Part shown: piece by piece, positions 1 to 64,000 of the stretch
Position numbering within the stretch: position 1 is the first letter of the stretch
How the letters are laid out: every line of letters starts with the position of its first letter
Assembly (NCBI GenBank): GCA_964658305.1
Contig: OZ210885.1
Coordinates: forward strand, 3,162,001 to 3,226,000
Direction: 5' to 3'
Length of the DNA: 64,000 bases
Source of the DNA: Leptogorgia sarmentosa
Lineage: Eukaryota
Position numbers and translations under genes: made by a program
Notes under the pieces: generated by a model
The model's input: the letters and a program-made list of their open reading frames with translations, nothing else
Told to the model about the DNA's origin: nothing
The model's database searches: none

Positions 1-1397
1 TGCAAAAATTTTAACGGAATCCTACATTTTATCTTGGGGATGAATTTTCTTATCATTTGGATAGAGACGATAAAGAATATTGTTTTTGTCTCAAGTGTTC
101 ATACTTTTGTCATTCTTGCATGCAGAAATAATAATATAAAAATCACTTAATTACTGGGTGTGAAAATCTAATTATAAGGCTGATAAAATATACAGTATAG
201 TGATATTGAGCCATTGAATTGGGCACATGCAAGAACAACACGTTGCGTGTTTGCACTGTAAGTCAAAAACAATGTTAAATTCACGACCTATTTATGGAAT
301 TGCATCTTCACGTGACAGCGAAAAATTTTATTTTAGTTTTCCAGTCAGCGCCTTCCTATGTATTGTCGTTAGTTTTTTGTTGTTCATTTCTAAATTATTT
401 TTATTAATTTTTTTCCTCAGCACGCTTTTTATTTTGTATGTTTTGAAGTCCTTGTGCGGAAATGTTAAATAGAATATGTTTGACAATAACACAAAATACA
501 CTGAGAATATATGGACACAACGTCATTTATTTATGTGCAAGTTTGAGAATGCTAAAGCGAGCGTTCCACAGACGATACAATGCTTATTTAATATTTGGCC
601 AAAACAGCAAACCGGTCGATAAAGTAAAGTTTTATAGAACTCGCAGATATTGTAAATGCGCGACTTGGTGTTCGGTTCAACAAACATTTACAGACACTAA
701 TGGACGTCTGTGTTTCATATTGATTTTTGACCTTATTTGTCGTTTCAGACTGAAATCCTTGCACAATTGGGCGCTGGTGCATGTATGATAAGAGAAACTT
801 AAGACTCATGATTTGTTGGTCGATAAACTAAAGTTTTGTACAACTCGCAGATCTTGTAATGTGCGACTTCGTATTCGGTTCACATTCATATGTGTTTCTT
901 TTAATTTTTCTGACAGACTGAAATCCTTGCCCAACTGGGCGCGGGTGCATGTATGATAAGAGAAACAGTTTGGTCGTAAAATTCATCCAAAATAAATGTT
1001 CAGCTAAGCTAGAGCTGTGTGCATTACAAATGTTACAAATATATACTTTGAATACAGATATACTTAGTATATACTTTGCATAACTTGACGCAGGTGCATG
1101 CATAAATAAGACAAACTTAGACTAATGACCTGTCGGTCGTAAAATACATCCGAATTAAATGTTCAGCTAAGATACGTACATTATAAATAATTATTTTAAA
1201 TACTACATGTTTTAGACTGGAATGTACTTTGAACAACTGGGCAACTGACATGCGCAAATATGTCCATGCTAAAGCTCTATAAAACAGCTATATTTTAACC
1301 CTATTTTTATTTGATAGCTCTAAAACTTCATTTCCTACAGAGGCGCATACGTCTTCCATGAGTGTCAATTTCAACGCAATGTTGTGTTTTTTGACAG

Positions 1398-4300
1398 GAA
1401 ACCAAGCACTTCGCCCATCAAACTTGATCTCAAGTCACAACGTTGATCTTTTGGCAGAATGTCATCTTCATTGTGTAAATGCAAGCAATTGCTACGGTTA
1501 AAACTTCAGAGTCAGACCTAGCAGTATTTATACAACCAACTGCCAGTTGAGTAACAGCTCCGTGAAAATGAACATGACAAAGATGAGGAATGGAGCTTGG
1601 CATTTCTACGAGGATGTTTTGGTAAGAATAATATAACCAGCAAATGATCCTATATTCCACGAAAATTTGGCCTTCATTGAACTCATCGCTGAACAATTCT
1701 CTTACCGTAAATTTTGTCACCCTATAGGTTACCAAAGGTAAGCGAAAATTATGAATTAATGCAGAGTCGTTCAATACAGGTAAAAGCATAAATAAATACA
1801 TGCATAAACTTTCTACGTATATATATTGAAAGATGAGACAAGATTCAACTTTTCAAGCAAAGGATCTTCTTGGGAGGATAGTTGTCAATGCTAAGTTGAA
1901 TTTTGTTTTATCGTTTACATAGTTGACGGAAAATTGATGTACTATAATTTGCTACTGTTCGTTACCCAGGGCCGTCGCTAGAACGTTAATTGGGAGGTGC
2001 ATATTCATATTTTGGCGTTCTGCCGACTGATTTCTTTTGAAATCAGTTGTTTATGAATTAATTTCAAAAGAAATCAGTCGGCAGAACGCCAAAATATGAA
2101 TATGCACCCCCCCAATTAACGTTCTAGCGACGGCCCTGTCGTTACCTATACTGGTCACATACGTATATCAAAATTATTCTGTAGCTAAATGTCGGCCGAG
2201 GTTACAAGTCCTTATTATGAGAATATTCAACATTCCTACTAAACCAAACATTTTAGGAAATAATTTTTGTATTGCTAAAGGATATATTGCATATATTGGT
2301 AATGAGGGGGCGGTGCCCCCATCCCAATTCAGCTTCAGCCCCCTCCCGCCCCCCCCCCCCTCCATCCCCCACAAAAAGAAATCCTGGTAAAAATCACGAT
2401 ATTTTAATTATTTCAGACATTGACGAATGTGCTCAGGATAGTCGCACATGTCATCCCAATGCAACATGTATCAACACTCCAGGTTCTTACGACTGTCAGT
2501 GTAGAAGTGGATACACTGGAAATGGCCGCACTTGCGCAGGTATTGCTCATGATGCTTGTCATAAAAATGTAATCAGTTGCAATACTTATTTATTTATTAA
2601 CTTTGCCAGATTTGAACAACGTTAACTCAAAAACTGGCAGGGCCTTCGCAACAGCTTGCGCCAATTACTGCGATCCCTAAATGTTAGACAAATACACTAT
2701 ATACGTACATAGAAAGAATTAATTACTAACGAACTATCAGATGCAACTTTTCACATTGCGACCCGCAGAACCACTTCCATTTAGGAAGCAGTCTGGATTA
2801 GAAGACGTTCAAACCTTCACGATCCTAAACCTATTGCAACGTTTACAAATAATCCAAGTTACTTTCAGACAATCAGACCATATTGACTTGAATTGCTCCA
2901 GCTTTCGTTATCATGTTGCAGATATTGACGAATGTCTGGACAAGTCCAATCATTGCCACTCAAATGCAAACTGCACAAATACTGACGGTTCATACAAATG
3001 TAAATGCTCTCAAGGTTACCGAGGAAATGGACAGAATTGTACAGGTAAATATCAGGACAACTTTTGTTTTGTTGAAGGGCGCTTCAGATAAAATTTGGGC
3101 CCAGGGGAAAGTAAACATGGGGAATGTGAAGTGTGAAGTTTCGGTACAAACTTAATGCTGCCGGTCTACAAACGTTTTGGAATTGTACTACGCAATCATT
3201 TGCAGTATCAGTGGCATTGTGATAATTATATTGCCATCGTGTAGATAACGGATAGTAACATCAACAACTAACAAAACTTCTAGTCTGTACTACTTTAATG
3301 ATATAAACAGATTTGACGTTCGAACAAAGGTCCACTGTCGGAAGTAATTACAGTCTGAAGGGGGGGGGGGGGGGGTACAGTCTTAAGGGAAGGGGGGGGG
3401 GGTGTTCAAGGTAAAGAATTTAATTACGTGCACGTTATCCACAATAGTTTTGCCAATGAGCCTTCAATAAGTATAAGTAACATCATAAGTAACATCAATG
3501 GTCACAAACGTTTATTTATCTTCTATCTTCTAGTATTTTTTACTGTTACTTCGTTCATTAAAATTTATTTCTCCTTTCTGGGGCCTTTTTTCCCCATTGA
3601 AGGCTCTGTTTAACAATTTAACTTCACACATTTTGTTTCACTTCGTCATTTGCTGCCAGAAATTTGTGAAACAGAGAAAAATCAATTTGGACGTTACTAT
3701 TATTTTTTAATTTTTCAGACATTGACGAATGTTCTGAAGGCAGCCATGGCTGTCACGCTGACGCAACCTGTGTCAACACTCCAGGATCATACAATTGCAC
3801 ATGTCCCAGTGGGGCATATATTGGCAGAAACAAATATTGCCAGAATCTCAAAGGTGATTTATTGTTTAGTGAGATTATTCAAGTTTCTTCGGTCAATGGT
3901 TATAAGCTAGAGTCTGGAGATGTGTTTCCATGTCTGGAAGAAACGTTAAATTCCTTTATCGTTAAATCATAGTTTAATAATAATAATGACAATAATATAT
4001 TAAATTTATATTCCCTCAGTCGTGTCAGCGATATTGAAAAATGAACCAAACGAATTCGAGAATAAGTTGAGAGAATGGTTGCCAAGAACAGGAAATTGGA
4101 GAGTTTGTTGGCGAGCAACACGAGATCGTTGGGCTGCGAGTACATTCCATTCAAATTGTGATGGAAAATTACCGACCTTAACTATTGTTCAAGTCATCAA
4201 AAACAGGACAAAGTTTGTTTTCGGCGGTTATGCTACAGTATCATGGAACCGCTATCACAGTTGTAAGTTTGAACTATGATTATAAGAGTTATAACCATGT

Positions 4301-5436
4301 ATATATCAGGTTCTTCTCTTCGCTCCATCTTAACTGACTCTTACTTTTATTAATTGGATTTGTTACCTGCATGGTCCGGCAATGACTACAATTATTGTGA
4401 TCGATTTGTTGATCAAATTGGACAAAAAACACGATAAAAATCTGCAAACGTTTGACTCAGGCTTCGAGGTGGAAAATCTGAATGCGTAATCATGCATTTT
4501 GACATTTTGTTTAAATCCCGGCGGTATATACATAAATGATAGTGCCATGTAGAATAAAAAAAATTGCCAGACTGCCTGTATATATACCATGCTACCGTTC
4601 TGTCTTTTAAACAATATGTAGATGTCCAGTTAAATTTTCAATATAATATGAACCACCAGACTTTTTAACTTTGGTTTACAGGGACTTTTCACAATTTCAA
4701 TTTTATGCCTGAATGAGATATAGCAGGGAGATTAGTTAAAATCTGGCCTCGTATAAAGGAGTTGCCATCTGAAATGGGATTCGAGTAATTAAATACGCGT
4801 ATTATTAGTAGGTGGTTTTCCACCAATGTGCTCATGTTTAGCCTACGTGACACAATGTTAATTTAACTCTTTATACTGGACCGATGTTAATTTAACAATT
4901 TATACACCAAATTTACTCATTATGGAGAGAAAATTAAATCTTCATCAAGGAGTTAAGGTCGTTTTATTTCTCCCACTCACACTGGCACCGCCCGCTCGAA
5001 ATTTTCGGGATTGCTTTGAAACTGATGATCTTTATCACGAATGAAATACCCGATTACTAAGAGACAGAGCAGTAATCATATCTGACCCAGGATTGTTGTG
5101 TTTATTTTGACAGATGGTCATTATAAATCTGCTCCAGGATCATTTTTGTTTTCTCTGCGCAATAACGATGACCTTCCACCATTCAAGGCTCCGATGAAAA
5201 ACAAGAATTACGTGCGTGCAATTTACCGTCACAATGGATATGGACCAACATTTGGTGGTGGTCACGACTTGTACATTGCCAACAATGCGAAAATAAACAC
5301 TTACTCCCACACGAATTTTGGTCACACCTACCAAGCTCCATCTGAATACACTTACGGCCAAGCCAACACATACTCCCTCTTGGCAGGAAGCTATAAATTC
5401 ACTCCATCAGAAGTCGAAGTCTTGTATCTAAATTAA
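1398..5436 (+). pseudogene. Copy 1 of PAN-cbEGF(x3)-TLDc gene; exon 1 lies upstream of the window; premature stop in the PAN exon
   Basis: Exons with GT-AG boundaries: 1398-1621 (PAN-like), 1728-1737 (microexon), 2417-2539, 2922-3044, 3719-3853 (cbEGF, DIDEC...), 4020-4262 and 5114-5436 (TLDc: [24 protein letters not shown] / [20 protein letters not shown]). TAA at 1499-1501 where the other copies have TAT. Bases 1-1397 match intron 1 of copy 5. Confidence 0.75.
1967..2138. mobile_element. 172-bp palindromic MITE with 8-bp TSD (hAT-type)
   Basis: Ends CAGGGCCGTCGCTAGAACG...CGTTCTAGCGACGGCCCTG; nearly the whole element is an inverted repeat. TCGTTACC is duplicated at 1959-1966 and 2139-2146. 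Copies 2 and 3 show the empty site (ctgttcgttacctatac). Confidence 0.93.
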
Positions 5437-7305
5437 AAACCTACTTCAACAATGCCATAAAGTAAATGATTTTAACATAAAGTAGAATATATACCGAAGA
5501 TGATTTGAAAAAAAGCCTACTCCCATGTAATCTCCATAATTGTAAAACACACCTCAATCAATTTTATAATTTAGGGAACTTTATATGTTTAGGGAACGTA
5601 AAAAGTTCGGCTTAGCAATCTATAAAGACTTCTTCCTAAAATACATAACAGCCCTAGACGTTTATTGCATCATTTACAGTAATTTTTTATAGAAAAGTAG
5701 ATAAAGTTTTGCTGTTGTAGCTATATCCAGACGCATTATCATGATAGATAGAATGGAATTCGTCCATGATCGAAATATTGTAGAAATGCCTCAACATAAC
5801 CAAAGAAAGGCAATAATTAACTAGACAAACACTCATACACTCGCCCAAATAGACAAACACTATTTAACAGTATTATTTAACATTGTATAATTATGGTTTA
5901 ATTTGTTAAATAAAAATTTGGGAAAATCATAGTTGTTTAAATATGTATCAAGAATTGTTTTACAATAATTGAACTGTACGACCAAACATGATCTACAAAA
6001 AAGTCCGTAAACTCGAAACCGAGACTGAATCGCAAATGAACAAAAAGAACATCGTGCTGTAAGATGACATGTTTTTGAGGTATGTTTGATTTTTTAATTG
6101 CATTTAATTTTCTTATTTTTGTGCATGGAATTAGAATTCAATACGAGTTTTTTTAAGCCCCAGGTTTCAGTGAATAGTGCTTTTTTATATCATTTGTATC
6201 GTGAACATTTTTTTAAAATATCAAGCGGGGTTCCATTTATTAATTAAATAATCATTGCTCAATTTGAATGAATCCGAAAACCCACCAAAGATGCAATTAG
6301 TTTAAGAACCTTTTTACGGCATTTCTTCGAAAAATGTAACAGAATGTCGATCGTTTCTGCCCGAATAGACTAGCATGCATACATCGTTTATCTATGTTTT
6401 GGTTTTGAAAAAGAACCTCGGAAAAATTGCATTCTTGCCGGTATTTATTTCCTTGGTTTGGAACAACCCCGAAAAATTTGAACAAACTGAAATTATTAGT
6501 CATAACGCGTCAGAATTCTAGGACTAGAAGACTAGCTTTTTCAGTCGAAACATATTCTTTAGCCTCGATCGGAAATGCTTTTTTTCATTATTCTCTCAAT
6601 TAGAAACGGGCTGGGCCGGGGGTTCATATATTTGGCAAGTTTAAGAATTTGTTTTACATTTTCGACTCAGGAAACGTCGAAGGCGAGGCATAATTCACTG
6701 CGAGACAACATTTTGGTTCATTGCGATACTTTAAGAGACACGTTGCCGCATTCAGGGGCCCTACAAAAGGGGGGGGGGGGGGGGGCATTCATCCAGCATA
6801 TCATAAACAGTTATCCTGCGCATACAAATATGTCCTAACCTATTTCATTCATATGAGCCGGGAGATGTTATTAACGTTAACTTAGAAATATATGTTGTAC
6901 AGGTGCGACATAATATTCAGATAAAACAGCCTAATGTTAGTATATAGTTCATCAAAGCAATATCTTCAGAGGTTTTTGGGATTGGGAATTCAATGGTGAT
7001 TAGGATATGACTAGGCGTACTCGATATTCGTCTTCACCCGTTTTCTTATATGGTTTTCAAGGAATTTAAGACATGTTTTGAATAAAACGCTCCGTGACCG
7101 CATTAACTGCTGGGCGCACTGATGGTTACAAATGCACAAATTTCAGTCTCCTGCGCACATTAGCCGGGGGGGGGGGGGTGATCCTGCATCTAACGTATTT
7201 GTCCTAAGGTTTAACGCGTTTACAGTAGGAAATTTAATAAATATCGGTCGCTGCATTTTCTTAGATCACGCAAACTTCTTCCACCATTTTTAACAGGGGA
7301 ACTAT

Positions 7306-7449
7306 CAGGGGCCTCGGGATATCAAAAATTAGGGGGGGGGCAAATATTCATATATTCGAAGTATTTGAAATCATCTGTTTTCAATGTCTGTTAACAAAAA
7401 TGTATGAATATCCCCCCCCCCCCCAATTATCGATTTTCCGCTGCCCCCA
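7306..7449. mobile_element. Decayed MITE resembling the 1967-2138 family, in the spacer
   Basis: CAGGGG...aaaattaggggggggcaaatattcata...tatgaatatccccccc aattatcg...gctgcccc, flanked by GGAACTAT and GGAACTCT (degenerate 8-bp TSD). Homologues lie near 18082, 29275 and 51528. Confidence 0.6.
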
Positions 7450-8845
7450 GGAACTCTTATAGAGCCAACTATAATTTTTGCAAATTATTGCTTCGCTGTA
7501 CATAAAACCGGGATTTGCAAACTCTTTTTAGTGAGGAAGAAGGAATCATGTTATTTACGGTTCATTGCATGCATGTGGTGCTTTCTATTGATAGGCGGTG
7601 CGTGCAGGTTTAGTTTGCTATTCAAAATCATGAAAGAAAAAGGGGGGTTATCTGGTTTTCTGTATGGTAGACTTTTCCGTCTAATAAGTGAAGCTAGTGC
7701 AGGGCTTTTAAGTTAAAACGCTTGACTGCCAAATTTTCGCTTAAATTTTCAATTTTTTTAAGAACTTTCCAGTTGAAAAAGTCAATTAAGCTTGTTGCTC
7801 TGTTGAAAAATATTTGCAGAGGTAATTAAGCATGCTTCGTCGTAAGCAATATAGGTGCACCTGCCACAATTAAGACGGTCGTAATAAACTCGAGTTACAC
7901 GGTCAGTTGACAATTGCCAACGAAAAAAAATACGCTGGTTTTTAATCGACATGCATTTTGTTTTCGTGTCTGATCTCAAACATTTTTTTAAGATTTGTTT
8001 GTTCCATTTATAAGCATGGTTCTCATTATTTTGATCCAGTCCTGCACTTATTTCTCAACAGACACCTTACTGGAATACATGAATATAAACATATAATTTT
8101 GGATTTCCTCATTATTATCGTGTTTTGTCATTGTTGTCATATTTGAAATCATTTGTTTTCAATGTCTGTTAACACCAATGTATGAATCCCCCCCCCATTA
8201 ATCGATTTTCCGCTGCCCCCCGGGGTATCTTATAGAGCCAACTATAATTTTTCGAAAATTATTGCTTCGCAGTACATAAAACCGGGATTTGCAAACTTTT
8301 TTTAATGAGGAAGAAGGAATCATGATATTTATGGTGCAGGTTTAGTTTGCTATTCAAAATCATGAAAGAAAAAGAGAGGGGAGGGGGGGGGGGGGTGTTG
8401 TCTGGTTTTCTGTGTGCCAAGAATACGCTTGACTGTCAAAGCAGCTTTATTTTTCAATTTTTTTATGAACTTTCCAGTTGAAGAAGTCAATTAAGCTTGT
8501 TCCTATGTTGAAAAATATTTGCAGAGGTAGTTAAGCATGCTTCGTCGTAAGCAATATAGCTGCACCTGCCACAATTAAGACGGTCGTAATAAAGACTTGT
8601 GTTAACTTAACTCCGAGTTACACGGTCAGTTGACAATTGCCAACGAAAAAAAAATACGCTGGTTTTTAATCGACATGCATTTTGTTTTCGTGTCTGATCT
8701 CAAACTTTTTTTTAATTTGTTCCATTTATAACCCGGCATGGTTCTCATTATTTTGATCCAGTCCTGCACGTATTTCTCAACAAACACCTTACTGGAATAA
8801 ATGAATATAAGCGTATAATTTTGGATTTCCTCATTGTCATTGTGT
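7363..8845 (+). repeat. Tandem duplication of a ~0.75-kb unit within the intergenic spacer
   Basis: The block starting atttgaaatcat(c/t)tgttttcaatgtctgttaac and ending ggatttcctcatt occurs twice. The same pair recurs at about 18140-19675, 29333-30393 (first unit internally deleted) and 51588-53125. Confidence 0.85.
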
Positions 8846-10039
8846 TTATATTATAATGGGGCAAAAATTGCATGTTTTTATTATTTGAATAACAGTATGT
8901 GTGGGTTGAAACCGGCGTTTCTGTGCTGCGATGTTAGTAATTATTGAAAAGTCGCCTCTGTGTCTGACAAACATCGGCCTTCTATGACCTCTTAGCCTGG
9001 GACATGCCGCGGGAATGGCTTTGAAACATTTAAAAGTATTTTGGAGTTGATGGACGGAAACTTTGGCAAGTTTTGTATTGCTGTTCAAAATTTCAGAACA
9101 TTTGGTTCAGTTTAAGCCTTTCAGAACGTCACGCAAACTATTGTTTTTGGTCAGCTTTCTGCATACCTAATTAGACGTGAATTGCCTGTTTGTAATCACG
9201 TGACTTTTCGCCCAAATGACGAGCAATTGAACAACTTGTGCACAATTTTTCCCAGTATCTAAAGTACTTGTAGCAAGATAAAATGACGGTAACACATTCT
9301 CTCCAAGATTTAAAATCTCTCTAAATCTTAAAATGTCTTCAATGGATCGATTCTTGTCCTACTTGCCCGTCAACTGGAATTCCAAGTTTACGCCATTGCA
9401 AACAACCAATCAAGCATGCGAAAAGCTAATTATGCGAAAAACGCGCGACGTCTTGAAAGGCTTAAAATCAATAATTTTTTTTGAAATTTCCACCGTCAAT
9501 ATGCAATACTCGGTAAAGTTTTGTAAAAATGACTTGTAAGCGTTTAAATTTTGTGCGTTAGCCATTTCTTTTCTTTTCTGTTGGAAAAGACGCCCCCCTG
9601 AACTTTCAAAGTTTAATTTAAATTTTTCTTCGCTTATTACACATCATAAGCAACCAAACAATGTAGCTATATAAAGCAAAAACTCCGTCCGCCGAGCCCG
9701 AGTCGAATTTGAGAGCAATTTCAAAATTCTTTGTTCAGTTTTTCATACATCATGATACATGCATCCCAGATTAAATACATTTATACCATTTTCCTTGTGT
9801 TGGAACGAGAGACAAATGAATTTTACAAAATACAGTCGAAACTATTCAGATGGAATAAAACATCTTCATCACCGAGACGCGCGAGGACTCTTCCAAACTC
9901 CTTAACTCAATCATGCAGTTTACACAAAGCACTTCAGGTCAAGAAGCCCGCGCAGACATTTAATATCGCGACACTCATATCGAAGAATCTAGTAGCATAG
10001 CAATTTCAGACGTCGCAATTTTATGCTGTGTTCCAAGAG

Positions 10040-10077
10040 TATAAAAGTAGCCCAGCATACTACGATTTCATTCAGAC
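10040..10077 (+). promoter_or_regulatory. TATA box plus initiator-like motif of copy 2
   Basis: TATAAAA at 10040-10046 with TCATTCAGAC about 30 nt downstream, about 90 nt before the ATG. The same TATA is at 20889, 31211 and 53945. Confidence 0.65.
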
Positions 10078-10133
10078 AATTCGGACCGAAAAGCCTTGCC
10101 GAATCAACCTTTGGAATTCATCAATTTTAAAGA

Positions 10134-13100
10134 ATGAATTTTCTGGCATTGTTAATGGTGATGTTTCCGATGTCCATTGCACTGAAACCTGTTTCCAAAG
10201 ACGGAAAGACATGTTCTTGGAGACATTTCAAGAACGCCAGCTTGGGTAACTATTTTTTATATTAATTTGGGTTACAATTTTCATGTACACTCCACTTCGA
10301 GTTGAGCTGGCGCGTCATATCTTAACAGCCAAATTGTATTTGTATAGCATGCATAGGCATATAGCCTATTTCAGTTTAAACTCACTGATATATAATTTAT
10401 CATGATATGCGTGAATATCCGTCTAGATCGTTATCCGTTAGTTATGCTTGCCTCTACAGGCACTGCAGTTTAATGTTTGCATGCTGGAACCACATAAATT
10501 TTTGTTTCATGTGAAAGGCATATGATTTTTTATCCATGCACCTGCGATCGGTTGTACAAAGCGAGCTGAGGTCAGTAAGGTGCTGGCTCAATTGCTAGGG
10601 ACCTAAGTTTTTCAATTCCATCATTCAAGGCCATATCCTGGCTGTAATTTAATTTTTGGGATTTTCGGTTTTGCGGATTTGGTCAATTTTAGGACGATTT
10701 TTCGATTTTTGTGTCAAATAACTGCGGTTTTTCGGTTTCGGTAATTCTCCCGCGGTTTACGGTTTTTAAAGGTTTTAGCAGTCGGTTTTCGGTTTTCAAT
10801 TGAAATACTCATGGCCTTTCGGATTTGGTCTGGAATGTAATTTTCGGTTTCTATACCAGTCTGTTTACTTGGAAACTTCATAGAAAACTATTAATGATCT
10901 ACAGAAAATTTCTGAAGAAACATTTCTAAATTTTAAAGCAAATTGTTGGAGAATTTGCTCCGAAATTAAAGTTAACCCAGGGTTAAACTAACCGGCTTTT
11001 GAACAAAATCGGCCCCTGATTGCAAACAGATAGGGGCGGCTAAGTCACATGGCATCGGTGCAATTGTATTGAAAATTGATTCAGGCTAAACATTTATATA
11101 TATCTAAAGATCACAGAGAGGAGGCAAAGTACGAACGATTTATTAATTATTCTTATATCGGATCGCTTTGTTAGTTGCGTTACTATTTAACGTGTTGAAC
11201 AATACTATGAACTGTTGCATATGACTTGCATTGGTTAATGTATGTTAGTTACCTTTAGTTTTTTGCTATTATTCCGAACTCGCACGACTGATGAACATTG
11301 AATATAGTTTGAAATAAAACATCTGTCATTACTATTCCGCGCTATTCAACTGAAATCATCGAAGTTCCAAACTCCTGAAGCCTCTCAGGCGCGCTAAGTC
11401 ACCCCCCCCCCCCCCCCCCCCCCCCCGTAAGTCCAAGAATTGAAATCCAGATCTACAAAGGCCTAAACTCAAGATTGGCGCTTCCAGCAAACCGCTAACC
11501 GAAAGGGGCCAACTTCAAATCGTATTTTAAAGTAAGTTCTTCGGCAGGAAAGTGGATTATTCACGCTTAAATTTTCATTTACAAACCACCCCAACTTCGG
11601 ACAACGAACAGTTGATATTAATGTGCGAGAATTGAAGTTTGCCGTTTGCGGTTAACGTCAATCTAAAGTGCCTAATGTCAGTTTCACACTTTGTGTTTGT
11701 GTTCTTCGACAGGAAACCAAGCACTTCGTCCATCAAACTTGATCTCAAGTCACAACGTTGATCTTTTGGTAGAATGTCATCTTCATTGCGTAAATGCAGG
11801 CAATTGCTACGGTTATAACTTCAGAGTCAGACCTAGCAGTATTTATACAACCAACTGCCAGTTGAGTAACAGCTCCGTGAAAATGAACATGACCAAGATG
11901 AGGAATGGACCTTGGAATTTCTACGAGGATGTTTTGGTAAGAATAATATAACCAGCAAATGATCCTATATTCCACGAAAATTCGGGCCTCATTGAACTCA
12001 TCGCTGTACAATTCTCTTACCGTAAATTTTGTCACCCTATAGGTTACCAAAGGTAAGCGAAAATTATGAATTAATGCAGAGTCGTTCAATACAGGTAAAC
12101 GCATAAATAAATACATGCATAAACTTTCTACGTATATATTGAAAGATGAGACAAGATTCAACTTTTCAAGCAAAGGATCTTCTTGGGAGGATAGTTGTCA
12201 ATGCTAAGTTGAATTTTGTTTTATCGTTTACATAGTTGACGGAAAATTGATGTACTATAATTTGCTACTGTTCGTTACCTATACTGGTCACATACGTATA
12301 TCAAAATTATTCTGTAGCTAAATGTCGGCCGAGGTTACAAGTCCTTATTATGAGAATATTCAACATTCCTACTAAACCAAACATTTTAGGAAATAATTTT
12401 TGTATTGCTAAAGGATATATTGCATATATTGGTAATGAGGGGGCGGTGCCCCCATCCCAAGTTCAGCTTCAGCCCCTCCCGCCCCCCCCCCCCCCCTCCA
12501 CCCCCACAAAAAGAAATCCTGGTAAAAATCACGATATTTTAATTATTTCAGACATTGACGAATGTGCTCAGGATAGTCGCACATGTCATCCCAATGCAAC
12601 ATGTATCAACACTCCAGGTTCTTACGAGTGTCAGTGTAGAAGTGGATACACTGGAAATGGCCGCACTTGCGCAGGTATTGCTCATGATGCTTGTCATAAA
12701 AATGTAACCAGTTGCAATACTTATTTATTTATTAACTTTGCCAGATTTGAACAACGTTAACTCAAAAACTGGCAGGGCCTTCGCAACAGCTTGCGCCAAT
12801 TACTGCGATCCCTAAATGTTAGACAAATACACTATATACGTACATAGAAAGAATTAATTACTAACGAACTATCAGATGCAACTTTTCACATTGCGACCCG
12901 CAGAACCACTTCCATTTAGGTTGCAGTCTGGATTAGAAGACGTTCAAACCTTCACGATCCTAAACCTATTGCAACGTTTACAAATAATCCAAGTTACTTT
13001 CAGACAATCAGACCACATTGACTTGAATTGCTCCAGTTTTCGTTATCATGTTGCAGATATTGACGAATGTCTGGACAAGTCCAATCATTGCCACTCAAAT

Positions 13101-16091
13101 GCAAACTGCACAAATGCTGACGGTTCATACAAATGTAAATGCTCTCAAGGTTACCGAGGAAATGGACAGAATTGTACAGGTAAATATCAGGACAACTTTT
13201 GTTTTGTTGAAGGGCGCTTCAGATAAAATTTGGGCCCAGGAGAAAGTAAACTTGGGGAATGTGAAGTGTGAAGTTTCGGCACAAACTTAATGCTGCCGGT
13301 CTACAAACGTTTTGGAATTGTACTACGCAATCATTTGCAGTATCAGTGGCATTGTGATAATTATATTGCCATCGTGTAGATAACGGATAGCAACATCAAC
13401 AACTAACAAAAGTTCTAGTCTGTACTACTTAAATGATATAAACAGATTTGACGTTCGAGCAAAGGTCCACTGTCGGAAGTAATTACAGTCTAAAGGGGGG
13501 GGGGGGGTACAGTCTAAAGGGAAGGGGGGGGTGTTCAAGGTAAAGAATTTAATTACGTGCACGTTATCCACAATAGTTTTGCCAATGAGCCTTCAATAAG
13601 TATAAGTAACATCATAAGTAACATCAATGGTCACAAACGTTTATTTATCTTCTATCTTCTAGTATTTTTTACTGTTACTTCGTTCATTAAAATTTATTTC
13701 TCCTTTCTGGGGCCTTTTTTCCCCATTGAAGGCTCTGTTTAACAATTTAACTTCACACATTTTGTTTCACTTCGTCATTTGCTGCCAGAAATTTGTGAAA
13801 CAGAGAAAAATCAATTTGGACGTTACTATTATTTTTTAATTTTTCAGACATTGACGAATGTTCTGAAGGCAGCCATGGCTGTCACGCTGACGCAACCTGT
13901 GTCAACACTCCAGGATCATACAATTGCACATGTCCCAGTGGGGCATATATTGGCAGAAACAAATATTGCCAGAATCTCAAAGGTGATTTATTGTTTAGTG
14001 AGATTATTCAAGTTTCTTCGGTCAATGGTTATAAGCTAGAGTCTGGAGATGTGTTTCCATGTCTGGAAGGAACGTTAAATTCCTTTATCGTTAAATCATA
14101 GTTTAATAATAATAATGACAATAATATATTAAATTTATATTCCCTCAGTCGTGTCAGCGATATTGAAAAATGAACCAAACGAATTCGAGAATAAGTTGAG
14201 AGAATGGTTGCCAAGAACAGGAAATTGGAGAGTTTGTTGGCGAGCAACACGAGATCGTTGGGCTGCGAGTACATTCCATTCAAATTGTGATGGAAAATTA
14301 CCGACCTTAACTATTGTTCAAGTCAACAAAAACAGCAAAAAGTTTGTTTTCGGTGGTTATGCTACAGTATCATGGAAGCAGGGTATCTACCACAGCACCT
14401 GTAAGTTTGAAATGATTACAGTTATAAGAGTTATTATTTTAATCATGCATGTATCAGGTTCTTCTCTTCGCTCCATCTTAACTGACTCTTACTTTTATTA
14501 ATTGGATTTGTTACCTGCATGGTCCGGCAATGACTACAATTATTGTGATACAAACATTTGTTGATCAAATTGGACAAAAACACGATAAAAATCTGCAAAC
14601 TTTTGACTCAGGCTTCAAGGTGGAAAATCTGAATGCGTAATCATGCGTTTTGACATTTTGTTTAAATCCTGGCGGTATATACATAAATGCAGCCGTTGAA
14701 CAAAGACCTCAACGGGTAGTACCCAATATTTCTCAATTGAGAACACGGGTAATGCCCACGCTGGACTATCGCCTAAGCTTGCTGGTCGGCGTTTCAGTAT
14801 TACTCTTGATATAGTTATATAGTGTTAGATATAAACCATTTTTCTATATACTAAGAATTTCCTTAATCCCAACCCAAACCCTAGAATCCTAACCCTGACC
14901 ATTGTGGTCATAAAAATATTGAGAAAAAAAAGTTTTCATCACCAACGCTGAAAAAATGTGTCGTACTGGGGTTTGAACTATAGAACTGCAACGCACGCAC
15001 CGCGTGCCTTACCACTTGAGCTAAATCGAGCTCGCTGCTCAACACTCTGGCCTGGATAAATGCATATGATTATAGACCCGGGCAATCACTGTTCATAACT
15101 TACCTGGCCAGGCTACTTAGACGATAGTCCAGCGTGGGCATTACCCATGTTCTCAATTGAGAAATATCGGGTACTACCCGTTGAGGTCTTTGTTTAACGG
15201 GTGATCAATGATAGTGCCATGTAGAATAAAATAAATTGCCAGACTGCCATTATATACCACGATACCGTTCTGTCTTTTAAACATTATGTAGATGTCCAGT
15301 TAAATTTTCAATATAATATGAACCACCAGACTTTTTAACTTTGGTTTACAGGGACTTTTCACAATTTCAATTTTATGCCTGAATGAGATAGCAGGGAGGG
15401 GCTTCGTATAAAAGGAGTGCCATCTGAAATGGGATTCGAGTAATTAAATACGCGTATAATTAGTAGGTGGTTTTCCACCAATGTGTTCATGTTTAGCCTA
15501 CGTGGCACAATGTTAATTTAACTCTTTATACTGGACCGGTGTTAATTTAACAATTTATACACCAAATTTACTCATTATGGAGAGAAAATTAAATCTTCAT
15601 TCAGGAGTTACGGTCGTTTTATTTCTCCCATCCACACTGGCACCGCCCGCTCGAAAATTTCTGAATTGCTTTGAAACTGATGATCTTTATCACGACAAAA
15701 ATACCCGATTACTAAGAGACAGAGCAGTAATCATATCTGACCCAGGATTGTTGTGTTTATTTTGACAGATGCTCATTGGTCATCTGCTCCAGGATCATTT
15801 TTGTTTTCTCTGCGCAATAACGATGACCTTCCACCATTCAAGGCTCCGATGAAAAACAAGAATTACGTGCGTGCAATTTACCGTCACAATGGATATGGAC
15901 CAACATTTGGTGGTGGTCACGACTTGCACATTGCCAACGATGCGAAATCAAACACCAACTCCTACACGAGGTTTGGTCGCACCTACCAAGCTCCATCTGG
16001 ATACACTTACGACCAACCCATGACACAATCCCTCCTGGCAGGAAGCTATACCTTCACTCCATCAGAAGTCGAAGTCTTGTATCTAAATTAA
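10134..16091 (+). CDS. Copy 2: secreted PAN/apple-like + 3 cbEGF + TLDc protein, about 433 aa, intact
   Basis: Exons 10134-10245 ([18 protein letters not shown] signal-peptide-like), 11713-11936, 12043-12052, 12552-12674, 13057-13179, 13848-13982, 14149-14400, 15769-16091. All introns are GT-AG, phases are compatible, and the total is 1302 nt with no internal stop seen. Confidence 0.88.
10657..10855. repeat. CGGTTT-rich repeat in intron 1, probably a transposon subterminal fragment
   Basis: Multiple (T)CGGTTT motifs; homologous blocks at about 21508-21700, 33025-33220 and 55813-56010. No intact termini were recognised. Confidence 0.4.
14690..15203. mobile_element. 514-bp non-autonomous TIR element (about 90-bp imperfect TIRs, 7-bp TSD) in the last intron of copy 2
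   Basis: CAGCCGTTGAACAAAGACCTCAACGGGTAGTACCC... versus ...GGGTACTACCCGTTGAGGTCTTTGTTTAACGGGTG. Flanks are ATAAATG and ATCAATG. Copy 1 has the empty site (acataaatgatagtgcc). Confidence 0.9.
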
Positions 16092-19000
16092 AAACGTGCT
16101 TCAACAATGCCATAAGGTAAATAATTTTAACAAAAAGCAGGATATACGTAACTGATTTGAGAAATGCCTACTCCCACCTAAACTCCATGAGTACAAAACA
16201 CACCTCAAACAATTTTATAATTTAGGGAACTTTATATGTTTAGGGAACATAAAATTTCCGTGTCTAAAAATTGACAAGCCTTAGCAATCTATAAAGACTT
16301 CTTCCTAAAATACATAACAGCCCTAGACGTTTATTGCATCATTAATTTTACAGTAATTTTTTATAGAAAAGTAGATAAAGTTTATTTTGCTGTTGTAGCT
16401 ATATCCAGCCACATTATGATGACAGATAGAATGGAATTCGTCCATGAAATATTGTAGAAATGCCTCAACAGTCAACATAACCAAAGAAAGGCAATAATTA
16501 ACTAGACAAACACTCATACACTCGCCCAAATAGACAAACACTATTTGACAGTATTATTAAACATTGTATAATTATGGGTTAATTTGTTAAATAAAAATTT
16601 GGGAAAATCATAGTTGTTTAAATATGTATCAAGAATTGTTTTACAATAAACTGTACAACCAAACATGATCTACAAAAAAGTCCGTAAACTCGAAACCGAG
16701 GGTGAATCGCAAATGAACAAAAAGGACATCGTGCTGTAAGATGACATGTTTTTGAGGTATGTTTGATTTTTTAATTGCATTTAAATTTTTTATTTTTGTG
16801 CAAGGAATTAGAATTCAATACGAGTTTTTTTAAGCCCCAGGTTTGAATAGTGCTTTTTTATATCATTTGTATCGTGAACATTTTTTTTAAATATCAAGCG
16901 GGGTTCCATTTATTAATTAAATAATTATTGCTCAATTTGAATGAATCCGAAAACCCACCAAAGATGCAATTAGTTTAAGAACCTTTTTACGGCATTTCTT
17001 CGAAAAATGTAACAGAATGTCGATCGTTTCTGCTCGAATAGACTAGCATGCATACATCGTTTATCTATGTTTAGGTTTTGAAAAAGAACCTCGGAAAAAT
17101 TGCATTCTTGCAGGTATTTATTTCCTTGGTTTGGAACAACCCCGAAAAATTTGAACAAACTGAAATTAAGTCATAATGCATCAGAATTCTAGGACTAGAA
17201 GACTGGCTTTTTCAGTCGAAAGATATTCTTTAGCCTCGATCGGAAATGCTTTTTTTCATTATTCTCTCTAGCTATAAGAAACGGGCAGGGGTGGGGGTCA
17301 TATATTTGGCAAGTTTAAGAATTTGTTTTACATTTTCGACTCAGGAAACGATGAAGGCGAGGCATAATTCGCTGCGAGACAACATTTTGGTTCATTGCGA
17401 TACTTTAAGAGACACGTTGCCGCATTCAGGGGACCTGCAAAAGGGGGGGGGGGGCATCCAGCAGATCATACACAGTTATCCTGCGCATACAAATATGTCC
17501 AAACCTATTTCATGCATATGAGCCGGGAGATGTTATCAACTTAGAAATAACGAATGATGCACCTTAATATTCAGATAAAACAGCCTAATGTTAGTATATA
17601 GTTCATCAAAGCAATATCTTCAGAGGTTTTTGGGATTGGGAATTCAATGGTGATTAGGATATGACTAGGCGTACTCGATATTCGTCTTCACCCGCTTTCT
17701 TAAATGGTTTTCAAGGAATTTAAGACATGTTTTGAATAAAACGCTCCCTGACCGCATTAACCGCTGGGCGCCCTGATGGGGCCAATGAATTATTGGGGCC
17801 CAAACATCTTCGGTGGTCAGTTACAAATTCATAAATTTCATTCTCCTGCGCACATTATCCGGGGGGGGGGGGGGGGAGGGGGCTGGGAGTGTGGAGATCC
17901 TGCCGGCTGCCGTCTAACGTATTTTGTCCTACTTGTGTCGCTTTCATTTTAATCATAATATCCTTGAATCGCAAGGGTTATAATTATAAGGTTTAACGCG
18001 TTTACAGTAGGAAATTTAATAGGTATCGGTCGCTGCATTTCCTTAGATCACGTACTTTCACCATTTTTAACAGAGGAACTATCAGGGGACGCAGAATATC
18101 AAAAATTAGGGGGGGTGGCAAATATTCATATATTCGAAATATTTTGAAATCATCTGTTTTCAATGTCTGTGAACAACAATGTATGAATAACCCCCGCCCC
18201 AATTATCGATTTTCCGCTGCCCCCAGGAACTCTTATCGAGCCAACTATAATTTTCTCAAATTATTGTTTCGCAGTACATAAAACCGAGGTTTGCAAACTC
18301 TTTTCAATGAGGAAGAAGGAATCATGATATTTATGGTTCATTGCATGGATGCGGTGCTTTCTATTGATAGGTGGTGCGTGCAGGTTCAGTTTGCTATTCA
18401 AAATCATGAAAGAAAAAGCGAGGGGGGGAGGGGGTTATCTGCTTTTCTGTATAATGTAGACTTTTCAGCCTAATAAGTAAGTGTAAGGCTTTTAAGTTAA
18501 AACGCTTGACTGCCAAATTTGAGCTTAACTTTTCAATTTTTTAAGAACTTTCCAGTTGAAGAAGTCAATTAAGCTTGTTGCTATGTTGAAAAATATTTGC
18601 AGAGGTAGTTAATCATGCTTCGTCGTAAGCAATATAGCTGCACCTGCCACAATTAAGACGCTCGTAATAAAGACTTGTGTTAACTTAACTCCGAGTTACA
18701 CGGTCAGTTGACAATTGCCAACGAAAAAAAATACGCTGGCTGTTAATCGACATGCATTTTGTTTTCGTGCCTGATCTCAAACATTTTTTTAATTTGTTCC
18801 ATTTATAACCCGGCATGGTTCTCATTATTTTGATCTAGTCCTGCACGTATTTCTCAACAGACACCTTACTGGAATACATGAATATCAACATATAATTTTG
18901 GATTTCCTCATTGTTATCGTGTTTTGTCATTGTTGTCATATTTGAAATCATTTGTTTTCAATGTCTGTTAACACCAATGTATGAATCCCCTCCCCCCATT

Positions 19001-20888
19001 AATCGATTTTCCACTGCCCCCGGGGTCTCTTATAGAGCCAACCCTAATTTTTCAAAAATTATTGGTTCGCTGCACACTACATAAAACCGGGATTTGCAAA
19101 CTCTTTTTAATGAGGAAGAAGGAATCATGATATTTATGGTGCAGGTTTAGTTTGCTATTCAAAATCATGAAAGAAAAAGCGGGGGAGGGGTTATCTGGTT
19201 TTCTGTATAATGTAGACTTTTCAGCCTAATAAGTAAGTGTAGGGCTTTTAAGTTAAAACGCTTGACTGCCAAATTTGAGCTTAACTTTCCAATTTTTTAT
19301 GAACTTTCCAGTTGAAGAAGTCAATTAAGCTTGTTGCTATGTTGAAAAATATTTGCAGAGGTAGTTAAGCATGCCTCGTCGTAAGCAATATAGCTGCACC
19401 TGCCACAATTAAGACGCTCGTAATAAAGACTTGTGTTAACTTAACTCCGAGTTACACGGTCAGTTGACAATTGCCAACGAAAAAAAATACGCTGGTTTTT
19501 AATCGACATGCATTTTGTTTTCCTGTCTGATCTCAAACTTTTTTTAATTTGTTCCATTTATAAGCATGGTTCTCATTATTTTGATCTACTAGTCCTGCAC
19601 GTATTTCTCAACAGACACCTTACTGGAATAAATGAATATAAACGTATAATTTTGGATTTCCTCATTGTCATTGTGTTTATATTTAATGGGGCAAAAATTG
19701 CATGTTTTTATTATTTGAATAAAAGTATGTGTGGGTTGAAACCGGCGTTTCTGTGCTGCGATGTTAGTAATTATTGAAAAGTCGCCTCTGTGTCTGACAA
19801 ACATCGGCCTTCTATGACCTCTTAGCCTGGGACATGCCGCGGGAATGGATTTCGCACGAAATGTAAACATTTAAAAGTATTTTTGAGTTGATGGACGGAA
19901 ACTTTGGCAAGTTTTGTATTGCTGTTCAAAATTTCAGAACATTTGGTTCAGTTTAAGCCTTTCAGAACGTCACGCAAACTATTGTTTTTGGTCAGCTTTC
20001 TGCATACCTAATTAGACGTGAATTGCATGTTTGTAATCACTTGACTTTTTGCCCAAATGACGAGCAATTGAACAACTTGTGTACAATTTTTCTCAGTATC
20101 TAAGTACTTGTAGCAAGATAAAATGACGGTAACACATTCTCTCCAAGACTTAAAATCTCTCTAAATCTTAAAATGTCTCCAATGGTTCGATTCTCGTCCT
20201 ACTTGCCCGTCAACTGGAATTCCAAGTTTACGCCATTGCAAACAACCAATCAAGCATGCGAAAAGCTAATTATGCGAAAAACGCGCGACGTCTTGAAAGG
20301 CTTAAAATCAATAATTTTTTTTGAAATTTCCACCGGCAATGATGCAATAGTCGGTAAAGTTTTGTAAAAATGACTTGTAAGCGTTTAAATTTTGTGCGTT
20401 AGCCATTTCTTTTCTTTTCTGTTGGAAAAGACGCCCCCCTGAACTTTCAAAGTTTAATTAAAATTTTTTTTCGCTTATTACATATCATAAGCAACCAAAC
20501 AATGTAGCTATATAAAGCAAAAACTCCGTCCGCCGAGCCCGAGTCGAATTTGAGAGCAATTTCAAAATTATTTGTTCAGTTTTTCATACATCATGATACA
20601 TGCATCCCAGATTAAATACATTTATACCATTTTCCTTCGTTCCACGATGTAGAACGAGAGACAAATGAATTTTACAAAATACAGTCGAAACTATTCAGAT
20701 GGAATAAAACATCTTCATCACCGAGACGCGCGAGGACTCTTCCAAACTCCTTAACTCAATCATGCAGTTTACACAAAGCACTTCAGGTCAAGAAGCCCGC
20801 GCAGACATTTAATATCGCGACACTCATATCGAAGAATCTAGTAGCATAGCAATTTCAGACGTCGCAATTTTATGCTGTGTTCCAAGAG

Positions 20889-20895
20889 TATAAAA
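20889..20895 (+). promoter_or_regulatory. TATA box of copy 3
   Basis: TATAAAA at the position homologous to copy 2, upstream of ATG 20983. Confidence 0.6.
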
Positions 20896-20982
20896 GTAGC
20901 CCCGCATACTACGATTTCATTCAGACAATTCAGACCGAAAAGCCTTGCCGAATCAACCTTTGGAATTCATCAATTTTAAAGA

Positions 20983-23900
20983 ATGAATTTTCTGGCATTG
21001 TTAATGGTGATGTTTCCGATGTCCATTGCACTGAAACCTGTTTCCAAAGACGGAAAGACATGTTCTTGGAGACATTTCAAGAACGCCAGCTTGGGAAACT
21101 ATTTTTTATATTAATTTGGGTTACAATTTTCATGTACACTCCACTTCGAGTTGAGCTGGCGCGTCATATCTTAACAGCCAAATTGTATTTGTATATAGCA
21201 TGCATAGGCATATAGCCTATTTCAGTTTAAACTCACTGATATATAATTTATCATGATATGCGTGAATAACCGTCTAGATCGTTATCCGTTAGTTATGCTT
21301 GCCTCTACAGGCACTGCAGTTTAATGTTTGCATGCTGGAACCACATAAATTTTTGTTTCATGTGAAAGGCATATCATTTTTTATCCATGCACCTGCGATC
21401 GGTTGTACAAAGCGAGCTGAGGTCAGTAAGGTGCTGGCTCAATTGCTAGGGACCTAAGTTTTTCAATTCCATCATTCAAGGCCATATCCTGGCTGTAATT
21501 TAATTTTTGGGATTTTCGGTTTTGCGGATTTGGTCAATTTTAGGACGATTTTTCGATTTTTGTGTCAAATAACTGCGGTTTTTCGGTTTCGGTAATTCTC
21601 CCGCGGTTTACGGTTTTTAAAGGTTTTAGCAGTCGGTTTTCGGTTTTCAATTGAAATACTCATGACCTTTCGGATTTGGTCTGGAATGTAATTTTCGGTT
21701 TCCCAGAGTTCTACCAGTCTGTTTACTTGGAAACTTCATAGAAAACTATTAATGATCTATAAAGAAAATTTTTGAAGAAACATTTCTAAATTTTAAAGCA
21801 AATTGTTGGAGAATTTGCTCCGAAATTAAAGTTGACCCAGGGTTAAACTAACCGGCTTTTGAACAAAATCGGCCCCTGATTGCAAACAGATAGGGGCGGC
21901 TAAGTCACATGGCATCAGTGCAATTGTATTGAAAATTGATTCAGGCTAAACAGCTATATATATCTAAACATCACAGAGAGGAGACAAACGAACGTTGTAT
22001 TAATTATTCTTATATCGAATCGTTTTTTTAGTTGCGCTACTATTTAACGTGTTGAACAAATTGTGTAATGTGTGTTAGTTACCTTTAGTTTTAGTACAGT
22101 TTTTTGCCACTATTTCGAACTCGCACGACTGATGAACATTGAATATAGTTTGAAATAAAACATCTGTCATTACTATTCCGCGCTATTCAACTGAAATCAT
22201 CGAAGTTCCAAACTCCTGAAGCCTCTCAGGCGCGCTAAGTCACCCCCCCCCCCCCCCCCCCCCGTAGGTCCAAGAATTGAAATCCAGATCTACAAAGGCC
22301 TAAACTCAAGATTGGCGCTTCCAGCAAACCGCTAACCGAAAGGGGCCAACTTCAAATCGTATTTTAAAGTAAGTTCTTCGGCAGGAAAGTGGATTATTCA
22401 CGCTTAAATTTTCATTTACAAACCACCCCAACTTCGGACAACGAACGTTTGCGGTTAACGTCAATCTAAAGTGCCTAATGTCAGTTTCACACTTTGTGTT
22501 TGTGTTCTTCGACAGGAAACCAAGCACTTCGTCCATCAAACTTGATCTCAAGTCACAACGTTGATCTTTTGGTAGAATGTCATCTTCATTGTGTAAATGC
22601 AGGCAATTGCTACGGTTATAACTTCAGAGTCAGACCTAGCAGTATTTATACAACCAACTGCCAGTTGAGTAACAGCTTCGTGAAAATGAACATGACCAAG
22701 ATGAGGAATGGACCTTGGAATTTCTACGAGGATGTTTTGGTAAGAATAATATAACCAGCAAATGATCCTATATTCCACGAAAATTCGGGCCTCATTGAAC
22801 TCATCGCTGTACAATTCTCTTACCGTAAATTTTGTCACCCTATAGGTTACCAAAGGTAAGCGAAAATTATGAATTAATGCAGAGTCGTTCAATACAGGTA
22901 AACGCATAAATAAATACATGCATAAACTTTCTACGTATATATTGAAAGATGAGACAAGATTCAACTTTTCAAGCAAAGGATCTTCTTGGGAGGATAGTTG
23001 TCAATGCTAAGTTGAATTTTGTTTTATCGTTTACATAGTTGACGGAAAATTGATGTACTATAATTTGCTACTGTTCGTTACCTATACTGGTCACATACGT
23101 ATATCAAAATTATTCTGTAGCTAAATGTCGGCCGAGGTTACAAGTCCTTATTATGAGAATATTCAACATTCCTACTAAACCAAACATTTTAGGAAACAAT
23201 TTTTGTATTGCTAAAGGATATATTGCATATATTGGTAATGAGGGGGCGGTGCCCCCATCCCAAGTTCAGCTTCAGCCCCCTCCCCCCCCCCCACCCACCC
23301 TCCACCCCCACAAAAAGAAATCCTGGTAAAAATCACGATATTTTAATTATTTCAGACATTGACGAATGTGCTCAGGATAGTCGCACATGTCATCCCAATG
23401 CAACATGTATCAACACTCCAGGTTCTTACGACTGTCAGTGTAGAAGTGGATACACTGGAAATGGCCGCACTTGCGCAGGTATTGCTCATGATGCTTGTCA
23501 TAAAAATGTAACCAGTTGCAATACTTATTTATTTATTAACTTTGCCAGATTTGAACAACGTTAACTCAAAAACTGGCAGGGCCATCGCAACAGCTTGCGC
23601 CAATTACTGCGATCCCTAAATGTTAGACAAATACACTATATACGTACATAGAAAGAATTAATTACTAACGAACTATCAGATGCAACTTTTCACATTGCGA
23701 CCCGCAGAACCACTTCCATTTAGGAAGCAGTCTGGATTAGAAGACGTTCAAACCTTCACGATCCTAAACCTATTGCAACGTTTACAAATAATCCAAGTTA
23801 CTTTCAGACAATCAGACCACATTGACTTGAATTGCTCCAGTTTTCGTTATCATGTTATAGATATTGACGAATGTCTGGACAAGTCCAATCATTGCCACTC

Positions 23901-26887
23901 AAATGCAAACTGCACAAATACTGACGGTTCATACAAATGTAAATGCTCTCAAGGTTACCGAGGAAATGGACAGAATTGTACAGGTAAATATCAGGACAAC
24001 TTTTGTTTTGTTGAAGGGCGCTTCAGATAAAATTTGGGCCCAGGGGAAAGTAAACATGGGGAATGTGAAGTGTGAAGTTTCGGTACAAACTTAATGCTGC
24101 CGGTCTACAAATGTTTTGGAATTGTACTACGCAATCATTTGCAGTATCTGTGGCATTGTGATAATTACATTGCCATCGTGTAGATAACGGATAGCAACAT
24201 CAACAACTAACAAAAGTTCTAGTCTGTACTACTTAAATGATATAAACAGATTTGACGTTCGAACAAAGGTCCACTGTCGGAAGTAATTACAGTCTGAAGG
24301 GGGGGGGGTACAGTCTAAAGGGAAGGGGGGGTGTTCAAGGTAAAGAATTTAATTACGTGCACGTTATCCACAATAGTTTTGCCAATGAGCCTTCAATAAG
24401 TATAAGTAACATCATAAGTAACATCAATGGTCACAAACGTTTATTTATCTTCTATCTTCTAGTATTTTTTACTGTTACTTCGTTCATTAAAATTTATTTC
24501 TCCTTTCTGGGGCCTTTTTTCCCCATTGAAGGCTCTGTTTAACAATTTAACTTCACACATTTTGTTTCACTTCGTCATTTGCTGCCAGAAATTTGTGAAA
24601 CAGAGAAAAATCAATTTGGACGTTACTATTATTTTTTAATTTTTCAGACATTGACGAATGTTCTGAAGGCAGCCATGGCTGTCACGCTGACGCAACCTGT
24701 GTCAACACTCCAGGATCATACAATTGCACATGTCCCAGTGGGGCATATATTGGCAGAAACAAATATTGCCAGAATCTCAAAGGTGATTTATTGTTTAGTG
24801 AGATTATTCAAGTTTCTTCGGTCAATGGTTATAAGCTAGAGTCTGGAGATGTGTTTCCATGTCTGGAAGGAACGCTAAATTTCTTTATCGTTAAATCATA
24901 GTTTAATAATAATAATGACAATAATATATTAAATTTATATTCCCTCAGTCGTGTCAGCGATATTGAAAAATGAACCAAACGAATTCGAGAATAAGTTGAG
25001 AGAATGGTTGCCAAGAACAGGAAATTGGAGAGTTTGTTGGCGAGCAACACGAGATCGTTGGGCTGCGAGTACATTCCATTCAAATTGTGATGGAAAATTA
25101 CCGACCTTAACTATTGTTCAAGTCAACAAAAACAGCAAAAAGTTTGTTTTCGGTGGTTATGCTACAGTATCATGGAAGCAGGGTATCTACCACAGCACCT
25201 GTAAGTTTGAAATGATTACAGTTATAAGAGTTATTATTTTAATCATGTATCAGGTTCTTCTCTTCGCTCCATCTTAACTGACTCTTACTTTCATTAATTG
25301 GATTTGTTACCTGCATGGTCCGGCAATGACTACAATTATTGTGATACAAACATTTGTTGATCAAATTGGACAAAAACACGATAAAAATCTGCAAACTTTT
25401 GACTCAGGCTTCAAGGTGGAAAATCTGAATGCGTAATCATGCGTTTTGACATTTTGTTTAAATCCTGGCGGTATATACTTAAATGCAGCCGTTGAACAAA
25501 GACCTCAACGGGTAGTACCCAATATTTCTCAATTGAGAACACGGGTAATGCCCACGCTGGACTATCGCCTAAGCTTGCTGGTCGGCGTTTCAGTATTACT
25601 CTTGATATAGTTATATAGTGTAAGATATAAACCATTTTTCTATATACTAAGAATTTCCTTAATCCCAACCCAAACCCTAGAATCCTAACCCTGACCATTG
25701 TGGTCATAAAAATATTGAGAAAAAAAAGTTTTCATCACCAACGCTGAAAAAATGTGTCGTACTGGGGTTTGAACTATAGAACTGCAACGCACGCACCGCG
25801 TGCCTTACCACTTGAGCTAAATCGAGCTCGCTGCTCAGCACTCTGGCCTGGATAAATGCATATGATTATAGACCCGGGCAATCACTGTTCATAACTTACC
25901 TGGCCAGGCTACTTAGACGATAGTCCAGCGTGGGCATTACCCATGTTCTCAATTGAGAAATATCGGGTACTACCCGTTGAGGTCTTTGTTTAACGGGTGA
26001 TAAATGATAGTGCCATGTAGAATAAAATAAATTGCCAGACTGCCATTATATACCACGATACCGTTCTGTCTTTTAAACATTATGTAGATGTCCAGTTAAA
26101 TTTTCAATATAATATGAACCACCAGACTTTTTAACTTTGGTTTACAGGGACTTTTCACAATTTCAATTTTATGCCTGAACGAGATAGCAGGGAGGGGCTT
26201 CGTATAAAAGGAGTGCCATCTGAAATGGGATTCGAGTAATTAAATACGCGTATAATTAGTAGGTGGTTTTCCACCAATGTGTTCATGTTTAGCCTACGTG
26301 GCACAATGTTAATTTAACTCTTTATACTGGACCGGTGTTAATTTAACAATTTATACACCAAATTTACTCATTATGGAGAGAAAATTAAATCTTCATTCAG
26401 GAGTTACGGTCGTTTTATTTCTCCCATCCACACTGGCACCGCCCGCTCGAAATTTTCGGGATTGCTTTGAAACTGATGATCTTTATCACGACAGAAATAC
26501 CCGATTACTAAGAGACAGAGCAGTAATCATATCTGACCCAGGATTGTTGTGTTTATTTTGACAGATGGTCATTATAAATCTGCTCCAGGATCATTTTTGT
26601 TTTCTCTGCGCAATAACGATGACCTTCCACCATTCAAGGCTCCGATGAAAAACAAGAATGACGGGAATGCAATTTACCGTGGCAGTGGATATGGACCAAC
26701 ATTTGGTGGTAGTCACGACTTGTACATTGCCAACGATGCGAAATCAAACACCAACTCCTACACGAGGTTTGGTCACACCTACCAAGCTCCATCTGGATAC
26801 ACTTACGGCCAAGCCAACACACGATCCCTCCTGGCAGGAAGCCATTCCTTCACTCCATCAGAAGTCGAAGTCTTGTATCTAAATTAA
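20983..26887 (+). CDS. Copy 3: PAN-cbEGF(x3)-TLDc paralog with exon-1 donor changed GT>GA (possible pseudogene)
   Basis: Exons 20983-21094, 22516-22739, 22846-22855, 23356-23478, 23861-23983, 24648-24782, 24949-25200, 26565-26887. Exon frames are open, but the donor at 21095-21096 reads GA (ttgg|gaaact versus ttgg|gtaact in copies 2, 4 and 6). Confidence 0.72.
25486..25999. mobile_element. Same 514-bp TIR element at the equivalent site in copy 3
   Basis: Near-identical to 14690-15203; right-hand TSD ATAAATG at 26000-26006. Confidence 0.9.
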
Positions 26888-27140
26888 AATCCTACTTAAA
26901 CAAAGCCATAAGGCAAATAATTTTAACGTAAAGCAGAATATACCGAAAATGATTTGAAAAGCCTCCTCCCATGTAAACTCCATGATTGTAAAACACACCT
27001 CAATCAATTTTAAAATTTAGGGAACATTATATGTTTAGGGAACATAAAATTTCCGTGCCTAAAAATCGACAAGTTTTAGCAATCTATAAAGACTTCTTCC
27101 TAAAATACATAACAGCCCTAGACGTTTATTGCGTCATTTA

Positions 27141-28015
27141 CAGTAATTTTTTATAGAAAAGTAGATAAAGTTTTGCTGTTGTAGCTATATCCAGACGCAT
27201 TATGATGATAGATAGAATGGAATTCGTCCATGAAATATTGTAGAAATGCCTCAACATAACCAAAGAAAGGCAATAATTAACAATAGACAAACACTCATAC
27301 ACTCGCCCAAATAGACAAACACTGTATTATTTAACATTGTATAATTATGGGTTAATTTGTTAAATAAAAATTTGGGAAAATCATAGTTGTTTAAATATGT
27401 ATCAAGAATTGTTTTACAATAATTGAACTGTACAACCAAACATGATCTACAAAAAAGTCCGTAAACTCGAAACCGAGGCTGAATCGCAAATGAACAAAAA
27501 GGACATCGTGCTGTAAGATGACATGTTTTTGAGGTATGTTTGATTTTTTTTTGCATTTAATTTTTTTATTTTTGTGCATGGAATTAGAATTCAATACGAA
27601 TTTTTTTAAGCCCCAGTAATTTTTTATAGAAAAGTAGATAAAGTTTTGCTGTTGTAGCTATATCCATCCACATTATGATGATAGATAGAATGGAATTCGT
27701 CCATGAAATATTGTAGAAATGCCTCAACATAACCAAAGAAAGGCAATAATTAACTAGACAAACACTCATACACTCGCCCAAATAGACAAACACTGTATTA
27801 TTTAACATTGTATAATTATGGGTTAATTTGTTAAATAAAAATTTGGGAAAATCATAGTTGTTTAAATATTTATCAAGAATTGTTTTACAATAATTGTAAA
27901 TCATCGTGCTGTAAGATGACATGTTTTTGAGGTATGTTTGATTTTTTAATTGCATTTAAATTTTTTATTTTTGTGCATGGAATTAGAATTCAATACGAGT
28001 TTTTTTAAGCCGCAG
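27141..28015 (+). repeat. Local tandem duplication (about 470-bp unit) in the 3' flank of copy 3
   Basis: cagtaattttttatagaaaagtag starts at 27141 and again at 27614. The second unit has a short internal deletion, and the junction has CAG microhomology. Confidence 0.85.
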
Positions 28016-31000
28016 GTTTGAATAGTGCTTTTTTATATCATTTGTATCGTGAACATTTTTTTAAAATATCAAGCGGGGTTCCATTTATTAATTAAATAAT
28101 TATTGCTCAATTTGAATGAATCCGAAAACCCACCAAAGATGCAATTAGTTTAAGAACCTTTTTACGGCATTTCTTCGAAAAATGTAACAGAATGTCGATC
28201 GTTTCTGCTCGAATAGACTAGCATGCATACATCGTTTTATCTATGTTTAGGTTTTGAAAACGAACCTCGGAAAAATTTCATTCTTGCAGGTATTCATTTC
28301 CTTGGTTTGGAACAACCCCGAAAAATTTGAACAAACTGAAATTATTAGTCATAATGCATCAGAATTCTAGGACTAGAAGACTGGCTTTTTCAGTCGAAAG
28401 ATATTCTTTAGCCTCGATCGGAAATGCTTTTTTTCATTATTCTCTCTATAAGAAACGGGCAGGGGTGGGGGGTCATATATTTGGCAAGTTTAAGAATTTG
28501 TTTTACATTTTCGACTCAGGAAACGTCGAAGGCGAGGCATAGTTCACTGCGAGACAACATTTTGGTTCATTGCGATACTTTAAGAGACACGTTGCCGCAT
28601 TCAGGGGCCCTACAAAAGGGGGAGGGGGGGGGATTCATCCAGCAGATCATACACAGTTATCCTGCGCATACAAATATGTCCAAACCTATTTCATGGGTAT
28701 GAGCTGGGAGATGTTATTAACGTTAACTTAGAAATAACAAATGTTGTACAGGTGCGACATAATATGATTCAGATAAAACAGTATAATGTTAGTATATAGT
28801 TCATCAAAGCAATATCTTCAGAGGTTTTTGGGATTGGGAATTCAATGGTGATTAGGATATGGCTAGGCGTACTCGATATTCGTCTTCACCCGCTATCTTA
28901 AATGGTTTTCAAGGAATTTAAGACATGTTTTGAATAAAACGCTCCCTGACCGCATTAACTGCTGGGCGCACTGATGGGGCGCAAGAATTATTGGGGCCCA
29001 AACATATTCGGTGATCAGTTACAAATTCATAAATTTCATTCTCCTGCGCACATTATCCGGGGGGGGGGGGGGGGGCTGGGAGTGTGGAGATCCTGCCGGC
29101 TGCCGTCTAACGTATTTGTCCTACTTGTGTCGCTTTCATTTTAATCATAATATCCTTGAATCGCAAGGGTTATAATTATAAGGTTTAATACGTTTACAGT
29201 AGGAAATTTAATAGATATCGGTCGCTGCATTTCCTTAGATCACGTACTTTCACCATTTTTAACAGAGGAACTATCAGGGGACGCAGAATATCAAAAATTA
29301 GGGGGGGTGGCAAATATTCATATGCTCGAAATATTTGAAATCATTTGTTTTCATTAATGTATGAATTCCAATGTATGAATATCCCGGCCCCAATTATCGA
29401 TTTTCCGCTGCCCGCGGCCGGGAACTGTTATAGAGCCAACTAAAATTTTCGCAAGTTATTGCTTCGCTGTACATAAAACAGGGATTTGCAAACTCTTTTC
29501 AATGAGTAAGAAGGAATTTAATTTGTTCCATTTATAAGCATGGTTCTCATTATTTTGATCCAGTTCTGCACGTATTTCTCAACAGACACCTTACTGGAAT
29601 ACATGAATATAAACATATAATTTTGGATTTCCTCATTATTGTCGTGTTTTGTCATTGTTGTCATATTTGAAATTATCTGTTTTCAATGTCTGTTAACACC
29701 AATGTATGAATCTCCTCCCCCATTAATCGATTTTCCGCTGCCCCCAGGAACTCTTATAGAGCCAACTATAATTTTTCGAAAATTATTGCTTCGCTGTACG
29801 TAAAACCGGGATTTGCAAACTCTTTTTAATGAGGAAGAAGGAATCATGATATTTATGGTGCAGGTTTAGCTTGCTATTCAAAATCATGAAAGAAAAAGCG
29901 GGGGGGGGGGGGGGGTTATCTGGTTTTCTGTATAATGTAGACTTTTCAGCCTAATAAGTAAGCGTAAGGCTTTTAAGTTAAAACGCTTGACTAAAACGCT
30001 TGACTGCCAAATTTGAACTTAACTTTTCAATTTTTTAAGAACTTTCCAGTTGAAGAAGTCAATTAACTTGTTGCTATGTTGAAAAATATTTGCAGAGGTA
30101 ATTAAGCATGCTTCGTCGTAAGCAATATAGCTGCACCTGCCACAATTAAGACGGTCGTAATAAACTCGAGTTACACGGTCAGTTGACAATTGCCAACGAA
30201 AAAAAATACGCTGGTTTTTAATCGACATGCATTTTGTTTTCGTGTCTGATCTCAAACTTTTTTTAATTTGTTCCATTTATAAGCATGGTTCTCATTATTT
30301 TGATCTAGTCCTGCATGTATTTCTCAACAGACACCTTACTGGAATAAATGAATATAAGCGTATAATTTTGGATTTCCTCATTGTCATTGTGTTTATATTA
30401 TAATGGGGCAAAAATTGCATGTTTTTATTATTTGAATAACAGTATGTGTGGGTTGAAACCGGCGTTTCTGTGCTGCGATGTTAGTAATTATTGAAAAGCC
30501 GCCTCTGTGTCTGACAAACATCGGCCTTCTATGACCTCTTAGCCTGGGACCTGCCGCGGGAATGGCTTTCGCACGAACTGTAAACATTTAAAAGTATTAT
30601 TGTGTTCATGGACGGAAATTTGGCAAGTTTTGTATTGCTGTTCAAAATTTCAGAACATTTGGTTCAGTTTAAGCCTTTCAGAACGTCACGCAAACTATTG
30701 TTTTTGGTCAGCTTTCTGCATATACCTAATTAGACGTGAATTTCATGTTTGTAATCACGTGACTTTTTGCCCAAATGACGAGCAATTGAGCAACTTGTGC
30801 ACAATTTTTCCCAGTATCTAAATTACTTGTAGCAAGATAAAATGACCTTAACACATTCTCTCCAAGACTTAAAATCTCTCTAAATCTTAAAATGTCTCCA
30901 ATGGATCGATTCTTGTCCTACTTGCCCGTCAACTGGAATTCCAAGTTTACGCCATTGCAAACAACCAATCAAGCATGCGAAAAGCTAATTATGCGAAAAA

Positions 31001-31210
31001 CGCGCGACGTCTTGAAAGTTGAAAGGCTTTTTGAAATTTCCACCGGTAATATACAATACTCGGTAAAGTTTTGTAAAAATGACCTTGTAAGCGTTTTGTG
31101 CGTTAGCCATTTCTTTTCTTTTCTGTTGGAAAAGACGCCCCCCCTAAATTTTTGAAAGTTTAAATTTAAATTTTTTTAATTAAAAGAGTATTAAAATCAT
31201 GAATTAAGAG

Positions 31211-31217
31211 TATAAAA
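31211..31217 (+). promoter_or_regulatory. TATA box of copy 4
   Basis: TATAAAA at the homologous position upstream of ATG 31297. Confidence 0.6.
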
Positions 31218-31296
31218 GTAGCCCAGCATAGTACGATTTTATTCAGACAAGAAAAACCTTGGGGAAACAACATTTGGAATTCATCAATTTTCAAGA

Positions 31297-34200
31297 ATGA
31301 ATTTTCTGGCATTGTTAATGGTAATGTTTCCGATGTCCATTGCACTGAAACCTGTTTCCAAAGACGGAAAGACATGTGCTTGGAGACATTTCAAGAACGC
31401 CAGCTTGGGTAACTATTTTTTATATCAATTTGGGTTACAATTTTCATGTACACTCCACTTCGAGTTGAGCTGGCGCGTCATATCTTAACAGCCAAATTGT
31501 ATTTGTATAGCATGCATGGGCATATCCTATTTCAGTTTAAACTCACTGTTATAATTTATCATGATATGCGTGAATATCCGTCTAGATCGTTATCCGTTAG
31601 TCATGCTTGCCTCTACAGGCACTGCAGTTGCATGGTGGAATCACATAAATTTTTGTTTTATGTGAAAGGCATATGATTTTTTTATCCATGCACCTGCGAT
31701 CGGTTGTACAAAGCGAGCTGAGGTCAGTAAGGTGCTGGCTCAATTGCTAGGGACCTAAGTTTTTCAATTCCATCATTCTCGCCAATGCCATATCTTGGCT
31801 GAAATTTAATTTTTTCACTTTTCATTGCTAATGATATATCTCCTGCATGAAAACCCAGCATGCAGTGGGCAAGAAACACGAATCTTAGATGTAGAATTTA
31901 AAAGAGCAATTTATAGGACTGATACAGCTTCACTCAGTATAAATTACCAGGGCCGCCCAGAGAAATTTGGCGTCCAGGGACAAAATTTCACTTTGGGCCC
32001 TGGAAATTCTATCTTGTAGTAGCACAAGTCGTTAAGTCACAATCATGCACTCTGAGAGGGTATTCGAGCTTATATATTTGTTATGTATTCCATTTTATTT
32101 TTCGTGGGGGGGGGGGCTTTGCCCCCTCTGGGCGGCCGTGTAACTTACTATTCGACACACTTCATCTGTTTCTTAAAAAAGAACGTTTTAAAACTGGATT
32201 ATATTTTAGAACAGTCCCCTCGATATTCGTATCTTTTATTTTCATATATAATTTATATTACATACATGCAGTACTTCGAGGGCAAGCAGACTTTGCATGC
32301 ATAGTCTGTAATTATAACTCGAGATAATTTCGGCGTCGGTTATACAAATGAACCTTAATAACATTTGATCTCTTGTCAGTCACACATTGTGAGTTTGGAT
32401 TTTATGCCATGGTATCTTCAGTTGAAGGAACATTTATGCGGGCAGTAATACTTGTTGCTTATTTTGAGGTTATATGTGCCATTAATGCATGGGCTTTGTG
32501 CAACTGGGCGCAGGTTATAACAGCAAGGGACAAGCCAATACACTAGGCTTTAATATAAGGCGTCATCCTCGGGTACATGGCTTGTGTGTATATAGGGCAT
32601 GCATCCTTTGTCTGTTCGTACCTATTTTAGCTTAAACTGCAGTTGATATATTTTCATACATTTAACAATTAAGTAACGAGGCCGCGTTATCTATTTATGA
32701 GTGTAGATAGTCAATTAGGGCGAAGTCCAAGTAAATGAGTGATAAAACCTAAGCATGCAAAAATTTCATTTGAAGCTAAAAAGACACTCTGAAAATGAGG
32801 CTATAAGGTATAATCTAGGAAACAAGAACACTCTTAAGCGCGCAAAATATTTTGATTTTAAAGGCTCGGTGATTTGAATAATGTATAGCTTGCAATGTAA
32901 ACAAAATTAATATGTGCTCATGCATGCAGCAATTTCGTGTATCTTAGCGTTATATTTTTCGCAAAAATCATTGATAATTATATGTCATTCAAATTTGGTC
33001 TCTTACAATTAGGGGGGTTGGCGTTGGGATTTTCGGTTTTTCGGATTTGGTCAATTTTTAGGTCGATTTTTCGAGTTTTGTGTCAAATAACTGCGGTTTT
33101 TCGGTTTCGGTAATTCTCACAGTTTACGGTTTTTAAAGGTTTTAGCAGTCGGTTTTCGGTTTTCAATTGAAATACTCATGGCCTTTCGGATTTGGTCTGG
33201 AATGTAATTTTCGGTTTCTATACCAGTCTGTTTACTTGGAAACTTCATAGAAAACTATTAATGATCTACAGAAAATTTCTGAAGAAACATTTCTAAATTT
33301 TAAAGCAAATTGTTGGAGAATTTGCTCCGAAATTAAAGTTAACCCAGGGTTAAACTAACCGGCTTTTGAACAAAATCGGCCCCTGATTGCAAACAGATAG
33401 GGGCGGCTAAGTCACATGGCATCGGTGCAATTGTATTGAAAATTGATTCAGGCTAAACATTTATATATATCTAAAGATCACAGAGAGGAGGCAAAGTACG
33501 AACGATTTATTAATTATTCTTATATCGGATCGCTTTGTTAGTTGCGTTACTATTTAACGTGTTGAACAATACTATGAACTGTTGCATATGACTTGCATTG
33601 GTTAATGTATGTTAGTTACCTTTAGTTTTTTGCTATTATTCCGAACTCGCACGACTGATGAACATTGAATATAGTTTGAAATAAAACATCTGTTATTACT
33701 ATCTCCGCGCTATTCAACTGAAATCAGCGAAGTTCGAAACTCCTGAAGCCTCTCGCGCTAAGTCAACCCCCCCCCCCCTGTAGGTCCAAGAATTGAAACT
33801 CAGGATCTGCAAAGGCCTAAACTCAAGATTGACGCTTCCAGCAAACCGCTAACCAAAAGGGGCAAACTTCAAATCGTATTTTAAAGTAAGTTCTTCGGCA
33901 GGAAAGTGGATTATTCACGCTTAAATTTTCATTTACAAACCACCCCAACTTCGGACAACGAACAGTTGATATCAATGTGCGAGAATTGAAGTTTGCCGTT
34001 TGGGGTTAACGCCAATCTAAAGTGCCTAATGTCAGTTTCACACTTTGTGTTTCTGTTCTTTGACAGGAAACCAAGCACTTCGTCCATCAAACTTGATCTC
34101 AAGTCACAACGTTGATCTTTTGGCAGAATGTCATCTTCATTGTGTAAATGCAAGCAATTGTTACGGTTATAACTTCAGAGTCAGACCTAGCAGTGTTTAT

Positions 34201-37200
34201 ACAGTTAACTGCCAGTTGAGTAACAGCTCCGTGAAAATGAACATGACAAAGATGAGAAATGGATCTTGGATTTTCTACGAGGATGTTTTGGTAAGAATAA
34301 ACATAATCCTGAATTGTGAGGGATTTGTACAGGGATAATTTCGGCATTACCAAATGATTCTATATTGGAGGAAAATTCTACGTCTATAAAACGGCCTCCG
34401 CGTTGAACTCGTCGCTGCACGATTTTCTTACCGTAAATTTTGTCACCCCATAGGTCACTAAAGGTAAGCAAAAATTATGAATTGATGCAGAGTCCTTCAA
34501 TACAGGTAAACGCATAAATAAATAATTCGATAAACTTATTTCATGAATTATTGAAAGCTAGACTGAGGATGCCACTTTTCGAGCAGAGGATCTTCTTGGG
34601 AGGGAGGATAGTTGTCAAGGCTAAGTTGAATTTTGTTGTATCGTTTAGACAGTGGACGGAATCTTGATGTAGGCTACTATAATCCTATTGTTCACTACCT
34701 ATGCTACATACATACCTAAAAATTGCTATTTATTATCATAAGACTTAGTGTTATATAGAATGCTTTGGTCTGAACAGCCTTTGTTTCTTTAGCTTTGTCC
34801 TTGGACTTGCATGTAACTTTTGACTGCCTAAGTTTGGCAAGGACCTATTAGTACAGTCGAATTGGAAAATTTTCACGATATTAATTTTGATTATTTCAGA
34901 CATTGATGAATGTGCTCAGGAAAGTCACACATGTCATTCCAATGCAACATGTATCAACACTCCAGGTTCTTACGACTGTCAGTGTAGAAGTGGATACACT
35001 GGAAATGGCCGCACTTGCACAGGTAAATACGTCGCCATTCTTTTCTTCCATATTCAACTTAATAGGGAATGTGGGACCTCTCAGGCGCGTTTTTTACCAT
35101 TCTTTTAATTATTTCAGACGTTGACGAATGCTCTCAGGATAGTCACACATGTCATTTCAATGCAACATGTATGAACACTCCAGGTTCTTACGACTGTCAG
35201 TGTAGAAGTGGATACACTGGAAATGGTCGCACTTGTGCAGGTACTTGATATTTGTGATAAAAATTGTAACTAGTAGCATTACTAATGGTGCATATAAGTA
35301 GGATGCGCTATTGCAACGTTTACATTTACTTTCAGACAATCAGACCACATCAACTTGAATTAGATTAATGAGCTCGTTCATTTTGTCATTATGTTACAGA
35401 TATTGACGAATGTCGGGACAATTCCACACATTGGGACTCGAATGCAATCTGTACAAATACTGACGGTTCATACAAATGTAAATGCAATCAAGGTTACCGA
35501 GGAAATGGACAGAATTGTACAGGTAAATATCGAAACTGTTGTTTTGTATAATGGTAGCAATCTACAGGCAGGGCGCTTCAGATAAAATTTGGGCCCAGGA
35601 GAAAGTAAACTTGGGGACTGCATGTGAAGTCAGAAGTGTGAAGTTTCGCGACACTGATTTGCTGCCGGTCTACAAACGCCTTGGAAATTAGACTAAACAA
35701 TCATTTGAGAACAGCGATTCTATTTTAAAACAACTTAGCTATATAAATTTCATTTAAATTGCCTTTTGCTAGCGCTTCCTCTGCCGCGTTACATTATTCA
35801 GACGAATTGTGAAGTGATGTACAGTATGTAACTTCTCAATTTATTCCCTAAAGCAGTAATAACGCGCGTTTAACAAAAAAAGAGCGGTTTCTTTTGGTAT
35901 CGTATGCTAATATATTATGAGCACTTTAATAGCTAGTGCTGTGCACTGACAAGTACATATAGTATTAAAGCAGGGACGTAAATATCAAAGATGGCTGGGG
36001 TGAGGTGTTCATGAAAATCAGACCGACCAATTGCTGATATGCGAATTTAGACCGACTACAGCTAAAACCAGTTAATACTACCAATACCTGTTTTTTACGA
36101 AAAATATATATACAATGTATTTTATAGTTGTGATGTAACGGTTTGTAGTTTGTAGCAACGGTTAAAGAGGTGTAGCCATCCAAAGATATTCGGTCGGTCT
36201 CATCAAGTACCTTTAATTGTTTATGATTTATTTTCAGACTAAGTCTAATCAATTTTGAGACCGACTATAACATTTTACTGGCGGGAGGAGGTATGTTTCA
36301 CCCCCCCCCCCCCTCCCTCACACCCCACCACCACAGTTACGCCCCAGAGCTCATATGCGCAGTCTTGCTACGGAACGAAGCCAATACGAGCATGCATGCG
36401 TCATTAGTATTGTGTACTTGTTTACATCTTAATATCATTATATGAATTGGAATATTATAATTTTTCTTGTTAATTCATTCATTCAAATTTACTTCTCCAT
36501 TCTGGAACTTTTTCCCATTTGAAGTATACGATATGTATTTCGGTGATCATGGCCGCGCAAATACGTTAATATTTTTATTCATGTATGAGAAACTGTTTGG
36601 ACATTAAGGAAATCTAACTTTCGTTAGCTTTTTAGACAGTCATTTATTTGCGATCTAGTTCCATAAGTTTTATTCAAACAGGTCATGAAATTAGTTGATC
36701 ACTGTATGCTCGCTTGTCAGCAATCCCTTTTTCTTCCATGGATGTTTCTTATAGTTATAATTATTCAGTTTTTAACGAATCTATGATTCTTGCAGCTAAT
36801 TATGGTGAAGCATCGAAGAGTACAATAAAGAGCAGAAATATAAAATAATTTAGACAAGATCTAGAAACAAAATAAATAACTTCGTAAGATTTTATTTAAT
36901 TTGTTTAACTTCGTCATTTGTTTCAAGAAATTTGTTAAACTGAAAAATTTATGACTTTCCTATTTTTAATTTTTCAGACATTGACGAATGTTCTGAAGGC
37001 AGCCATGGCTGTCACGCTGACGCAACCTGTAACAACACTCAAGGATCATACAATTGCACGTGTCCCAGTGGAAAATATTGCAAGAACATCAAAGGTGATT
37101 TATTTTGTAGTGAGATTAATATGTATTCAAGTTTCTTTGGTCAATTGTTAAGAGAGTGGAGATGTGTTTCCATGTGTGCAAGGAACGTTAAATTCCTTTA

Positions 37201-40013
37201 TCGAATGTTAATTTTTGTCTAAACAAAATAATTGGTTTAATAATAATAATAATAAGCATTGATTTTCTATATTCCTGTCTGACATTGTTTGGGTAAATTT
37301 ATATTCACTCAGACGTGTCAGGGATATTGAAAAATGAACCAAACGAATTCGAAAAGAAATTGAAAGAATGGGTGCCGAAAACAGGAGATTGGAGTATTTG
37401 TTGGCGAGCAACGCGAGATGGTTTGGCTGCGAGTACATTTCATTCAAATTGTGATGGAAAATCACCAACCATAACTATCGTTCAAGTTATCAAAAACAGC
37501 AAAAAGTTTGTTTTCGGCGGTTATGCTACAGTGCCATGGGGGAGCTCCAGTAAGTTTGAAATGATTACAGTTATGTGAGTTACTATTTTAATCATGTATT
37601 AGGTTCTTATAATCTTCTCTTCGCTCCATCTTAACTGACTCTTACTGAACGACTATTTTATTAATTGGATTTGTTATCTGCATGGTCCGGCAATGACTAC
37701 AATTATTGTGATACAAACATTTGTTGATCAAATTTGACAAAAACATGATAAGAATCTGCTAAACGTTTGTCTCAGGCTTCAAGGTGAAAAATCTGAATGC
37801 GTTATCATGCATTTTGATGCATGCATGACATTTTGTTTAAATCCTGGCGTTATTTATGAATGTACAGTCTACAGTGCCCTGTAGTATAAAATGAATTGCC
37901 AATATATATACCATGATACCGTTCTGTCTTTAAACATGCAGCTATAGATGTCCAGGTAAATTTACAACTTCAATAATATGAACCAGCATACTTTTTAACT
38001 TTGGTTTACAGGGACTTTTCATAATTTCAATCTTATGCCTGAATGAGATAGCAGGGAGATTATTTAAAATCTGGCCTCGTATAAAGGAGTGCCATCTGAA
38101 ATGGGATTCGAGTAATTAAATACGCGTATTATTAGTAGGTGGTTTTCCACCAATGTGCTCATGTTTAGCCTACGTGGCACAATGTTAATTTAGCTCTTTA
38201 TACCGGACCGGTGTTAATTTAACAATTTATCACATCAAATTTACTCATTATGGAGAAAAAATTAAATCTTCATTCAGGGAGTTAAGGTCGTTTAATTTCT
38301 CCCATTCACACTGGCACCGCCCGCTCGAAATTTTCGGGATTGCTTTGAAACTGATTATCTTTATCACGACTGAAATACCCGATTACTAAGAGACAGAACC
38401 AGGGGCCGCGGAAGCACCTCAAAAGTGCGGGGGGTGGGGAGGGGGGGCACATTAAAAAAAGGGCACGGATGAAAAAGGGCACTTTCCTTTCAAAAAAGGC
38501 ACATTTACCCTTTGTCCAAAATTGTGGGGGGGGGGGGGGCACTTGCCCCCAATGCCGTAAAATACTGACATTAATGATTAATTACATTATTATATCAAGC
38601 GCACACTATATGACACAAAAGGCCCTATATAACACAAAAAGGGCACAAATCTAATCGAAAAAAGGGCATATTTTCTCGTTTTCAAAAAGTGGGGGAGAAC
38701 CGTGCCCCAGTACCCCCCCCCCCCCCCCTGTTCCGCAGTAATCATATCTGACCAAGGATTATTGTGTTTATTTTGACAGATGGTGCAGGGGTGGCGCCAG
38801 AAATTCCCCGACAGGGGGGCTATGGACCCCGACAGGGGGGCTGAGCCATTATGCTCTCGTGGCCACGCCCCAAAATTGTTATTTAAACGTTACATTTCCC
38901 ATGCAATTTTGACAACGTGTAGAATGGTATAATACACTATTAAACTATCGTACATATAGTTTAATAATTCTATACCAATGAATGAACAATTAATTTACAA
39001 ATTGAAAACAGAAAGCTAGGAACCGTATGAGGAATTCATCAAATGAATTTCTTTGTACTATAAATGATTTGATGGAAGACTTTAGGAAGTAATTTGTATT
39101 AGCTTTTTAGAATATTTTACAGCAATTACTATAAAACACATATAAACAGGCAACATTAACAGAAAAATATCACGCCATGGAATGTTCAACATTACGTTCA
39201 GAGTGCAATTCTACATTTAGGAAACCTAGCTTTGAACCTGTCAACTACAGTGTCTAAGTCCAGTTTGCTCCCTCGATCGCGATGAATTCCTAGCATCATC
39301 AGGCTGTCTAAACGTTCCTGTGCCATCACTGATCGAAGATCGTTCTCTATTAGCCGCATTGAGCTGAAGGTCCGGAAAGCGACTGGCGACAGCGGTTATA
39401 ACGCGCGCAAACTTTTATTTAAAGTTTAATTAAAGTATCTGTTCTCTGACATAAGATAAGGATTGGTAAAACGTTTTATCTTGTACAACGTTCATAAGAC
39501 AATATCTGTCAGAAGACATAATTCTAATGGCTACAAGCGTATAAGTACAACTGTCGTAACTTTCATCTTAATAATATATCTCCTGTTCTGTTCCCCGACG
39601 AATTGTCAGATTTTCCCCGACAGGGGGGCTAGGGTTCCCCGACGGGGGGGCTGTAGCCCCCCCTGCCCCCCCTCTGGCGCCACCCCTGAGATGGTGATTA
39701 CACATCTGCTCCAGGATCATTTTTGTTTTCTCTGCGCAATAAGGATAACCTTCCACCATTCAAGGCTCCGCTGAATGGCCGGAATGACGGGTATGCAATT
39801 TGGCATCACAGTGGATATGGACCAGTATTTGGTGGTGGTAGCGACTTGTACATTGCCAACGATGCGAAATCAAACACAAACTCCTACACGAATTTTGGCC
39901 ACACCTACCAAGCTCCATCTGGATACACTTACGACCAAGCCAACACAAAATCCCTCCTGGCAGGAAGCTATTCCTTCACTCCATCAGAAATCGAAGTCTT
40001 ATATCTAAATTAA
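31297..40013 (+). CDS. Copy 4: PAN-cbEGF(x4)-TLDc paralog; last-exon acceptor interrupted by a transposon (about 463 aa if the element is spliced out)
   Basis: Exons 31297-31408, 34067-34290, 34454-34463, 34900-35022, 35118-35240, 35400-35522, 36978-37094, 37313-37549. The terminal TLDc exon 39691-40013 is displaced from its original acceptor (38778-38779) by a 903-bp insertion. Confidence 0.72.
31948..32140. mobile_element. About 190-bp MITE in intron 1 of copy 4
   Basis: TIRs CAGGGCCGCCCAGAG and CTCTGGGCGGCCGTG; flanks TAAATTAC and TAACTTAC (degenerate 8-bp TSD). Confidence 0.75.
38400..38736. mobile_element. MITE-like insertion with truncated right TIR, in the last intron of copy 4
   Basis: Absent from the other copies (agacagagcagtaatc). 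It starts CAGGGGCCGCGGAA, ends TTCCGC (partial inverted match), and has internal AAAGGGCAC repeats. Confidence 0.7.
38786..39688. mobile_element. 903-bp non-autonomous hAT-type element at the acceptor of copy 4's last exon
   Basis: Perfect 16-bp TIR CAGGGGTGGCGCCAGA / TCTGGCGCCACCCCTG; 8-bp TSD AGATGGTG at 38778-38785 and 39689-39696; subterminal CCCCGACAGGGGGGCT repeats; no transposase ORF. Confidence 0.95.
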
Positions 40014-41346
40014 AAACCTACTAGTTATGCTACACCATAAAGTAATTTAAATAAAGTACCACGATATTATAATGATTTAACCGTATATGATGCCTACTAT
40101 CATTTAAACCCTGTGCTCTGTAAAACGCACCACTATTAACTTAAAAATTTTTGATTTAATGCGAAGTTTCCTACGCAGGCTCGATTCTTTAAAGGTCAAG
40201 CAAACATATTAACTATTGACTAGAAGAAAAACTAAATATTTCAGTCTAAACATAACAGTCATGTTTAATTGTTCACAAAATGAATGGGGGAGTATTTTCG
40301 GAGGGGGGGGGGTGGGGAGGGGTATGCCGTTGGGGAAAACGTAATTCCAGCACAGTTGACAAAATATTAACTTTATTAGACAATATAACATGAATAATAC
40401 GATGAAAATCATTATCCTATATGATGTATTCCAATTCCAAAGCCCAAATCGAATATGTATTATACAACGAAAGAGGTATAATATTACACCAGGAAAATGC
40501 CATTTCAGACGATCTAGAGATGTATCCAAATGTCTGTCAACCCCACCCCCCCCCCTCCCCCCACTTCAAATGTTGTTTGGCCGGTCCAGTCGGACAAAAT
40601 ATATTGTGCCCCCCTCCCCCCCCCCCAAACAAAATTGGGGCCGTACGCTCATGGATTCAGCTGGTCCCTTGGAGTTAAACTAACTGATGCCTTATTTGCA
40701 ATTTTTTGTATTTTTACTTAGGAATTCACAGGGATTTGAGGTATTGAACATTACACTATATACAAATACAAACACACATATATCCAATATATTATTTTTC
40801 TTTTATATTGTGCATAATGGGAAGATGATTGATATCTTACGTAAGGATCGAAAATGGTATTTACGTTATCAATGTTGTGCAGCTAATGTTATTTATCTTC
40901 CGAATTCCCACAACCTGCATATTTAAACTAATTTATTATGTTATTCAGCTGCGTAGCAGTTAAGTGTAGAGCATCACGTGTGAAAAACGTGCGATTTCAC
41001 GGCTGATAATTTTATGAATTTGGGAAGTTTACAATACAGCTGAAAAAAATATTTTTAGCTCATTGACATATTTACACAGGACCCACGTTTCGTTGCCAGC
41101 CTATATATATATATATATACTGCAACAGGGTCTGCACTCAAAATTCAAACATGCATGCAGGTCATTTACAGGTGTTATTTTCGATAGAGTTTTGTCGGGG
41201 GGAGGAAACCTAAACAAAATTTACTTGTTCTATATAGCTCAATCTGTTTTTCTTAACGCAGTCTATATTTTATATTATATAAATATCAGCAAGAATTAAA
41301 TGTTCTACTCGCCACCTAAAACATTTCGAGCAAAGGCGTGTTTTCT

Positions 41347-43334
41347 GGATGAAAAAGGGCACTTTCCTTTCAAAAAAGGCACATTTACCCTTTGTCCAAA
41401 ATTGTGGGGGGGGGGGCACTTGCCCCCAATGCCGTAAAATACTGACATTAATGATTAATTACATTATTATATCAAGCGCACACTATATGACACAAAAGGC
41501 CCTATATAACACAAAAAGGGCACAAATCTAATCGAAAAAAGGGCATATTTTCTCGTTTTCAAAAAGTGGGGGAGAACCGTGCCCCAGTACCCCACCCCCC
41601 CCCCCCCCCCCTGTTCCGCAGTAATCATATCTGACCAAGGATTATTGTGTTTATTTTGACAGATGGTGCAGGGGTGGCGCCAGAAATTCCCCGACAGGGG
41701 GGCTATGGACCCCGACAGGGGGGCTGAGCCATTATGCTCTCGTGGCCACGCCCCAAAATTGTTATTTAAACGTTACATTTCCCATGCAATTTTGACAACG
41801 TGTAGAATGGTATAATACACTATTAAACTATCGTACATATAGTTTAATAATTCTATACCAATGAATGAACAATTAATTTACAAATTGAAAACAGAAAGCT
41901 AGGAACCGTATGAGGAATTCATCAAATGAATTTCTTTGTACTATAAATGATTTGATGGAAGACTTTAGGAAGTAATTTGTATTAGCTTTTTAGAATATTT
42001 TACAGCAATTACTATAAAACACATATAAACAGGCAACATTAACAGAAAAATATCACGCCATGGAATGTTCAACATTACGTTCAGAGTGCAATTCTACATT
42101 TAGGAAACCTAGCTTTGAACCTGTCAACTACAGTGTCTAAGTCCAGTTTGCTCCCTCGATCGCGATGAATTCCTAGCATCATCAGGCTGTCTAAATTAAC
42201 TATTGACTAGAAGAAAAACTAAATATTTCAGTCTAAACATAACAGTCATGTTTAATTGTTCACAAAATGAATGGGGGAGTATTTTCGGAGGGGGGGGGGG
42301 GTGGGGAGGGGTATGCCGTTGGGGAAAACGTAATTCCAGCACAGTTGACAAAATATTAACTTTATTAGACAATATAATATGAATAATACGATGAAAATCA
42401 TTATCCTATATGATGTATTCCAATTCCAAAGCCCAAATCGAATATGTATTATACAACGAAAGAGGTATAATATTACACCAGGAAAATGCCATTTCAGACG
42501 ATCTAGAGATGTATCCAAATGTCTGTCAACCCCACCCCCCCCCTCCCCCCACTTCAAATGTTGTTTGGCCGGTCCTGTCGGACAAAATATATTGTGCCCC
42601 CCTCCCCCCCCCCCAAACAAAATTGGGGCCGTACGCTCATGGATTCAGCTGGTCCCTTGGAGTTAAAATAAATGATGCCTTATTTGCAATTTTTTGTATT
42701 TTTACTTAGGAATTCACAGGGATTTGAGGTATTGAACATTACACTATATACAAATACAAACACACATATATCCAATATATTATTTTTCTTTTATATTGTG
42801 CATAATGGGAAGATGATTGATATCTTACGTAAGGATCGAAAATGGTATTTACGTTATCAATGTTGTGCAGCTAATGTTATTTATCTTCCGAATTCCCACA
42901 ACCTGCATATTTAAACTAATTTATTATGTTATTCAGCTGCGTAGCAGTTAAGTGTAGAGCATCACGTGTGAAAAACGTGCGATTTCACGGCTGATAATTT
43001 TATGAATTTGGGAAGTTTACAATACAGCTGAAAAAAATATTTTTAGCTCATTGACATATTTACACAGGACCCACGTTTCGTTGCCAGCCTATATATATAT
43101 ATATATACTGCAACAGGGTCTGCACTCAAAATTCAAACATGCATGCAGGTCATTTACAGGTGTTATTTTCGATAGAGTTTTGTCGGGGGGAGGAAACCTA
43201 AACAAAATTTACTTGTTCTATATAGCTCAATCTGTTTTTCTTAACGCAGTCTATATTTTATATTATATAAATATCAGCAAGAATTAAATGTTCTACTCGC
43301 CACCTAAAACATTTCGAGCAAAGGCGTGTTTTCT
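41347..43334 (+). repeat. Tandem duplicate of 38467-41346 with an internal ~0.9-kb deletion
   Basis: 41347-42195 matches 38467-39312, including the orphan acceptor and the left half of the hAT element from 41669. 42196-43334 matches 40209-41346. Confidence 0.92.
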
Positions 43335-43433
43335 CTCGACCTCCCAAACTAGGCCCAATTCTTCACGAATCTGAACGGGAAATTCACCTCGAACAGGGGA
43401 TCTGCATGACGGGATATTGGCAACCGGCTCAAG

Positions 43434-43494
43434 TGACGTCAGAACATTATGATACGAAGAATATAAATAACCCAACACCCGCGTCTCATTCAGA
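43434..43494 (+). promoter_or_regulatory. Core promoter of copy 5: CRE palindrome, TATA and Inr-like motif
   Basis: TGACGTCA at 43434-43441, TATAAAT at 43462-43468 and TCATTCAGA at 43486-43494. The last motif is shared with the otherwise dissimilar copy 2/3 promoter. Confidence 0.55.
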
Positions 43495-43531
43495 AAGTAA
43501 AGTTTGGGCAATGAACGAAATATTTCGGAAA

Positions 43532-46500
43532 ATGGAGTTTCTTTTGTTTTTATCGGTGATGCTGCCATTGATCACTGCTTTGAGACCTTCAGAAGACGGA
43601 AAACCATGTACTCAGAGACATTTCAAGATGGCCTGTTCGGGTAATTATTTCAACATTATTACTTTCCACTTTTAATTGGCTTTTTGACGCCTTCGTAAAA
43701 CGTCGAACTGATATGATATTACGCTACCACGAAATTACTTTTTTATTGTCTATTCCAATTACGAAGTTGTTGCAAAAACGGAATCCTACATTTTATCTTG
43801 GGGATGAATTTTCTTATCATTTGGATAGAGACGATAAAGAATATTGTTTTTGTCTCAAGTGTTCATACTTTTGTCATTCTTGCATGCAGAAATAATAATA
43901 TAAAAATCACTTAATTACTGGGTGTGAAAATCTAATTATAAGGCTGATAAAATATACAGTATAGTGATATTGAGCCATTGAATTGGGAACATGCAAGAAC
44001 AACAGGTTGCGTGCTTGCACTGTAAGTCAAAAACAATGTTAAATTCACGACCTATTTATGGAATTGCATCTTCACGTGACAGCGAAAAATTTTATTTTAG
44101 TTTTGCAGTCAGCGCCATCCTATGTATTGTCGTTAGTTTTTTGTTGTTCATTTCTAAATTATTTTTATTATTTTTTTTCCTCAGCACGCTTTTTATTTTG
44201 TATGTTTTGAAGTCCTTGTGCGGAAATGTTAAATAGAATCTGTTTGACAATAACACAAAATACACTGAGAATATATGGACACAACGTCATTTATTTATGT
44301 GCAAGTTTGAGAATGCTAAAGCGTGCGTTCCACAGACTATACAATGCTTATTTAATATTTGGCCAAAACAGCAAACCGGTCGATAAACTAAAGTTTTATA
44401 GAACTCGCAGATAGTGTAAATGTGCGACTTGGTGTTCGATTCAACAAACATTTACAGACACTAATGAACGTCTGTGTTTTATCATATTAATTTTTGACCT
44501 TATTTGTCGTTTCAGACTGAAATCCTTGCACAACTGGGCGCTGGTGCATGTATGATAAGAGAAACTTAAGACTCATGATTTGTTGGTCGATAAACTAAAG
44601 TTTTGTACAACTCGCAGATCTTGTAAATGCGCGACTTCGTATTCGGTTCACATTCATATGTGTTTCTTTTAATTTTTCTGACAGACTGAAATCCTTGCCC
44701 AACTGGGCGCGGGTGCATGTATGATAAGAGAAACAGTTGGTCGTAAAATTCATCCAAAATAAATGTTCAGCTAAGCTAGCGCTGTGTGCATTACAAATGT
44801 TACAAATATATACTTTGAATACAGATATACTTAGTATATACTTTGCATAACTTGACGCAGGTGCATGCATAAATAAGACAAACTTAGACTAATGACCTGT
44901 CGGTCGTAAAATACATCCGAATTAAATGTTCAGCTAAGATACGTACATTATAAATAATTATTTTAAATACTACATGTTTTAGACTGGAATGTACTTTGAA
45001 CAACTGGGCAACTGACATCGCAAATATGTCCATGCTAAAGCTCTATAAAACAGCTATATTTTAACCCTATTTTTATTTGATAGCTCCAAAACTTCATTTC
45101 CTTCAGAGGCGCACCATGAGTGTCAATTTCAACGCATGTTGTGTTTTTTGACAGGAAACCAAGCACTTCGCCCATCAAACTTGATCTCAAGTCACAACGT
45201 TGATCTTTTGGCAGAATGTCATCTTCATTGTGTAAATGCAAGCAATTGTTACGGTTATAACTTCAGAGTCAGACCTAGCAGTGTTTATACAGTCAACTGC
45301 CAGTTGAGTAACAGCTCCGTGAAAATGAACATGACAAAGATGAGAAATGGATCTTGGAATTTCTACGAGGATGTTTTGGTAAGAATAAACATAATCCTGA
45401 TTTGTGAGGGATTTGTACAGGGATAATTTCGGCATTACCAAATGATTCTATATTGGAGGAAAATTCTACGTCTATAAAACGGGCCTCCGCGTTGAACTCG
45501 TCGCTGCACGATTTTCTTACAGTAAATTTTGTCACCCCATAGGTCACTAAAGGTAAGCAAAAATTATGAATTGATGCAGAGTCCTTCAATACAGGTAAAC
45601 GCATAAATAAATAATTCGATAAACGTATTTCATGAATTATTGAAAGCTAGTCTGAGGATGCCACTTTTCGAGCAGAGGATCTTCTAGGGAGGGAGGATAG
45701 TTGTCAAGGCTAAGTTGAATTTTGTTGTATCGTTTAGACAGTGGACGGAATCTTGATGTAGGCTACTATAATCCTATTGTTCCCTACCTATGCTACATAC
45801 ATACCTAAAAATTGCTATTTATTATCATAAGACTTAGTGTTATATAGAATGCTTTGGTCTGAACAGCCTTTGTTTCTTTAGCTTTGTCCTTGGACTTGCA
45901 TGTAACTTTTGACTGCCTAAGTTTGGCAAGGACCTATTAGTACATTCGAATTGGAAAATTTTCACGATTTTAATTTTGATTATTTCAGACATTGATGAAT
46001 GTGCTCAGGAAAGTCACACATGTCATTTCAATGCAACATGTATGAACACTCCAGGTTCTTACGACTGTCAGTGTAGAAGTGGATACACTGGAAATGGTCG
46101 CACTTGTGCAGGTACTTGATATTTGTGATAAAAATTGTAACTAGTAGCATTACTAATGGTGCATATAAGTAGGATGCGCTATTGCAACGTTTACATTTAC
46201 TTTCAGACAATCAGACCACATCAACTTGAATTAGATTAATGAGCTCGTTCATTTTGTCATTATGTTACAGATATTGACGAATGTCGGGACAAATCCAATC
46301 ATTGCGACTCGAATGCAAACTGTACAAATACTGACGGTTCATACAAATGTAAATGCAATCAAGGTTACCGAGGAAATGGACACAATTGTACAGGTAAATA
46401 TCGAAACTGTTGTTTTGTATAATGGTAGCAATCTACAGGCAGGGCGCTTCAGATAAAATTCGGGCCCAGGAGAAGTTAAACTTGGGGACTGCATGTGAAG

Positions 46501-49500
46501 TCAGAAGTGCAGAAGTTTCGCGACACTGAACTTGCTGCCGGTCTACAAACGTTTAGGAAATTAGACTAAACAATCATTTGAGAACAGCGATTCTATTTTA
46601 AAACAACTTTGCTATATTTCATTTAAATTCGCTTCCTCTGCCGCGTTACATTATTCAGACGAATTGTGAAGTGATGTATGTAACTTCTCAATTTATTCAC
46701 AAAAGCAATAATAACGCGCGTTTAACAAAAAAAAGAGCGGTTTCTTTTGGTATCGTATGCTAATATATTATGGGCACTTTAATATAGTGCTGTGCTCTGA
46801 CAAGTACATATAGTATTAAAGCAGGGACGTAAATATCGAAGATGGCTGGGGTGAGGTGTTCATGAAAATCAGACCGACCAATTGCTGATATGCGAATTTA
46901 GACCGACTACAGCTAAAACTAGTTAATACTACCAATAACTGTTTTTTTACGAAAAATATACAATGTATTTTATAGTTGTGATATAACGGGCTGTAGTTTG
47001 TAGCAACGGTTAAAGAGGTGTAGCCATCCAAGATATTCGGTCGGTCTCATCAAGTAATTGTTTATGATTTATTTTCAGACTGAGTCTAATCAATTTTGAG
47101 ACCGACTATAACATTTTATTGGCGGGAGGGGGTATGTTTCACCCCCCCCCCCCCCCCCTCACACCCCACCACCACAGTTACGCCCCAGAGCTCATATGCG
47201 CAGTCTTGCTACGGAACGAAGCTGAATTAGAATATTATAATTTTTCTTGTTAATTCATTCATTCAAATTTACTTCTCCATTCTGAAACTTTTTCCCATTT
47301 GAAGTATACGATATGTTTTTCGGTGATCAAGTACGCGCAAATACGTTAATATTTTTATTCATGTATGAGAAACTGCTTGGACATTACCGTTTTAGACAGT
47401 CATTTATTTGCGATCTAGTTCCATAAGTTTTATTCAAACAGGTCATGAAATTAGTTGATCACTGTATGCTCGCTTGTCAGCAATTCCTTTTTCTTCCATG
47501 GATGTTTCTTATAGTTTTTCAGTTGTTAACGAATCTATGATTCTTGTAGCTAATTATGGTGAAGCATCGAGCAGTTCAATAAAGAGCAGAAATATAAAAT
47601 AATTTAGACAAGATCTAGAAACAAAATATATAACTTCGTAAGATCTTATTTAATTTGTTTAACTTCGTCATTTGTTTCTAGAAGTTTGTTAAACTGAAAA
47701 ATTTATGACTTTCTTATTTTTAATTTTTCAGACATTGACGAATGTTCTGAAGGCAGCCATGGCTGTCACGCTGACGCAACCTGTAACAACACTCAAGGAT
47801 CATACAGTTGCACGTGTCCCAGTGGAAAATATTGCCACAACATCAAAGGTGATTTATGTTTTAGTGAGATTAACATGTATTCAAGTTTCTTTGGGTCAAT
47901 TGTTAAGAGTGTGGAAATGTGTTTCCATGTCTGGAAGGAACGTTAAATTGTTTTATCGAATGTTCATTTTTCTCTAAACAAAATAATTAGTTTAATAATA
48001 ATAATGACAATAATAATAATCATATATTACTATATACCTTACTATATATGCCTGACTGAAATTGTTCGGTTAAATTTATATTCACTCAGACGTGTCCGAG
48101 ATATTGGAAAATGAACCAGTAGAATTCGAGAATAAGTTGGGAGAATGGTTGCCGAAAACAGGAAATTGGAGCATATGTTGGAGAGCAACACGAGATGGTT
48201 GGGCTGCGAGTACATTTCATTCAAATTGTGATGGGAAATTACCGACCATAACTATCGTTCAAGTCATCAAAAACAGCAAAAAGTTTGTTTTCGGCGGTTA
48301 TGCTACAGTATCATGGAGGAGCTACTACAACTGTAAGTTTGAAATGATTACAGTTATATGAGTTATTATTTTAATCATGTATTAGGTTGTTATAATCTTA
48401 TCTTCGCTCCATCTTAACTGACTCTTACTTTTATTAATTGGATTTGTTACCTGCATGGTCCGGCAATGAATAAAATTATTGTGATACAGAGATTTGTTGA
48501 TGAAATTGGACAAAAACACGATAAAAATCTGCCAAAAGTTTGTCTCAGGCTTCAAGGTGAAAAATCTGAATGCGTTATCATGCATGTTGATACATGCATG
48601 ACATTTTGCTTAAATCCCGGCGTTATTTATGAACGTACAGTCTGCAGTGCCCTGTAGTATAAAATAAATTGCCAGTATATATACCATGATACCGTTCTGT
48701 CTTTAAACATGCAGCTATAGATGTCCAGGTAAATTTACAACTTCAATAATATGAACCAGCATACTTTTTAACTTTGGTTTACAGGGACTTTTCATAATTT
48801 CAATTTTATGCCTGAATGAGATAGCAGGGAGATTAGTTAAAATCTGGCCTCGTATAAAAGGAGTGGCATCTGAAATGGGATTCGAGTAATTAAATACGCG
48901 TATAATTAGTAGGTGGTTTTCCACCAATGTGTTCACGTTTAGCCTATACGTGGCTGCCACGACGTGGCACAATGTTAATTTAACTCTTTATACTGGACCG
49001 GTGTTAATTTAACAATTTATCACATCAAATTTACTCATTATGGAGAAAAAATTAAATCTTCATTCAGGAGTTAAGGTCGTTTTATTTCTCCCATCCACAC
49101 TGGCACCGCCCGCTCGAAATTTTCTGAATTGCTTTGAAACTGATGATCTTTATCACGACTGAAATACCCGATTACTAAGAGACAGAGCTGTATATCATAT
49201 CTGACCCAGGATTGTTGTGTTTATTTTGACAGATAATCAATGGTCATCTGCTCCAGGATCATTTTTGTTTTCTCTGCGCAACAAAGATGACCTTCCACCA
49301 TTCAAGGCTCCGCTGAAAAGCGTGAACAGCGGGCACGCACTTTGCTGGCGCAGTACACATGGACCAACATTTGGTGGTGGTCACGACTTGTACATTGCCA
49401 ACGATGCGAAATCAAACACCAACTCCTACACGCATTTTGGTCACACCTACCAAGCTCCATCTGGATACACTTACGACCAAACCAACACACGATCCCTCCT

Positions 49501-49555
49501 GGCAGGAAGCTATTACTTCACTCCATCAGAAGTCGAAGTCTTGTATCTAAATTAA
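43532..49555 (+). CDS. Copy 5: secreted PAN-cbEGF(x3)-TLDc protein with a divergent (type B) signal exon, about 423 aa, intact
   Basis: Exons 43532-43640 ([19 protein letters not shown]; an in-frame upstream ATG lies at 43511), 45155-45378, 45543-45552, 45989-46111, 46271-46393, 47732-47848, 48090-48332, 49233-49555. Total 1272 nt, GT-AG throughout, no stop seen. Confidence 0.88.
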
Positions 49556-52500
49556 AAACCTGCTTCAACAATGCCATAAGGTAAATAATTTCAACACAAA
49601 GCAGGATATACCGTAACTGATTTAAGAAATGCCTACTCCCACCTAAACTCCATGATTACAAAACACACCTCAATCAATTTTATAATTTAGGGAACTTTAT
49701 ATGTTTAGGGAACATAAAATTTCCGTGTCTAAAAATCGACAAGTCTATATATAAAGCAATATATGAAGACTTCTTCCTAAAATACATAACAGCCCTATAG
49801 ACGTCTACTGCATCATTTACAGTAACTTTTTATAGAAAAGTAGATAAAGTTTTGCTGTTGTAGCTATATCCAGCCACATTATGATGATAGATAGAATGGA
49901 ATTCGTCCATGAAATATTCTAGAAATGCCTCAACATAACCAAAGAAAGGCAATAATTAACTAGACAAACACTCATACACTCGCCCAAATAGACAAACACT
50001 TTATTATTTAACATTGTATAATTACGGGTTAATTTGTTAAATAAAAATTTGGGAAAATCATAGTTGTTTAAATATGTATCAAGAATTGTTTTACAATAAT
50101 TGAACTGTACAACCAAACATGATCTACAAAAAAGTCCGTAAATTCGAAACCGAGGCTGAATCGCAAATGAACAAAAAGGACATCGTGCTGTAAGATGACA
50201 TGTTTGAGGTATGTTTGATTTTTTAATTGCATTTAATTTTTTTATTTTTGTGCATGGAATTAGAATTCAATACGAGTTTTTTTAAGCCCCAGGTTTGAAT
50301 AGTGCTTTTTTATATCATTTGTATCGTGAACATTTTTTTAAAATATCAAGCGGGGTTCCATTTATTAATTAAATAATCATTGCTCAATTTGAATGAATCC
50401 GAAAACCCACCAAAGATGCAATTAGTTTAAGAACCTTTTTACGGCATTTCTTCGAAAAATGTAACAGAATGTCGATCGTTTCTGCTCGAATAGACTAGCA
50501 TGCATACATCGTTTATCTATGTTTAGGTTTTGAAAAAGAACCTCGGAAAAATTGCATTCTTGCAGGTATTTATTTCCTTGGTTTGGAACAACCCCGAAAA
50601 ATTTGAACAAACTGAAATTAAGTCATAACGCGTCAGAATTCTAGGACTAGAAGACTGGCTTTTTCAGTCGAAAGATATTCTTTAGCCTCGATCGGAAATG
50701 CTTTTTTTCATTATTCTCTCTAGCTATAAGAAACGGGCAGGGGTGGGGGTCATATATTTGGCAAGTTTAAGAATTTGTTTTACATTTTCGACTCAGGAAA
50801 CGATGAAGGCGAGGCATAATTCGCTGCGAGACAACATTTTGGTTCATTGCGATACTTTAAGAGACACGTTGCCGCATTCAGGGGACCTACAAAAGGGGGG
50901 GGGGGCATCCAGCAGATCATACACAGTTATCCTGCGCATACAAATATGTCCAAACCTATTTCATGCATATGAGCCGGGAGATGTTATCAACTTAGAAATA
51001 ACGAATGATGCACCTTAATATTCAGATAAAACAGCCTAATGTTAGTATATAGTTCATCAAAGCAATATCTTCAGAGGTTTTTGGGATTGGGAATTCAATG
51101 GTGATTAGGATATGACTAGGCGTACTCGATATTCGTCTTCACCCGCTTTCTTAAATGGTTTTCAAGGAATTTAAGACATGTTTTGAATAAAACGCTCCCT
51201 GACCGCATTAACCGCTGGGCGCCCTGATGGGGCCAATGAATTATTGGGGCCCAAACATCTTCGGTGGTCAGTTACAAATTCATAAATTTCATTCTCCTGC
51301 GCACATTATCCGGGGGGGGGGGAGGGGGCTGGGAGTGTGGAGATCCTGCCGGCTGCCGTCTAACGTATTTTGTCCTACTTGTGTCGCTTTCATTTTAATC
51401 ATAATATCCTTGAATCGCAAGGGTTATAATTATAAGGTTTAACGCGTTTACAGTAGGAAATTTAATAGGTATCGGTCGCTGCATTTCCTTAGATCACGTA
51501 CTTTCACCATTTTTAACAGAGGAACTATCAGGGGACGCAGAATATCAAAAATTAGGGGGGGTGGCAAATATTCATATATTCGAAATATTTTGAAATCATC
51601 TGTTTTCAATGTCTGTGAACAACAATGTATGAATAACCCCCGCCCCAATTATCGATTTTCCGCTGCCCCCAGGAACTCTTATCGAGCCAACTATAATTTT
51701 CTCAAATTATTGTTTCGCAGTACATAAAACCGAGGTTTGCAAACTCTTTTCAATGAGGAAGAAGGAATCATGATATTTATGGTTCATTGCATGGATGCGG
51801 TGCTTTCTATTGATAGGTGGTGCGTGCAGGTTCAGTTTGCTATTCTAAATCATGAAAGAAAAAGCGAGGGGGGGAGGGGGTTATCTGCTTTTCTGTATAA
51901 TGTAGACTTTTCAGCCTAATAAGTAAGTGTAAGGCTTTTAAGTTAAAACGCTTGACTGCCAAATTTGAGCTTAACTTTTCAATTTTTTAAGAACTTTCCA
52001 GTTGAAGAAGTCAATTAAGCTTGTTGCTATGTTGAAAAATATTTGCAGAGGTAGTTAATCATGCTTCGTCGTAAGCAATATAGCTGCACCTGCCACAATT
52101 AAGACGCTCGTAATAAAGACTTGTGTTAACTTAACTCCGAGTTACACGGTCAGTTGACAATTGCCAACGAAAAAAAATACGCTGGCTGTTAATCGACATG
52201 CATTTTGTTTTCGTGCCTGATCTCAAACATTTTTTTAATTTGATCCATTTATAACCCGGCATGGTTCTCATTATTTTGATCTAGTCCTGCACGTATTTCT
52301 CAACAGACACCTTACTGGAATACATGAATATAAACATATAATTTTGGATTTCCTCATTGTTATCGTGTTTTGTCATTGTTGTCATATTTGAAATCATTTG
52401 TTTTCAATGTCTGTTAACACCAATGTATGAATCCCCCCCCCCCATTAATCGATTTTCCACTGCCCCCCGGGGTCTCTTATAGAGCCAACCCTAATTTTTC

Positions 52501-53944
52501 AAAAATTATTGGTTCGCTGTACACTACATAAAACCGGGATTTGCAAACTCTTTTTAATGAGGAAGAAGGAATCATGATATTTATGGTGCAGGTTTAGTTT
52601 GCTATTCAAAATCATGAAAGAAAAAGCGGGGGAGGGGTTATCTGGTTTTCTGTATAATGTAGACTTTTCAGCCTAATAAGTAAGTTTAGGGCTTTTAAGT
52701 TAAAACGCTTGACTGCCAAATTTGAGCTTAACTTTTCATTTTTTTATGAACTTTCCAGTTGAAGAAGTCAATTAAGCTTGTTGCTATGTTGAAAAATATT
52801 TGCAGAGGTAGTTAAGCATGCCTCGTCGTAAGCAATATAGCTGCACCTGCCACAATTAAGACGCTCGTAATAAAGACTTGTGTTAACTTAACTCCGAGTT
52901 ACACGGTCAGTTGACAATTGCCAACGAAAAAAAATACGCTGGTTTTTAATCGACATGCATTTTATTTTCGTGTCTGATCTCAAACTTTTTTTAATTTGTT
53001 CCATTTATAAGCATGGTTCTCATTATTTTGATCTACTAGTCCTGCACGTATTTCTCAACAGACACCTTACTGGAATAAATGAATATAAACGTATAATTTT
53101 GGATTTCCTCATTGTCATTGTGTTTATATTATAATGGGGCAAAAATTGCATGTTTTTATTATTTGAATAACAGTATGTGTGGGTTGAAACCGGCGTTTCT
53201 GTTCTGCGATGTTAGTAATTATTGAAAAGCCGCCTCTGTGTCTGACAAACATCGGCCTTCTATGACCTCTTAGCCTGGGACATGCGGCGGGAATGGCTTT
53301 CGCACGAACTGTAAACATTTAAAAGTATTTTGGAGTTGATGGACGGAAACTTTGGCAAGTTTTGTATTGCTATTCAAAATTTCAGGAAATTTGATTCGGT
53401 TTAAGCCTTTCAGAACGTCACGCAAACTATTGTTTTTGGTCAGCTTTCTGCATACCTAATTAGGCGTGAATTGCTTCTTTGCAATCATGTGACTTTTTGC
53501 CCAAATGACGAGAAATTGAACAACTTGTACACAATTTTTCTCAGTATCTAAGTACTTGTAGCAAGATAAAATGACGGTAACACATCTTTCCATGACTTAA
53601 AATGTCTCTAAATCTTAAAATGTCTCCAATGGATCGATTTTCGTCCTACTTGCCCGTCAACTGGAATTCCAAGTTTACGCCATTGCAAACAACCAATCAA
53701 GCATGCGGAAAGCTAATTATGCGAAAAACGCGCGACGTCTTGAAAGGCTTAAAATCAATAATTTTTTTTGAAATTTCCACCGGCAATGATGCAATACTCG
53801 GTAAAGATTTGTAAAAATGACTTGTAAGCGTTTTGTGCGTTAGCAATTTCTTTTCGTTTCTGTTGGAAAAGACGCCACCCTAAATTTTGAAAGTTTAATT
53901 TATATTTTTTTAATTAAAAGAGTATTAAAATCATGAATTAAGGG

Positions 53945-53951
53945 TATAAAA
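53945..53951 (+). promoter_or_regulatory. TATA box of copy 6
   Basis: TATAAAA at the homologous position upstream of ATG 54031. Confidence 0.6.
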
Positions 53952-54030
53952 GTAGCCCAGCATAGTACGATTTTATTCAGACAAGAAAAGCCTTGGGGAA
54001 ACAACATTTGGAATTCATCAATTTTCAAGA

Positions 54031-57000
54031 ATGAATTTTCTGGCATTGTTAATGGTGATGTTTCCGATGTCCATTGCACTGAAACCTGTTTCCAAAGACA
54101 GAAAGACATGTGCTTGGAGACATTTCAAGAACGCCAGCTTGGGTAACTATTTTTTATATTAATTTGGGTCACGTTAGTCAATTTTCATGTACACTCCACT
54201 TCGAGTTGAGCTGGCGCGTCATATCTTAACAGCCAAATTGTATTTGTATAGCATGCATGGGCATATAGCCTATTTCAGTTTAAACTCACTGTTATAATTT
54301 ATCATGATATGCGTGAATATTCGTCTAGATCGTTATCCGTTAGTCATGCTTGCCTCTACAGGCACTGCAGTTGCATGGTGGAATCACATAAATTTTTGTT
54401 TCATGTGAAAGGCATATGATTTCTTTATCCATGCACCTGCGATCGGTTGTACAAAGCGAGCTGAGGTCAGTAAGGTGCTGGCTCAATTGCTAGGGACCTA
54501 AGTTTTTCAATTCCATCATTCTCGCCAAGGCCATATCTTGGCTGAAATTTAATTTTTGCACTTTTCATTGCTAATGATATATCTCCTGCATGAAAACTAA
54601 GCATGCAATGGGCAAGAAACACGAATCTTATAGATGTAGAATTTAAAAGAGCAATTTATAGGACTGATACAGCTTCACTCAGTATAAATTACCAGGGCCG
54701 CCCAGAGAAATTTGGCGTCCAGGGACAAAATTTCACTTTGGGCCCTGGAAATTCTATCTTGTAGTAGCACAAGTCGTTAAGTCACAATCATGCACTCTGA
54801 GAGGGTATTCGAGCTTATATATTTGTTATGTATTCCATTTTATTTTTAATGGGGGGGGGTCTTTGCCCCCTCTGGGCGGCCGTGTAACTTACTATTCGAC
54901 ACACTGCATCTGTTTCTCAAAAATCGAACGTTTTAAAACTGGATTATATTTTAGAACAGTCGCCTCGATATTCGTATCTTTTATTTTCATATATAATTTT
55001 TATTACATACATGCAGTACTTCGAGGGCAAACAGACTTTGCATGCATAGTCTGTAATTATAACTCGAGATAATTTCGGCGTCGGTTCTACAAATAAAATA
55101 AACCTTAATAACATTTGATCTCTTGTCAGTCACACATTGTGAGTTTGGATTTTATGCCATGGTATCTTCAGTTGAAGGAACATTTATGCGGGCAGTAATA
55201 CTTGTTGCTTATTTTGAGGTTATAATATTTGCCATTAATGCATGGGCTTTGTGCAACTGGGCGCAGGTTATAACAGCAAGGGACAAGCCAATACACTAGG
55301 CTTTAATATTAGCCGTCATCCTCGGGATGGCTTGTGTGTATATAGGGCATGCATCCTTTTTGTCTGTTCGTACCTCTTTTAGCTTAAACAGTTGATATAT
55401 TTTCATATATATAACAATTAAGTAACGAGGCCGCGTTATCTATTTATGAGTGTATAGATAGTCAATTAAGTCCAAGTAAATGAGTGATAAAACCTAAGCA
55501 TGCAAAAATTTCATTTGAAGCTAAAAAGACACTCTGAAAATGAGGCTATAAGGTATAATCTAGGAAACAAGAGCACTCTTAAGCGCGCAAAATATTTTGA
55601 TTTTAAAGGCTCGGTTACGATTAAATGACTATGAGCAATTATATGATTTGAATAATGTATAGCTTGCAATGTAAACAAAATTAATATGTGCTCAATGCTC
55701 ATGCATGCAGCAATTTCGTGTATCTTAGCGTTATATTTTTCGCAAAAATCCTTGATAATTATATGCCATTCAAATTTGGTCTCTTACAATTAGTGGGGGG
55801 GGGGAGGGGCGTTGGGATTTTCGGTTTTTTGGATTTGGTCAATTTTTAGGTCGATTTTTCGAGTTTTGTGTCAAATAACTGCGGTTTTTCGGTTTCGGTA
55901 ATTTCCCCCGGTTTATATGGTTTTTAAAGGTTTTAGCAGTCGGTTTTCGGTTGTCAATTGAAATACTCATGGCCTTTCGGATTTGGTCTGGAATGTAATT
56001 TTCGGTTTCCATACCAGTCTGTTTGCTTGGAAACTTCATAGAAAACTATTAATGATCTACAGAAAATTTCTGAAGAAACATTTCTAAATTTTAAAACAAA
56101 TTGTTGGAGAATTTGCTCTGAAATTAAAGTTAACCCAGGGTTAAACTAACCGGCTTTTGAACAAAATCGGCCCCTGATTGAACAGATAGGGGCGGCTAAG
56201 TCACATGGCATCGGTGCAATTGTATTGAAAATTGATTCAGGCTAAACATTTATATATATCTAAAGATCACACAGAGGAGGCAAAGTACGAACGATTTATT
56301 AATTATTCTTATATCGGATCGCTTTGTTAGTTGCGTTACTATTTAACGTGTTGAACAATACTATGAACTGTTGCATATGACTTGCATTGTGTAATGTATG
56401 TTAGTTACCTTTAGTTTTTTGCTATTATTCCGAACTCGCACGACTGATGAACATTGAATATAGTTTGAAATAAAACATCTGTTATTACTATCTCCGCGCT
56501 ATTCAACTGAAATCAGCGAAGTTCGAAACTCCCGAAGCCTCTCGCGCTAAGTCAACCCCCCCCCTGTAGGTCCAAGAATTGAAACTCAGGATCTGCAAAG
56601 CCCTAAACTCAAGATTGACGCTTCCAGCAAACCGCTAACCAAAAGGGGCAAACTTCAAATCGTATTTTAAAGTAAGTTCTTCGGCAGGAAAGTGGATTAT
56701 TCACGCTTAAATTTTCATTTACAAACCACCCCAACTTCGGACAACGAACAGTTGATATCAATGTGCGAGAATTGAAGTTTGCCGTTTGGGGTTAACGCCA
56801 ATCTAAAGTGCCTAATGTCAGTTTCACACTTTGTGTTTCTGTTCTTTGACAGGAAACCAAGCACTTCGTCCATCAAACTTGATCTCAAGTCACAACGTTG
56901 ATCTTTTGGCAGAATGTCATCTTCATTGTGTAAATGCAAGCAATTGTTACGGTTATAACTTCAGAGTCAGACCTAGCAGTGTTTATACAGTTAACTGCCA

Positions 57001-60000
57001 GTTGAGTAACAGCTCCGTGAAAATGAACATGACAAAGATGAGAAATGGATCTTGGATTTTCTACGAGGATGTTTTGGTAAGAATAAACATAATCCTGAAT
57101 TGTGAGGGATTTGTACAGGGATAATTTCGGCATTACCAAATGATTCTATATTCGAGGAAAATTCTACGTCTATAAAACGGCCTCCGCGTTGAACTCGTCG
57201 CTGCACGATTTTCTTACCGTAAATTTTGTCACCCCATAGGTCACTAAAGGTAAGCAAAAATTATGAATTGATGCAGAGTCGTTCAATACAGGTAAACGCA
57301 TAAATAAATACATGCATAAACTTTCTACGTATATATTGAAAGATGAGACAACATTCAACTTTTCAAGCAAAGGATCTTCTTGGGAGGGAGGATAGTTGTC
57401 AATGCTAAGTTGAATTTTGTTTTATCGTTTAGACAGTGGACGGAATCTTGATGTAGGCTACTATAATCCTATTGTTTACTACCTATGCTATATACGTACC
57501 TAAAAATTGTTATTTATTATCATAAGACTTAGTGTTATATAGAATGCTTTGGTCTGAACAGCCTTTGTTTCTTCAGCTTTGTCCTTGGACTTGCATGTAA
57601 CTTTTGACTGCCTAAGTTTGGCAAGGACCTATTAGCACAGTCGAATTGGAAAATTTTCACGATATTAATTTTGATTATTTCAGACAATGATGAATGTTCT
57701 CAGGAAAGTCACAAATGTCATTTCAATGCAACATGTATCAACACTCCAGGTTCTTACGACTGTCAGTGTAGAAGTGGATACACTGGAAATGGCCGCACTT
57801 GCACAGGTAAATACGTCGCCATTCTTTTCTTCCATATTCAACTTAATAGGGAATGTGGGACCTCTCAGGCGCGTTTTTTACCATTCTTTTAATTATTTCA
57901 GACGTTGACGAATGCTCTCAGGATAGTCACACATGTCATTTCAATGCAACATGTATGAACACTCCAGGTTCTTACGACTGTCAGTGTAGAAGTGGATACA
58001 CTGGAAATGGTCAATCTTGCGCAGGTACATGATATTTGTGATAAAAATTGTAACTAGTAGCATTGCTAATGGTGCATATAGGTAGGATGCGCTATTGCAA
58101 CGTTTACATTTACTTTCAGACAATCAGACCACATCAACTTGAATTAGATTAATGAGCTCGTTCATTTTGTCATTATGTTACAGATATTGACGAATGTCGG
58201 GACAATTCCACACATTGGGACTCAAATGCAATCTGTACAAATACTGACGGTTCATACAAATGTAAATGCTCTCAAGGTTACCGAGGAAATGGACAGAATT
58301 GTACAGGTAAATATCGAAACTGTATAATGGTAGCAATCTACAGGCAGGGCGCTTCAGATAAAATTTGGGCCCAGGAGAAAGTAAACTTGGGGACTGCATG
58401 TGAAGTCAGAAGTGTGAAGTTTCGCGACACTGATTTGCTGCCGGTCTACAAACGCCTTGGAAATTAGACTAAACAATCATTTGAGAACAGCGATTCTATT
58501 TTAAAACAACTTAGCTATATAAATTTCATTTAAATTGCCTTTTGCTAGCGCTTCCTCTGTCGCGTTACATTATTCAGACGAATTGTAAAGTGATGTATGA
58601 TGTAACTTCTCAATTTATTCCCTAAAGCAGTAATAACGCGCGTTTAACAAAAAAAGAGCGGTTTCTTTTGGTATCGTATGCTAATATATTATGAGCACTT
58701 TAATATAGTGCTGTGCACTGACAAGTACATATAGTATTAAAGCAGGGACGTAAATATCAAAGATGGCAGGGGTGAGGTATTCATGAAAATCAGACCGACC
58801 AATTGCTGAGATGCGAATTTAGACCGACTACAGCTAAAACCAGTTAATACTACCAATAACTGTTTTTTGCGAAAAATATATATACAATGTATTTTATAGT
58901 TGTGATGTAACGGTTTGTAGTTTGTAGCAACGGTTAAAGCGGTGTAGCCATCCAAAGATATTCGGTCGTTCTCATCAAGTACCTTTAATTGTTTATGATT
59001 TATTTTCAGACTAAGTCTAATCAATTTTTAGACCGACTATACCATATTACTGGCGGGAGGGGGTATGTTTCACCCCCCCCCCCTCCCTCACACCCCACCA
59101 CCACAGTTACGCCCCAGAGCTCATATGCGCAGTCTTGCTACGGAACGAAGCTAATACGAGCATGCATGCGTCATTAGTATTGTGTACTTGTTTACATCTT
59201 AATATCATTATATGAATTGGAATATTATAATTTTTCTTGTTAATTCATTCATTCAAATTTATTTCTCCATTCTGGAACTTTTTCCCATTTGAAGTATACG
59301 ATATGTATTTCGGTGATCAAGGCCGCGCAAATACGTTGATATTTTTATTCATGTATGAGAAACTGTTTGGACATTAAGGAAATCTAACTTTCGTTAGCTT
59401 TTTAGACAGTCATTTATTTGCGATCTAGTTCCATAAATTTTATTCAAACAGGTCATGAAATTAGTTGATCACTGTATGCTCGCTTGTCAGCAATCCCTTT
59501 TTCTTCCATGGATGTTTCTTATAGTTATTCAATTGTTAACGAATCTATGATTCTTGCAGCTAATTATGGTGAAGCATCGAGCAGTACAATAAAGAGCAGA
59601 AATATAAAATAATTTAGACAAGATCTAGAAACAAAATAAATAACTTCGTAAGATTTTATTTAATTTGTTTAACTTCGTCATTTGTTTCAAGAAATTTGTT
59701 AAACTGAAAAATTTATGACTTTCTTATTTTTAATTTTTCAGACATTGACGAATGTTCTGAAGGCAGCCATGGCTGTCACGCTGACGCAACCTGTAACAAC
59801 ACTCAAGGATCATACAATTGCACGTGTCCCAGTGGAAAATATTGCAAGAACATCAAAGGTGATTTATTTTGTAGTGAGATTAATATGTATTCAAGTTTCT
59901 TTGGTCAACTGTTAAGAGTATGGAGATGTGTTTCCATGTGTGCAAGGAACGTTAAATTCCTTTATCGAATGTTAATTTTTGTCTAAACAAAATAATTAGT

Positions 60001-63000
60001 TTAATAATAATAATAATCAGCATTGATTTTCTATATTCCTGTCTGACATTGTTTGGGTAAATTTATATTCACTCAGGCGTGTCAGGGATATTGAAAAATG
60101 AACCAAACGAATTCGAAAAGAAATTGGAAGAATGGGTGCCGAAAACAGGAGATTGGAGTATTTGTTGGCGAGCAACGCGAGATGGTTGGGCTGCGAGTAC
60201 ATTTCATTCAAATTGTGATGGAAAATCACCAACCATAACTATCGTTCAAGTTATCAAAAACAGCAAAAAGTTTGTTTTCGGCGGTTATGCTACAGTGCCA
60301 TGGGGGAGCTCCAGTAAGTTTGAAATGATTACAGTTATGTGAGTTATTATTTTAATCATGTATTAGGTTCTTATAATCTTCTCTTCGCTCCATCTTAACT
60401 GACTCTTACTGAACGACTATTTCATTAATTGGATTTGTTACCTGCATGGTCCGGCAATGACTACAATTATTGTGATACAAACATTTGTTGATCAAATTTG
60501 ACCAAAACACGATAAGAATCTGCTAAAAGTTTGTCTCAGGCTTCAAGGTGAAAAATCTGAATGCGTCATCATGCATTTTGATGCATGCATGACATTTTGT
60601 TTAAATCCTGGCGTTATTTATGAATGTACAGTCTACAGTGTCCTGTAGTATAAAATAAATTGCCAGTATATATACCATGATACCGTTCTGTCTTTAAACA
60701 TGCAGCTATAGATGTCCAGGTAAATTTAAAACTTCAATAATAATGAACCAGCATACTTTTTCTATCTGCGAACGCAGATACTATGCTATGACCCTGTTAG
60801 CTGTTAGCTGTTAGCTGTTAGCTGTTAGCTGTTAGCTGTTAGCTTCTAGCCAATCAGCGACGAGCTTTTGCTTATAATTACGTAATGCAAGATGGCGGCG
60901 TTCGAGGAGTGAAGGCGATGTGCGATCGGATTTTTGCGAAAATGTGAAGTGCAGTGTTTAAGTACGACGGTTTAAGCAAACAATCTTGACTTTGCAGGTC
61001 CCTGTCAATGTGCAGTTGTAATTTAACAAAGGATTTAAAACGGCAGCGTGCTGTTTTAGTTGTCGGCCTTTCGGTTTGTAAATTAAAAATGCGTACAGAG
61101 CACACTGTCCAGATGGCCGACCCATGAACAGTGAACTCAAATAAAACTGGAACGCTAGCTGGGCGGGAAATTTTGAAGCCAATATGGCGGAAATTGAAGC
61201 TCGTCTTGTAGGTATGATCCAGGCCCCTGCGCGGATTATCCGCGGATTATCGCCATGCTTTCACCCTTCGTGACTACCCTACGCAAAAAACACGCGTGTT
61301 TTATACCTACAAGAGAGGCTTCAATTTCCGCCATCTTGGCTTCAGGCATGTATGGGCATGTTTACCTGCAGCTAGCGTTCCAGTTTTATTTTGAGTTCAC
61401 TGCCCATGAACGGTTTTGTCACAGCACGCTAAATAAAAACTGGATACATTCTGTTGAAGTAGCCTGTTCGCAGGTTAAATCTAATCATATTCAAGATGGC
61501 GGTAAAAATTGAAATAAGGCCAAAACGATATAATTAAATAATTTAATGTCATTTACATGTAATATTAGGTAATCCCACGATATTCAGTATAAAACCATAG
61601 TTTTATGCATATTGGAGGCACAAAGAAAGTTTTTTCCCAAGGAATTTCCTCGTATTTTTCACGAAAGAGTCGAAGGAGGAAGGTGAGAAATGCTGTATAT
61701 GAGAACAGTCAACCAGGGGCGGATCCAGGGGTAGTCAAAGCGATCACGCGACTAACGTAAAAAATGCAGTTTATGAAATTTTTTCTCATCTATTATTCTA
61801 GTGCGAAAATGCGGTCCAGTTTAAAATTTCGTCCAGTTGCACATTAATCTTTTATCTTGTGTCAGTACAAGTGAACAGCGGCCTAGCGCGTGAGTTTTGA
61901 TCGGTCACATGTCAAATTCGCGCAATCCGATTGGCCATTTCGTAGTTCTCCATGGCGACCCAGGTTTTGATCGATCTAGAGGTTGGTCTGATCGATCTAG
62001 GGGCATGTTGGGGGTGTGTTAGAGCTCATACAAGCCACTCAATTGGCTAATTCAAAATAGTATCTTCATTCCCATTGGTTGTAATTTCTTGATCGATCAT
62101 GACCGATCAGACGTTCAGAGAGCTGGTCTCGTATTAGCGCCTTTTCGATACTGTGAGCCTTGAACGCGAAGGAGAGAATACAGCGAGTATTTCACAATGT
62201 CTTGTGATATTTTCGAGAGTGTACGCTTGGCGTTTCAGCAAAACGACCAAGTCTCCCCTCAAAATATTATGACGATTTAAAACGCGAGGTTGAAGCGAGA
62301 AGAGGTCCATCGGTCGAAGAGTTGTTGAGCGCGATTATATAAACAACATAAACATGTGCCTCAGGCGAAGCTATAGTGCTGAATCGTTCATCCCCAAATC
62401 TGCTCGAGAAGGGAAAGACAAGATCTGTACTGCAATAAGGTCAAGATATTAGTATTATTTGTTTATTATAATGCTGGTTTATGTCTTTCTCATGTTAATA
62501 AATACTAAATAGCGTCTATACATTTCTCGCGTTACGCGTCTTGCTTGCGGCAGCCGGCAAGACTTGATATATTACTATTAGGTAGTCAAGCATTAAAGTA
62601 TAATGTAACAAATAAATAACAAGCATTAGTATAATATTATAAGGTTGGCAAGTAAACAATAATATGATGGCTCGCTACCGCCTAAAACAAGGCGAAAAAA
62701 TCAACGTCTCGCCAACAAACTTCGCTAAAAAATAGCAGCCCCTACTTCTAGGATAGTATTACTAAATATGTACAACGTTTTTTGGCAACAAAACGAGTGA
62801 AAAAGTCGAAAAAATACGAAAAGTTTCTCTTAATTTGCCGTGTCTCGATGCTGGATGCCTGTTGCCGTGCAAAAATTGCCGTTTGAAATAACGAATACGC
62901 GATCCTATTGGTGGGCTGTTATGTCGGTTTATTTATAACCAATAGGATCGCGTATTCGTCATTTGAAACGGCAATTTTTGCACGGCAACAGGCATCCAGC

Positions 63001-64000
63001 ATCGAGACACGGCAAATTGAAAGAAACTTTTCGTATTTTTTCGACTTTTTCACATGTTTTGTTGCCTGAAAACGTTGTACATATTTAGTAATACTATCCT
63101 AGAAGTAGGGGCTGCTATTTTTTAGCGAAGTTTGTTGGCGAGACGTTGATTTTTTCGCCTTGTTTTAGGCGGTAGCGAGCCATCATATTATTGTTTACTT
63201 GCCAACCTTATAATATTATACTAATGAATACTACGTCATGCGTGCGTTGGGCTACCTATGCTAAGGTACGAAAAATCCTGGATCCGCCCCTGCAGTCAAC
63301 ACTAACTAAACATCGCATATTTAATAACACAGCATGCTGATTTAGGAAATCTGTTTGAGGATACATGTGCGCTTTGCGAACCTATTTTTAACTTTGGTTT
63401 ACATATGCCTGAACGAGATAGCAGGGAGCCAAGGAGGTTAATTAAAATCTGGCTTCGTATAAAAGGAGTGCCATCTGAAATGGGATTCGAGTAATTAAAT
63501 ACGTACGCGTATTATTAGTAGGTGGTTTTCCACCAATGTGTTCATGTTTAGCCTACGTGGCACAATGTTGATTTAACTCTTTATACTGGATCGATGTTAA
63601 TTTAACAATTTATACACCAAATTTACTCATTATGGAGAGAAAATTAAATCTTCATTCAGGAGTTAAGGTCGTTTTATTTCTCCCATCCACACTGGCACCG
63701 CCCGCTCAAATTTTTTTGGATTGCTTTGAAACTGATGATCTTTATCACGACTGAAATACCCGATTACTAAGAGACAGAGCTGTAATCACATCTGACCCAG
63801 GATTGTTGTGTTTATTTTGACAGGTGATCATACATCTGCTCCAGGATCATTTTTGTTCTCTCTGCGCAATAACGATGACCTTGCACCTTTCAAGGCTCCG
63901 CTGAAAGACCAGAATAACGGGTATGCAATTTACCGCCACAGTGGATATGGACCAACATTTTGTGGTGGTTGCGACTTGGTCATTGCCGACGATGCGAATT
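54031..64000 (+). CDS. Copy 6: PAN-cbEGF(x4)-TLDc paralog, 3' end runs off the window
   Basis: Exons 54031-54142, 56853-57076, 57240-57249, 57684-57806, 57902-58024, 58184-58306, 59742-59858, 60077-60313, and 63824 to the window edge ([51 protein letters not shown]). The frame is open to the edge. Confidence 0.82.
54693..54884. mobile_element. Same MITE at the equivalent site in intron 1 of copy 6
   Basis: Homologous to 31948-32140, with the same TIRs and flanks. Confidence 0.75.
60794..60842 (+). repeat. (CTGTTAG)7 microsatellite
   Basis: Seven perfect 7-mers read directly. Confidence 0.97.
61129..61402. mobile_element. 274-bp MITE with 8-bp TSD, nested in the Helentron-like element
   Basis: TIR CAGTGAACTCAAATAAAACTGGAACGCTAGCTG with its inverted copy ending at 61402; TSD CCCATGAA at 61121-61128 and 61403-61410. 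Confidence 0.9.
61714..63292. mobile_element. 1579-bp non-autonomous hAT-type element, nested
   Basis: Perfect 16-bp TIR CAGGGGCGGATCCAGG / CCTGGATCCGCCCCTG; TSD CAGTCAAC at 61706-61713 and 63293-63300. Confidence 0.93.
62624..63226. repeat. Long foldback palindrome (289-bp arms, 25-nt spacer)
   Basis: 62624-62912 is the near-perfect reverse complement of 62938-63226, with only a few mismatches. Confidence 0.95.

Follow-up and report, generated by a model that had tools for sequence, protein, structure and literature searches.

What is a TLDc domain doing at the end of a protein that is predicted to leave the cell? TLDc is an old eukaryotic domain and, to our knowledge, its only established role is to bind the proton pump at its cytosolic sector. 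The question is raised by six head-to-tail copies of one gene within the 64,000-nt stretch of a soft-coral-like genome analysed here (the window), all on the + strand. The original prediction counted six paralogs with three to four calcium-binding EGF repeats each, and exon modelling bears this out: six tandem in-frame copies start 10315-11698 nt (10.3-11.7 kb) apart, with three EGF modules in copies 1, 2, 3 and 5 and four in copies 4 and 6.

Each copy is built from a signal-peptide exon, a PAN/apple-like exon, a 10-nt micro-exon, three or four EGF exons and two TLDc exons, the second of which encodes the C-terminal half of the domain. The signal-peptide exon lies 1.5-2.7 kb 5' of the PAN exon and is visible in copies 2-6 only. 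Because exon 1 of copy 1 would precede the first base of the window, the coordinate 1398 marks the PAN exon of that copy. The visible part of copy 1 (1398..5436), modelled from its AG/GT junctions, its maintained frame and tblastn to a relative, P0002, comprises the PAN exon (1398-1621), the micro-exon (1728-1737), EGF exons (2417-2539, 2922-3044 and 3719-3853), TLDc exon 1 (4020-4262) and TLDc exon 2 (5114-5436). Copy 2 (10134..16091), which has no visible lesion, contains exon 1 (10134-10245), the PAN exon (11713-11936), the micro-exon (12043-12052), EGF exons (12552-12674, 13057-13179 and 13848-13982) and the TLDc exons (14149-14400 and 15769-16091). The same order is found in copy 3 (20983..26887), with exon 1 at 20983-21094, PAN at 22516-22739, the micro-exon at 22846-22855, EGF at 23356-23478, 23861-23983 and 24648-24782, and TLDc at 24949-25200 and 26565-26887.

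Copy 4 (31297..40013), the first with four EGF modules, has exon 1 at 31297-31408, PAN at 34067-34290, the micro-exon at 34454-34463, EGF exons at 34900-35022, 35118-35240, 35400-35522 and 36978-37094, and TLDc exons at 37313-37549 and 39691-40013. Copy 5 (43532..49555) is again without a visible lesion and has a divergent exon 1 (43532-43640), followed by PAN (45155-45378), the micro-exon (45543-45552), EGF (45989-46111, 46271-46393 and 47732-47848) and TLDc (48090-48332 and 49233-49555). Copy 6 (54031..64000), with four EGF modules, consists of exon 1 (54031-54142), PAN (56853-57076), the micro-exon (57240-57249), EGF (57684-57806, 57902-58024, 58184-58306 and 59742-59858), TLDc exon 1 (60077-60313) and TLDc exon 2 from 63824, within which it runs past the window end, leaving 63824-64000 for analysis.

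These models give open frames of 424-464 amino acids, with AG/GT at every modelled junction except the exon-1 donor of copy 3, and the frame is kept throughout. Coding sequences differ in length only by multiples of three. TLDc exon 1, for instance, measures 237, 243 or 252 nt, its in-frame differences being set by a loop at its 3' end just before the donor (14370..14400 in copy 2). The micro-exon, which encodes V-T-K and joins PAN to the first EGF module, is retained in all six copies with synonymous differences only. It corresponds to a V-T-T link in P0002, whose sequence is continuous across positions that are split into separate exons in the window copies. TATA-like boxes lie 70-94 nt upstream of the ATG in all five visible first exons, and AATAAA follows the stop in all five complete copies. 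The protein end was originally given as EVLYLN, which is what copies 1-5 encode (EVEVLYLN in copies 1, 2, 3 and 5, EIEVLYLN in copy 4); copy 6 is cut off before this point.

Long stretches of 95-100% identity between copies might suggest an assembly artefact, in which haplotypes or collapsed repeats were laid out as six copies. Six forms are impossible from two haplotypes, however, and at least five distinct last exons differ by 7-14%, while EGF number, 5' flanks and intron structures also differ among copies. Read-derived contigs from runs X1-X3 cover the last exon of copy 3 (at least 99% identity) and exons of copy 5 (100%), and so match the last-exon variants of both, although the read sets found represent one sample, perhaps the assembly's own source. 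We regard an artefact as very improbable.

The identity of the domains was assessed by a Pfam HMM search of the copy 2 exons taken singly, which returned the EGF_CA and TLD matches that had been expected. Two exons matched TLD (PF07534) at 36.9 and 30.5 bits, above the cut-off of 24.5, and P0002, which is 66-69% identical to the window copies in the last exon and 76-83% in TLDc exon 1, scored 73.7 bits. Its AF2 model (pLDDT 86.9) matched the TLDc structures of NCOA7-AS, OXR2, Skywalker and mEAK7 in Foldseek. Taken from this model rather than from the spliced protein of a window copy, target-normalised TM scores to single-domain TLDc chains were 0.72-0.83 (7obp, 0.83; 4acj, 0.80; 6r82, 0.72), with 8ar6 in the same range; sequence identity to the solved structures was 15-19%. 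A profile search of the PDB returned the same TLDc proteins. Three exons matched EGF_CA (E-values of 7e-11 to 9e-12), and the calcium-binding EGF pattern D-x-D/N-E-C ... C-x-D/N-x4-F/Y-x-C-x-C (PF07645) is complete in 18 of the 20 modules. The PAN assignment is more tentative. Searched alone, the copy 2 exon reached PAN_1 (PF00024) with an E-value of 3e-4 and 21.0 bits, just under the cut-off of 21.4; its AF2 model is poor (pLDDT 55), and the best Foldseek rows, the apple domains of factor XI and kallikrein, have E-values of 0.4-0.9. Four cysteines and one Asn of this PAN-like domain are invariant across 15 family members.

The proteins are probably secreted, as judged from an N-terminal hydrophobic segment, modules of extracellular type, sequons and the absence of an anchor. 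The sole hydrophobic stretch is at the N-terminus (Kyte-Doolittle 19-residue mean of 1.58-1.81), with small residues ahead of the likely signal cut site as judged by eye; the same scan found no transmembrane-type segment beyond residue 30, where the maximum was 0.68. Each copy carries 6-11 N-x-S/T sequons. The proposal of a secreted stalk-and-head protein with several N-glycosylation sequons and no membrane anchor thus survives as a prediction from exon models and hydrophobicity.

This predicted location sets the window proteins apart from characterised members of the same Pfam family, PF07534, which include OXR1, NCOA7, TBC1D24/Skywalker, MEAK7, TLDC2 and yeast Oxr1p/Rtc5p. The P0002 model has the same fold, and the two groups share the framework residues F-H-x-x-C and G-P-x-F-G as well as the final E-x-E strand. 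According to the available text of PMC8608904, characterised TLDc proteins are cytosolic V-ATPase partners, and the reviews searched agree with the original prediction on this point. In contrast, the TLDc domain in the window follows a signal peptide, PAN and EGF, with positive selection in its C-terminal half. A cytosolic location, as is typical of V-ATPase-regulating TLDc proteins, would be contradicted by the predicted secretion. The words 'extracellular' and 'secreted' do not occur in PMC13570293 or PMC5614904, and the literature searched yielded no paper on an extracellular TLDc domain.

An excess of amino-acid changes is found in the last exon. Its dN/dS exceeds 1 in all 15 copy pairs, and copies 2 and 3 differ there by 22 nonsynonymous and no synonymous changes. 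On a tree we counted 88.5 nonsynonymous and 13.5 synonymous changes in this exon, a ratio of 1.94 (binomial P 0.015; bootstrap interval 1.12-4.01), a value obtained from 5-6 recombining sequences by counting methods rather than a codon-likelihood model, and one that may be inflated because many of the changes are clustered. The ratios in the other exons are 0.26 for PAN, 0.67 for EGF and 0.66 for TLDc exon 1 (last exon versus other exons, Fisher P 0.0014). Variable sites in the last exon fall 23, 20 and 12 times on the three codon positions. Those with at least three states are not clearly concentrated in loops (10, versus 8 in strands or helices), which counts against a binding head. With 66-69 changes in 320 sites versus 80-93 in 935 sites of the flanks (P 2e-6 to 2e-8), the last exon is also 2-3 times more diverged than its own surroundings. 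Diversification, which had been ascribed to the TLDc head as a whole, is limited to this exon plus the junction loop at the end of TLDc exon 1. With amino-acid replacement running at about twice the silent rate, the last exon likely encodes a variable binding head.

The variation might instead mark the tolerant surface of a scaffold in a structural or adhesive protein of the extracellular matrix or mucus. The closest structural matches to the stalk are fibrillin, uromodulin and NELL. Positions that vary in the window are also more variable in a set of 12 paralogues from hexacorals (rho 0.38, P 2e-7), a pattern that fits a diversified head in the wider family but would be shown by tolerant loops too. 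Tolerance would give a ratio of up to 1, not above it, and would not make an exon diverge 2-3 times faster than the adjoining non-coding DNA; we therefore find a matrix or mucus protein unlikely.

Not all copies appear intact. Copy 1 has an in-frame TAA in the PAN exon (1499..1501), where the other five have TAT for the Tyr of C-Y-G-Y-N-F, and in copy 3 the exon-1 splice donor (21095..21096) is GA instead of the GT of copies 2, 4, 5 and 6. The third EGF module of copy 4 has TGG in place of the second cysteine codon, TGC (35432..35434), and the same Cys-to-Trp change recurs in copy 6 (58216-58218); these are the two modules in which the calcium-binding pattern fails. In copies 1-3, Arg replaces the conserved Gly of the TLDc motif R-D-G-W; this site was placed at NCOA7 G815 by way of a Skywalker alignment rather than by direct alignment to NCOA7. 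In the available text of PMC8608904, G815 is required for folding and binding. With two of six copies disabled and two more carrying a broken EGF cysteine, part of the array is therefore decaying. The copies are mosaic in their mutual relationships and recombine: one EGF exon of copy 5 (45989-46111) is a hybrid of the first two of copy 4, and the last exon of copy 4 lies in rearranged sequence unrelated to the flanks of that exon in the other copies. Such features agree with the birth-and-death turnover envisaged at the outset.

Taken further, these lesions, the Arg substitutions and the rearranged flanks could mean that the array is a remnant of mostly pseudogenes without present function, its last-exon variation reflecting relaxed constraint and gene conversion. 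Relaxation predicts a ratio near 1 in all exons, however, not the uneven values observed, and the last exon has diverged beyond its own flanks. Moreover, all six coding sequences are free of frameshifts although they differ in length at several points, and copies 2 and 5 show no lesion. We consider a decaying remnant rather unlikely.

The family is not confined to the window. Full-length relatives are uncharacterised proteins and, among the named matches, occur only in Anthozoa. Dendronephthya LOC114540535, Acropora millepora LOC114957549 and many Montipora paralogues belong to it; identity to the last exon of the window copies is 55% for an octocoral protein (P0015) and 48% for a Montipora protein (P0037). 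The relatives run from a signal peptide through a C-x3-C...C...N...C domain and 1-4 EGF modules to a C-terminal TLDc ending E-V-x-Y-L. The architecture is therefore less novel than first suggested, as publicly available gene predictions for seven or more anthozoan species already contain it under 'uncharacterized' or wrong names; a functional description was not found, and four of the locus names had no match in the literature searched. Misleading names such as "fibropellin-like" and "adhesion GPCR E2-like" mask these relatives. In all 11 anthozoan relatives examined TLDc is the C-terminal module, after collagen-Ig-Sushi, lectin-EGF, fn3 or EGF stalks. The collagen-Ig-Sushi stalks, found in stony corals, recall stalk-and-head humoral receptors.

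Snail FREPs, VCBPs, sea-urchin Sp185/333, ficolins, collectins and C1q combine a stalk with a C-terminal globular head or focus their variation on the head. The window family resembles them in being predicted secreted, multigene and clustered, with a stalk and a variable head, but its head fold is different. Diversified recognition families are marked by clusters of related genes and by positive selection acting on the domain presumed to bind, and we find both here.

Rapid evolution is also known from tandem toxin genes in cnidarians, and a tandem array of predicted secreted, positively selected proteins would suit an offensive or competitive factor (venom, anti-predator or anti-neighbour) whose head is in an arms race with the targets of other animals. 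The Pfam and PDB searches matched no known toxin family, and the protein is large and multi-domain, which makes this quite improbable. To reproductive and allorecognition genes, too, selection and mosaic multigene patterns of this kind are familiar, so the head could be diversified for discrimination between individuals or species in gamete or self/non-self recognition. No membrane anchor was found, however, and Montipora genomes carry numerous paralogues instead of a single locus with many alleles. We hold this to be just as improbable as an offensive role.

Our leading reading, to which we give a little less than an even chance, is that the six tandem copies encode soluble, predicted-secreted recognition proteins that bind ligands through a diversified head, the C-terminal half of TLDc. 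An immune or recognition role would follow this course: the PAN domain may anchor the protein to carbohydrate or protein, the EGF modules may form a calcium-stiffened stalk, and the variable TLDc surface may bind shifting targets, for example microbes, symbionts or foreign surfaces of other kinds. Variants would be produced when genes duplicate, when EGF exons cross over unequally and when short patches are converted between copies; selection would then favour amino-acid change in the head. A wider claim, which we offer as possible but doubtful, is that in Anthozoa TLDc serves outside the cell as a recognition head, the part played in other animals by fibrinogen, C1q or C-type lectin heads, and is carried on stalks of the EGF, collagen-Ig-Sushi, lectin and pentraxin types. 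The array in the window would then be one immune-type locus in which positive selection, together with short-patch gene conversion, has diversified the head.

If this is true, TLDc would have a further role outside the cell, independent of the V-ATPase. A secreted family whose rapidly evolving TLDc domain caps a stalk would also suggest that the fold can bind proteins or glycans in general. Few receptors for microbes and symbionts are known in corals, and these proteins may add a new candidate class of recognition molecules.

A repeat search of the window, an AT-rich eukaryotic sequence with a GC content of 0.36–0.40, revealed six copies of one unit with start-to-start distances of 10,315–11,698 nt. 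The tandem array of six genes in the original prediction was thereby recovered, both in this search and in the gene models, and the copies differ in their last exons, EGF numbers and flanks. The closest proteins for the last exon, which encodes the C-terminal half of the TLDc domain (15769–16091 in copy 2), are from soft corals (Xenia and Dendronephthya) and other anthozoans, at 55–68% identity.

Mis-assembled haplotypes of a single gene might give a false array, so we asked what the copies and the underlying reads look like. The five last exons differ by 7–14% and the copies also differ in EGF number and flanks, so that two haplotypes could not yield six such forms. Three sequencing runs of a single sample, from which the assembly was probably made, supplied contigs that agree with the last exon of copy 3 at 99% identity or more and with the copy 5 exons at 100%. 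Some of these contigs have loose ends at 48343 and 49245, which carry intron-plus-exon sequence of further variants. As the window does not contain these sequences, even when up to three mismatches are allowed, the sample holds more family members or alleles. They show yet other sequences at two variable junction segments, and the loose ends look like exon–intron borders of further family variants.

Gene models were built from splice signals, reading phase and relatives. Once joined, they are open frames of 424–464 aa with AG/GT at every junction but one. The EGF exons (117–135 nt each) are flanked by phase-1 introns with canonical sites. The donor of the PAN exon (TTTTG/GTAAGA) is in phase 0 and the EGF acceptor in phase 1, a mismatch that is closed in all six copies by a 10-nt micro-exon (ATAG/GTYACYAAAG/GTAAGC). 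This micro-exon codes for V-T-K and the first base of an Asp codon, and it varies between copies at synonymous positions only. A longer EGF exon was rejected as a solution, and so was a GTGAGG donor downstream of PAN, which is found only in copies 4–6 and would replace the conserved Asp. P0002, a related protein of 325 aa predicted from a 2,139-nt contig, is continuous over positions that are split into separate exons in the window, and for this reason we infer that it derives from a transcript. It reads ...EDVL-VTT-DIDEC... at the PAN-to-EGF link and would give the micro-exon model independent support. The contigs of the three runs, which are short and come from one sample, contained no exon–exon joints.

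Searching for ATG-led hydrophobic peptides that end at a phase-1 donor identified one first-exon candidate conserved in copies 2, 3, 4 and 6, and a diverged form in copy 5. Exon 1 sits 1.5–2.7 kb 5' of the PAN exon. Copies 1 and 5 share 99% identity in their 5' flanks, so the first exon of copy 1 would fall before base 1. In-frame ATGs directly 5' of the PAN exon in copies 1 and 5 were discarded, as they open no signal-like peptide and, in the remaining copies, are not in frame. A TATA-like box lies 70–94 nt before the ATG in all five visible first exons, and AATAAA follows the stop codon in all five complete copies.

We next examined the domains of the predicted proteins. In copy 2, Pfam detected TLD on two separate exons (36.9 and 30.5 bits, cut-off 24.5) and EGF_CA on three (E-values of 7 × 10−11 to 9 × 10−12). 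The calcium-binding consensus is present in 18 of 20 EGF modules. A fold model of P0002 with 55 relatives had a mean pLDDT of 86.9; P0002 is 66–69% identical to the window copies over the last exon and 76–83% over the first TLDc exon. Its modelled C-terminal domain matches the solved TLDc structures of NCOA7-AS (7obp, TM 0.83), zebrafish OXR2 (4acj, 0.80) and Skywalker (6r82, 0.72), as well as mEAK7 in V-ATPase complexes, and its stalk matches EGF modules of NELL, Notch, EMR2 and uromodulin. Searching PDB sequences with a profile returned the same TLDc proteins, and the TLDc identity proposed earlier is thus well founded. The protein atlas gave nothing beyond the name "TLDc". The PAN/apple-like assignment is less secure: the core C-x3-C...C...N...C is invariant in 15 family members, but the PAN exon of copy 2 scored 21.0 bits against PAN_1, under the cut-off of 21.4. 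Modelled alone, the PAN exon gave a low-confidence structure (pLDDT 55) whose best fold matches were the apple domains of factor XI and kallikrein (E-values of 0.4–0.9). These matches are suggestive only, and the PAN assignment is weaker than those of TLDc and EGF.

With a Kyte–Doolittle 19-residue mean of 1.58–1.81, the N-terminus is the only hydrophobic segment of the proteins; past residue 30 the mean does not exceed 0.68, and the proteins end at the last TLDc strand. We therefore predict a cleaved signal peptide and neither a membrane nor a GPI anchor, i.e., secreted proteins, in agreement with the earlier claim that an anchor is lacking. The several N-glycosylation sequons that had been noted amount to 6–11 N-x-S/T sites per copy.

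Not all copies are intact. Copy 1 carries a TAA in its PAN exon (1499–1501), copy 3 has GA at the exon-1 donor (21095–21096), and copies 4 and 6 share the replacement of a cysteine codon by TGG in their third EGF module; copy 6 is in addition truncated by the window end. No lesion was seen in copies 2 and 5. Since all EGF exons are phase-symmetric, a damaged EGF module could in principle be skipped without frame loss. In copy 4, the conserved Trp of the R-D-G-W motif is replaced by Leu, and its last exon has unrelated flanks, with a G/C-rich repeat extending right to the acceptor. Copies 1, 2 and 3 have Arg at the Gly of the same motif. Using the Skywalker alignment, we place this residue at G815 of NCOA7, which PMC8608904 describes as important for folding and V-ATPase binding.

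Turnover is also apparent from the relationships between the copies. Copy 5 has a hybrid first EGF exon: its upstream flank matches that of copy 4 EGF exon 1 at 98% identity, and its downstream flank that of copy 4 EGF exon 2 at 100%, as would be expected from unequal crossing-over. Upstream of PAN, copies 1 and 5 group apart from copies 2, 3, 4 and 6 (between-group identity 0.40–0.49), while the mid-gene grouping is {1,2,3}, {4,6} and 5, and upstream of the last exon all copies except 4 are 95–99% alike. Copies 1, 2, 3 and 5 can be split two against two in three ways, and sites supporting each of these splits (6, 5 and 3) are interleaved within the last exon, which points to short-patch exchange or repeated substitution. 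Damaged members, the hybrid exon and conflicting groupings together support the turnover suggested by the original prediction.

To quantify divergence, we pooled nonsynonymous and synonymous differences per site over pairwise Nei–Gojobori comparisons. The pooled ratio was 0.27 for PAN, 0.63 for EGF, 0.51 for the first TLDc exon and 2.02 for the last exon. In the last exon it exceeded 1 in all 15 pairs (five of which involve the partial copy 6), and the comparison of copies 2 and 3 gave 22 nonsynonymous changes against 0 synonymous ones. On a tree relating the five full-length last exons, we counted 88.5 nonsynonymous changes over 248 sites and 13.5 synonymous ones over 73, a ratio of 1.94 (binomial P 0.015; bootstrap 1.12–4.01, with 1% of replicates at or below 1). 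The tree ratio was 0.26 (0.07–0.78) for PAN, 0.67 for EGF and 0.66 for the first TLDc exon, the last two with intervals spanning 1, and the mix of changes differed between the last exon and the other exons (Fisher P 0.0014). All these selection counts come from counting methods; the five to six sequences analysed recombine and include damaged ones, and many of the changes are clustered.

As a control independent of codon counting, we set the divergence of the last exon in copies 1, 2, 3 and 5 against that of the adjoining sequence. Distances between pairs of copies were 0.069–0.138 in the exon, 0.013–0.047 in the 300 nt upstream and 0.032–0.062 in the 700 nt downstream. At minimum, 66–69 changes were needed per 320 exon sites versus 80–93 per 935 flanking sites (P 2 × 10−6 to 2 × 10−8 under all three topologies). 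Variable sites in the last exon fall at codon positions 1/2/3 in numbers of 23/20/12, reversing the usual order, and 26 codons have at least two amino-acid changes among the five sequences, some with four residues. The first TLDc exon has a second variable element at its 3' end, a loop whose length varies by whole codons. The excess in the last exon could also stem from import from distant paralogues, which would be restricted to exons; however, import should carry many silent differences, and none such were seen. Positive selection on the last exon is thus the better reading of these sequences. The proposal of a diversifying TLDc head is supported for the last exon, which is more diverged than its flanks, and for the junction loop; the ratio of the first TLDc exon as a whole is below 1, with an interval that includes 1.

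We then determined how widespread this architecture is. A profile of three full-length relatives retrieved 22 named proteins in which EGF-type domains occur together with TLD, as read from a precomputed Pfam column. Every one is from an anthozoan (Dendronephthya, Paramuricea, two Montipora species, Acropora digitifera and Acropora millepora), whereas the nine named non-anthozoan matches have EGF modules only. The combined proteins are annotated as uncharacterised, "adhesion GPCR E2-like", "fibropellin-1-like", "slit-like" and similar. Hence, the PAN-like/EGF/TLDc architecture is already present in public anthozoan gene predictions. Among 81 relatives of the last exon, 24 pair TLD with extracellular modules (10 EGF, 13 Ig/collagen/Sushi and 1 H-lectin) and 11 with intracellular ones (7 BTB, 2 RING/B-box and 2 SAM). 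TLDc is the final domain in all 11 anthozoan proteins examined, preceded by stalks of collagen-Ig-Sushi, collagen-Ig, H-lectin/C-lectin/EGF, fn3 or EGF. One Paramuricea protein has WAP, pentraxin and laminin-G with TLD. Two related proteins of about 645 aa from Xenia and Dendronephthya (P0003 and P0006) have a C-terminal TLDc and a weak N-terminal match, under the cut-off, to the start of the fibrinogen C-terminal domain (E-values of 2 × 10−4 to 4 × 10−4). Positions that vary between the window copies are also more variable among 12 hexacoral paralogues (Spearman 0.38, P 2 × 10−7).

TLDc proteins form a very large clade, with 23,364 representatives at E ≤0.001 in a library-wide profile search. 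In the 74 scanned among the 150 best library relatives, BTB_2 occurred in 17, making BTB_2-TLDc the commonest named fusion, and EGF in 2, so extracellular fusions would be a minority use of the fold. Many of the closest library relatives (P0212–P0352) have 2–8 tandem TLDc domains, with protein lengths reaching 6,517 aa.

Literature searches on TLDc in cnidaria, corals or anthozoa, on secreted invertebrate TLDc and on TLDc with a signal peptide and EGF returned nothing relevant, and four anthozoan locus names had 0 occurrences; supplementary tables of coral proteome and expression studies could list these genes under other names. A term search of a 2026 TLDc review (PMC13570293) gave no instance of extracellular, secreted, signal peptide or EGF. 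Likewise, a 2017 review (PMC5614904) contains neither extracellular nor secreted, and states that no enzymatic activity is known for TLDc.

The introns and spacers contain several other features. A G/C-homopolymer-rich repeated element takes up the last intron of copy 4, with duplicates in the copy 4–5 spacer (38306–38889, 40209–40721, 41270–41772 and 42196–42709). Internal direct duplications, with repeat units 705–757 nt apart, lie in the spacers between copies 1 and 2 (7642–8646), 2 and 3 (18425–19480) and 5 and 6 (51871–52927). In the copy 3 intron between the TLDc exons, summed contig depth at 25491–26141 is about 20,000–250,000 versus hundreds elsewhere, although such depth is not interpretable, and 25478–26000 is skipped by one contig in each of two runs (X2 and X3). 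The segment probably represents a mobile element of high copy number that shows presence/absence variation. Antisense open frames of 140–150 aa cross the PAN exon and its intron in copies 1–3 (1430–1852, 11745–12197 and 22548–23000, minus strand); the one tested, 11745–12197, had no Pfam match, and they are probably chance frames. A hAT-transposase-like identity for the minus-strand ORF at 39198–39395 was considered and dropped, as it had no Pfam match, nor did nine further intron and spacer ORFs. Rfam gave no match anywhere in the window.

The best-supported account is of a secreted stalk-and-head family in which the TLDc head would act as a binding surface and evolve under diversifying selection. 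The original interpretation survives in its predicted layout, its turnover and its last-exon diversification, which extends to the last exon and the junction loop rather than to the whole head. Tandem duplication, unequal crossing-over and patchy conversion would generate and reshuffle the family, and some of its members are dying. A venom-like, gamete or allorecognition role would fit the same signals; the most economical guess is that the predicted head targets microbes or symbionts.

Follow-up and report, generated by a model that had tools for sequence, protein, structure and literature searches.

We hold it likely that the window, by which we mean the whole 64-kb stretch of DNA analysed here, contains a tandem array of PAN-EGF-TLDc genes whose last exon has been diversified by selection together with exchange between paralogs, and whose variable loops probably form a binding surface. 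A first-pass annotation had described a patchwork of short variant cassettes in that exon and ascribed it to gene-conversion shuffling. Such shuffling does occur, though on a modest scale and in a familiar form; as judged from the sequences, diversifying selection, which that annotation missed, is the stronger signal. It is the predicted-secreted, diversifying TLDc family that is worth following.

Self-comparison and exon modelling across the window revealed six head-to-tail paralogs with a repeat unit of about 10-12 kb, all on the + strand (Table 1). The exon order in each gene is signal-peptide-like, PAN-like, a 10-nt microexon, three to four EGF exons and two TLDc exons, the last two jointly encoding one TLDc domain in the exon models. 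The predicted microexon restores the reading frame in all six copies by joining a phase-0 PAN-like exon to a phase-1 EGF exon. The Pfam TLD profile (PF07534) matched three of three TLDc exon pieces at 30.5-36.1 bits, above its curated cut-off of 24.5; the EGF exons are of the calcium-binding type (EGF_CA), and the PAN-like exon scored 21 bits in the profile search, slightly below the cut-off of 21.4. Instead of the layout of intracellular TLDc proteins (LysM, GRAM, TBC, EF-hand-like, or TLDc alone), the genes combine a hydrophobic N-terminus with PAN-like and EGF_CA exons. Because the N-terminal hydrophobic stretch is accompanied by EGF and PAN domains, and because no second hydrophobic stretch or transmembrane segment was found in the open models of copies 2 and 5, the array proteins are predicted to be secreted. 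The end of the first TLDc exon differs among copies (exon length 237-252 nt), so that the loop at the exon junction varies in both length and sequence. The array also holds a local duplicate of 2.0 kb, 99% identical, at 41347-43334.

Table 1. Positions of the gene copies, their exons and the shared tracts in the window.
Feature	Position	Strand	Description
Copy 1	1398..5436	+	PAN-like, microexon, three EGF and two TLDc exons
Copy 2	10134..16091	+	Open 433-aa model, canonical splice sites throughout
Copy 3	20983..26887	+	Open coding exons; GT>GA change in first splice donor (21095-21096)
Copy 4	31297..40013	+	Four EGF exons; insertion near start of last exon
Copy 5	43532..49555	+	Open 423-aa model, canonical splice sites
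Copy 6	54031..64000	+	Open as far as visible; last exon from 63824, ends with the window
Predicted 10-nt microexon	12043..12052; also 1728, 22846, 34454, 45543, 57240	+	AG..GT-bounded in 6/6 copies
Last exon, copy 1	5114..5436	+	Pfam TLD 36.1 bits; second half of TLDc
Last exon, copy 2	15769..16091	+	Pfam TLD 30.5 bits
Last exon, copy 3	26565..26887	+	From exon modelling
Last exon, copy 4	39691..40013	+	Downstream of insertion
Last exon, copy 5	49233..49555	+	From exon modelling
145-nt tract, copy 1	5127..5271	+	Identical to 15782..15926 of copy 2; contains YVRAIYRHN
145-nt tract, copy 2	15782..15926	+	Identical to 5127..5271 of copy 1
WS micro-tract, copies 2/5	15777..15817 (core 15778-15781) = 49241-49281	+	Largest possible span 41 nt
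3' flank, copy 2 with copy 5	16098..16411	+	11/11 informative sites
Intergenic tract, copy 2 flank with copy 5 flank	17351..19642	+	33/33 informative sites
903-bp element	38786..39688		Terminal inverted repeats, 8-bp target duplication; at start of copy 4 last exon

Lesions occur in three of the five complete copies (1, 3 and 4), and at least two copies (2 and 5) are open. Copies 1 and 3 had already been called disabled, and the lesions in question, an in-frame TAA at 1499-1501 and the altered donor at 21095, are indeed present in the assembly. Copy 4 is probably disabled by its insertion, a 903-bp element which we take to be hAT-like; read-through that starts at the original acceptor ends at a stop 21 codons further on, and the only acceptor regenerated is a GAG. 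This insertion is absent from the first-pass annotation. All lesioned copies are full-length genes with one lesion each. Copy 1 probably has its first exon a short way before the window begins, and positions 13-1966 of the window match the first intron of copy 5 in self-comparison. The first exon of copy 5 is divergent (about 71% identity to copies 2, 3, 4 and 6), and copy 2 is the most mosaic copy of the array.

The five complete last exons are each 323 nt long and free of indels; among them 68 of 324 positions vary and 18 are parsimony-informative. Every motif named earlier can be found in these exons, but the eight supposedly independent cassettes represent only five characters (codons 2-5, dividing the copies 13|25|4; codons 18/28; codons 33-41; codon 68; codon 82), and exchange inside the exon is required for two. 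GQAN, assigned to copies 1 and 3, and DQ, assigned to copies 2, 4 and 5, come down to a single G/A site (5357/16012/26808/39934/49476). YVRAIYRHN (copies 1 and 2) and NDG (copies 3 and 4), listed separately before, are alternative states of one stretch of codons; a state resembling NDG occurs in copy 6 and in the homolog P0003, which makes the NDG type look ancestral. GHYK and WSS are likewise two states of codons 4-5. The NKD..KAPL motif of copies 4 and 5 is no cassette, the NKD lysine being encoded by AAG in copy 4 but by AAA in copy 5, and the KAPL leucine is also present in copy 6. TRF in copies 2 and 3 amounts to 2 nt and is consistent with the sister relation of these copies upstream, where they show 23 differences in 2684 nt (0.9%) and 1% in the adjacent intron. 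The apparent patchwork thus comes mostly from retained ancestral states, from motifs counted twice and from recurrent change at codons under strong selection; a patchwork read from motifs overstates recombination where few codons are hypervariable.

One exchanged tract is shared by copies 1 and 2. It covers exon nt 14-158 and includes the most variable loop; other pairs of copies show 8-25 differences there. Outside the tract, copies 1 and 2 show 5 differences in the first 13 nt and 20 in nt 159-320. This identical run spans 33 of the 68 polymorphic sites (global p 0.0002). Copies 2 and 5 have four adjacent letters in common at codons 4-5, within a span of no more than 41 nt. No difference separates copies 1 and 3 over exon nt 1-95 (global p 0.009 by site permutation, 0.11 by codon-block permutation), which is best read as their background state.

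The closest partner of copy 2 also changes along the array. Comparison of copies 1, 2, 3 and 5 gives 87 informative sites in 18 runs, with 17 partner switches against 44.8 under permutation (p 0.0002). Copy 2 goes with copy 3 through intron 7, with copy 5 at codons 4-5 and with copy 1 in mid-exon; after the exon it goes with copy 5 in the 3' flank, then with copy 3, and again with copy 5 for 2.3 kb. The flanks of copies 2 and 5 differ at 11 positions in 2403 nt over 17092-19500. Because the non-coding flanks change partner as well (p 0.0002), the exchange is array-wide, and selection cannot mimic such long non-coding runs. The exchange had been placed within the last exon, a restriction for which there was no significant support: of the adjacent pairs of informative sites, 5 of 13 within the exon and 12 of 73 beyond it carry a partner switch (Fisher p 0.12), and an exon-specific recombination hot spot is accordingly unsupported. 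As regards the suggestion that disabled copies act as sequence donors, the tract shared by copies 1 and 2 fits it, but nothing marks these copies as dedicated donors, and they can donate as any paralog can. Unless the assembly is chimeric, exchange between copies is statistically supported by these comparisons.

Such a chimera, in which part of one paralog or allele was overwritten by reads of another, is an unlikely alternative. The 145-nt tract is about as long as one short read, and the 99%-identical 2.0-kb duplicate noted above might be a misjoin. We compared the window with the contigs of 7 of 19 listed sequencing runs; 14 of the 19 hold part of the stretch, all as assembled contigs, none is recorded as RNA, and summed depth was not taken as copy number. 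In run X9, from a 2023 study, a 123-nt contig equals 5142-5264 with 0 differences, so the tract shared by copies 1 and 2 exists in another study. No listed contig joins the tract to both flank sets, and contigs of k-mer-scale resolution cannot do so. Zero depth was recorded in X9, a run of unrecorded library kind, over intron positions 5040-5107, which three other runs cover. The private 3' letters of copy 1 were hardly seen in four runs. The same positions vary in four of four runs, one of them with another species label, and both states of the G/D site are present in all four. Against a chimera stand the exons, which lack indels and stops and differ almost entirely by non-synonymous changes at loop codons, unlike errors, and the copies themselves, which are marked by shared insertions and kb-scale tracts; moreover, while a tract could be produced by an artefact, the signal of selection could not. 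In run X1, as many as 26 contigs differ from copy 1 at a single position, so there are more variants than the window holds; the family is likely to be larger than the window, and tract donors may lie outside it.

The first-pass annotation had named recombination tests as the check on its proposal. We used our own PHI-like and GENECONV-like implementations rather than the published programs, and a null obtained by fitting codon models and simulating the exon along a single tree, hypervariable codons included. Among 15 trees for the last exon, the best needs 30 steps vs a minimum of 20, an excess of 10 that is not significant beside the 6.3-6.9 simulated (p 0.10-0.14); nor does the Hudson-Kaplan bound exceed the null (6 vs 7.0 simulated, p 0.70). 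Total homoplasy and Hudson-Kaplan Rm were rejected as proof of recombination, both lying within the no-recombination null. Conflict is spatially clustered, however (PHI-like p 0.003-0.01), adjacent conflicting sites number 3 vs 0.12-0.14 expected (p 0.0007-0.002), and the longest identical run (p <=0.0007) was reached by none of 1500-2000 simulations, including those with multi-nucleotide changes. The best tree also changes between segments of the exon. With copy 6 added (167 nt usable), significance was lost: the PHI-like test gave p 0.18-0.61 and the run test was borderline (global p 0.06). The check thus succeeded for runs and clusters and failed for homoplasy and Rm; shuffling survives in that form, without the raw incongruence and the eight cassettes on which it had been argued.

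A single tree with no exchange within the exon, the motifs being due to convergence at hypervariable codons and to shared ancestral states, would account for six of the eight motifs and would agree with the total homoplasy and Rm, which match the null. The W and Y states of codon 4 do recur in the distant homologs P0003 and P0007. We nevertheless regard this explanation as very unlikely, since it leaves copies 1 and 2 with 0 differences over the tract beside 20 in nt 159-320, is beaten by the run and cluster statistics even when multi-nucleotide changes are simulated, and does not extend to the mosaic non-coding flanks.

In templated donor-cassette systems such as chicken Ig and vlsE, one expressed locus undergoes somatic, directional conversion from truncated silent donors. 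A programmed or somatic process of this kind, with disabled copies serving as donor cassettes, would suit the three lesions among five complete copies and the copy-1-type tract in copy 2, whose background is copy-5-like on both sides. Unlike those systems, the array has at least two open full genes, its lesioned copies are whole genes rather than trimmed cassettes, and introns and intergenic DNA have been exchanged equally, with no significant concentration in the exon (p 0.12); we give the idea very little weight. The exchange is more readily ascribed to germline gene conversion or unequal crossover, which is the likely route. In one haplotype, conversion and double crossover are indistinguishable.

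In the last exon pN/pS exceeds 1 in all 10 pairs of copies (1.6 to infinite), six of these pairs having Fisher p <0.05, and the pairs are non-independent. Between copies 2 and 3 there are 22 non-synonymous changes and no synonymous one (p 0.0007), and the intact copies 2 and 5 give a pN/pS of 2.9 (p 0.016). An amino-acid change accompanies 38 of the 44 variable codons. Site models, fitted with one synonymous rate to five sequences of which three are probably disabled, place about 20-26% of codons at omega 14-17 (p <1e-6, also with split trees); the M2a vs M1a likelihood-ratio statistic was 52-57 on two trees, and 28-39 when each of three segments had its own tree and when multi-nucleotide changes were permitted. 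Eleven codons exceeded 0.9 on both trees (2, 4, 5, 31, 33, 35, 39, 40, 68, 87 and 95). The first TLDc exon carries no selection signal (omega 0.4, LRT 0.14; pN/pS 0.29-0.55 between groups), and within the TLDc pair positive selection is confined to one exon. In the split-tree fit the purifying class vanishes and 80% of codons are neutral; since three of the five sequences are probably disabled, relaxed constraint contributes. Decay of unconstrained copies, with the amino-acid excess due to lost function or a locally high mutation rate, draws on the three lesioned copies, the loss of the purifying class in the split-tree fit and the assumption of one synonymous rate, but it is highly improbable, as neutral decay leads to a ratio of 1 rather than 2-3 overall or 22:0, and there are no frameshifts, the upstream exons are conserved (omega 0.4) and the excess is present in the intact pair as well.

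Under selection combined with paralog exchange, point mutations at some 11-15 loop codons would be favoured, and misaligned recombination among neighbours that are 87-99% alike would move loop variants between copies, giving new loop combinations through tracts of at most 41 nt to more than 2 kb. The same ectopic recombination would also rearrange introns, first exons and EGF number, while copies would be gained and lost by birth and death, the deaths coming through point lesions and insertions. The driver, by analogy, is probably a changing binding partner, whether a microbe, a symbiont or non-self tissue. That the partner is microbial or non-self, and the role one in immunity or recognition, has in our estimate roughly an even chance.

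The fold was modelled on homolog P0004, which is 69% identical in the last exon, from a 32-row alignment (pLDDT 93.7). In this model the domain has a TLDc fold: six rows with Z 14-19.8 are all TLDc structures and the next row reaches 4.4, the best match having Foldseek E 3e-8, Z 19.8 and rmsd 2.1 over 160 aligned residues. A fibrinogen-like fold gave weak rows only (Foldseek E >=0.1, Z about 3) and was rejected. The columns that are near-invariant among homologs are mostly invariant among the copies as well, and most selected codons sit in loops or short strands of the modelled secondary structure. In mEAK-7, Tyr341, Pro316 and Gln317 are described, in the part of the source available to us, as V-ATPase contacts (PMC9263379). 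A weak alignment (E 0.05) puts Tyr341 at codon 35, one of those under selection, and Pro316/Gln317 within the variable loop at the exon junction; the remaining contacts map to the unreliable part of that alignment. From these two positions, the variable loops may correspond to the ancestral TLDc binding face.

Several known systems resemble the array in part. Zebrafish NLR-B30.2 genes are presented, in the available part of 10.1101/027151, as tandem paralogs with high dN/dS in the exon for the C-terminal domain, and short conversion tracts are proposed there to recombine single replacements between paralogs. The array shares with that description the tandem paralogs, the selected C-terminal domain exon and the exchanged tracts; unlike these intracellular vertebrate proteins, which are encoded by hundreds of genes, its products are predicted-secreted PAN-EGF-TLDc proteins.

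In Hydractinia, conversion or unequal crossover reportedly shuffles exons between Alr2 and neighbouring pseudogenes, as Gloria-Soria is said to have described in 2012. Positive selection on one face of the Alr2 binding domain is documented in the portion of PMC8282982 at hand. As far as that portion goes, the array is alike in being cnidarian and in having a selected domain and exchange among paralogs that include lesioned copies; in contrast to Alr2, a transmembrane Ig-like protein with tested homophilic binding, it has no transmembrane segment, a different fold and a predicted function. The array belongs to neither the NLR-B30.2 nor the Alr2 family.

Canonical TLDc proteins (OXR1, NCOA7, TBC1D24, mEAK-7 and TLDC2) appear, in the accessible parts of three sources, as conserved, few and intracellular V-ATPase binders (PMC9263379, PMC8329711, PMC13570293). 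The array shares with them the Pfam family, the fold of the P0004 model and, in two regions, an alignment of mEAK-7 contacts to variable positions. Unlike them as so described, it is tandem and fast-evolving, with signal-like, PAN-like and EGF exons and about 20% identity. Conversion combined with diversifying selection in a tandem family is a textbook process; the apparent novelty is that the variable module is a predicted-secreted TLDc domain. A literature search of main texts, mostly open-access, yielded no account of secreted or cnidarian diversifying EGF-TLDc families, and coral proteome tables could list them. An octocoral venom paper (PMC11896702) had 0 matches to 'TLD' in its main text, and a 2026 TLDc review had 0 to 'secreted', 'extracellular' and 'EGF'.

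A bolder and rather doubtful proposal is that anthozoans turned an intracellular, V-ATPase-binding TLDc domain into a secreted, variable recognition module, whose binding face would have been diversified and recombined among tandem paralogs. If it were true, corals would have an undescribed polymorphic repertoire for immunity or self-recognition. Coral recognition molecules are poorly known, and the family offers 11-15 codons and natural chimeras for tests of binding specificity.

Relatives outside the window were found by the last exon, for which the best named homolog comes from the octocoral Dendronephthya gigantea (69%), out of 69 matches among 213 candidate longer proteins. The window itself is therefore likely to come from an octocoral. 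The D. gigantea proteins P0004, P0012, P0029 and P0019 are 51-69% identical in this exon; these EGF-TLDc relatives are automatic annotations, for which we found no description of selection, exchange or function. Anthozoan relatives have the same EGF and TLD architecture, and an Atlas cluster counts 62 cnidarian members. Three of the named D. gigantea proteins give a hint of a gene cluster.

Among the six tandem genes of the array (copies 1-6), two types of first exon and first intron can be distinguished (at 43532-43640 and 13-1966), one carried by copies 1 and 5 and the other by copies 2, 3, 4, and 6, with the first exons of the two types being approximately 71% alike. This division is discordant with that of the downstream regions, which separates copies 1-3 from copies 4-6, and promoter swapping is possible. 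The sequence just after the stop codon was also compared between copies. Its first 100 nt (16092-16191 and equivalents) differ by 13-17% in most copy pairs and by 5% between copies 2 and 5; this divergence is higher than that of the introns.

The first EGF exon of copy 5 looks like a hybrid of the duplicated EGF exon pair present in copies 4 and 6, as judged from sequence resemblance: its 5' part resembles the first exon of that pair, while its 3' part and flank resemble the second. Such a pattern is the kind of product that unequal crossover would leave. Copies 4 and 6 each have an EGF exon (35400-35522 and 58184-58306) whose second cysteine is replaced by tryptophan.

Features of the array and their positions in the window
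Feature	Position	Remarks
Palindromic insertion, 172 bp	1967-2138	copy 1 only
Predicted microexon, 10 nt	1728, 12043, 22846, 34454, 45543, 57240	all six copies; between PAN-like and EGF exons
Element, ~510 bp	14690-15203, 25486-25999	88-nt inverted ends; common to copies 2 and 3
Element, 903 bp	38786-39688	terminal inverted repeats, 8-bp target duplication; just inside copy 4 last exon
Stretch, 2.0 kb	41347-43334	38467-39312 joined to 40208-41346; 99% identity
First EGF exon of copy 5	45989-46111	hybrid-looking
Insertion, ~2.6 kb	60762-63403	last intron of copy 6
Tandem repeat, 7 nt	60794	part of copy 6 insertion
Palindrome, 600 bp	62624-63226	part of copy 6 insertion

The first-pass annotation listed copies 1 and 3 as disabled and left out copy 4, though the 903-bp element probably disables that copy as well. 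The 2.0-kb stretch downstream of copy 4 is a local duplicate that does not contain the last exon, and it represents either a recent duplication-deletion or a misassembly. The element common to copies 2 and 3 has very high contig depth in the sequencing-run contigs.

Related TLDc domains are also found at the end of proteins of collagen-Ig, Ig-Sushi, Sushi, and B-box architecture (P0031, P0115, P0178, P0099, P0020, and P0106), which indicates that, like B30.2, the TLDc subtype seen here behaves as a promiscuous C-terminal module.

Follow-up and report, generated by a model that had tools for sequence, protein, structure and literature searches.

Evidence for diversifying selection and inter-copy exchange in the last TLDc exon of a tandem PAN-EGF-TLDc gene array from Leptogorgia sarmentosa

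The window, a 64-kb stretch of DNA that was analysed over its whole length, contains a same-strand tandem array of six gene copies, spaced ~10-13 kb apart, in whose last exon amino-acid changes have accumulated at two to three times the rate of silent changes. The data give good support to diversifying selection acting together with exchange among the copies. Our favoured reading, to which we assign a probability of roughly 0.65, is that the array encodes predicted secreted PAN-EGF-TLDc proteins, and that selection favours diverse TLDc loops that would bind a variable ligand, probably a non-self one.

Results

Organization of the array

Each copy is a gene of 8-9 exons, which comprise a signal peptide, a PAN domain, a 10-nt microexon, three to four calcium-binding EGF exons and two TLDc exons, with the number of EGF exons differing among the six units (Table 1). 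Copy 2 has an intact ORF of 433 aa, with a predicted signal peptide and no other evident hydrophobic segments. GT..AG joints in contigs from runs X8-X11, none of which is recorded as RNA and which we took as transcript-derived solely because of these joints, confirmed five of the seven introns exactly, microexon included. For the EGF exons, the joints are 12674/13057, 13179/13848 and 13982/14149. A lax tblastn search with Dendronephthya N-termini did not retrieve a signal-peptide exon by homology; exon 1 was instead located through a contig joining position ~10208 to 11713, and has counterparts at 20983, 31297 and 54031, plus a diverged one at 43532. The microexon corresponds to 'EDVLVTTDIDEC' in homologue P0002, and its joints, along with variant 10-nt inserts, are present in contigs from X10 and X11. 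The last eight codons of the first TLDc exon (14376-14400) form the first half of a length-variable loop, HV1, which continues across the last intron. Alternative-frame and antisense ORFs over the last exon (50-97 aa) were considered and found to be unsupported.

All five complete last exons keep an open frame, and every change in loop length is in frame. Other parts of the array carry defects: the PAN exon of copy 1 contains a stop codon, copy 3 has lost the donor of exon 1 (GT to GA), and in one EGF of copies 4 and 6 a Cys is replaced by Trp. Some members of the array may therefore be dying genes.

Table 1. Positions in the window of the gene features and of the hypervariable patches (patch positions refer to the last exon of copy 2).
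Feature	Position	Strand	Remarks
Copy 2 exon 1	10134-10245	+	Start codon, predicted signal peptide, first PAN Cys, phase-1 donor; based on ORF and GT donor
Copy 2 PAN/Apple exon	11713-11936	+	Pfam PAN_1; splice joint 11936/12043 in contigs
Copy 2 10-nt microexon (V-T-K)	12043-12052	+	AG/GT-flanked; restores phase 1 between PAN and EGF exons
Copy 2 calcium-binding EGF exons (three)	12552-12674, 13057-13179, 13848-13982	+	All phase 1-1; Pfam EGF_CA/EGF_3, 39-53 bits
Copy 2 first TLDc exon	14149-14400	+	Conserved core of 75 codons; Pfam TLD, 37.6 bits
Copy 2 last TLDc exon	15769-16091	+	106 codons plus stop; Pfam TLD, 30.4 bits
Copy 3 last TLDc exon	26565-26887	+	22 base differences relative to copy 2, none synonymous
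Copy 1 last TLDc exon	5114-5436	+	ORF intact; TAA in the PAN exon of this copy at 1499-1501
Copy 4 last TLDc exon	39691-40013	+	A 903-bp insertion re-created the acceptor through its target-site duplication
Copy 5 last TLDc exon	49233-49555	+	Full length
Copy 6 last TLDc exon	63824-64000	+	Cut by the end of the window; start one codon shorter
HV1, second half (exon codons 1-4)	15771-15782	+	AHWS / GHYK / GDYT / NQWS / DHT
HV2 (codons 27-42, 16-residue segment)	15849-15896	+	Codons 30, 32, 34 and 38: posterior >0.95, all topologies
Codon 67 (R/N/H in T-x-F)	15969-15971	+	Posterior at least 0.998, all topologies
HV5 (codons 81-86), [G/D]Q[A/P/T][N/M]T[Y/Q/R/K]	16011-16028	+	Codon 86: posterior 1.00
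HV6 (codons 93-94), S[Y/H][K/T/S/Y]F	16047-16052	+	Codon 94: posterior 0.999

Domain content and fold

Each of the two TLDc exons alone scores above the Pfam cutoff for TLD (PF07534; 24.5 bits), as do the homologues P0003 (80.3 bits) and P0002 (73.7 bits). The match of exon 2 alone to PAN/Apple (PF00024), whose first Cys is encoded in exon 1, is only marginally above threshold (23.7 versus 21.4 bits). The three calcium-binding EGF exons (PF07645, cutoff 27 bits) score 39.5-46.6 bits and have a DIDEC motif at their start.

The TLDc fold was evaluated on a model of homologue P0003 (pLDDT 90.6; 69% identical over the last exon), rather than on the spliced protein of the window, and the model conforms to it. 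The top 16 Foldseek matches (E <= 3e-4) were all TLDc domains, with TMq values of 0.61-0.70, and the model superposed on the solved TLDc domains 6r82, 7obp, 4acj and 7u4t with TM scores of 0.62-0.70 at a sequence identity of 16-19%; a phmmer search of the PDB with P0003 retrieved no match, these solved domains included. The trailing Foldseek matches, which suggested a resemblance to fibrinogen-like domains, had E values of at least 0.07 and TM scores of at most 0.34, and were dismissed as noise. Searches of the ESM Atlas yielded only generic 'TLDc domain-containing protein' clusters. Stony corals and sea anemones contain relatives that are fused to Ig/collagen, TSP1 or RING/B-box modules. Secretion is predicted from the signal-peptide exon and the PAN and calcium-binding EGF modules, which argues against a cytosolic V-ATPase-binding role.

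Copies 2 and 3 differ in their last exon only by replacements

The last exons of copies 2 and 3 are collinear, 323 nt long, and both follow an AG acceptor, start in phase 1 and end with a TAA stop. The initial annotation had reported 17 changed codons between them, none synonymous, and this holds: 22 of the 323 bases differ, distributed over 17 codons, and every codon change is a replacement. The amino-acid pairs (copy 2/copy 3) are A/G, W/Y, S/K, Y/D, V/G, R/N, H/G, N/S, G/S, H/Y, R/H, D/G, P/A, M/N, Q/R, Y/H and T/S, a list identical to that of the earlier reading. Equally accurate was its statement that the other exons of these two copies differ by few bases, because we counted 0-2 differences in each of the six others (PAN 2/224, microexon 0/10, EGF1 1/123, EGF2 1/123, EGF3 0/136 and first TLDc exon 0/252). 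In the introns upstream of the last exon, 30 of 3250 aligned bases differ (0.9%), so that the last exon is more diverged than its flanking introns, either as a whole (22/323, P=1.2e-10) or when only non-synonymous sites are considered (22/244, 9%; P=6e-13).

Random substitution would leave none of 22 changes synonymous with a probability of 0.0007-0.002 by simulation, or 0.003 by a binomial calculation. The probability rises to 0.007-0.016 when adjacent changes are merged into 15 events, and to 0.025-0.047 when only the 11 isolated single-base changes, all of them non-synonymous, are retained. Taken alone, the comparison of copies 2 and 3 is thus significant but not overwhelming, and the strength of the case comes from all copies together.

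Over 4 kb, these two copies share 99% identity, and several of the letters specific to copy 2 are absent from contigs of four other DNA runs, as could occur if the assembly had set two haplotypes of one gene in tandem and the differences were allelic. We consider this the least probable of the alternatives, because divergence between the two units is ~8.5% in 1.7 kb of intergenic DNA, plus indels, versus 0.9% in introns, and because the array comprises six units with unequal numbers of EGF exons. Even if the differences were allelic, the excess of replacements would stand, and would still indicate diversifying, balancing-type selection.

The divergence between copies 2 and 3 does not end with the coding sequence. 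Just past the stop codon, 26 of 298 bases of the 3' flank differ (8.7%), which makes it as diverged as the exon (6.8%), and therefore the last exon is not surrounded by uniformly conserved DNA. The switch from 0.9% upstream occurs within ~70 nt of the exon start, and could mark the boundary of a conversion tract, with a gene body recently homogenised between both copies and a last exon and 3' flank retaining older divergence. This appears very improbable, given that a neutral divergence of 8.7% predicts ~6 silent differences in the exon, whereas we observed 0/74, versus 26/298 in the flank (P=0.004). Additionally, the dS of the last exon for all copies (0.04-0.11) lies below that of other exons (0.12-0.17 between groups), and the intron directly upstream is among the least diverged segments, indicating that the exon region is the most recently exchanged part, and not the oldest.

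The same holds across the array. Among copies 1, 2, 3, 5 and 6, divergence is 2.8-5.0% in the final 300 nt of the intron before the last exon and 4.8-11% in the 3' flank, while the last exon shows dS values of 0-0.11 and dN values of 0.09-0.17; its silent sites are no more diverged than nearby non-coding DNA. Since silent divergence is not raised, old divergence, relaxed constraint and conversion boundaries fail as explanations.

A dN/dS above 1 is limited to the last exon and its intron-straddling loop

Pairwise dN/dS (NG86) for the last exon was above 1 in all ten pairs, with values of 1.33-3.19 in nine of them and an infinite value for copies 2 and 3 (Sd=0, Nd=22). Conversely, the rest of the gene (PAN, two EGF and the TLDc core; 229 codons) gave 0.31-0.76 in 15/15 pairs, and the core of the first TLDc exon 0.21-0.81 in the 13 of 15 pairs for which it could be computed. 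Values above 1 were thus restricted to the last exon, together with the loop straddling the last intron.

Codon models were fitted with our own implementation, rather than with PAML or HyPhy, to the last exon, for which only five full sequences and a partial one were available. Comparison of M2a with M1a yielded 2ΔlnL values of 54.5-68.1 across 15 topologies, with ~21-26% of codons at ω of 16-20, and comparisons of M8 with M7 and with M8a yielded 54.6 and 54.5, respectively. With equal codon frequencies, ω was 3.29 and the likelihood-ratio statistic 52.4. Three partitions of the exon, with boundaries set by eye at conserved stretches rather than by GARD and each analysed on its own best tree, gave 6.85, 20.07 and 23.49 (sum of 50.4 on 6 df). 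In the control region, that is, the rest of the gene, there was no signal of positive selection (M2a versus M1a, 0.58). Diversifying selection, as proposed from the first inspection of the sequence, therefore survives tree-free pairwise estimates, all 15 topologies, equal codon frequencies and separately treed partitions. As a caveat, many of the changes are adjacent multi-base changes, and such events inflate site-model tests.

The defects described above, namely the TAA in the PAN exon of copy 1, the lost donor of copy 3 and the EGFs without one cysteine in copies 4 and 6, could signify that the array is decaying under relaxed constraint, and that neutral drift is acting on the last exon in copies that are redundant or dead. 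Moreover, the last exon outside the 28 codons of the hypervariable patches has a pN/pS of ~1.04, which resembles relaxed constraint rather than selection. We nevertheless hold decay to be improbable: drift predicts ω of ~1, but the maximum-likelihood ω was 3.23-4.02 and ω=1 was rejected on all 15 topologies (2ΔlnL of 13.7-18.7). Also against it are the lack of synonymous changes among the 22 differences between copies 2 and 3, the five complete last exons with open frames and in-frame changes of loop length, the match of transcript-like contigs to the last exon, and the purifying selection that affects the remainder of the same genes (ω of 0.46).

Evidence of exchange among copies

Introns and the other exons are homogenised among neighbouring copies. 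In the last exon, variant motifs are shared among copies in a mosaic fashion, and the preferred tree depends on the part of the exon analysed. Of 120 site pairs, 69 fail the four-gamete test, with Rm of at least 6, and 6/17 of the codons that differ between copies 2 and 3 have both of their states present in other copies as well. The 22 differences between these copies cluster into 15 events, one of them a run of four consecutive bases, and pS is higher inside the patches (0.105) than outside (0.044). All of this is compatible with a purely mutational origin, in which micro-conversions from diverged paralogues elsewhere, or multi-nucleotide mutations, bring in clustered changes that mimic positive selection. 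Selection-free mimicry is nonetheless unlikely, if slightly less so than decay of the array. Conversion copies silent and replacement differences alike, and it alone cannot yield a pN/pS of 3 in the patches or a ratio of 22:0; the 11 isolated single-base differences between copies 2 and 3 are all non-synonymous; and 15 of the 16 informative sites are at codon positions 1 or 2. Conversion thus needs selection as a filter, and as such it is part of our preferred explanation. The variable bases are distributed 29/23/16 by codon position, figures that are descriptive only, with no significant departure from uniformity in a chi-square calculated by hand.

Hypervariable patches

The clusters of change named in the initial annotation (the exon start, a 12-residue segment, T-x-F, [G/D]Q..T. 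and S..F) are real, as is the frequent involvement of Y, W, H and R, which make up 65/190 residues at variable positions versus 25/340 at invariant ones, although these counts are non-independent, with five copies per position. The selected codons of the exon are 1, 3, 4, 30, 32, 34, 38, 39, 67, 86 and 94 (Table 1). Codons 1 and 4, in HV1, have a posterior for ω>1 above 0.95 on all 15 topologies, and the length of this loop ranges from 3 to 8 codons among copies. For codons 27-60, ω was 8.2.

On the model of the homologue, variable sites show a modest preference for non-regular secondary structure (45/65 versus 66/125, P=0.03), and seven of the 11 top selected sites are in loops by secondary-structure class. 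The same loops contain the most variable columns across 19 homologues from other cnidarians.

Contigs from other sequencing runs extend this variation. Transcript-like contigs contain five further variants of the HV1 loop, as translated by hand. DNA contigs from four further runs show, among the rows listed, 20 variant places in the last exon, and all 20, when classified by hand in the codon context of copy 2, change the amino acid, with 39 further rows of the table lying outside this tally; 17 of them repeat differences found in the window and three are new replacement variants. These new variants, which come from eight other runs in all, may be alleles or unseen paralogues, the two being indistinguishable here. 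Contig depth falls from high values in the conserved part of the last exon to low ones over HV2, but depth does not equal copy number.

Discussion

Our preferred reading, diversifying selection with exchange among copies, suggests the following mechanism. Repeated short gene conversions or unequal crossovers would keep the scaffold uniform while shuffling variant patches, and selection would retain, and add, amino-acid differences at around a quarter of the codons of the last exon. Each copy would then present a different surface, rich in Tyr, His, Arg and Trp, as in other invertebrate recognition-protein families, and the PAN and calcium-binding EGF modules may serve as a stalk, or for anchoring or oligomerisation. 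The variable last exon would, as we infer and as the initial annotation had proposed, correspond to a ligand-binding surface, with microbes, symbionts, allogeneic tissue or prey as candidate targets.

The products of the array share a Pfam TLD match with OXR1, NCOA7, TBC1D24/Skywalker, mEAK7/TLDC1 and yeast Oxr1/Rtc5, and the model of the homologue shares their fold. The solved TLDc members are, by their PDB titles, cytosolic, and several are V-ATPase-bound, whereas the TLDc domain of the array follows a signal peptide, PAN and calcium-binding EGF modules. Also unlike those proteins, it is encoded in a tandem array and shows ω above 1. One paper treats the TLDc domain as a conserved oxidative-stress protector (PMC4742741). 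Our full-text searches of the literature found no report of an extracellular, hypervariable or fast-evolving TLDc family.

Several diversified families serve invertebrate recognition, such as the FREPs of snails, the VCBPs of amphioxus, the 185/333 proteins of sea urchins, the C1q-domain proteins of bivalves and the Alr genes of Hydractinia. They are secreted or surface multidomain proteins from clustered multigene families, with a conserved scaffold and terminal-domain loops that vary by point change and exchange. The array resembles them in its scaffold and its variable terminal loops, but its variable module is TLDc, and not an Ig, fibrinogen-like, C1q or lectin domain. Venom families, such as snake PLA2s and cone-snail toxins, undergo 'accelerated evolution', in which the mature-peptide exon diverges more than the introns. 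The array likewise has a single discrete variable exon that outdiverges the introns (9% versus 0.9% between copies 2 and 3), although its product is a 433-aa multidomain protein instead of a small toxin, and its 3' flank is diverged and not conserved. In the peptide-binding region of the MHC, a minority of codons have dN above dS, and short gene conversions between paralogues generate mosaics. The array shares with it the excess of dN at a minority of codons, the mosaic patterns and the raised silent divergence next to selected sites, but fold and lineage are unrelated, and allelic and paralogous components are not separable here.

A bolder reading, which we advance tentatively and consider somewhat more likely to be wrong than right, is that anthozoans have co-opted the TLDc fold, known to date only from intracellular, V-ATPase-binding modules, as an extracellular, antibody-like variable recognition domain. 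The CDR-like, Tyr-rich loops of this domain, among them a loop of variable length that an intron interrupts, would be diversified by exchange among paralogues and positive selection, and the proteins would constitute a class of cnidarian non-self receptors with roles in immunity, symbiont choice or allorecognition.

Cnidarians lack antibodies and, to our knowledge, few of the molecules with which corals specifically recognize microbes, algal symbionts and neighbouring colonies have been identified; likewise, we know of no locus identified for allorecognition in anthozoans. A secreted tandem family with antibody-like loop variation would be a concrete, testable candidate for coral recognition, and the TLDc fold, whose biochemical role is debated, would gain a second, very different context. 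In addition, the locus offers a clean natural case of selection that opposes concerted evolution on the scale of just one exon.

A tandem array of PAN-EGF-TLDc genes

Searches of the window (GC about 37%; eukaryotic DNA) by tblastn and blastn returned six plus-strand matches to the last exon, the 323-nt second TLDc exon, and self-comparison showed a tandem array of six copies, c1 to c6, with a stop-to-stop spacing of 9.5-13.1 kb. The eight exons of c2 join into an open 433-codon frame, and their translations, scored separately, place PAN_1, EGF_CA and TLD all above the curated Pfam cutoffs. Contigs from sequence runs X8-X11 contained the GT..AG joints 11936/12043, 12674/13057, 13179/13848 and 13982/14149, several further joints that connect the two TLDc exons, and a single joint between about 10208 and 11713; we call them transcript-like because of these splice joints alone, the runs being unrecorded as RNA.

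Features of the array, with the variable loop that straddles the last intron
Feature	Position	Strand	Remark
c1 last exon	5114-5436	+	tblastn/blastn; loop NRYHS-Y-GHYK
c2 last exon (exon 8)	15769-16091	+	tblastn/blastn; loop of 13 letters, not shown
c3 last exon	26565-26887	+	tblastn/blastn; loop of 13 letters, not shown
c4 last exon	39691-40013	+	tblastn/blastn; loop GSS-N-GDYT
c5 last exon	49233-49555	+	tblastn/blastn; loop RSYYN-Y-NQWS
c6 last exon	63824-64000	+	tblastn/blastn; cut by window end; loop GSS-S-DHT
c2 exon 1	10134-10245		start codon, hydrophobic signal peptide (predicted), first PAN cysteine
c2 exon 2	11713-11936		PAN
c2 exon 3	12043-12052		10-nt microexon
c2 exons 4-6	12552-12674, 13057-13179, 13848-13982		three calcium-binding EGF modules
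c2 exon 7	14149-14400		first TLDc exon
Other microexon sites	1728-1737, 22846-22855, 34454-34463, 45543-45552, 57240-57249		
TAA in c1 PAN exon	1499-1501		TAT in c2
c3 exon-1 donor	21095-21096		GA, GT expected
EGF exons with Trp for Cys	35400-35522 (c4), 58184-58306 (c6)		THWDSNAIC
c5 first exon	43532-43643		diverged
c4 insertion	38786-39688		903 bp
Repeated blocks near c4	38467-39012 = 41347-41895; 40208-40841 = 42195-42829		97-100% identity
G-run and C-run blocks, examples	6700-6800, 7150-7450, 8380-8420, 12480-12510		
Similar intergenic segments	7362-7561 and 8140-8335; 7715-8125 and 8422-8847		

Placed after the PAN exon and before the EGF exons, the microexon reads GTTACCAAAG or GTCACTAAAG and moves the reading phase from 0 to 1; it was present in the contigs, together with three other 10-nt variants from further family members. 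A fourth EGF exon occurs in c4 and c6. Contigs of X8 and X9 joined the PAN exon and microexon straight to the third EGF exon, omitting two EGF exons; these could represent exon skipping or a single-EGF paralogue, because every EGF exon is phase 1-1.

Several copies carry possible defects: a TAA in the PAN exon of c1, an altered exon-1 donor in c3, and an EGF cysteine replaced by Trp in c4 and c6. The first exon of c5 retains about 81% identity over a 58-nt match, and the region upstream is unrelated to those of the other units. Exactly at the acceptor of the c4 last exon sits an insertion whose terminal inverted repeats are 15 bp long (CAGGGGTGGCGCCAG). Its target-site duplication of 8 bp (AGATGGTG), which we take to be hAT-like, remakes AG/ATGGTG, so that the exon keeps a usable acceptor. 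Two blocks around this exon recur about 2-2.9 kb downstream, including the old acceptor and the left end of the insertion, with the last exon itself absent; the cause is a segmental duplication at this site or else an error of assembly. Runs of G and C recur in short repeated blocks in the intergenic parts of every unit, and look like small dispersed repeats.

Searching with the last-exon peptide, 52 of 100 candidate proteins matched at E ≤ 0.001 (top match 70% identical), the named ones coming first from two soft corals, Dendronephthya gigantea and Xenia sp., and after these from stony corals and sea anemones. An octocoral with no proteins in that database is accordingly the most probable source. 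By precomputed Pfam labels, relatives in stony corals and sea anemones carry the same TLDc type after Ig/collagen, TSP1, EGF or RING/B-box modules. Of the Dendronephthya relatives, three share a single 4.4-Mb contig.

Replacement changes exceed silent changes in the last exon

The initial annotation had reported 17 changed codons, all non-synonymous, between the last exons of c2 and c3, against near identity across the PAN, EGF and first TLDc exons. Our comparison reproduced this, with 22 of 323 bases changed, the same amino-acid pairs, 0-2 differences per other exon and 0.9% in introns (30/3250). It had missed the 3' flank beyond the stop, where 26 of 298 aligned bases differ (8.7%). In simulations, zero silent changes among 22 random substitutions had P = 0.0007-0.002; merging adjacent changes as possible single events left 15 (P = 0.007-0.016), and the 11 isolated single-base changes alone gave P = 0.025-0.047. 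Silent sites of the exon (0 of about 74) differed from the 3' flank (26/298; P = 0.004), and replacement sites (22 of about 244) from the introns (P = 6 × 10⁻¹³).

Among the five complete last exons, 44 of 106 codons vary, 38 at the protein level and 6 by silent changes only. Nei-Gojobori dN/dS was above 1 in all ten pairs (1.33-3.19; dS = 0 for c2-c3). The corresponding values were 0.21-0.81 in 13 of 15 pairs for the conserved core of the first TLDc exon (75 codons; the other two pairs lack silent differences) and 0.31-0.76 in all 15 pairs for the control region of PAN, two EGF and TLDc core (229 codons). Silent divergence between copy groups was lower in the last exon (0.05-0.11) than in control exons (0.12-0.17). 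Over the final 300 nt of the intron before it, c1, c2, c3, c5 and c6 diverge by 2.8-5.0% (c4 has the insertion there), and the 3' flanks diverge by 4.8-11% among copies; replacement divergence in the last exon (0.09-0.17) lies above the control-exon silent, intron-end and 3'-flank values. That the last exon is merely older is ruled out by its lower silent divergence and the low divergence of the adjoining intron. Relaxed constraint and a conversion boundary would each explain part of this pattern, but neither accounts for replacement changes outnumbering silent ones.

A single loop is built from codons on both sides of the last intron, the final ones of the first TLDc exon and the initial four of the last exon. 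Its length and sequence vary across c1 to c6; every version is in frame and has many Tyr, Gly, His and Ser residues. Hand translation of transcript-like contigs from two runs gave five further versions absent from the window (e.g. GSS-N-GHYT, NRYYS-Y-GHYK), which are alleles or unseen paralogues. DNA contigs of four further runs stop at the exon start, where the upstream sequences are many and different. Within the last exon these runs show at least 20 variant places; all 20 of those listed change the amino acid (by hand, in c2 context), and three are new, again alleles or unseen paralogues. The letters of c2 itself at 15657-15698 and at codons 70, 83 and 84 were unseen in the contigs of these four runs, where alternative letters alone occurred, and c2 as assembled may be peculiar to one individual, as an allele or as a copy. 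Mis-assembly would also explain part of the pattern, but it too leaves the replacement excess unexplained.

Codon models and exchange between copies

Codon models were fitted to the five complete copies with our own Goldman-Yang likelihood code (F3x4 frequencies) on all 15 unrooted topologies. For the whole last exon, omega was 3.23-4.02 on 15 of 15 topologies and omega = 1 was rejected (2dlnL 13.7-18.7). M2a was preferred over M1a on every topology (2dlnL 54.5-68.1), with 21-26% of codons at omega 16-20; M8-M7 gave 54.6, M8-M8a 54.5, and equal codon frequencies an omega of 3.29 with an LRT of 52.4. The control region, doubling as a check on the code, gave omega 0.46 and 2dlnL 0.58. Nine codons (1, 4, 30, 32, 34, 38, 67, 86 and 94) had posteriors above 0.95 on all topologies, and codons 3 and 39 above 0.9 on the best tree. 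In the hypervariable patches (28 codons) pS was 0.105 and pN 0.315, as compared with 0.044 and 0.046 in the rest of the exon.

The favoured tree was ((c2,c3),c1,(c4,c5)) for the control region and ((c1,c2),c3,(c4,c5)) for the last exon, where 69 of 120 informative-site pairs failed the four-gamete test (Rm at least 6) and 15 of 16 informative sites occupy codon positions 1 or 2. The signal behind the initial suggestion of diversifying selection nevertheless outlasted recombination: with the exon partitioned at conserved stretches (codons 1-26, 27-60 and 61-106) and a different tree for each, M2a exceeded M1a by 2dlnL 6.85, 20.07 and 23.49 (sum 50.4, 6 df, P = 4 × 10⁻⁹). Of the 17 c2-c3 codons, 6 have both states again in other copies, while in 7 the c2 state is found nowhere else and in 4 the c3 state is not; therefore, shuffled standing variants and new substitutions both contribute. 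Conversion alone would account for some of this, but not for the surplus of replacements.

Variable positions on the TLDc fold

Structure was modelled for P0003, a Dendronephthya homologue 69% identical over the last exon, in place of the window protein, using a 27-sequence alignment. The model (pLDDT 90.6, pTM 0.89) matched only TLDc domains at E ≤ 3 × 10⁻⁴, including Skywalker 6r82, NCOA7 7obp, OXR2 4acj and mEAK7 7u4t. On it, non-regular structure holds 45 of 65 variable versus 66 of 125 invariant positions (P = 0.03), and loops hold 7 of the 11 top sites. Variable positions match high-entropy columns of 19 homologues (2.15 versus 1.20 bits, P = 1 × 10⁻⁷) and are, as first proposed, abundant in Y, W, H and R.

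According to their PDB titles, the TLDc domains of solved structure are from the cytosol, several of them in complex with V-ATPase, whereas the present family is predicted to be secreted. In PMC4742741 the domain is described as conserved and as protecting against oxidative stress. We found no report of extracellular or fast-evolving TLDc proteins in full-text searches of papers available without subscription.

Together, our results show a family of tandem genes for PAN-EGF-TLDc proteins, secreted by prediction and expressed according to the transcript-like contigs, in which inter-copy exchange probably holds the scaffold similar while the C-terminal TLDc half gains and keeps replacements faster than any local neutral yardstick. 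Our favoured reading of the function, at roughly even odds given selection, is that the TLDc loops recognise variable ligands, most likely non-self; a venom-like or an adhesive role are the alternatives. An unexpected fold, TLDc, would be the base of a diversifying gene family, putatively of the recognition type.

Follow-up and report, generated by a model that had tools for sequence, protein, structure and literature searches.

A fast-changing terminal exon and a variable splice-junction loop in a tandem array of predicted secreted TLDc genes from Leptogorgia sarmentosa: the likely edge of a putative, germline-diversified binding face

A short protein loop that is split by an intron, and that differs in sequence and length from one gene copy to the next, raises the question of how its diversity arises: is the intron a place where the two halves of the loop are shuffled, in the manner of an antibody CDR3, or is the loop one part of a wider, inherited variation? 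We have addressed this question in a 64,000-nucleotide stretch of Leptogorgia sarmentosa DNA (contig OZ210885.1, positions 3,162,001 to 3,226,000, hereafter the window), which carries six tandem copies of one eight-exon gene at a spacing of ~11 kb (Table 1). As identified with Pfam, each copy consists of a hydrophobic N-terminal exon, a PAN exon, a 10-nt micro-exon, three calcium-binding EGF exons and two TLDc exons, A and B; copy 1 lacks its first exon inside the window and copy 6 is truncated by the window end. In copies 2 and 5, both TLDc exons score above the curated PF07534 cut-off (27.3-40.8 bits against 24.5), and the best named matches of exon B are octocoral proteins from Dendronephthya (69%) and Xenia (61-63%). 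Because the only hydrophobic stretch of copies 2 and 5 is N-terminal, the TLDc protein of the array is predicted, on hydropathy alone, to be secreted.

Table 1. Features of the TLDc gene array, in positions of the window.
Feature	Position	Strand	Remark
Copy 1 TLDc exons A (4020-4262) and B (5114-5436)	4020..5436	+	PAN exon interrupted by a stop codon
Copy 2 exon 1, predicted signal peptide and start of mature protein	10134..10245	+	only hydrophobic stretch of the protein, N-terminal
Copy 2 PAN/apple exon	11713..11936	+	Pfam PF00024, E=4e-5, passes curated cut-off
Copy 2 micro-exon, 10 nt, phase 0 to phase 1, in 6/6 copies	12043..12052	+	inferred from AG/GT ends and frame
Copy 2 calcium-binding EGF exons (12552-12674, 13057-13179, 13848-13982)	12552..13982	+	Pfam PF07645
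Copy 2 TLDc exon A; loop left half 14376-14400	14149..14400	+	Pfam PF07534
Copy 2 A-B intron	14401..15768	+	copy 1-3 vs 4-6 split ends at ~15362; exchange point 15632-15657
High-copy inverted-repeat element in copy 2 A-B intron	14690..15203	.	also in copy 3 (25486-25999); not in copy 1
Copy 2 TLDc exon B with stop; loop right half 15769-15782	15769..16091	+	diversifying selection
Copy 3 TLDc exons A (24949-25200) and B (26565-26887)	24949..26887	+	exon-1 donor GA instead of GT
Copy 4 TLDc exon A (37313-37549) and split exon B (38780-38785 and 39689-40013)	37313..40013	+	
Copy 4 DNA-transposon-like insert in exon B	38786..39688	.	16-bp inverted ends, 8-bp target duplication
Copy 5 TLDc exons A (48090-48332) and B (49233-49555)	48090..49555	+	gene 43532-49555, no visible lesion
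Copy 6 TLDc exon A (60077-60313); exon B from 63824, cut at window end	60077..64000	+	

The initial annotation described a length-variable, aromatic-rich loop encoded across the splice junction of the two TLDc exons, and both properties were recovered when exon A was joined to exon B. All six spliced loops came out as described (for instance WNRYHS-Y-GHYK in copy 1, WGSS-N-GDYT in copy 4, WRSYYN-Y-NQWS in copy 5 and WGSS-S-DHT in copy 6), with an F/W/Y/H content of 34% against 15% in 41 homologous loops. Loop length ranges from 7 to 13 in the window and from 6 to 13, mostly 7-8, in these homologous loops, which derive from the 40 of 51 homologs that matched the loop pattern, the 11 proteins with no pattern match being dropped. 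Exon A measures 243, 252, 252, 237, 243 and 237 nt in copies 1 to 6, and exon B 323 nt in copies 1-5, its start being 3 nt shorter in copy 6. All junctions are in phase 1 and use a homologous GTAAGT donor, and about three independent indels have occurred at the coding junction. The donors of all six copies can be aligned, which places the indels in the exons and rules out sliding of the splice site as the cause of the length change. That the indels are multiples of 3 and that the phase is shared is therefore correct, yet it is expected of any one homologous coding junction; it is also ordinary because this loop, beta3-beta4 of the TLDc fold, varies in length across the family and already does so among solved structures (PMC8329711, in part). 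No tandem repeat was found inside the loop. The reported sharing of halves is likewise seen in the sequence, the left half being common to copies 2 and 3 and the right half to copies 1 and 3; in addition, copies 4 and 6 have a left half in common, and copies 4, 5 and 6 each have a right half seen in no other copy.

The loop proved hypervariable, as had been claimed, and further variants exist outside the window. Contigs of one other sample (runs X1-X3) contain the left half of copies 2 and 3, left halves 15 and 9 nt shorter, which are the sizes of copies 4/6 and 5, and the new left halves W-DIN and W-NRK (translated by hand), each followed by a phase-1 GTAAGT; some of these variants may be distant paralogs. 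Further left halves were found in two more homologs. In run X4, four contigs span the exon while lacking the intron; two of them pass from exon A straight into exon-B-like sequence, one joining exactly at the predicted acceptor and in frame (W-KRHYNHGHYT-SA). An X4 contig also combines a new left half with a right half that falls between the copy 1/3 form and the copy 4 form. Such a contig represents either a transcript after splicing or a relative's copy that lacks the intron, X4 not being recorded as RNA, so that the join agrees with the predicted A-B junction and is not proof that the window copies are expressed.

The proposal that the loop was diversified by recombination in the A-B intron is upheld in one part: exons A and B do differ in genealogy, and one exchange point lies at 15632-15657 in the distal intron, about 120 nt before the acceptor. 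When copies 1, 2 and 3 are compared, copy 1 stands apart from the other two at 17/17 gap-free informative sites from 14420 to 15632, copy 2 at 8/10 sites from 15657 to 15781, copy 3 at 8/8 sites from 15864 to 15915, and copy 1 again at 8/8 sites from 15939 to 15971. The tract in which copy 2 stands apart spans at most ~230 bp around the acceptor, ending inside exon B before 15864, and at several of its sites copy 2 equals copy 5; for these reasons we read it as a conversion patch and not as a swap of exon B. Beyond this tract, exon B is a patchwork of 50-100-bp tracts. The other part of the proposal, the intron as a dedicated CDR3-like device for swapping halves, is not supported, given that copies 2 and 3 remain grouped over most of the intron, that the tract of the shared right half is short, and that exchange points are spread along the whole unit, whose ancestry is mosaic.

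It may still be asked whether the A-B intron is a favoured site at which crossovers recombine loop halves into a germline counterpart of CDR3 combinatorics. The split between copies 1-3 and copies 4-6, which dominates the upstream introns (112 sites in the EGF2-EGF3 intron), ends within the A-B intron, where it is last seen at 15362; the two lineages diverge by 25-42% over the EGF2-EGF3 intron, by 3-4.5% over the distal A-B intron and by 8-14% over exon B. This ending, the switch among copies 1, 2 and 3 close to the acceptor and the X4 contig with its new left and intermediate right half would all suit a shuffling intron. Moreover, a triplet scan gave 132 change points along the unit, merged by script into 35 clusters (48 intervals when merged by hand), and 12/35 clusters fall in the TLDc exons with their intron (p=0.002), although power is uneven along the unit and change points in exon B can be homoplasy produced by selection. 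The intron taken alone is not significantly enriched, however (6/35 clusters; p=0.065, or p=0.21 when the gene body alone is considered), and switches as strong as its own occur at the PAN start, in the micro-exon intron and in EGF3. Together with the shortness of the acceptor tract and the unique right halves of copies 4, 5 and 6, this makes a dedicated shuffling intron unlikely.

Pairing of exon A and exon B from different copies within one animal, either by cross-copy splicing or by somatic rearrangement, appears extremely unlikely. The same 30-nt acceptor context is shared by 5/6 copies, the native site of copy 4 having two changes, and cross-copy chimeras would be in frame because all junctions share the same phase. 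Nevertheless, for cross-copy splicing in cis, transcription would have to continue beyond the terminal exon and the poly(A)-like signals of the copy itself, with ~11 kb skipped, and the shared halves are already explained by germline mosaicism. No GT-AG joint at exon boundaries was seen among the 15 of 85 joints listed for four contig sets over 3500-23400, a result that is uninformative on cross-copy splicing. With regard to rearrangement, V(D)J recombination uses a heptamer-spacer-nonamer consensus as its signal, and we obtained 0 matches to it on both strands of the whole window with spacers of 11-13 and 22-24 and up to 3 mismatches. The likeness to V(D)J and CDR3 lies in a length-variable aromatic loop made from two genomic segments, whereas the join is here an ordinary intron. 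The CDR3 reading of the loop is thus overstated, and the diversity of the array looks inherited, not rearranged.

The strongest signal in the array is one that the initial annotation did not contain, namely diversifying selection over exon B. In codon tests of the six copies (one of them partial), from which the loop was left out as it is not alignable, exon B has a pN/pS of 1.96 (bootstrap P=0.008) against 0.29 for PAN, 0.80 for EGF and 0.42 for exon A, and a maximum-likelihood omega of 2.8 (LRT p=5e-4) against 0.43, 0.83 and 0.51, respectively, omega exceeding 1 in exon B only. Neutral simulations, in which a new tree was used every 15 codons to represent recombination and 0-30% of changes were multi-nucleotide, reached a pN/pS of 1.96 in 1/400 runs in each of three settings. 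Between copies 2 and 3, all 22 differences in exon B are non-synonymous (22/22), while exon A is identical and the intron differs at 10/1364 sites (0.7%). A one-hit-per-codon count of 57 N and 11 S gave P=0.011 at kappa 3.2 and P=0.074 at kappa 1, and 3/6 single pairs tested were not significant.

Could such variation simply reflect relaxed constraint in a decaying array, with most copies dying and the loop being a site tolerant of indels? In fact, 4/6 copies have a lesion or a lost EGF cysteine (one EGF2 cysteine is missing in copies 4 and 6), visible lesions being absent only in copies 2 and 5. Exon B of copy 4 is interrupted by a 903-bp element inserted 6 nt inside the exon, so that the native acceptor (38779/38780) runs into the element and meets a stop after 21 codons. 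The junction previously given for this copy needs a duplicated AG at 39689-39690, a T-poor GAG site, and the copy 4 loop is therefore the pre-insertion loop and may not be made. The EGF omega of 0.83, the 6-13 range of the homologous loops, and the fact that fly TBC1D24 has extended loops at beta3-beta4 and beta5-beta6 (PMC8329711, in part) also fit with decay. Yet relaxation should bring omega in exon B near 1, instead of the value of 2.8 found, the core residues of this exon are almost invariant, and copies 2, 3 and 5 by themselves still give 29 N to 2 S (P=0.002), which makes relaxed constraint quite improbable as the source of the exon B signal.

It is also very unlikely, in our judgement, that part of the array is an assembly artefact, in which haplotypes were placed in tandem and some copies are alleles. 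Copies 2 and 3, and likewise copies 4 and 6, are ~95% identical over 8.6-9.8 kb, and a partial duplicate at 41347-43334 is 99% identical, as alleles might be. However, every copy is marked by insertions and mosaic joins of its own, and left halves of the copy 2/3 type and of the sizes of copy 4/6 and copy 5 co-occur in the one other sample. Even if some copies were alleles, the exon B signal would survive.

Where the variable residues lie was approached with a model of homolog P0003, which is 69% identical to exon B and serves as a stand-in for the window protein. The model (pLDDT 93) has the TLDc fold (Z 19.9, rmsd 1.9, 157 residues aligned to 7obp). Its junction loop, which contains a two-residue strand, is situated between model strands 69-77 and 98-103; by our own mapping, this loop and a second variable patch correspond to beta3-beta4 and beta5-beta6. 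According to the NCOA7 structure paper, beta6-beta9 and the start of beta10 belong to sheet 2 (PMC8329711, in part), and in the short strands of this sheet the variable positions are interleaved with hydrophobic positions that are either invariant or replaced conservatively (model residues 122/123, 131/132, 138-140, 150-154 and 180/181). From this alternation we infer that the variable residues would line a single outer face of sheet 2, with the two loops at its border. Exon B had no meaningful match in a sequence search of the PDB (best E 0.4). In a wide structure search, only TLDc structures scored above Z 5 (6/48161), matches in the Atlas were TLDc clusters only, and a metagenome scan recovered 7 distant loci at 32-45% identity. 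A fibrinogen-like or ficolin fold was rejected, its matches being not significant (Foldseek probability at most 0.15; Z at most 3.9).

The TLDc proteins NCOA7, OXR1/Oxr1p, TBC1D24, mEAK-7 and Rtc5p (PF07534) share this fold (Z 13.9-19.9 with the homolog model) and its motifs. Characterised members are intracellular V-ATPase binders (PMC8608904, PMC8804929, PMC9263379, each in part), from which the array differs by its predicted signal peptide, PAN-EGF stalk, tandem copies and diversifying selection. Rather than the cytosolic location without signal peptide that is canonical for TLDc proteins, the array proteins have a hydrophobic N-terminal stretch and disulfide-rich PAN and EGF modules, which by prediction places them outside the cytosol. 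A glycine of NCOA7, G815, is needed for V-ATPase binding (PMC8608904, in part); at the position mapped to it by a hand count on the construct of Table 1 of PMC8329711 (in part), copies 1-3 have Arg and copies 4-6 have Gly.

Extracellular TLDc proteins are found in other anthozoans as well, among them the EGF-TLDc proteins of Dendronephthya and Montipora, collagen-Ig-Sushi-TLDc proteins and the TSP1-TLDc proteins of Nematostella. As in the array, the TLDc head sits at the C-terminus, on top of a stalk built from extracellular modules, which in some of these proteins are collagen-Ig-Sushi or TSP1, and several paralogs occur per contig; the proteins are annotated as uncharacterised or by the similarity of their stalk. 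Montipora EGF-TLDc paralogs lie on single large contigs and have, by eye, a signal-like start and a PAN-like cysteine pattern. In six of seven such paralogs (one was dropped for having the same TLDc, and two species are mixed), the per-site difference is 0.08 in the N-half and 0.25 in the C-half, and the variable columns coincide with those of the window (27/38 vs 17/64, p=1.4e-5), a match that could partly reflect positions tolerated by the fold. The variable columns of eleven other octocoral-type proteins also coincide (p=4e-4), and those of five collagen-Ig-Sushi-TLDc proteins, taken as a control, do not (ratio 1.03, p=0.41). A Symbiodinium TLDC2 gene appears in a list of genes under positive selection (PMC12284398, in part). 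No description of a secreted coral TLDc family was found among the papers listed in a search of mostly non-subscription literature, though supplements of genome papers may list such genes.

Plant NLR clusters, snail FREPs, amphioxus VCBPs and sea-urchin Sp185/333 are germline-diversified recognition families whose function has been shown. The array resembles them in its tandem birth-and-death, its conversion tracts and its positive selection on what would be one exposed sheet with loops; tandem paralogs with pseudogenes, a dN/dS above 1 confined to the head domain and exchange between paralogs are all found in it. It differs from them in its head domain, fibrinogen-like heads matching at Z <4 only.

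Within cnidarians, a further comparison is with the Hydractinia allorecognition genes Alr1/Alr2, which, like the array, form a cluster with polymorphic extracellular domains and pseudogenes (PMC9546547, in part), and for which chimeric alr2 alleles are reported (PMC3342096, in part). Perhaps, then, the variable face serves self/non-self recognition between colonies or gametes and is not directed against microbes. For this there is the Hydractinia precedent of clustered polymorphic extracellular genes with chimeric alleles. Alr proteins, however, are transmembrane members of the Ig superfamily with demonstrated homophilic binding and have no domain in common with the array proteins. No Ig match was obtained with Pfam in the copy 2 exons scanned, and no internal hydrophobic segment was seen in copies 2 and 5, unlike the membrane anchor and cytoplasmic tail of the Alr type. 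Moreover, the variation that we observe is among paralogs, and we consider a role in allorecognition rather improbable.

Taken as a whole, we find it probable that the junction loop is one edge of a putative, germline-diversified binding face in this array, whose exon B changes amino acids faster than silent sites. The diversity of loop and face would have come, in the germline, from point mutations, in-frame indels of small size and the exchange of short tracts between copies. Unequal crossing-over and gene conversion may keep the distal intron and the intergenic DNA alike, and the same exchange could move patches of 50-250 bp from copy to copy, after which selection would retain new surface variants. 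The variable face would then be made up of two loops, beta3-beta4 and beta5-beta6, and of the outer side of sheet 2 (beta6-beta9 plus the first part of beta10), and PAN and EGF would form a constant stalk; the family would evolve by birth-and-death in the germline, with an extracellular TLDc domain as its putative variable binding head. The most likely role, to which we give about an even chance, is putative binding of changeable foreign surfaces, such as those of microbes, symbionts or parasites. More tentatively, and on balance doubtfully, the TLDc domain may be a secreted variable recognition head in anthozoans at large, soft and stony corals alike, and exchange around the acceptor may recombine loop halves and sheet patches into a combinatorial germline repertoire for microbes or symbionts.

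The array is thus likely to represent an undescribed inherited family of variable recognition proteins and not an antibody-like rearranging system. If so, a secreted, tandemly amplified TLDc domain under diversifying selection would add a head domain to the cnidarian recognition toolkit, and its two loops and one sheet would offer a small, testable surface for ligand searches in coral immunity, symbiosis and self-recognition.

Insertions were found within the A-B intron, which separates the two TLDc exons, or at its end, in four of the six copies (see table). At the inverted-repeat element of copies 2 and 3, the depth of contigs exceeds the local background by a factor of hundreds, and the corresponding position in copy 1 is an empty site. 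In copy 4, the 8-bp target duplication of the inserted element re-forms an AG; because this duplicated AG, if used as acceptor, would restore the frame, the element could act as an extension of the intron. The partial duplicate found near it is devoid of exon B; it either arose by duplication not long ago or is an artefact of the assembly.

Coordinates of the features within the array
Feature	Position	Copy or location	Remarks
Micro-exon	1728-1737, 12043-12052, 22846-22855, 34454-34463, 45543-45552, 57240-57249	PAN/EGF1 gap, 6/6 copies	10 nt
Spacer unit	7362-8847, 18143-19678, 29331-30394, 51589-53125	intergenic	~750 bp, tandemly doubled per spacer
Inverted-repeat element	14690-15203, 25486-25999	A-B intron, copies 2 and 3, respectively	common to both
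Additional sequence	60760-63400	A-B intron, copy 6	~2.6 kb
Inverted repeat within additional sequence	62624-63226	A-B intron, copy 6	289 bp
Inserted element	38778-39696	exon B, copy 4	903 bp, 16-bp inverted ends, 8-bp target duplication
Partial duplicate	41347-43334		99% identity to 38467-39312 + 40208-41346
Arg codon at conserved glycine	4127, 14256, 25056	copies 1, 2 and 3, respectively
First-intron/leader regions compared	43532-45154, 1-1397	copies 5 and 1, respectively

The first intron is of one kind in copies 5 and 1 (1.8% divergence) and is essentially unalignable with that of copies 2, 3, 4 and 6; the signal exon of copy 5 shows 28-29% divergence. These comparisons define two promoter/leader types, joined at the start of PAN. 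The spacer units are 79-87% identical to each other. The predicted micro-exon leads from phase 0 to phase 1 in every copy, and its two differences between the lineages are both silent.

The homologous protein P0005 from Xenia (648 aa) looks secreted, carries TLDc at its terminus and displays a fibrinogen-like motif by eye; in a Pfam scan (E 1e-4 or better) TLD was its sole match.

Finally, most homologs keep Gly where copies 1-3 have Arg. Mapped by hand count, this glycine would correspond to NCOA7 G815, a residue required for V-ATPase binding according to PMC8608904.
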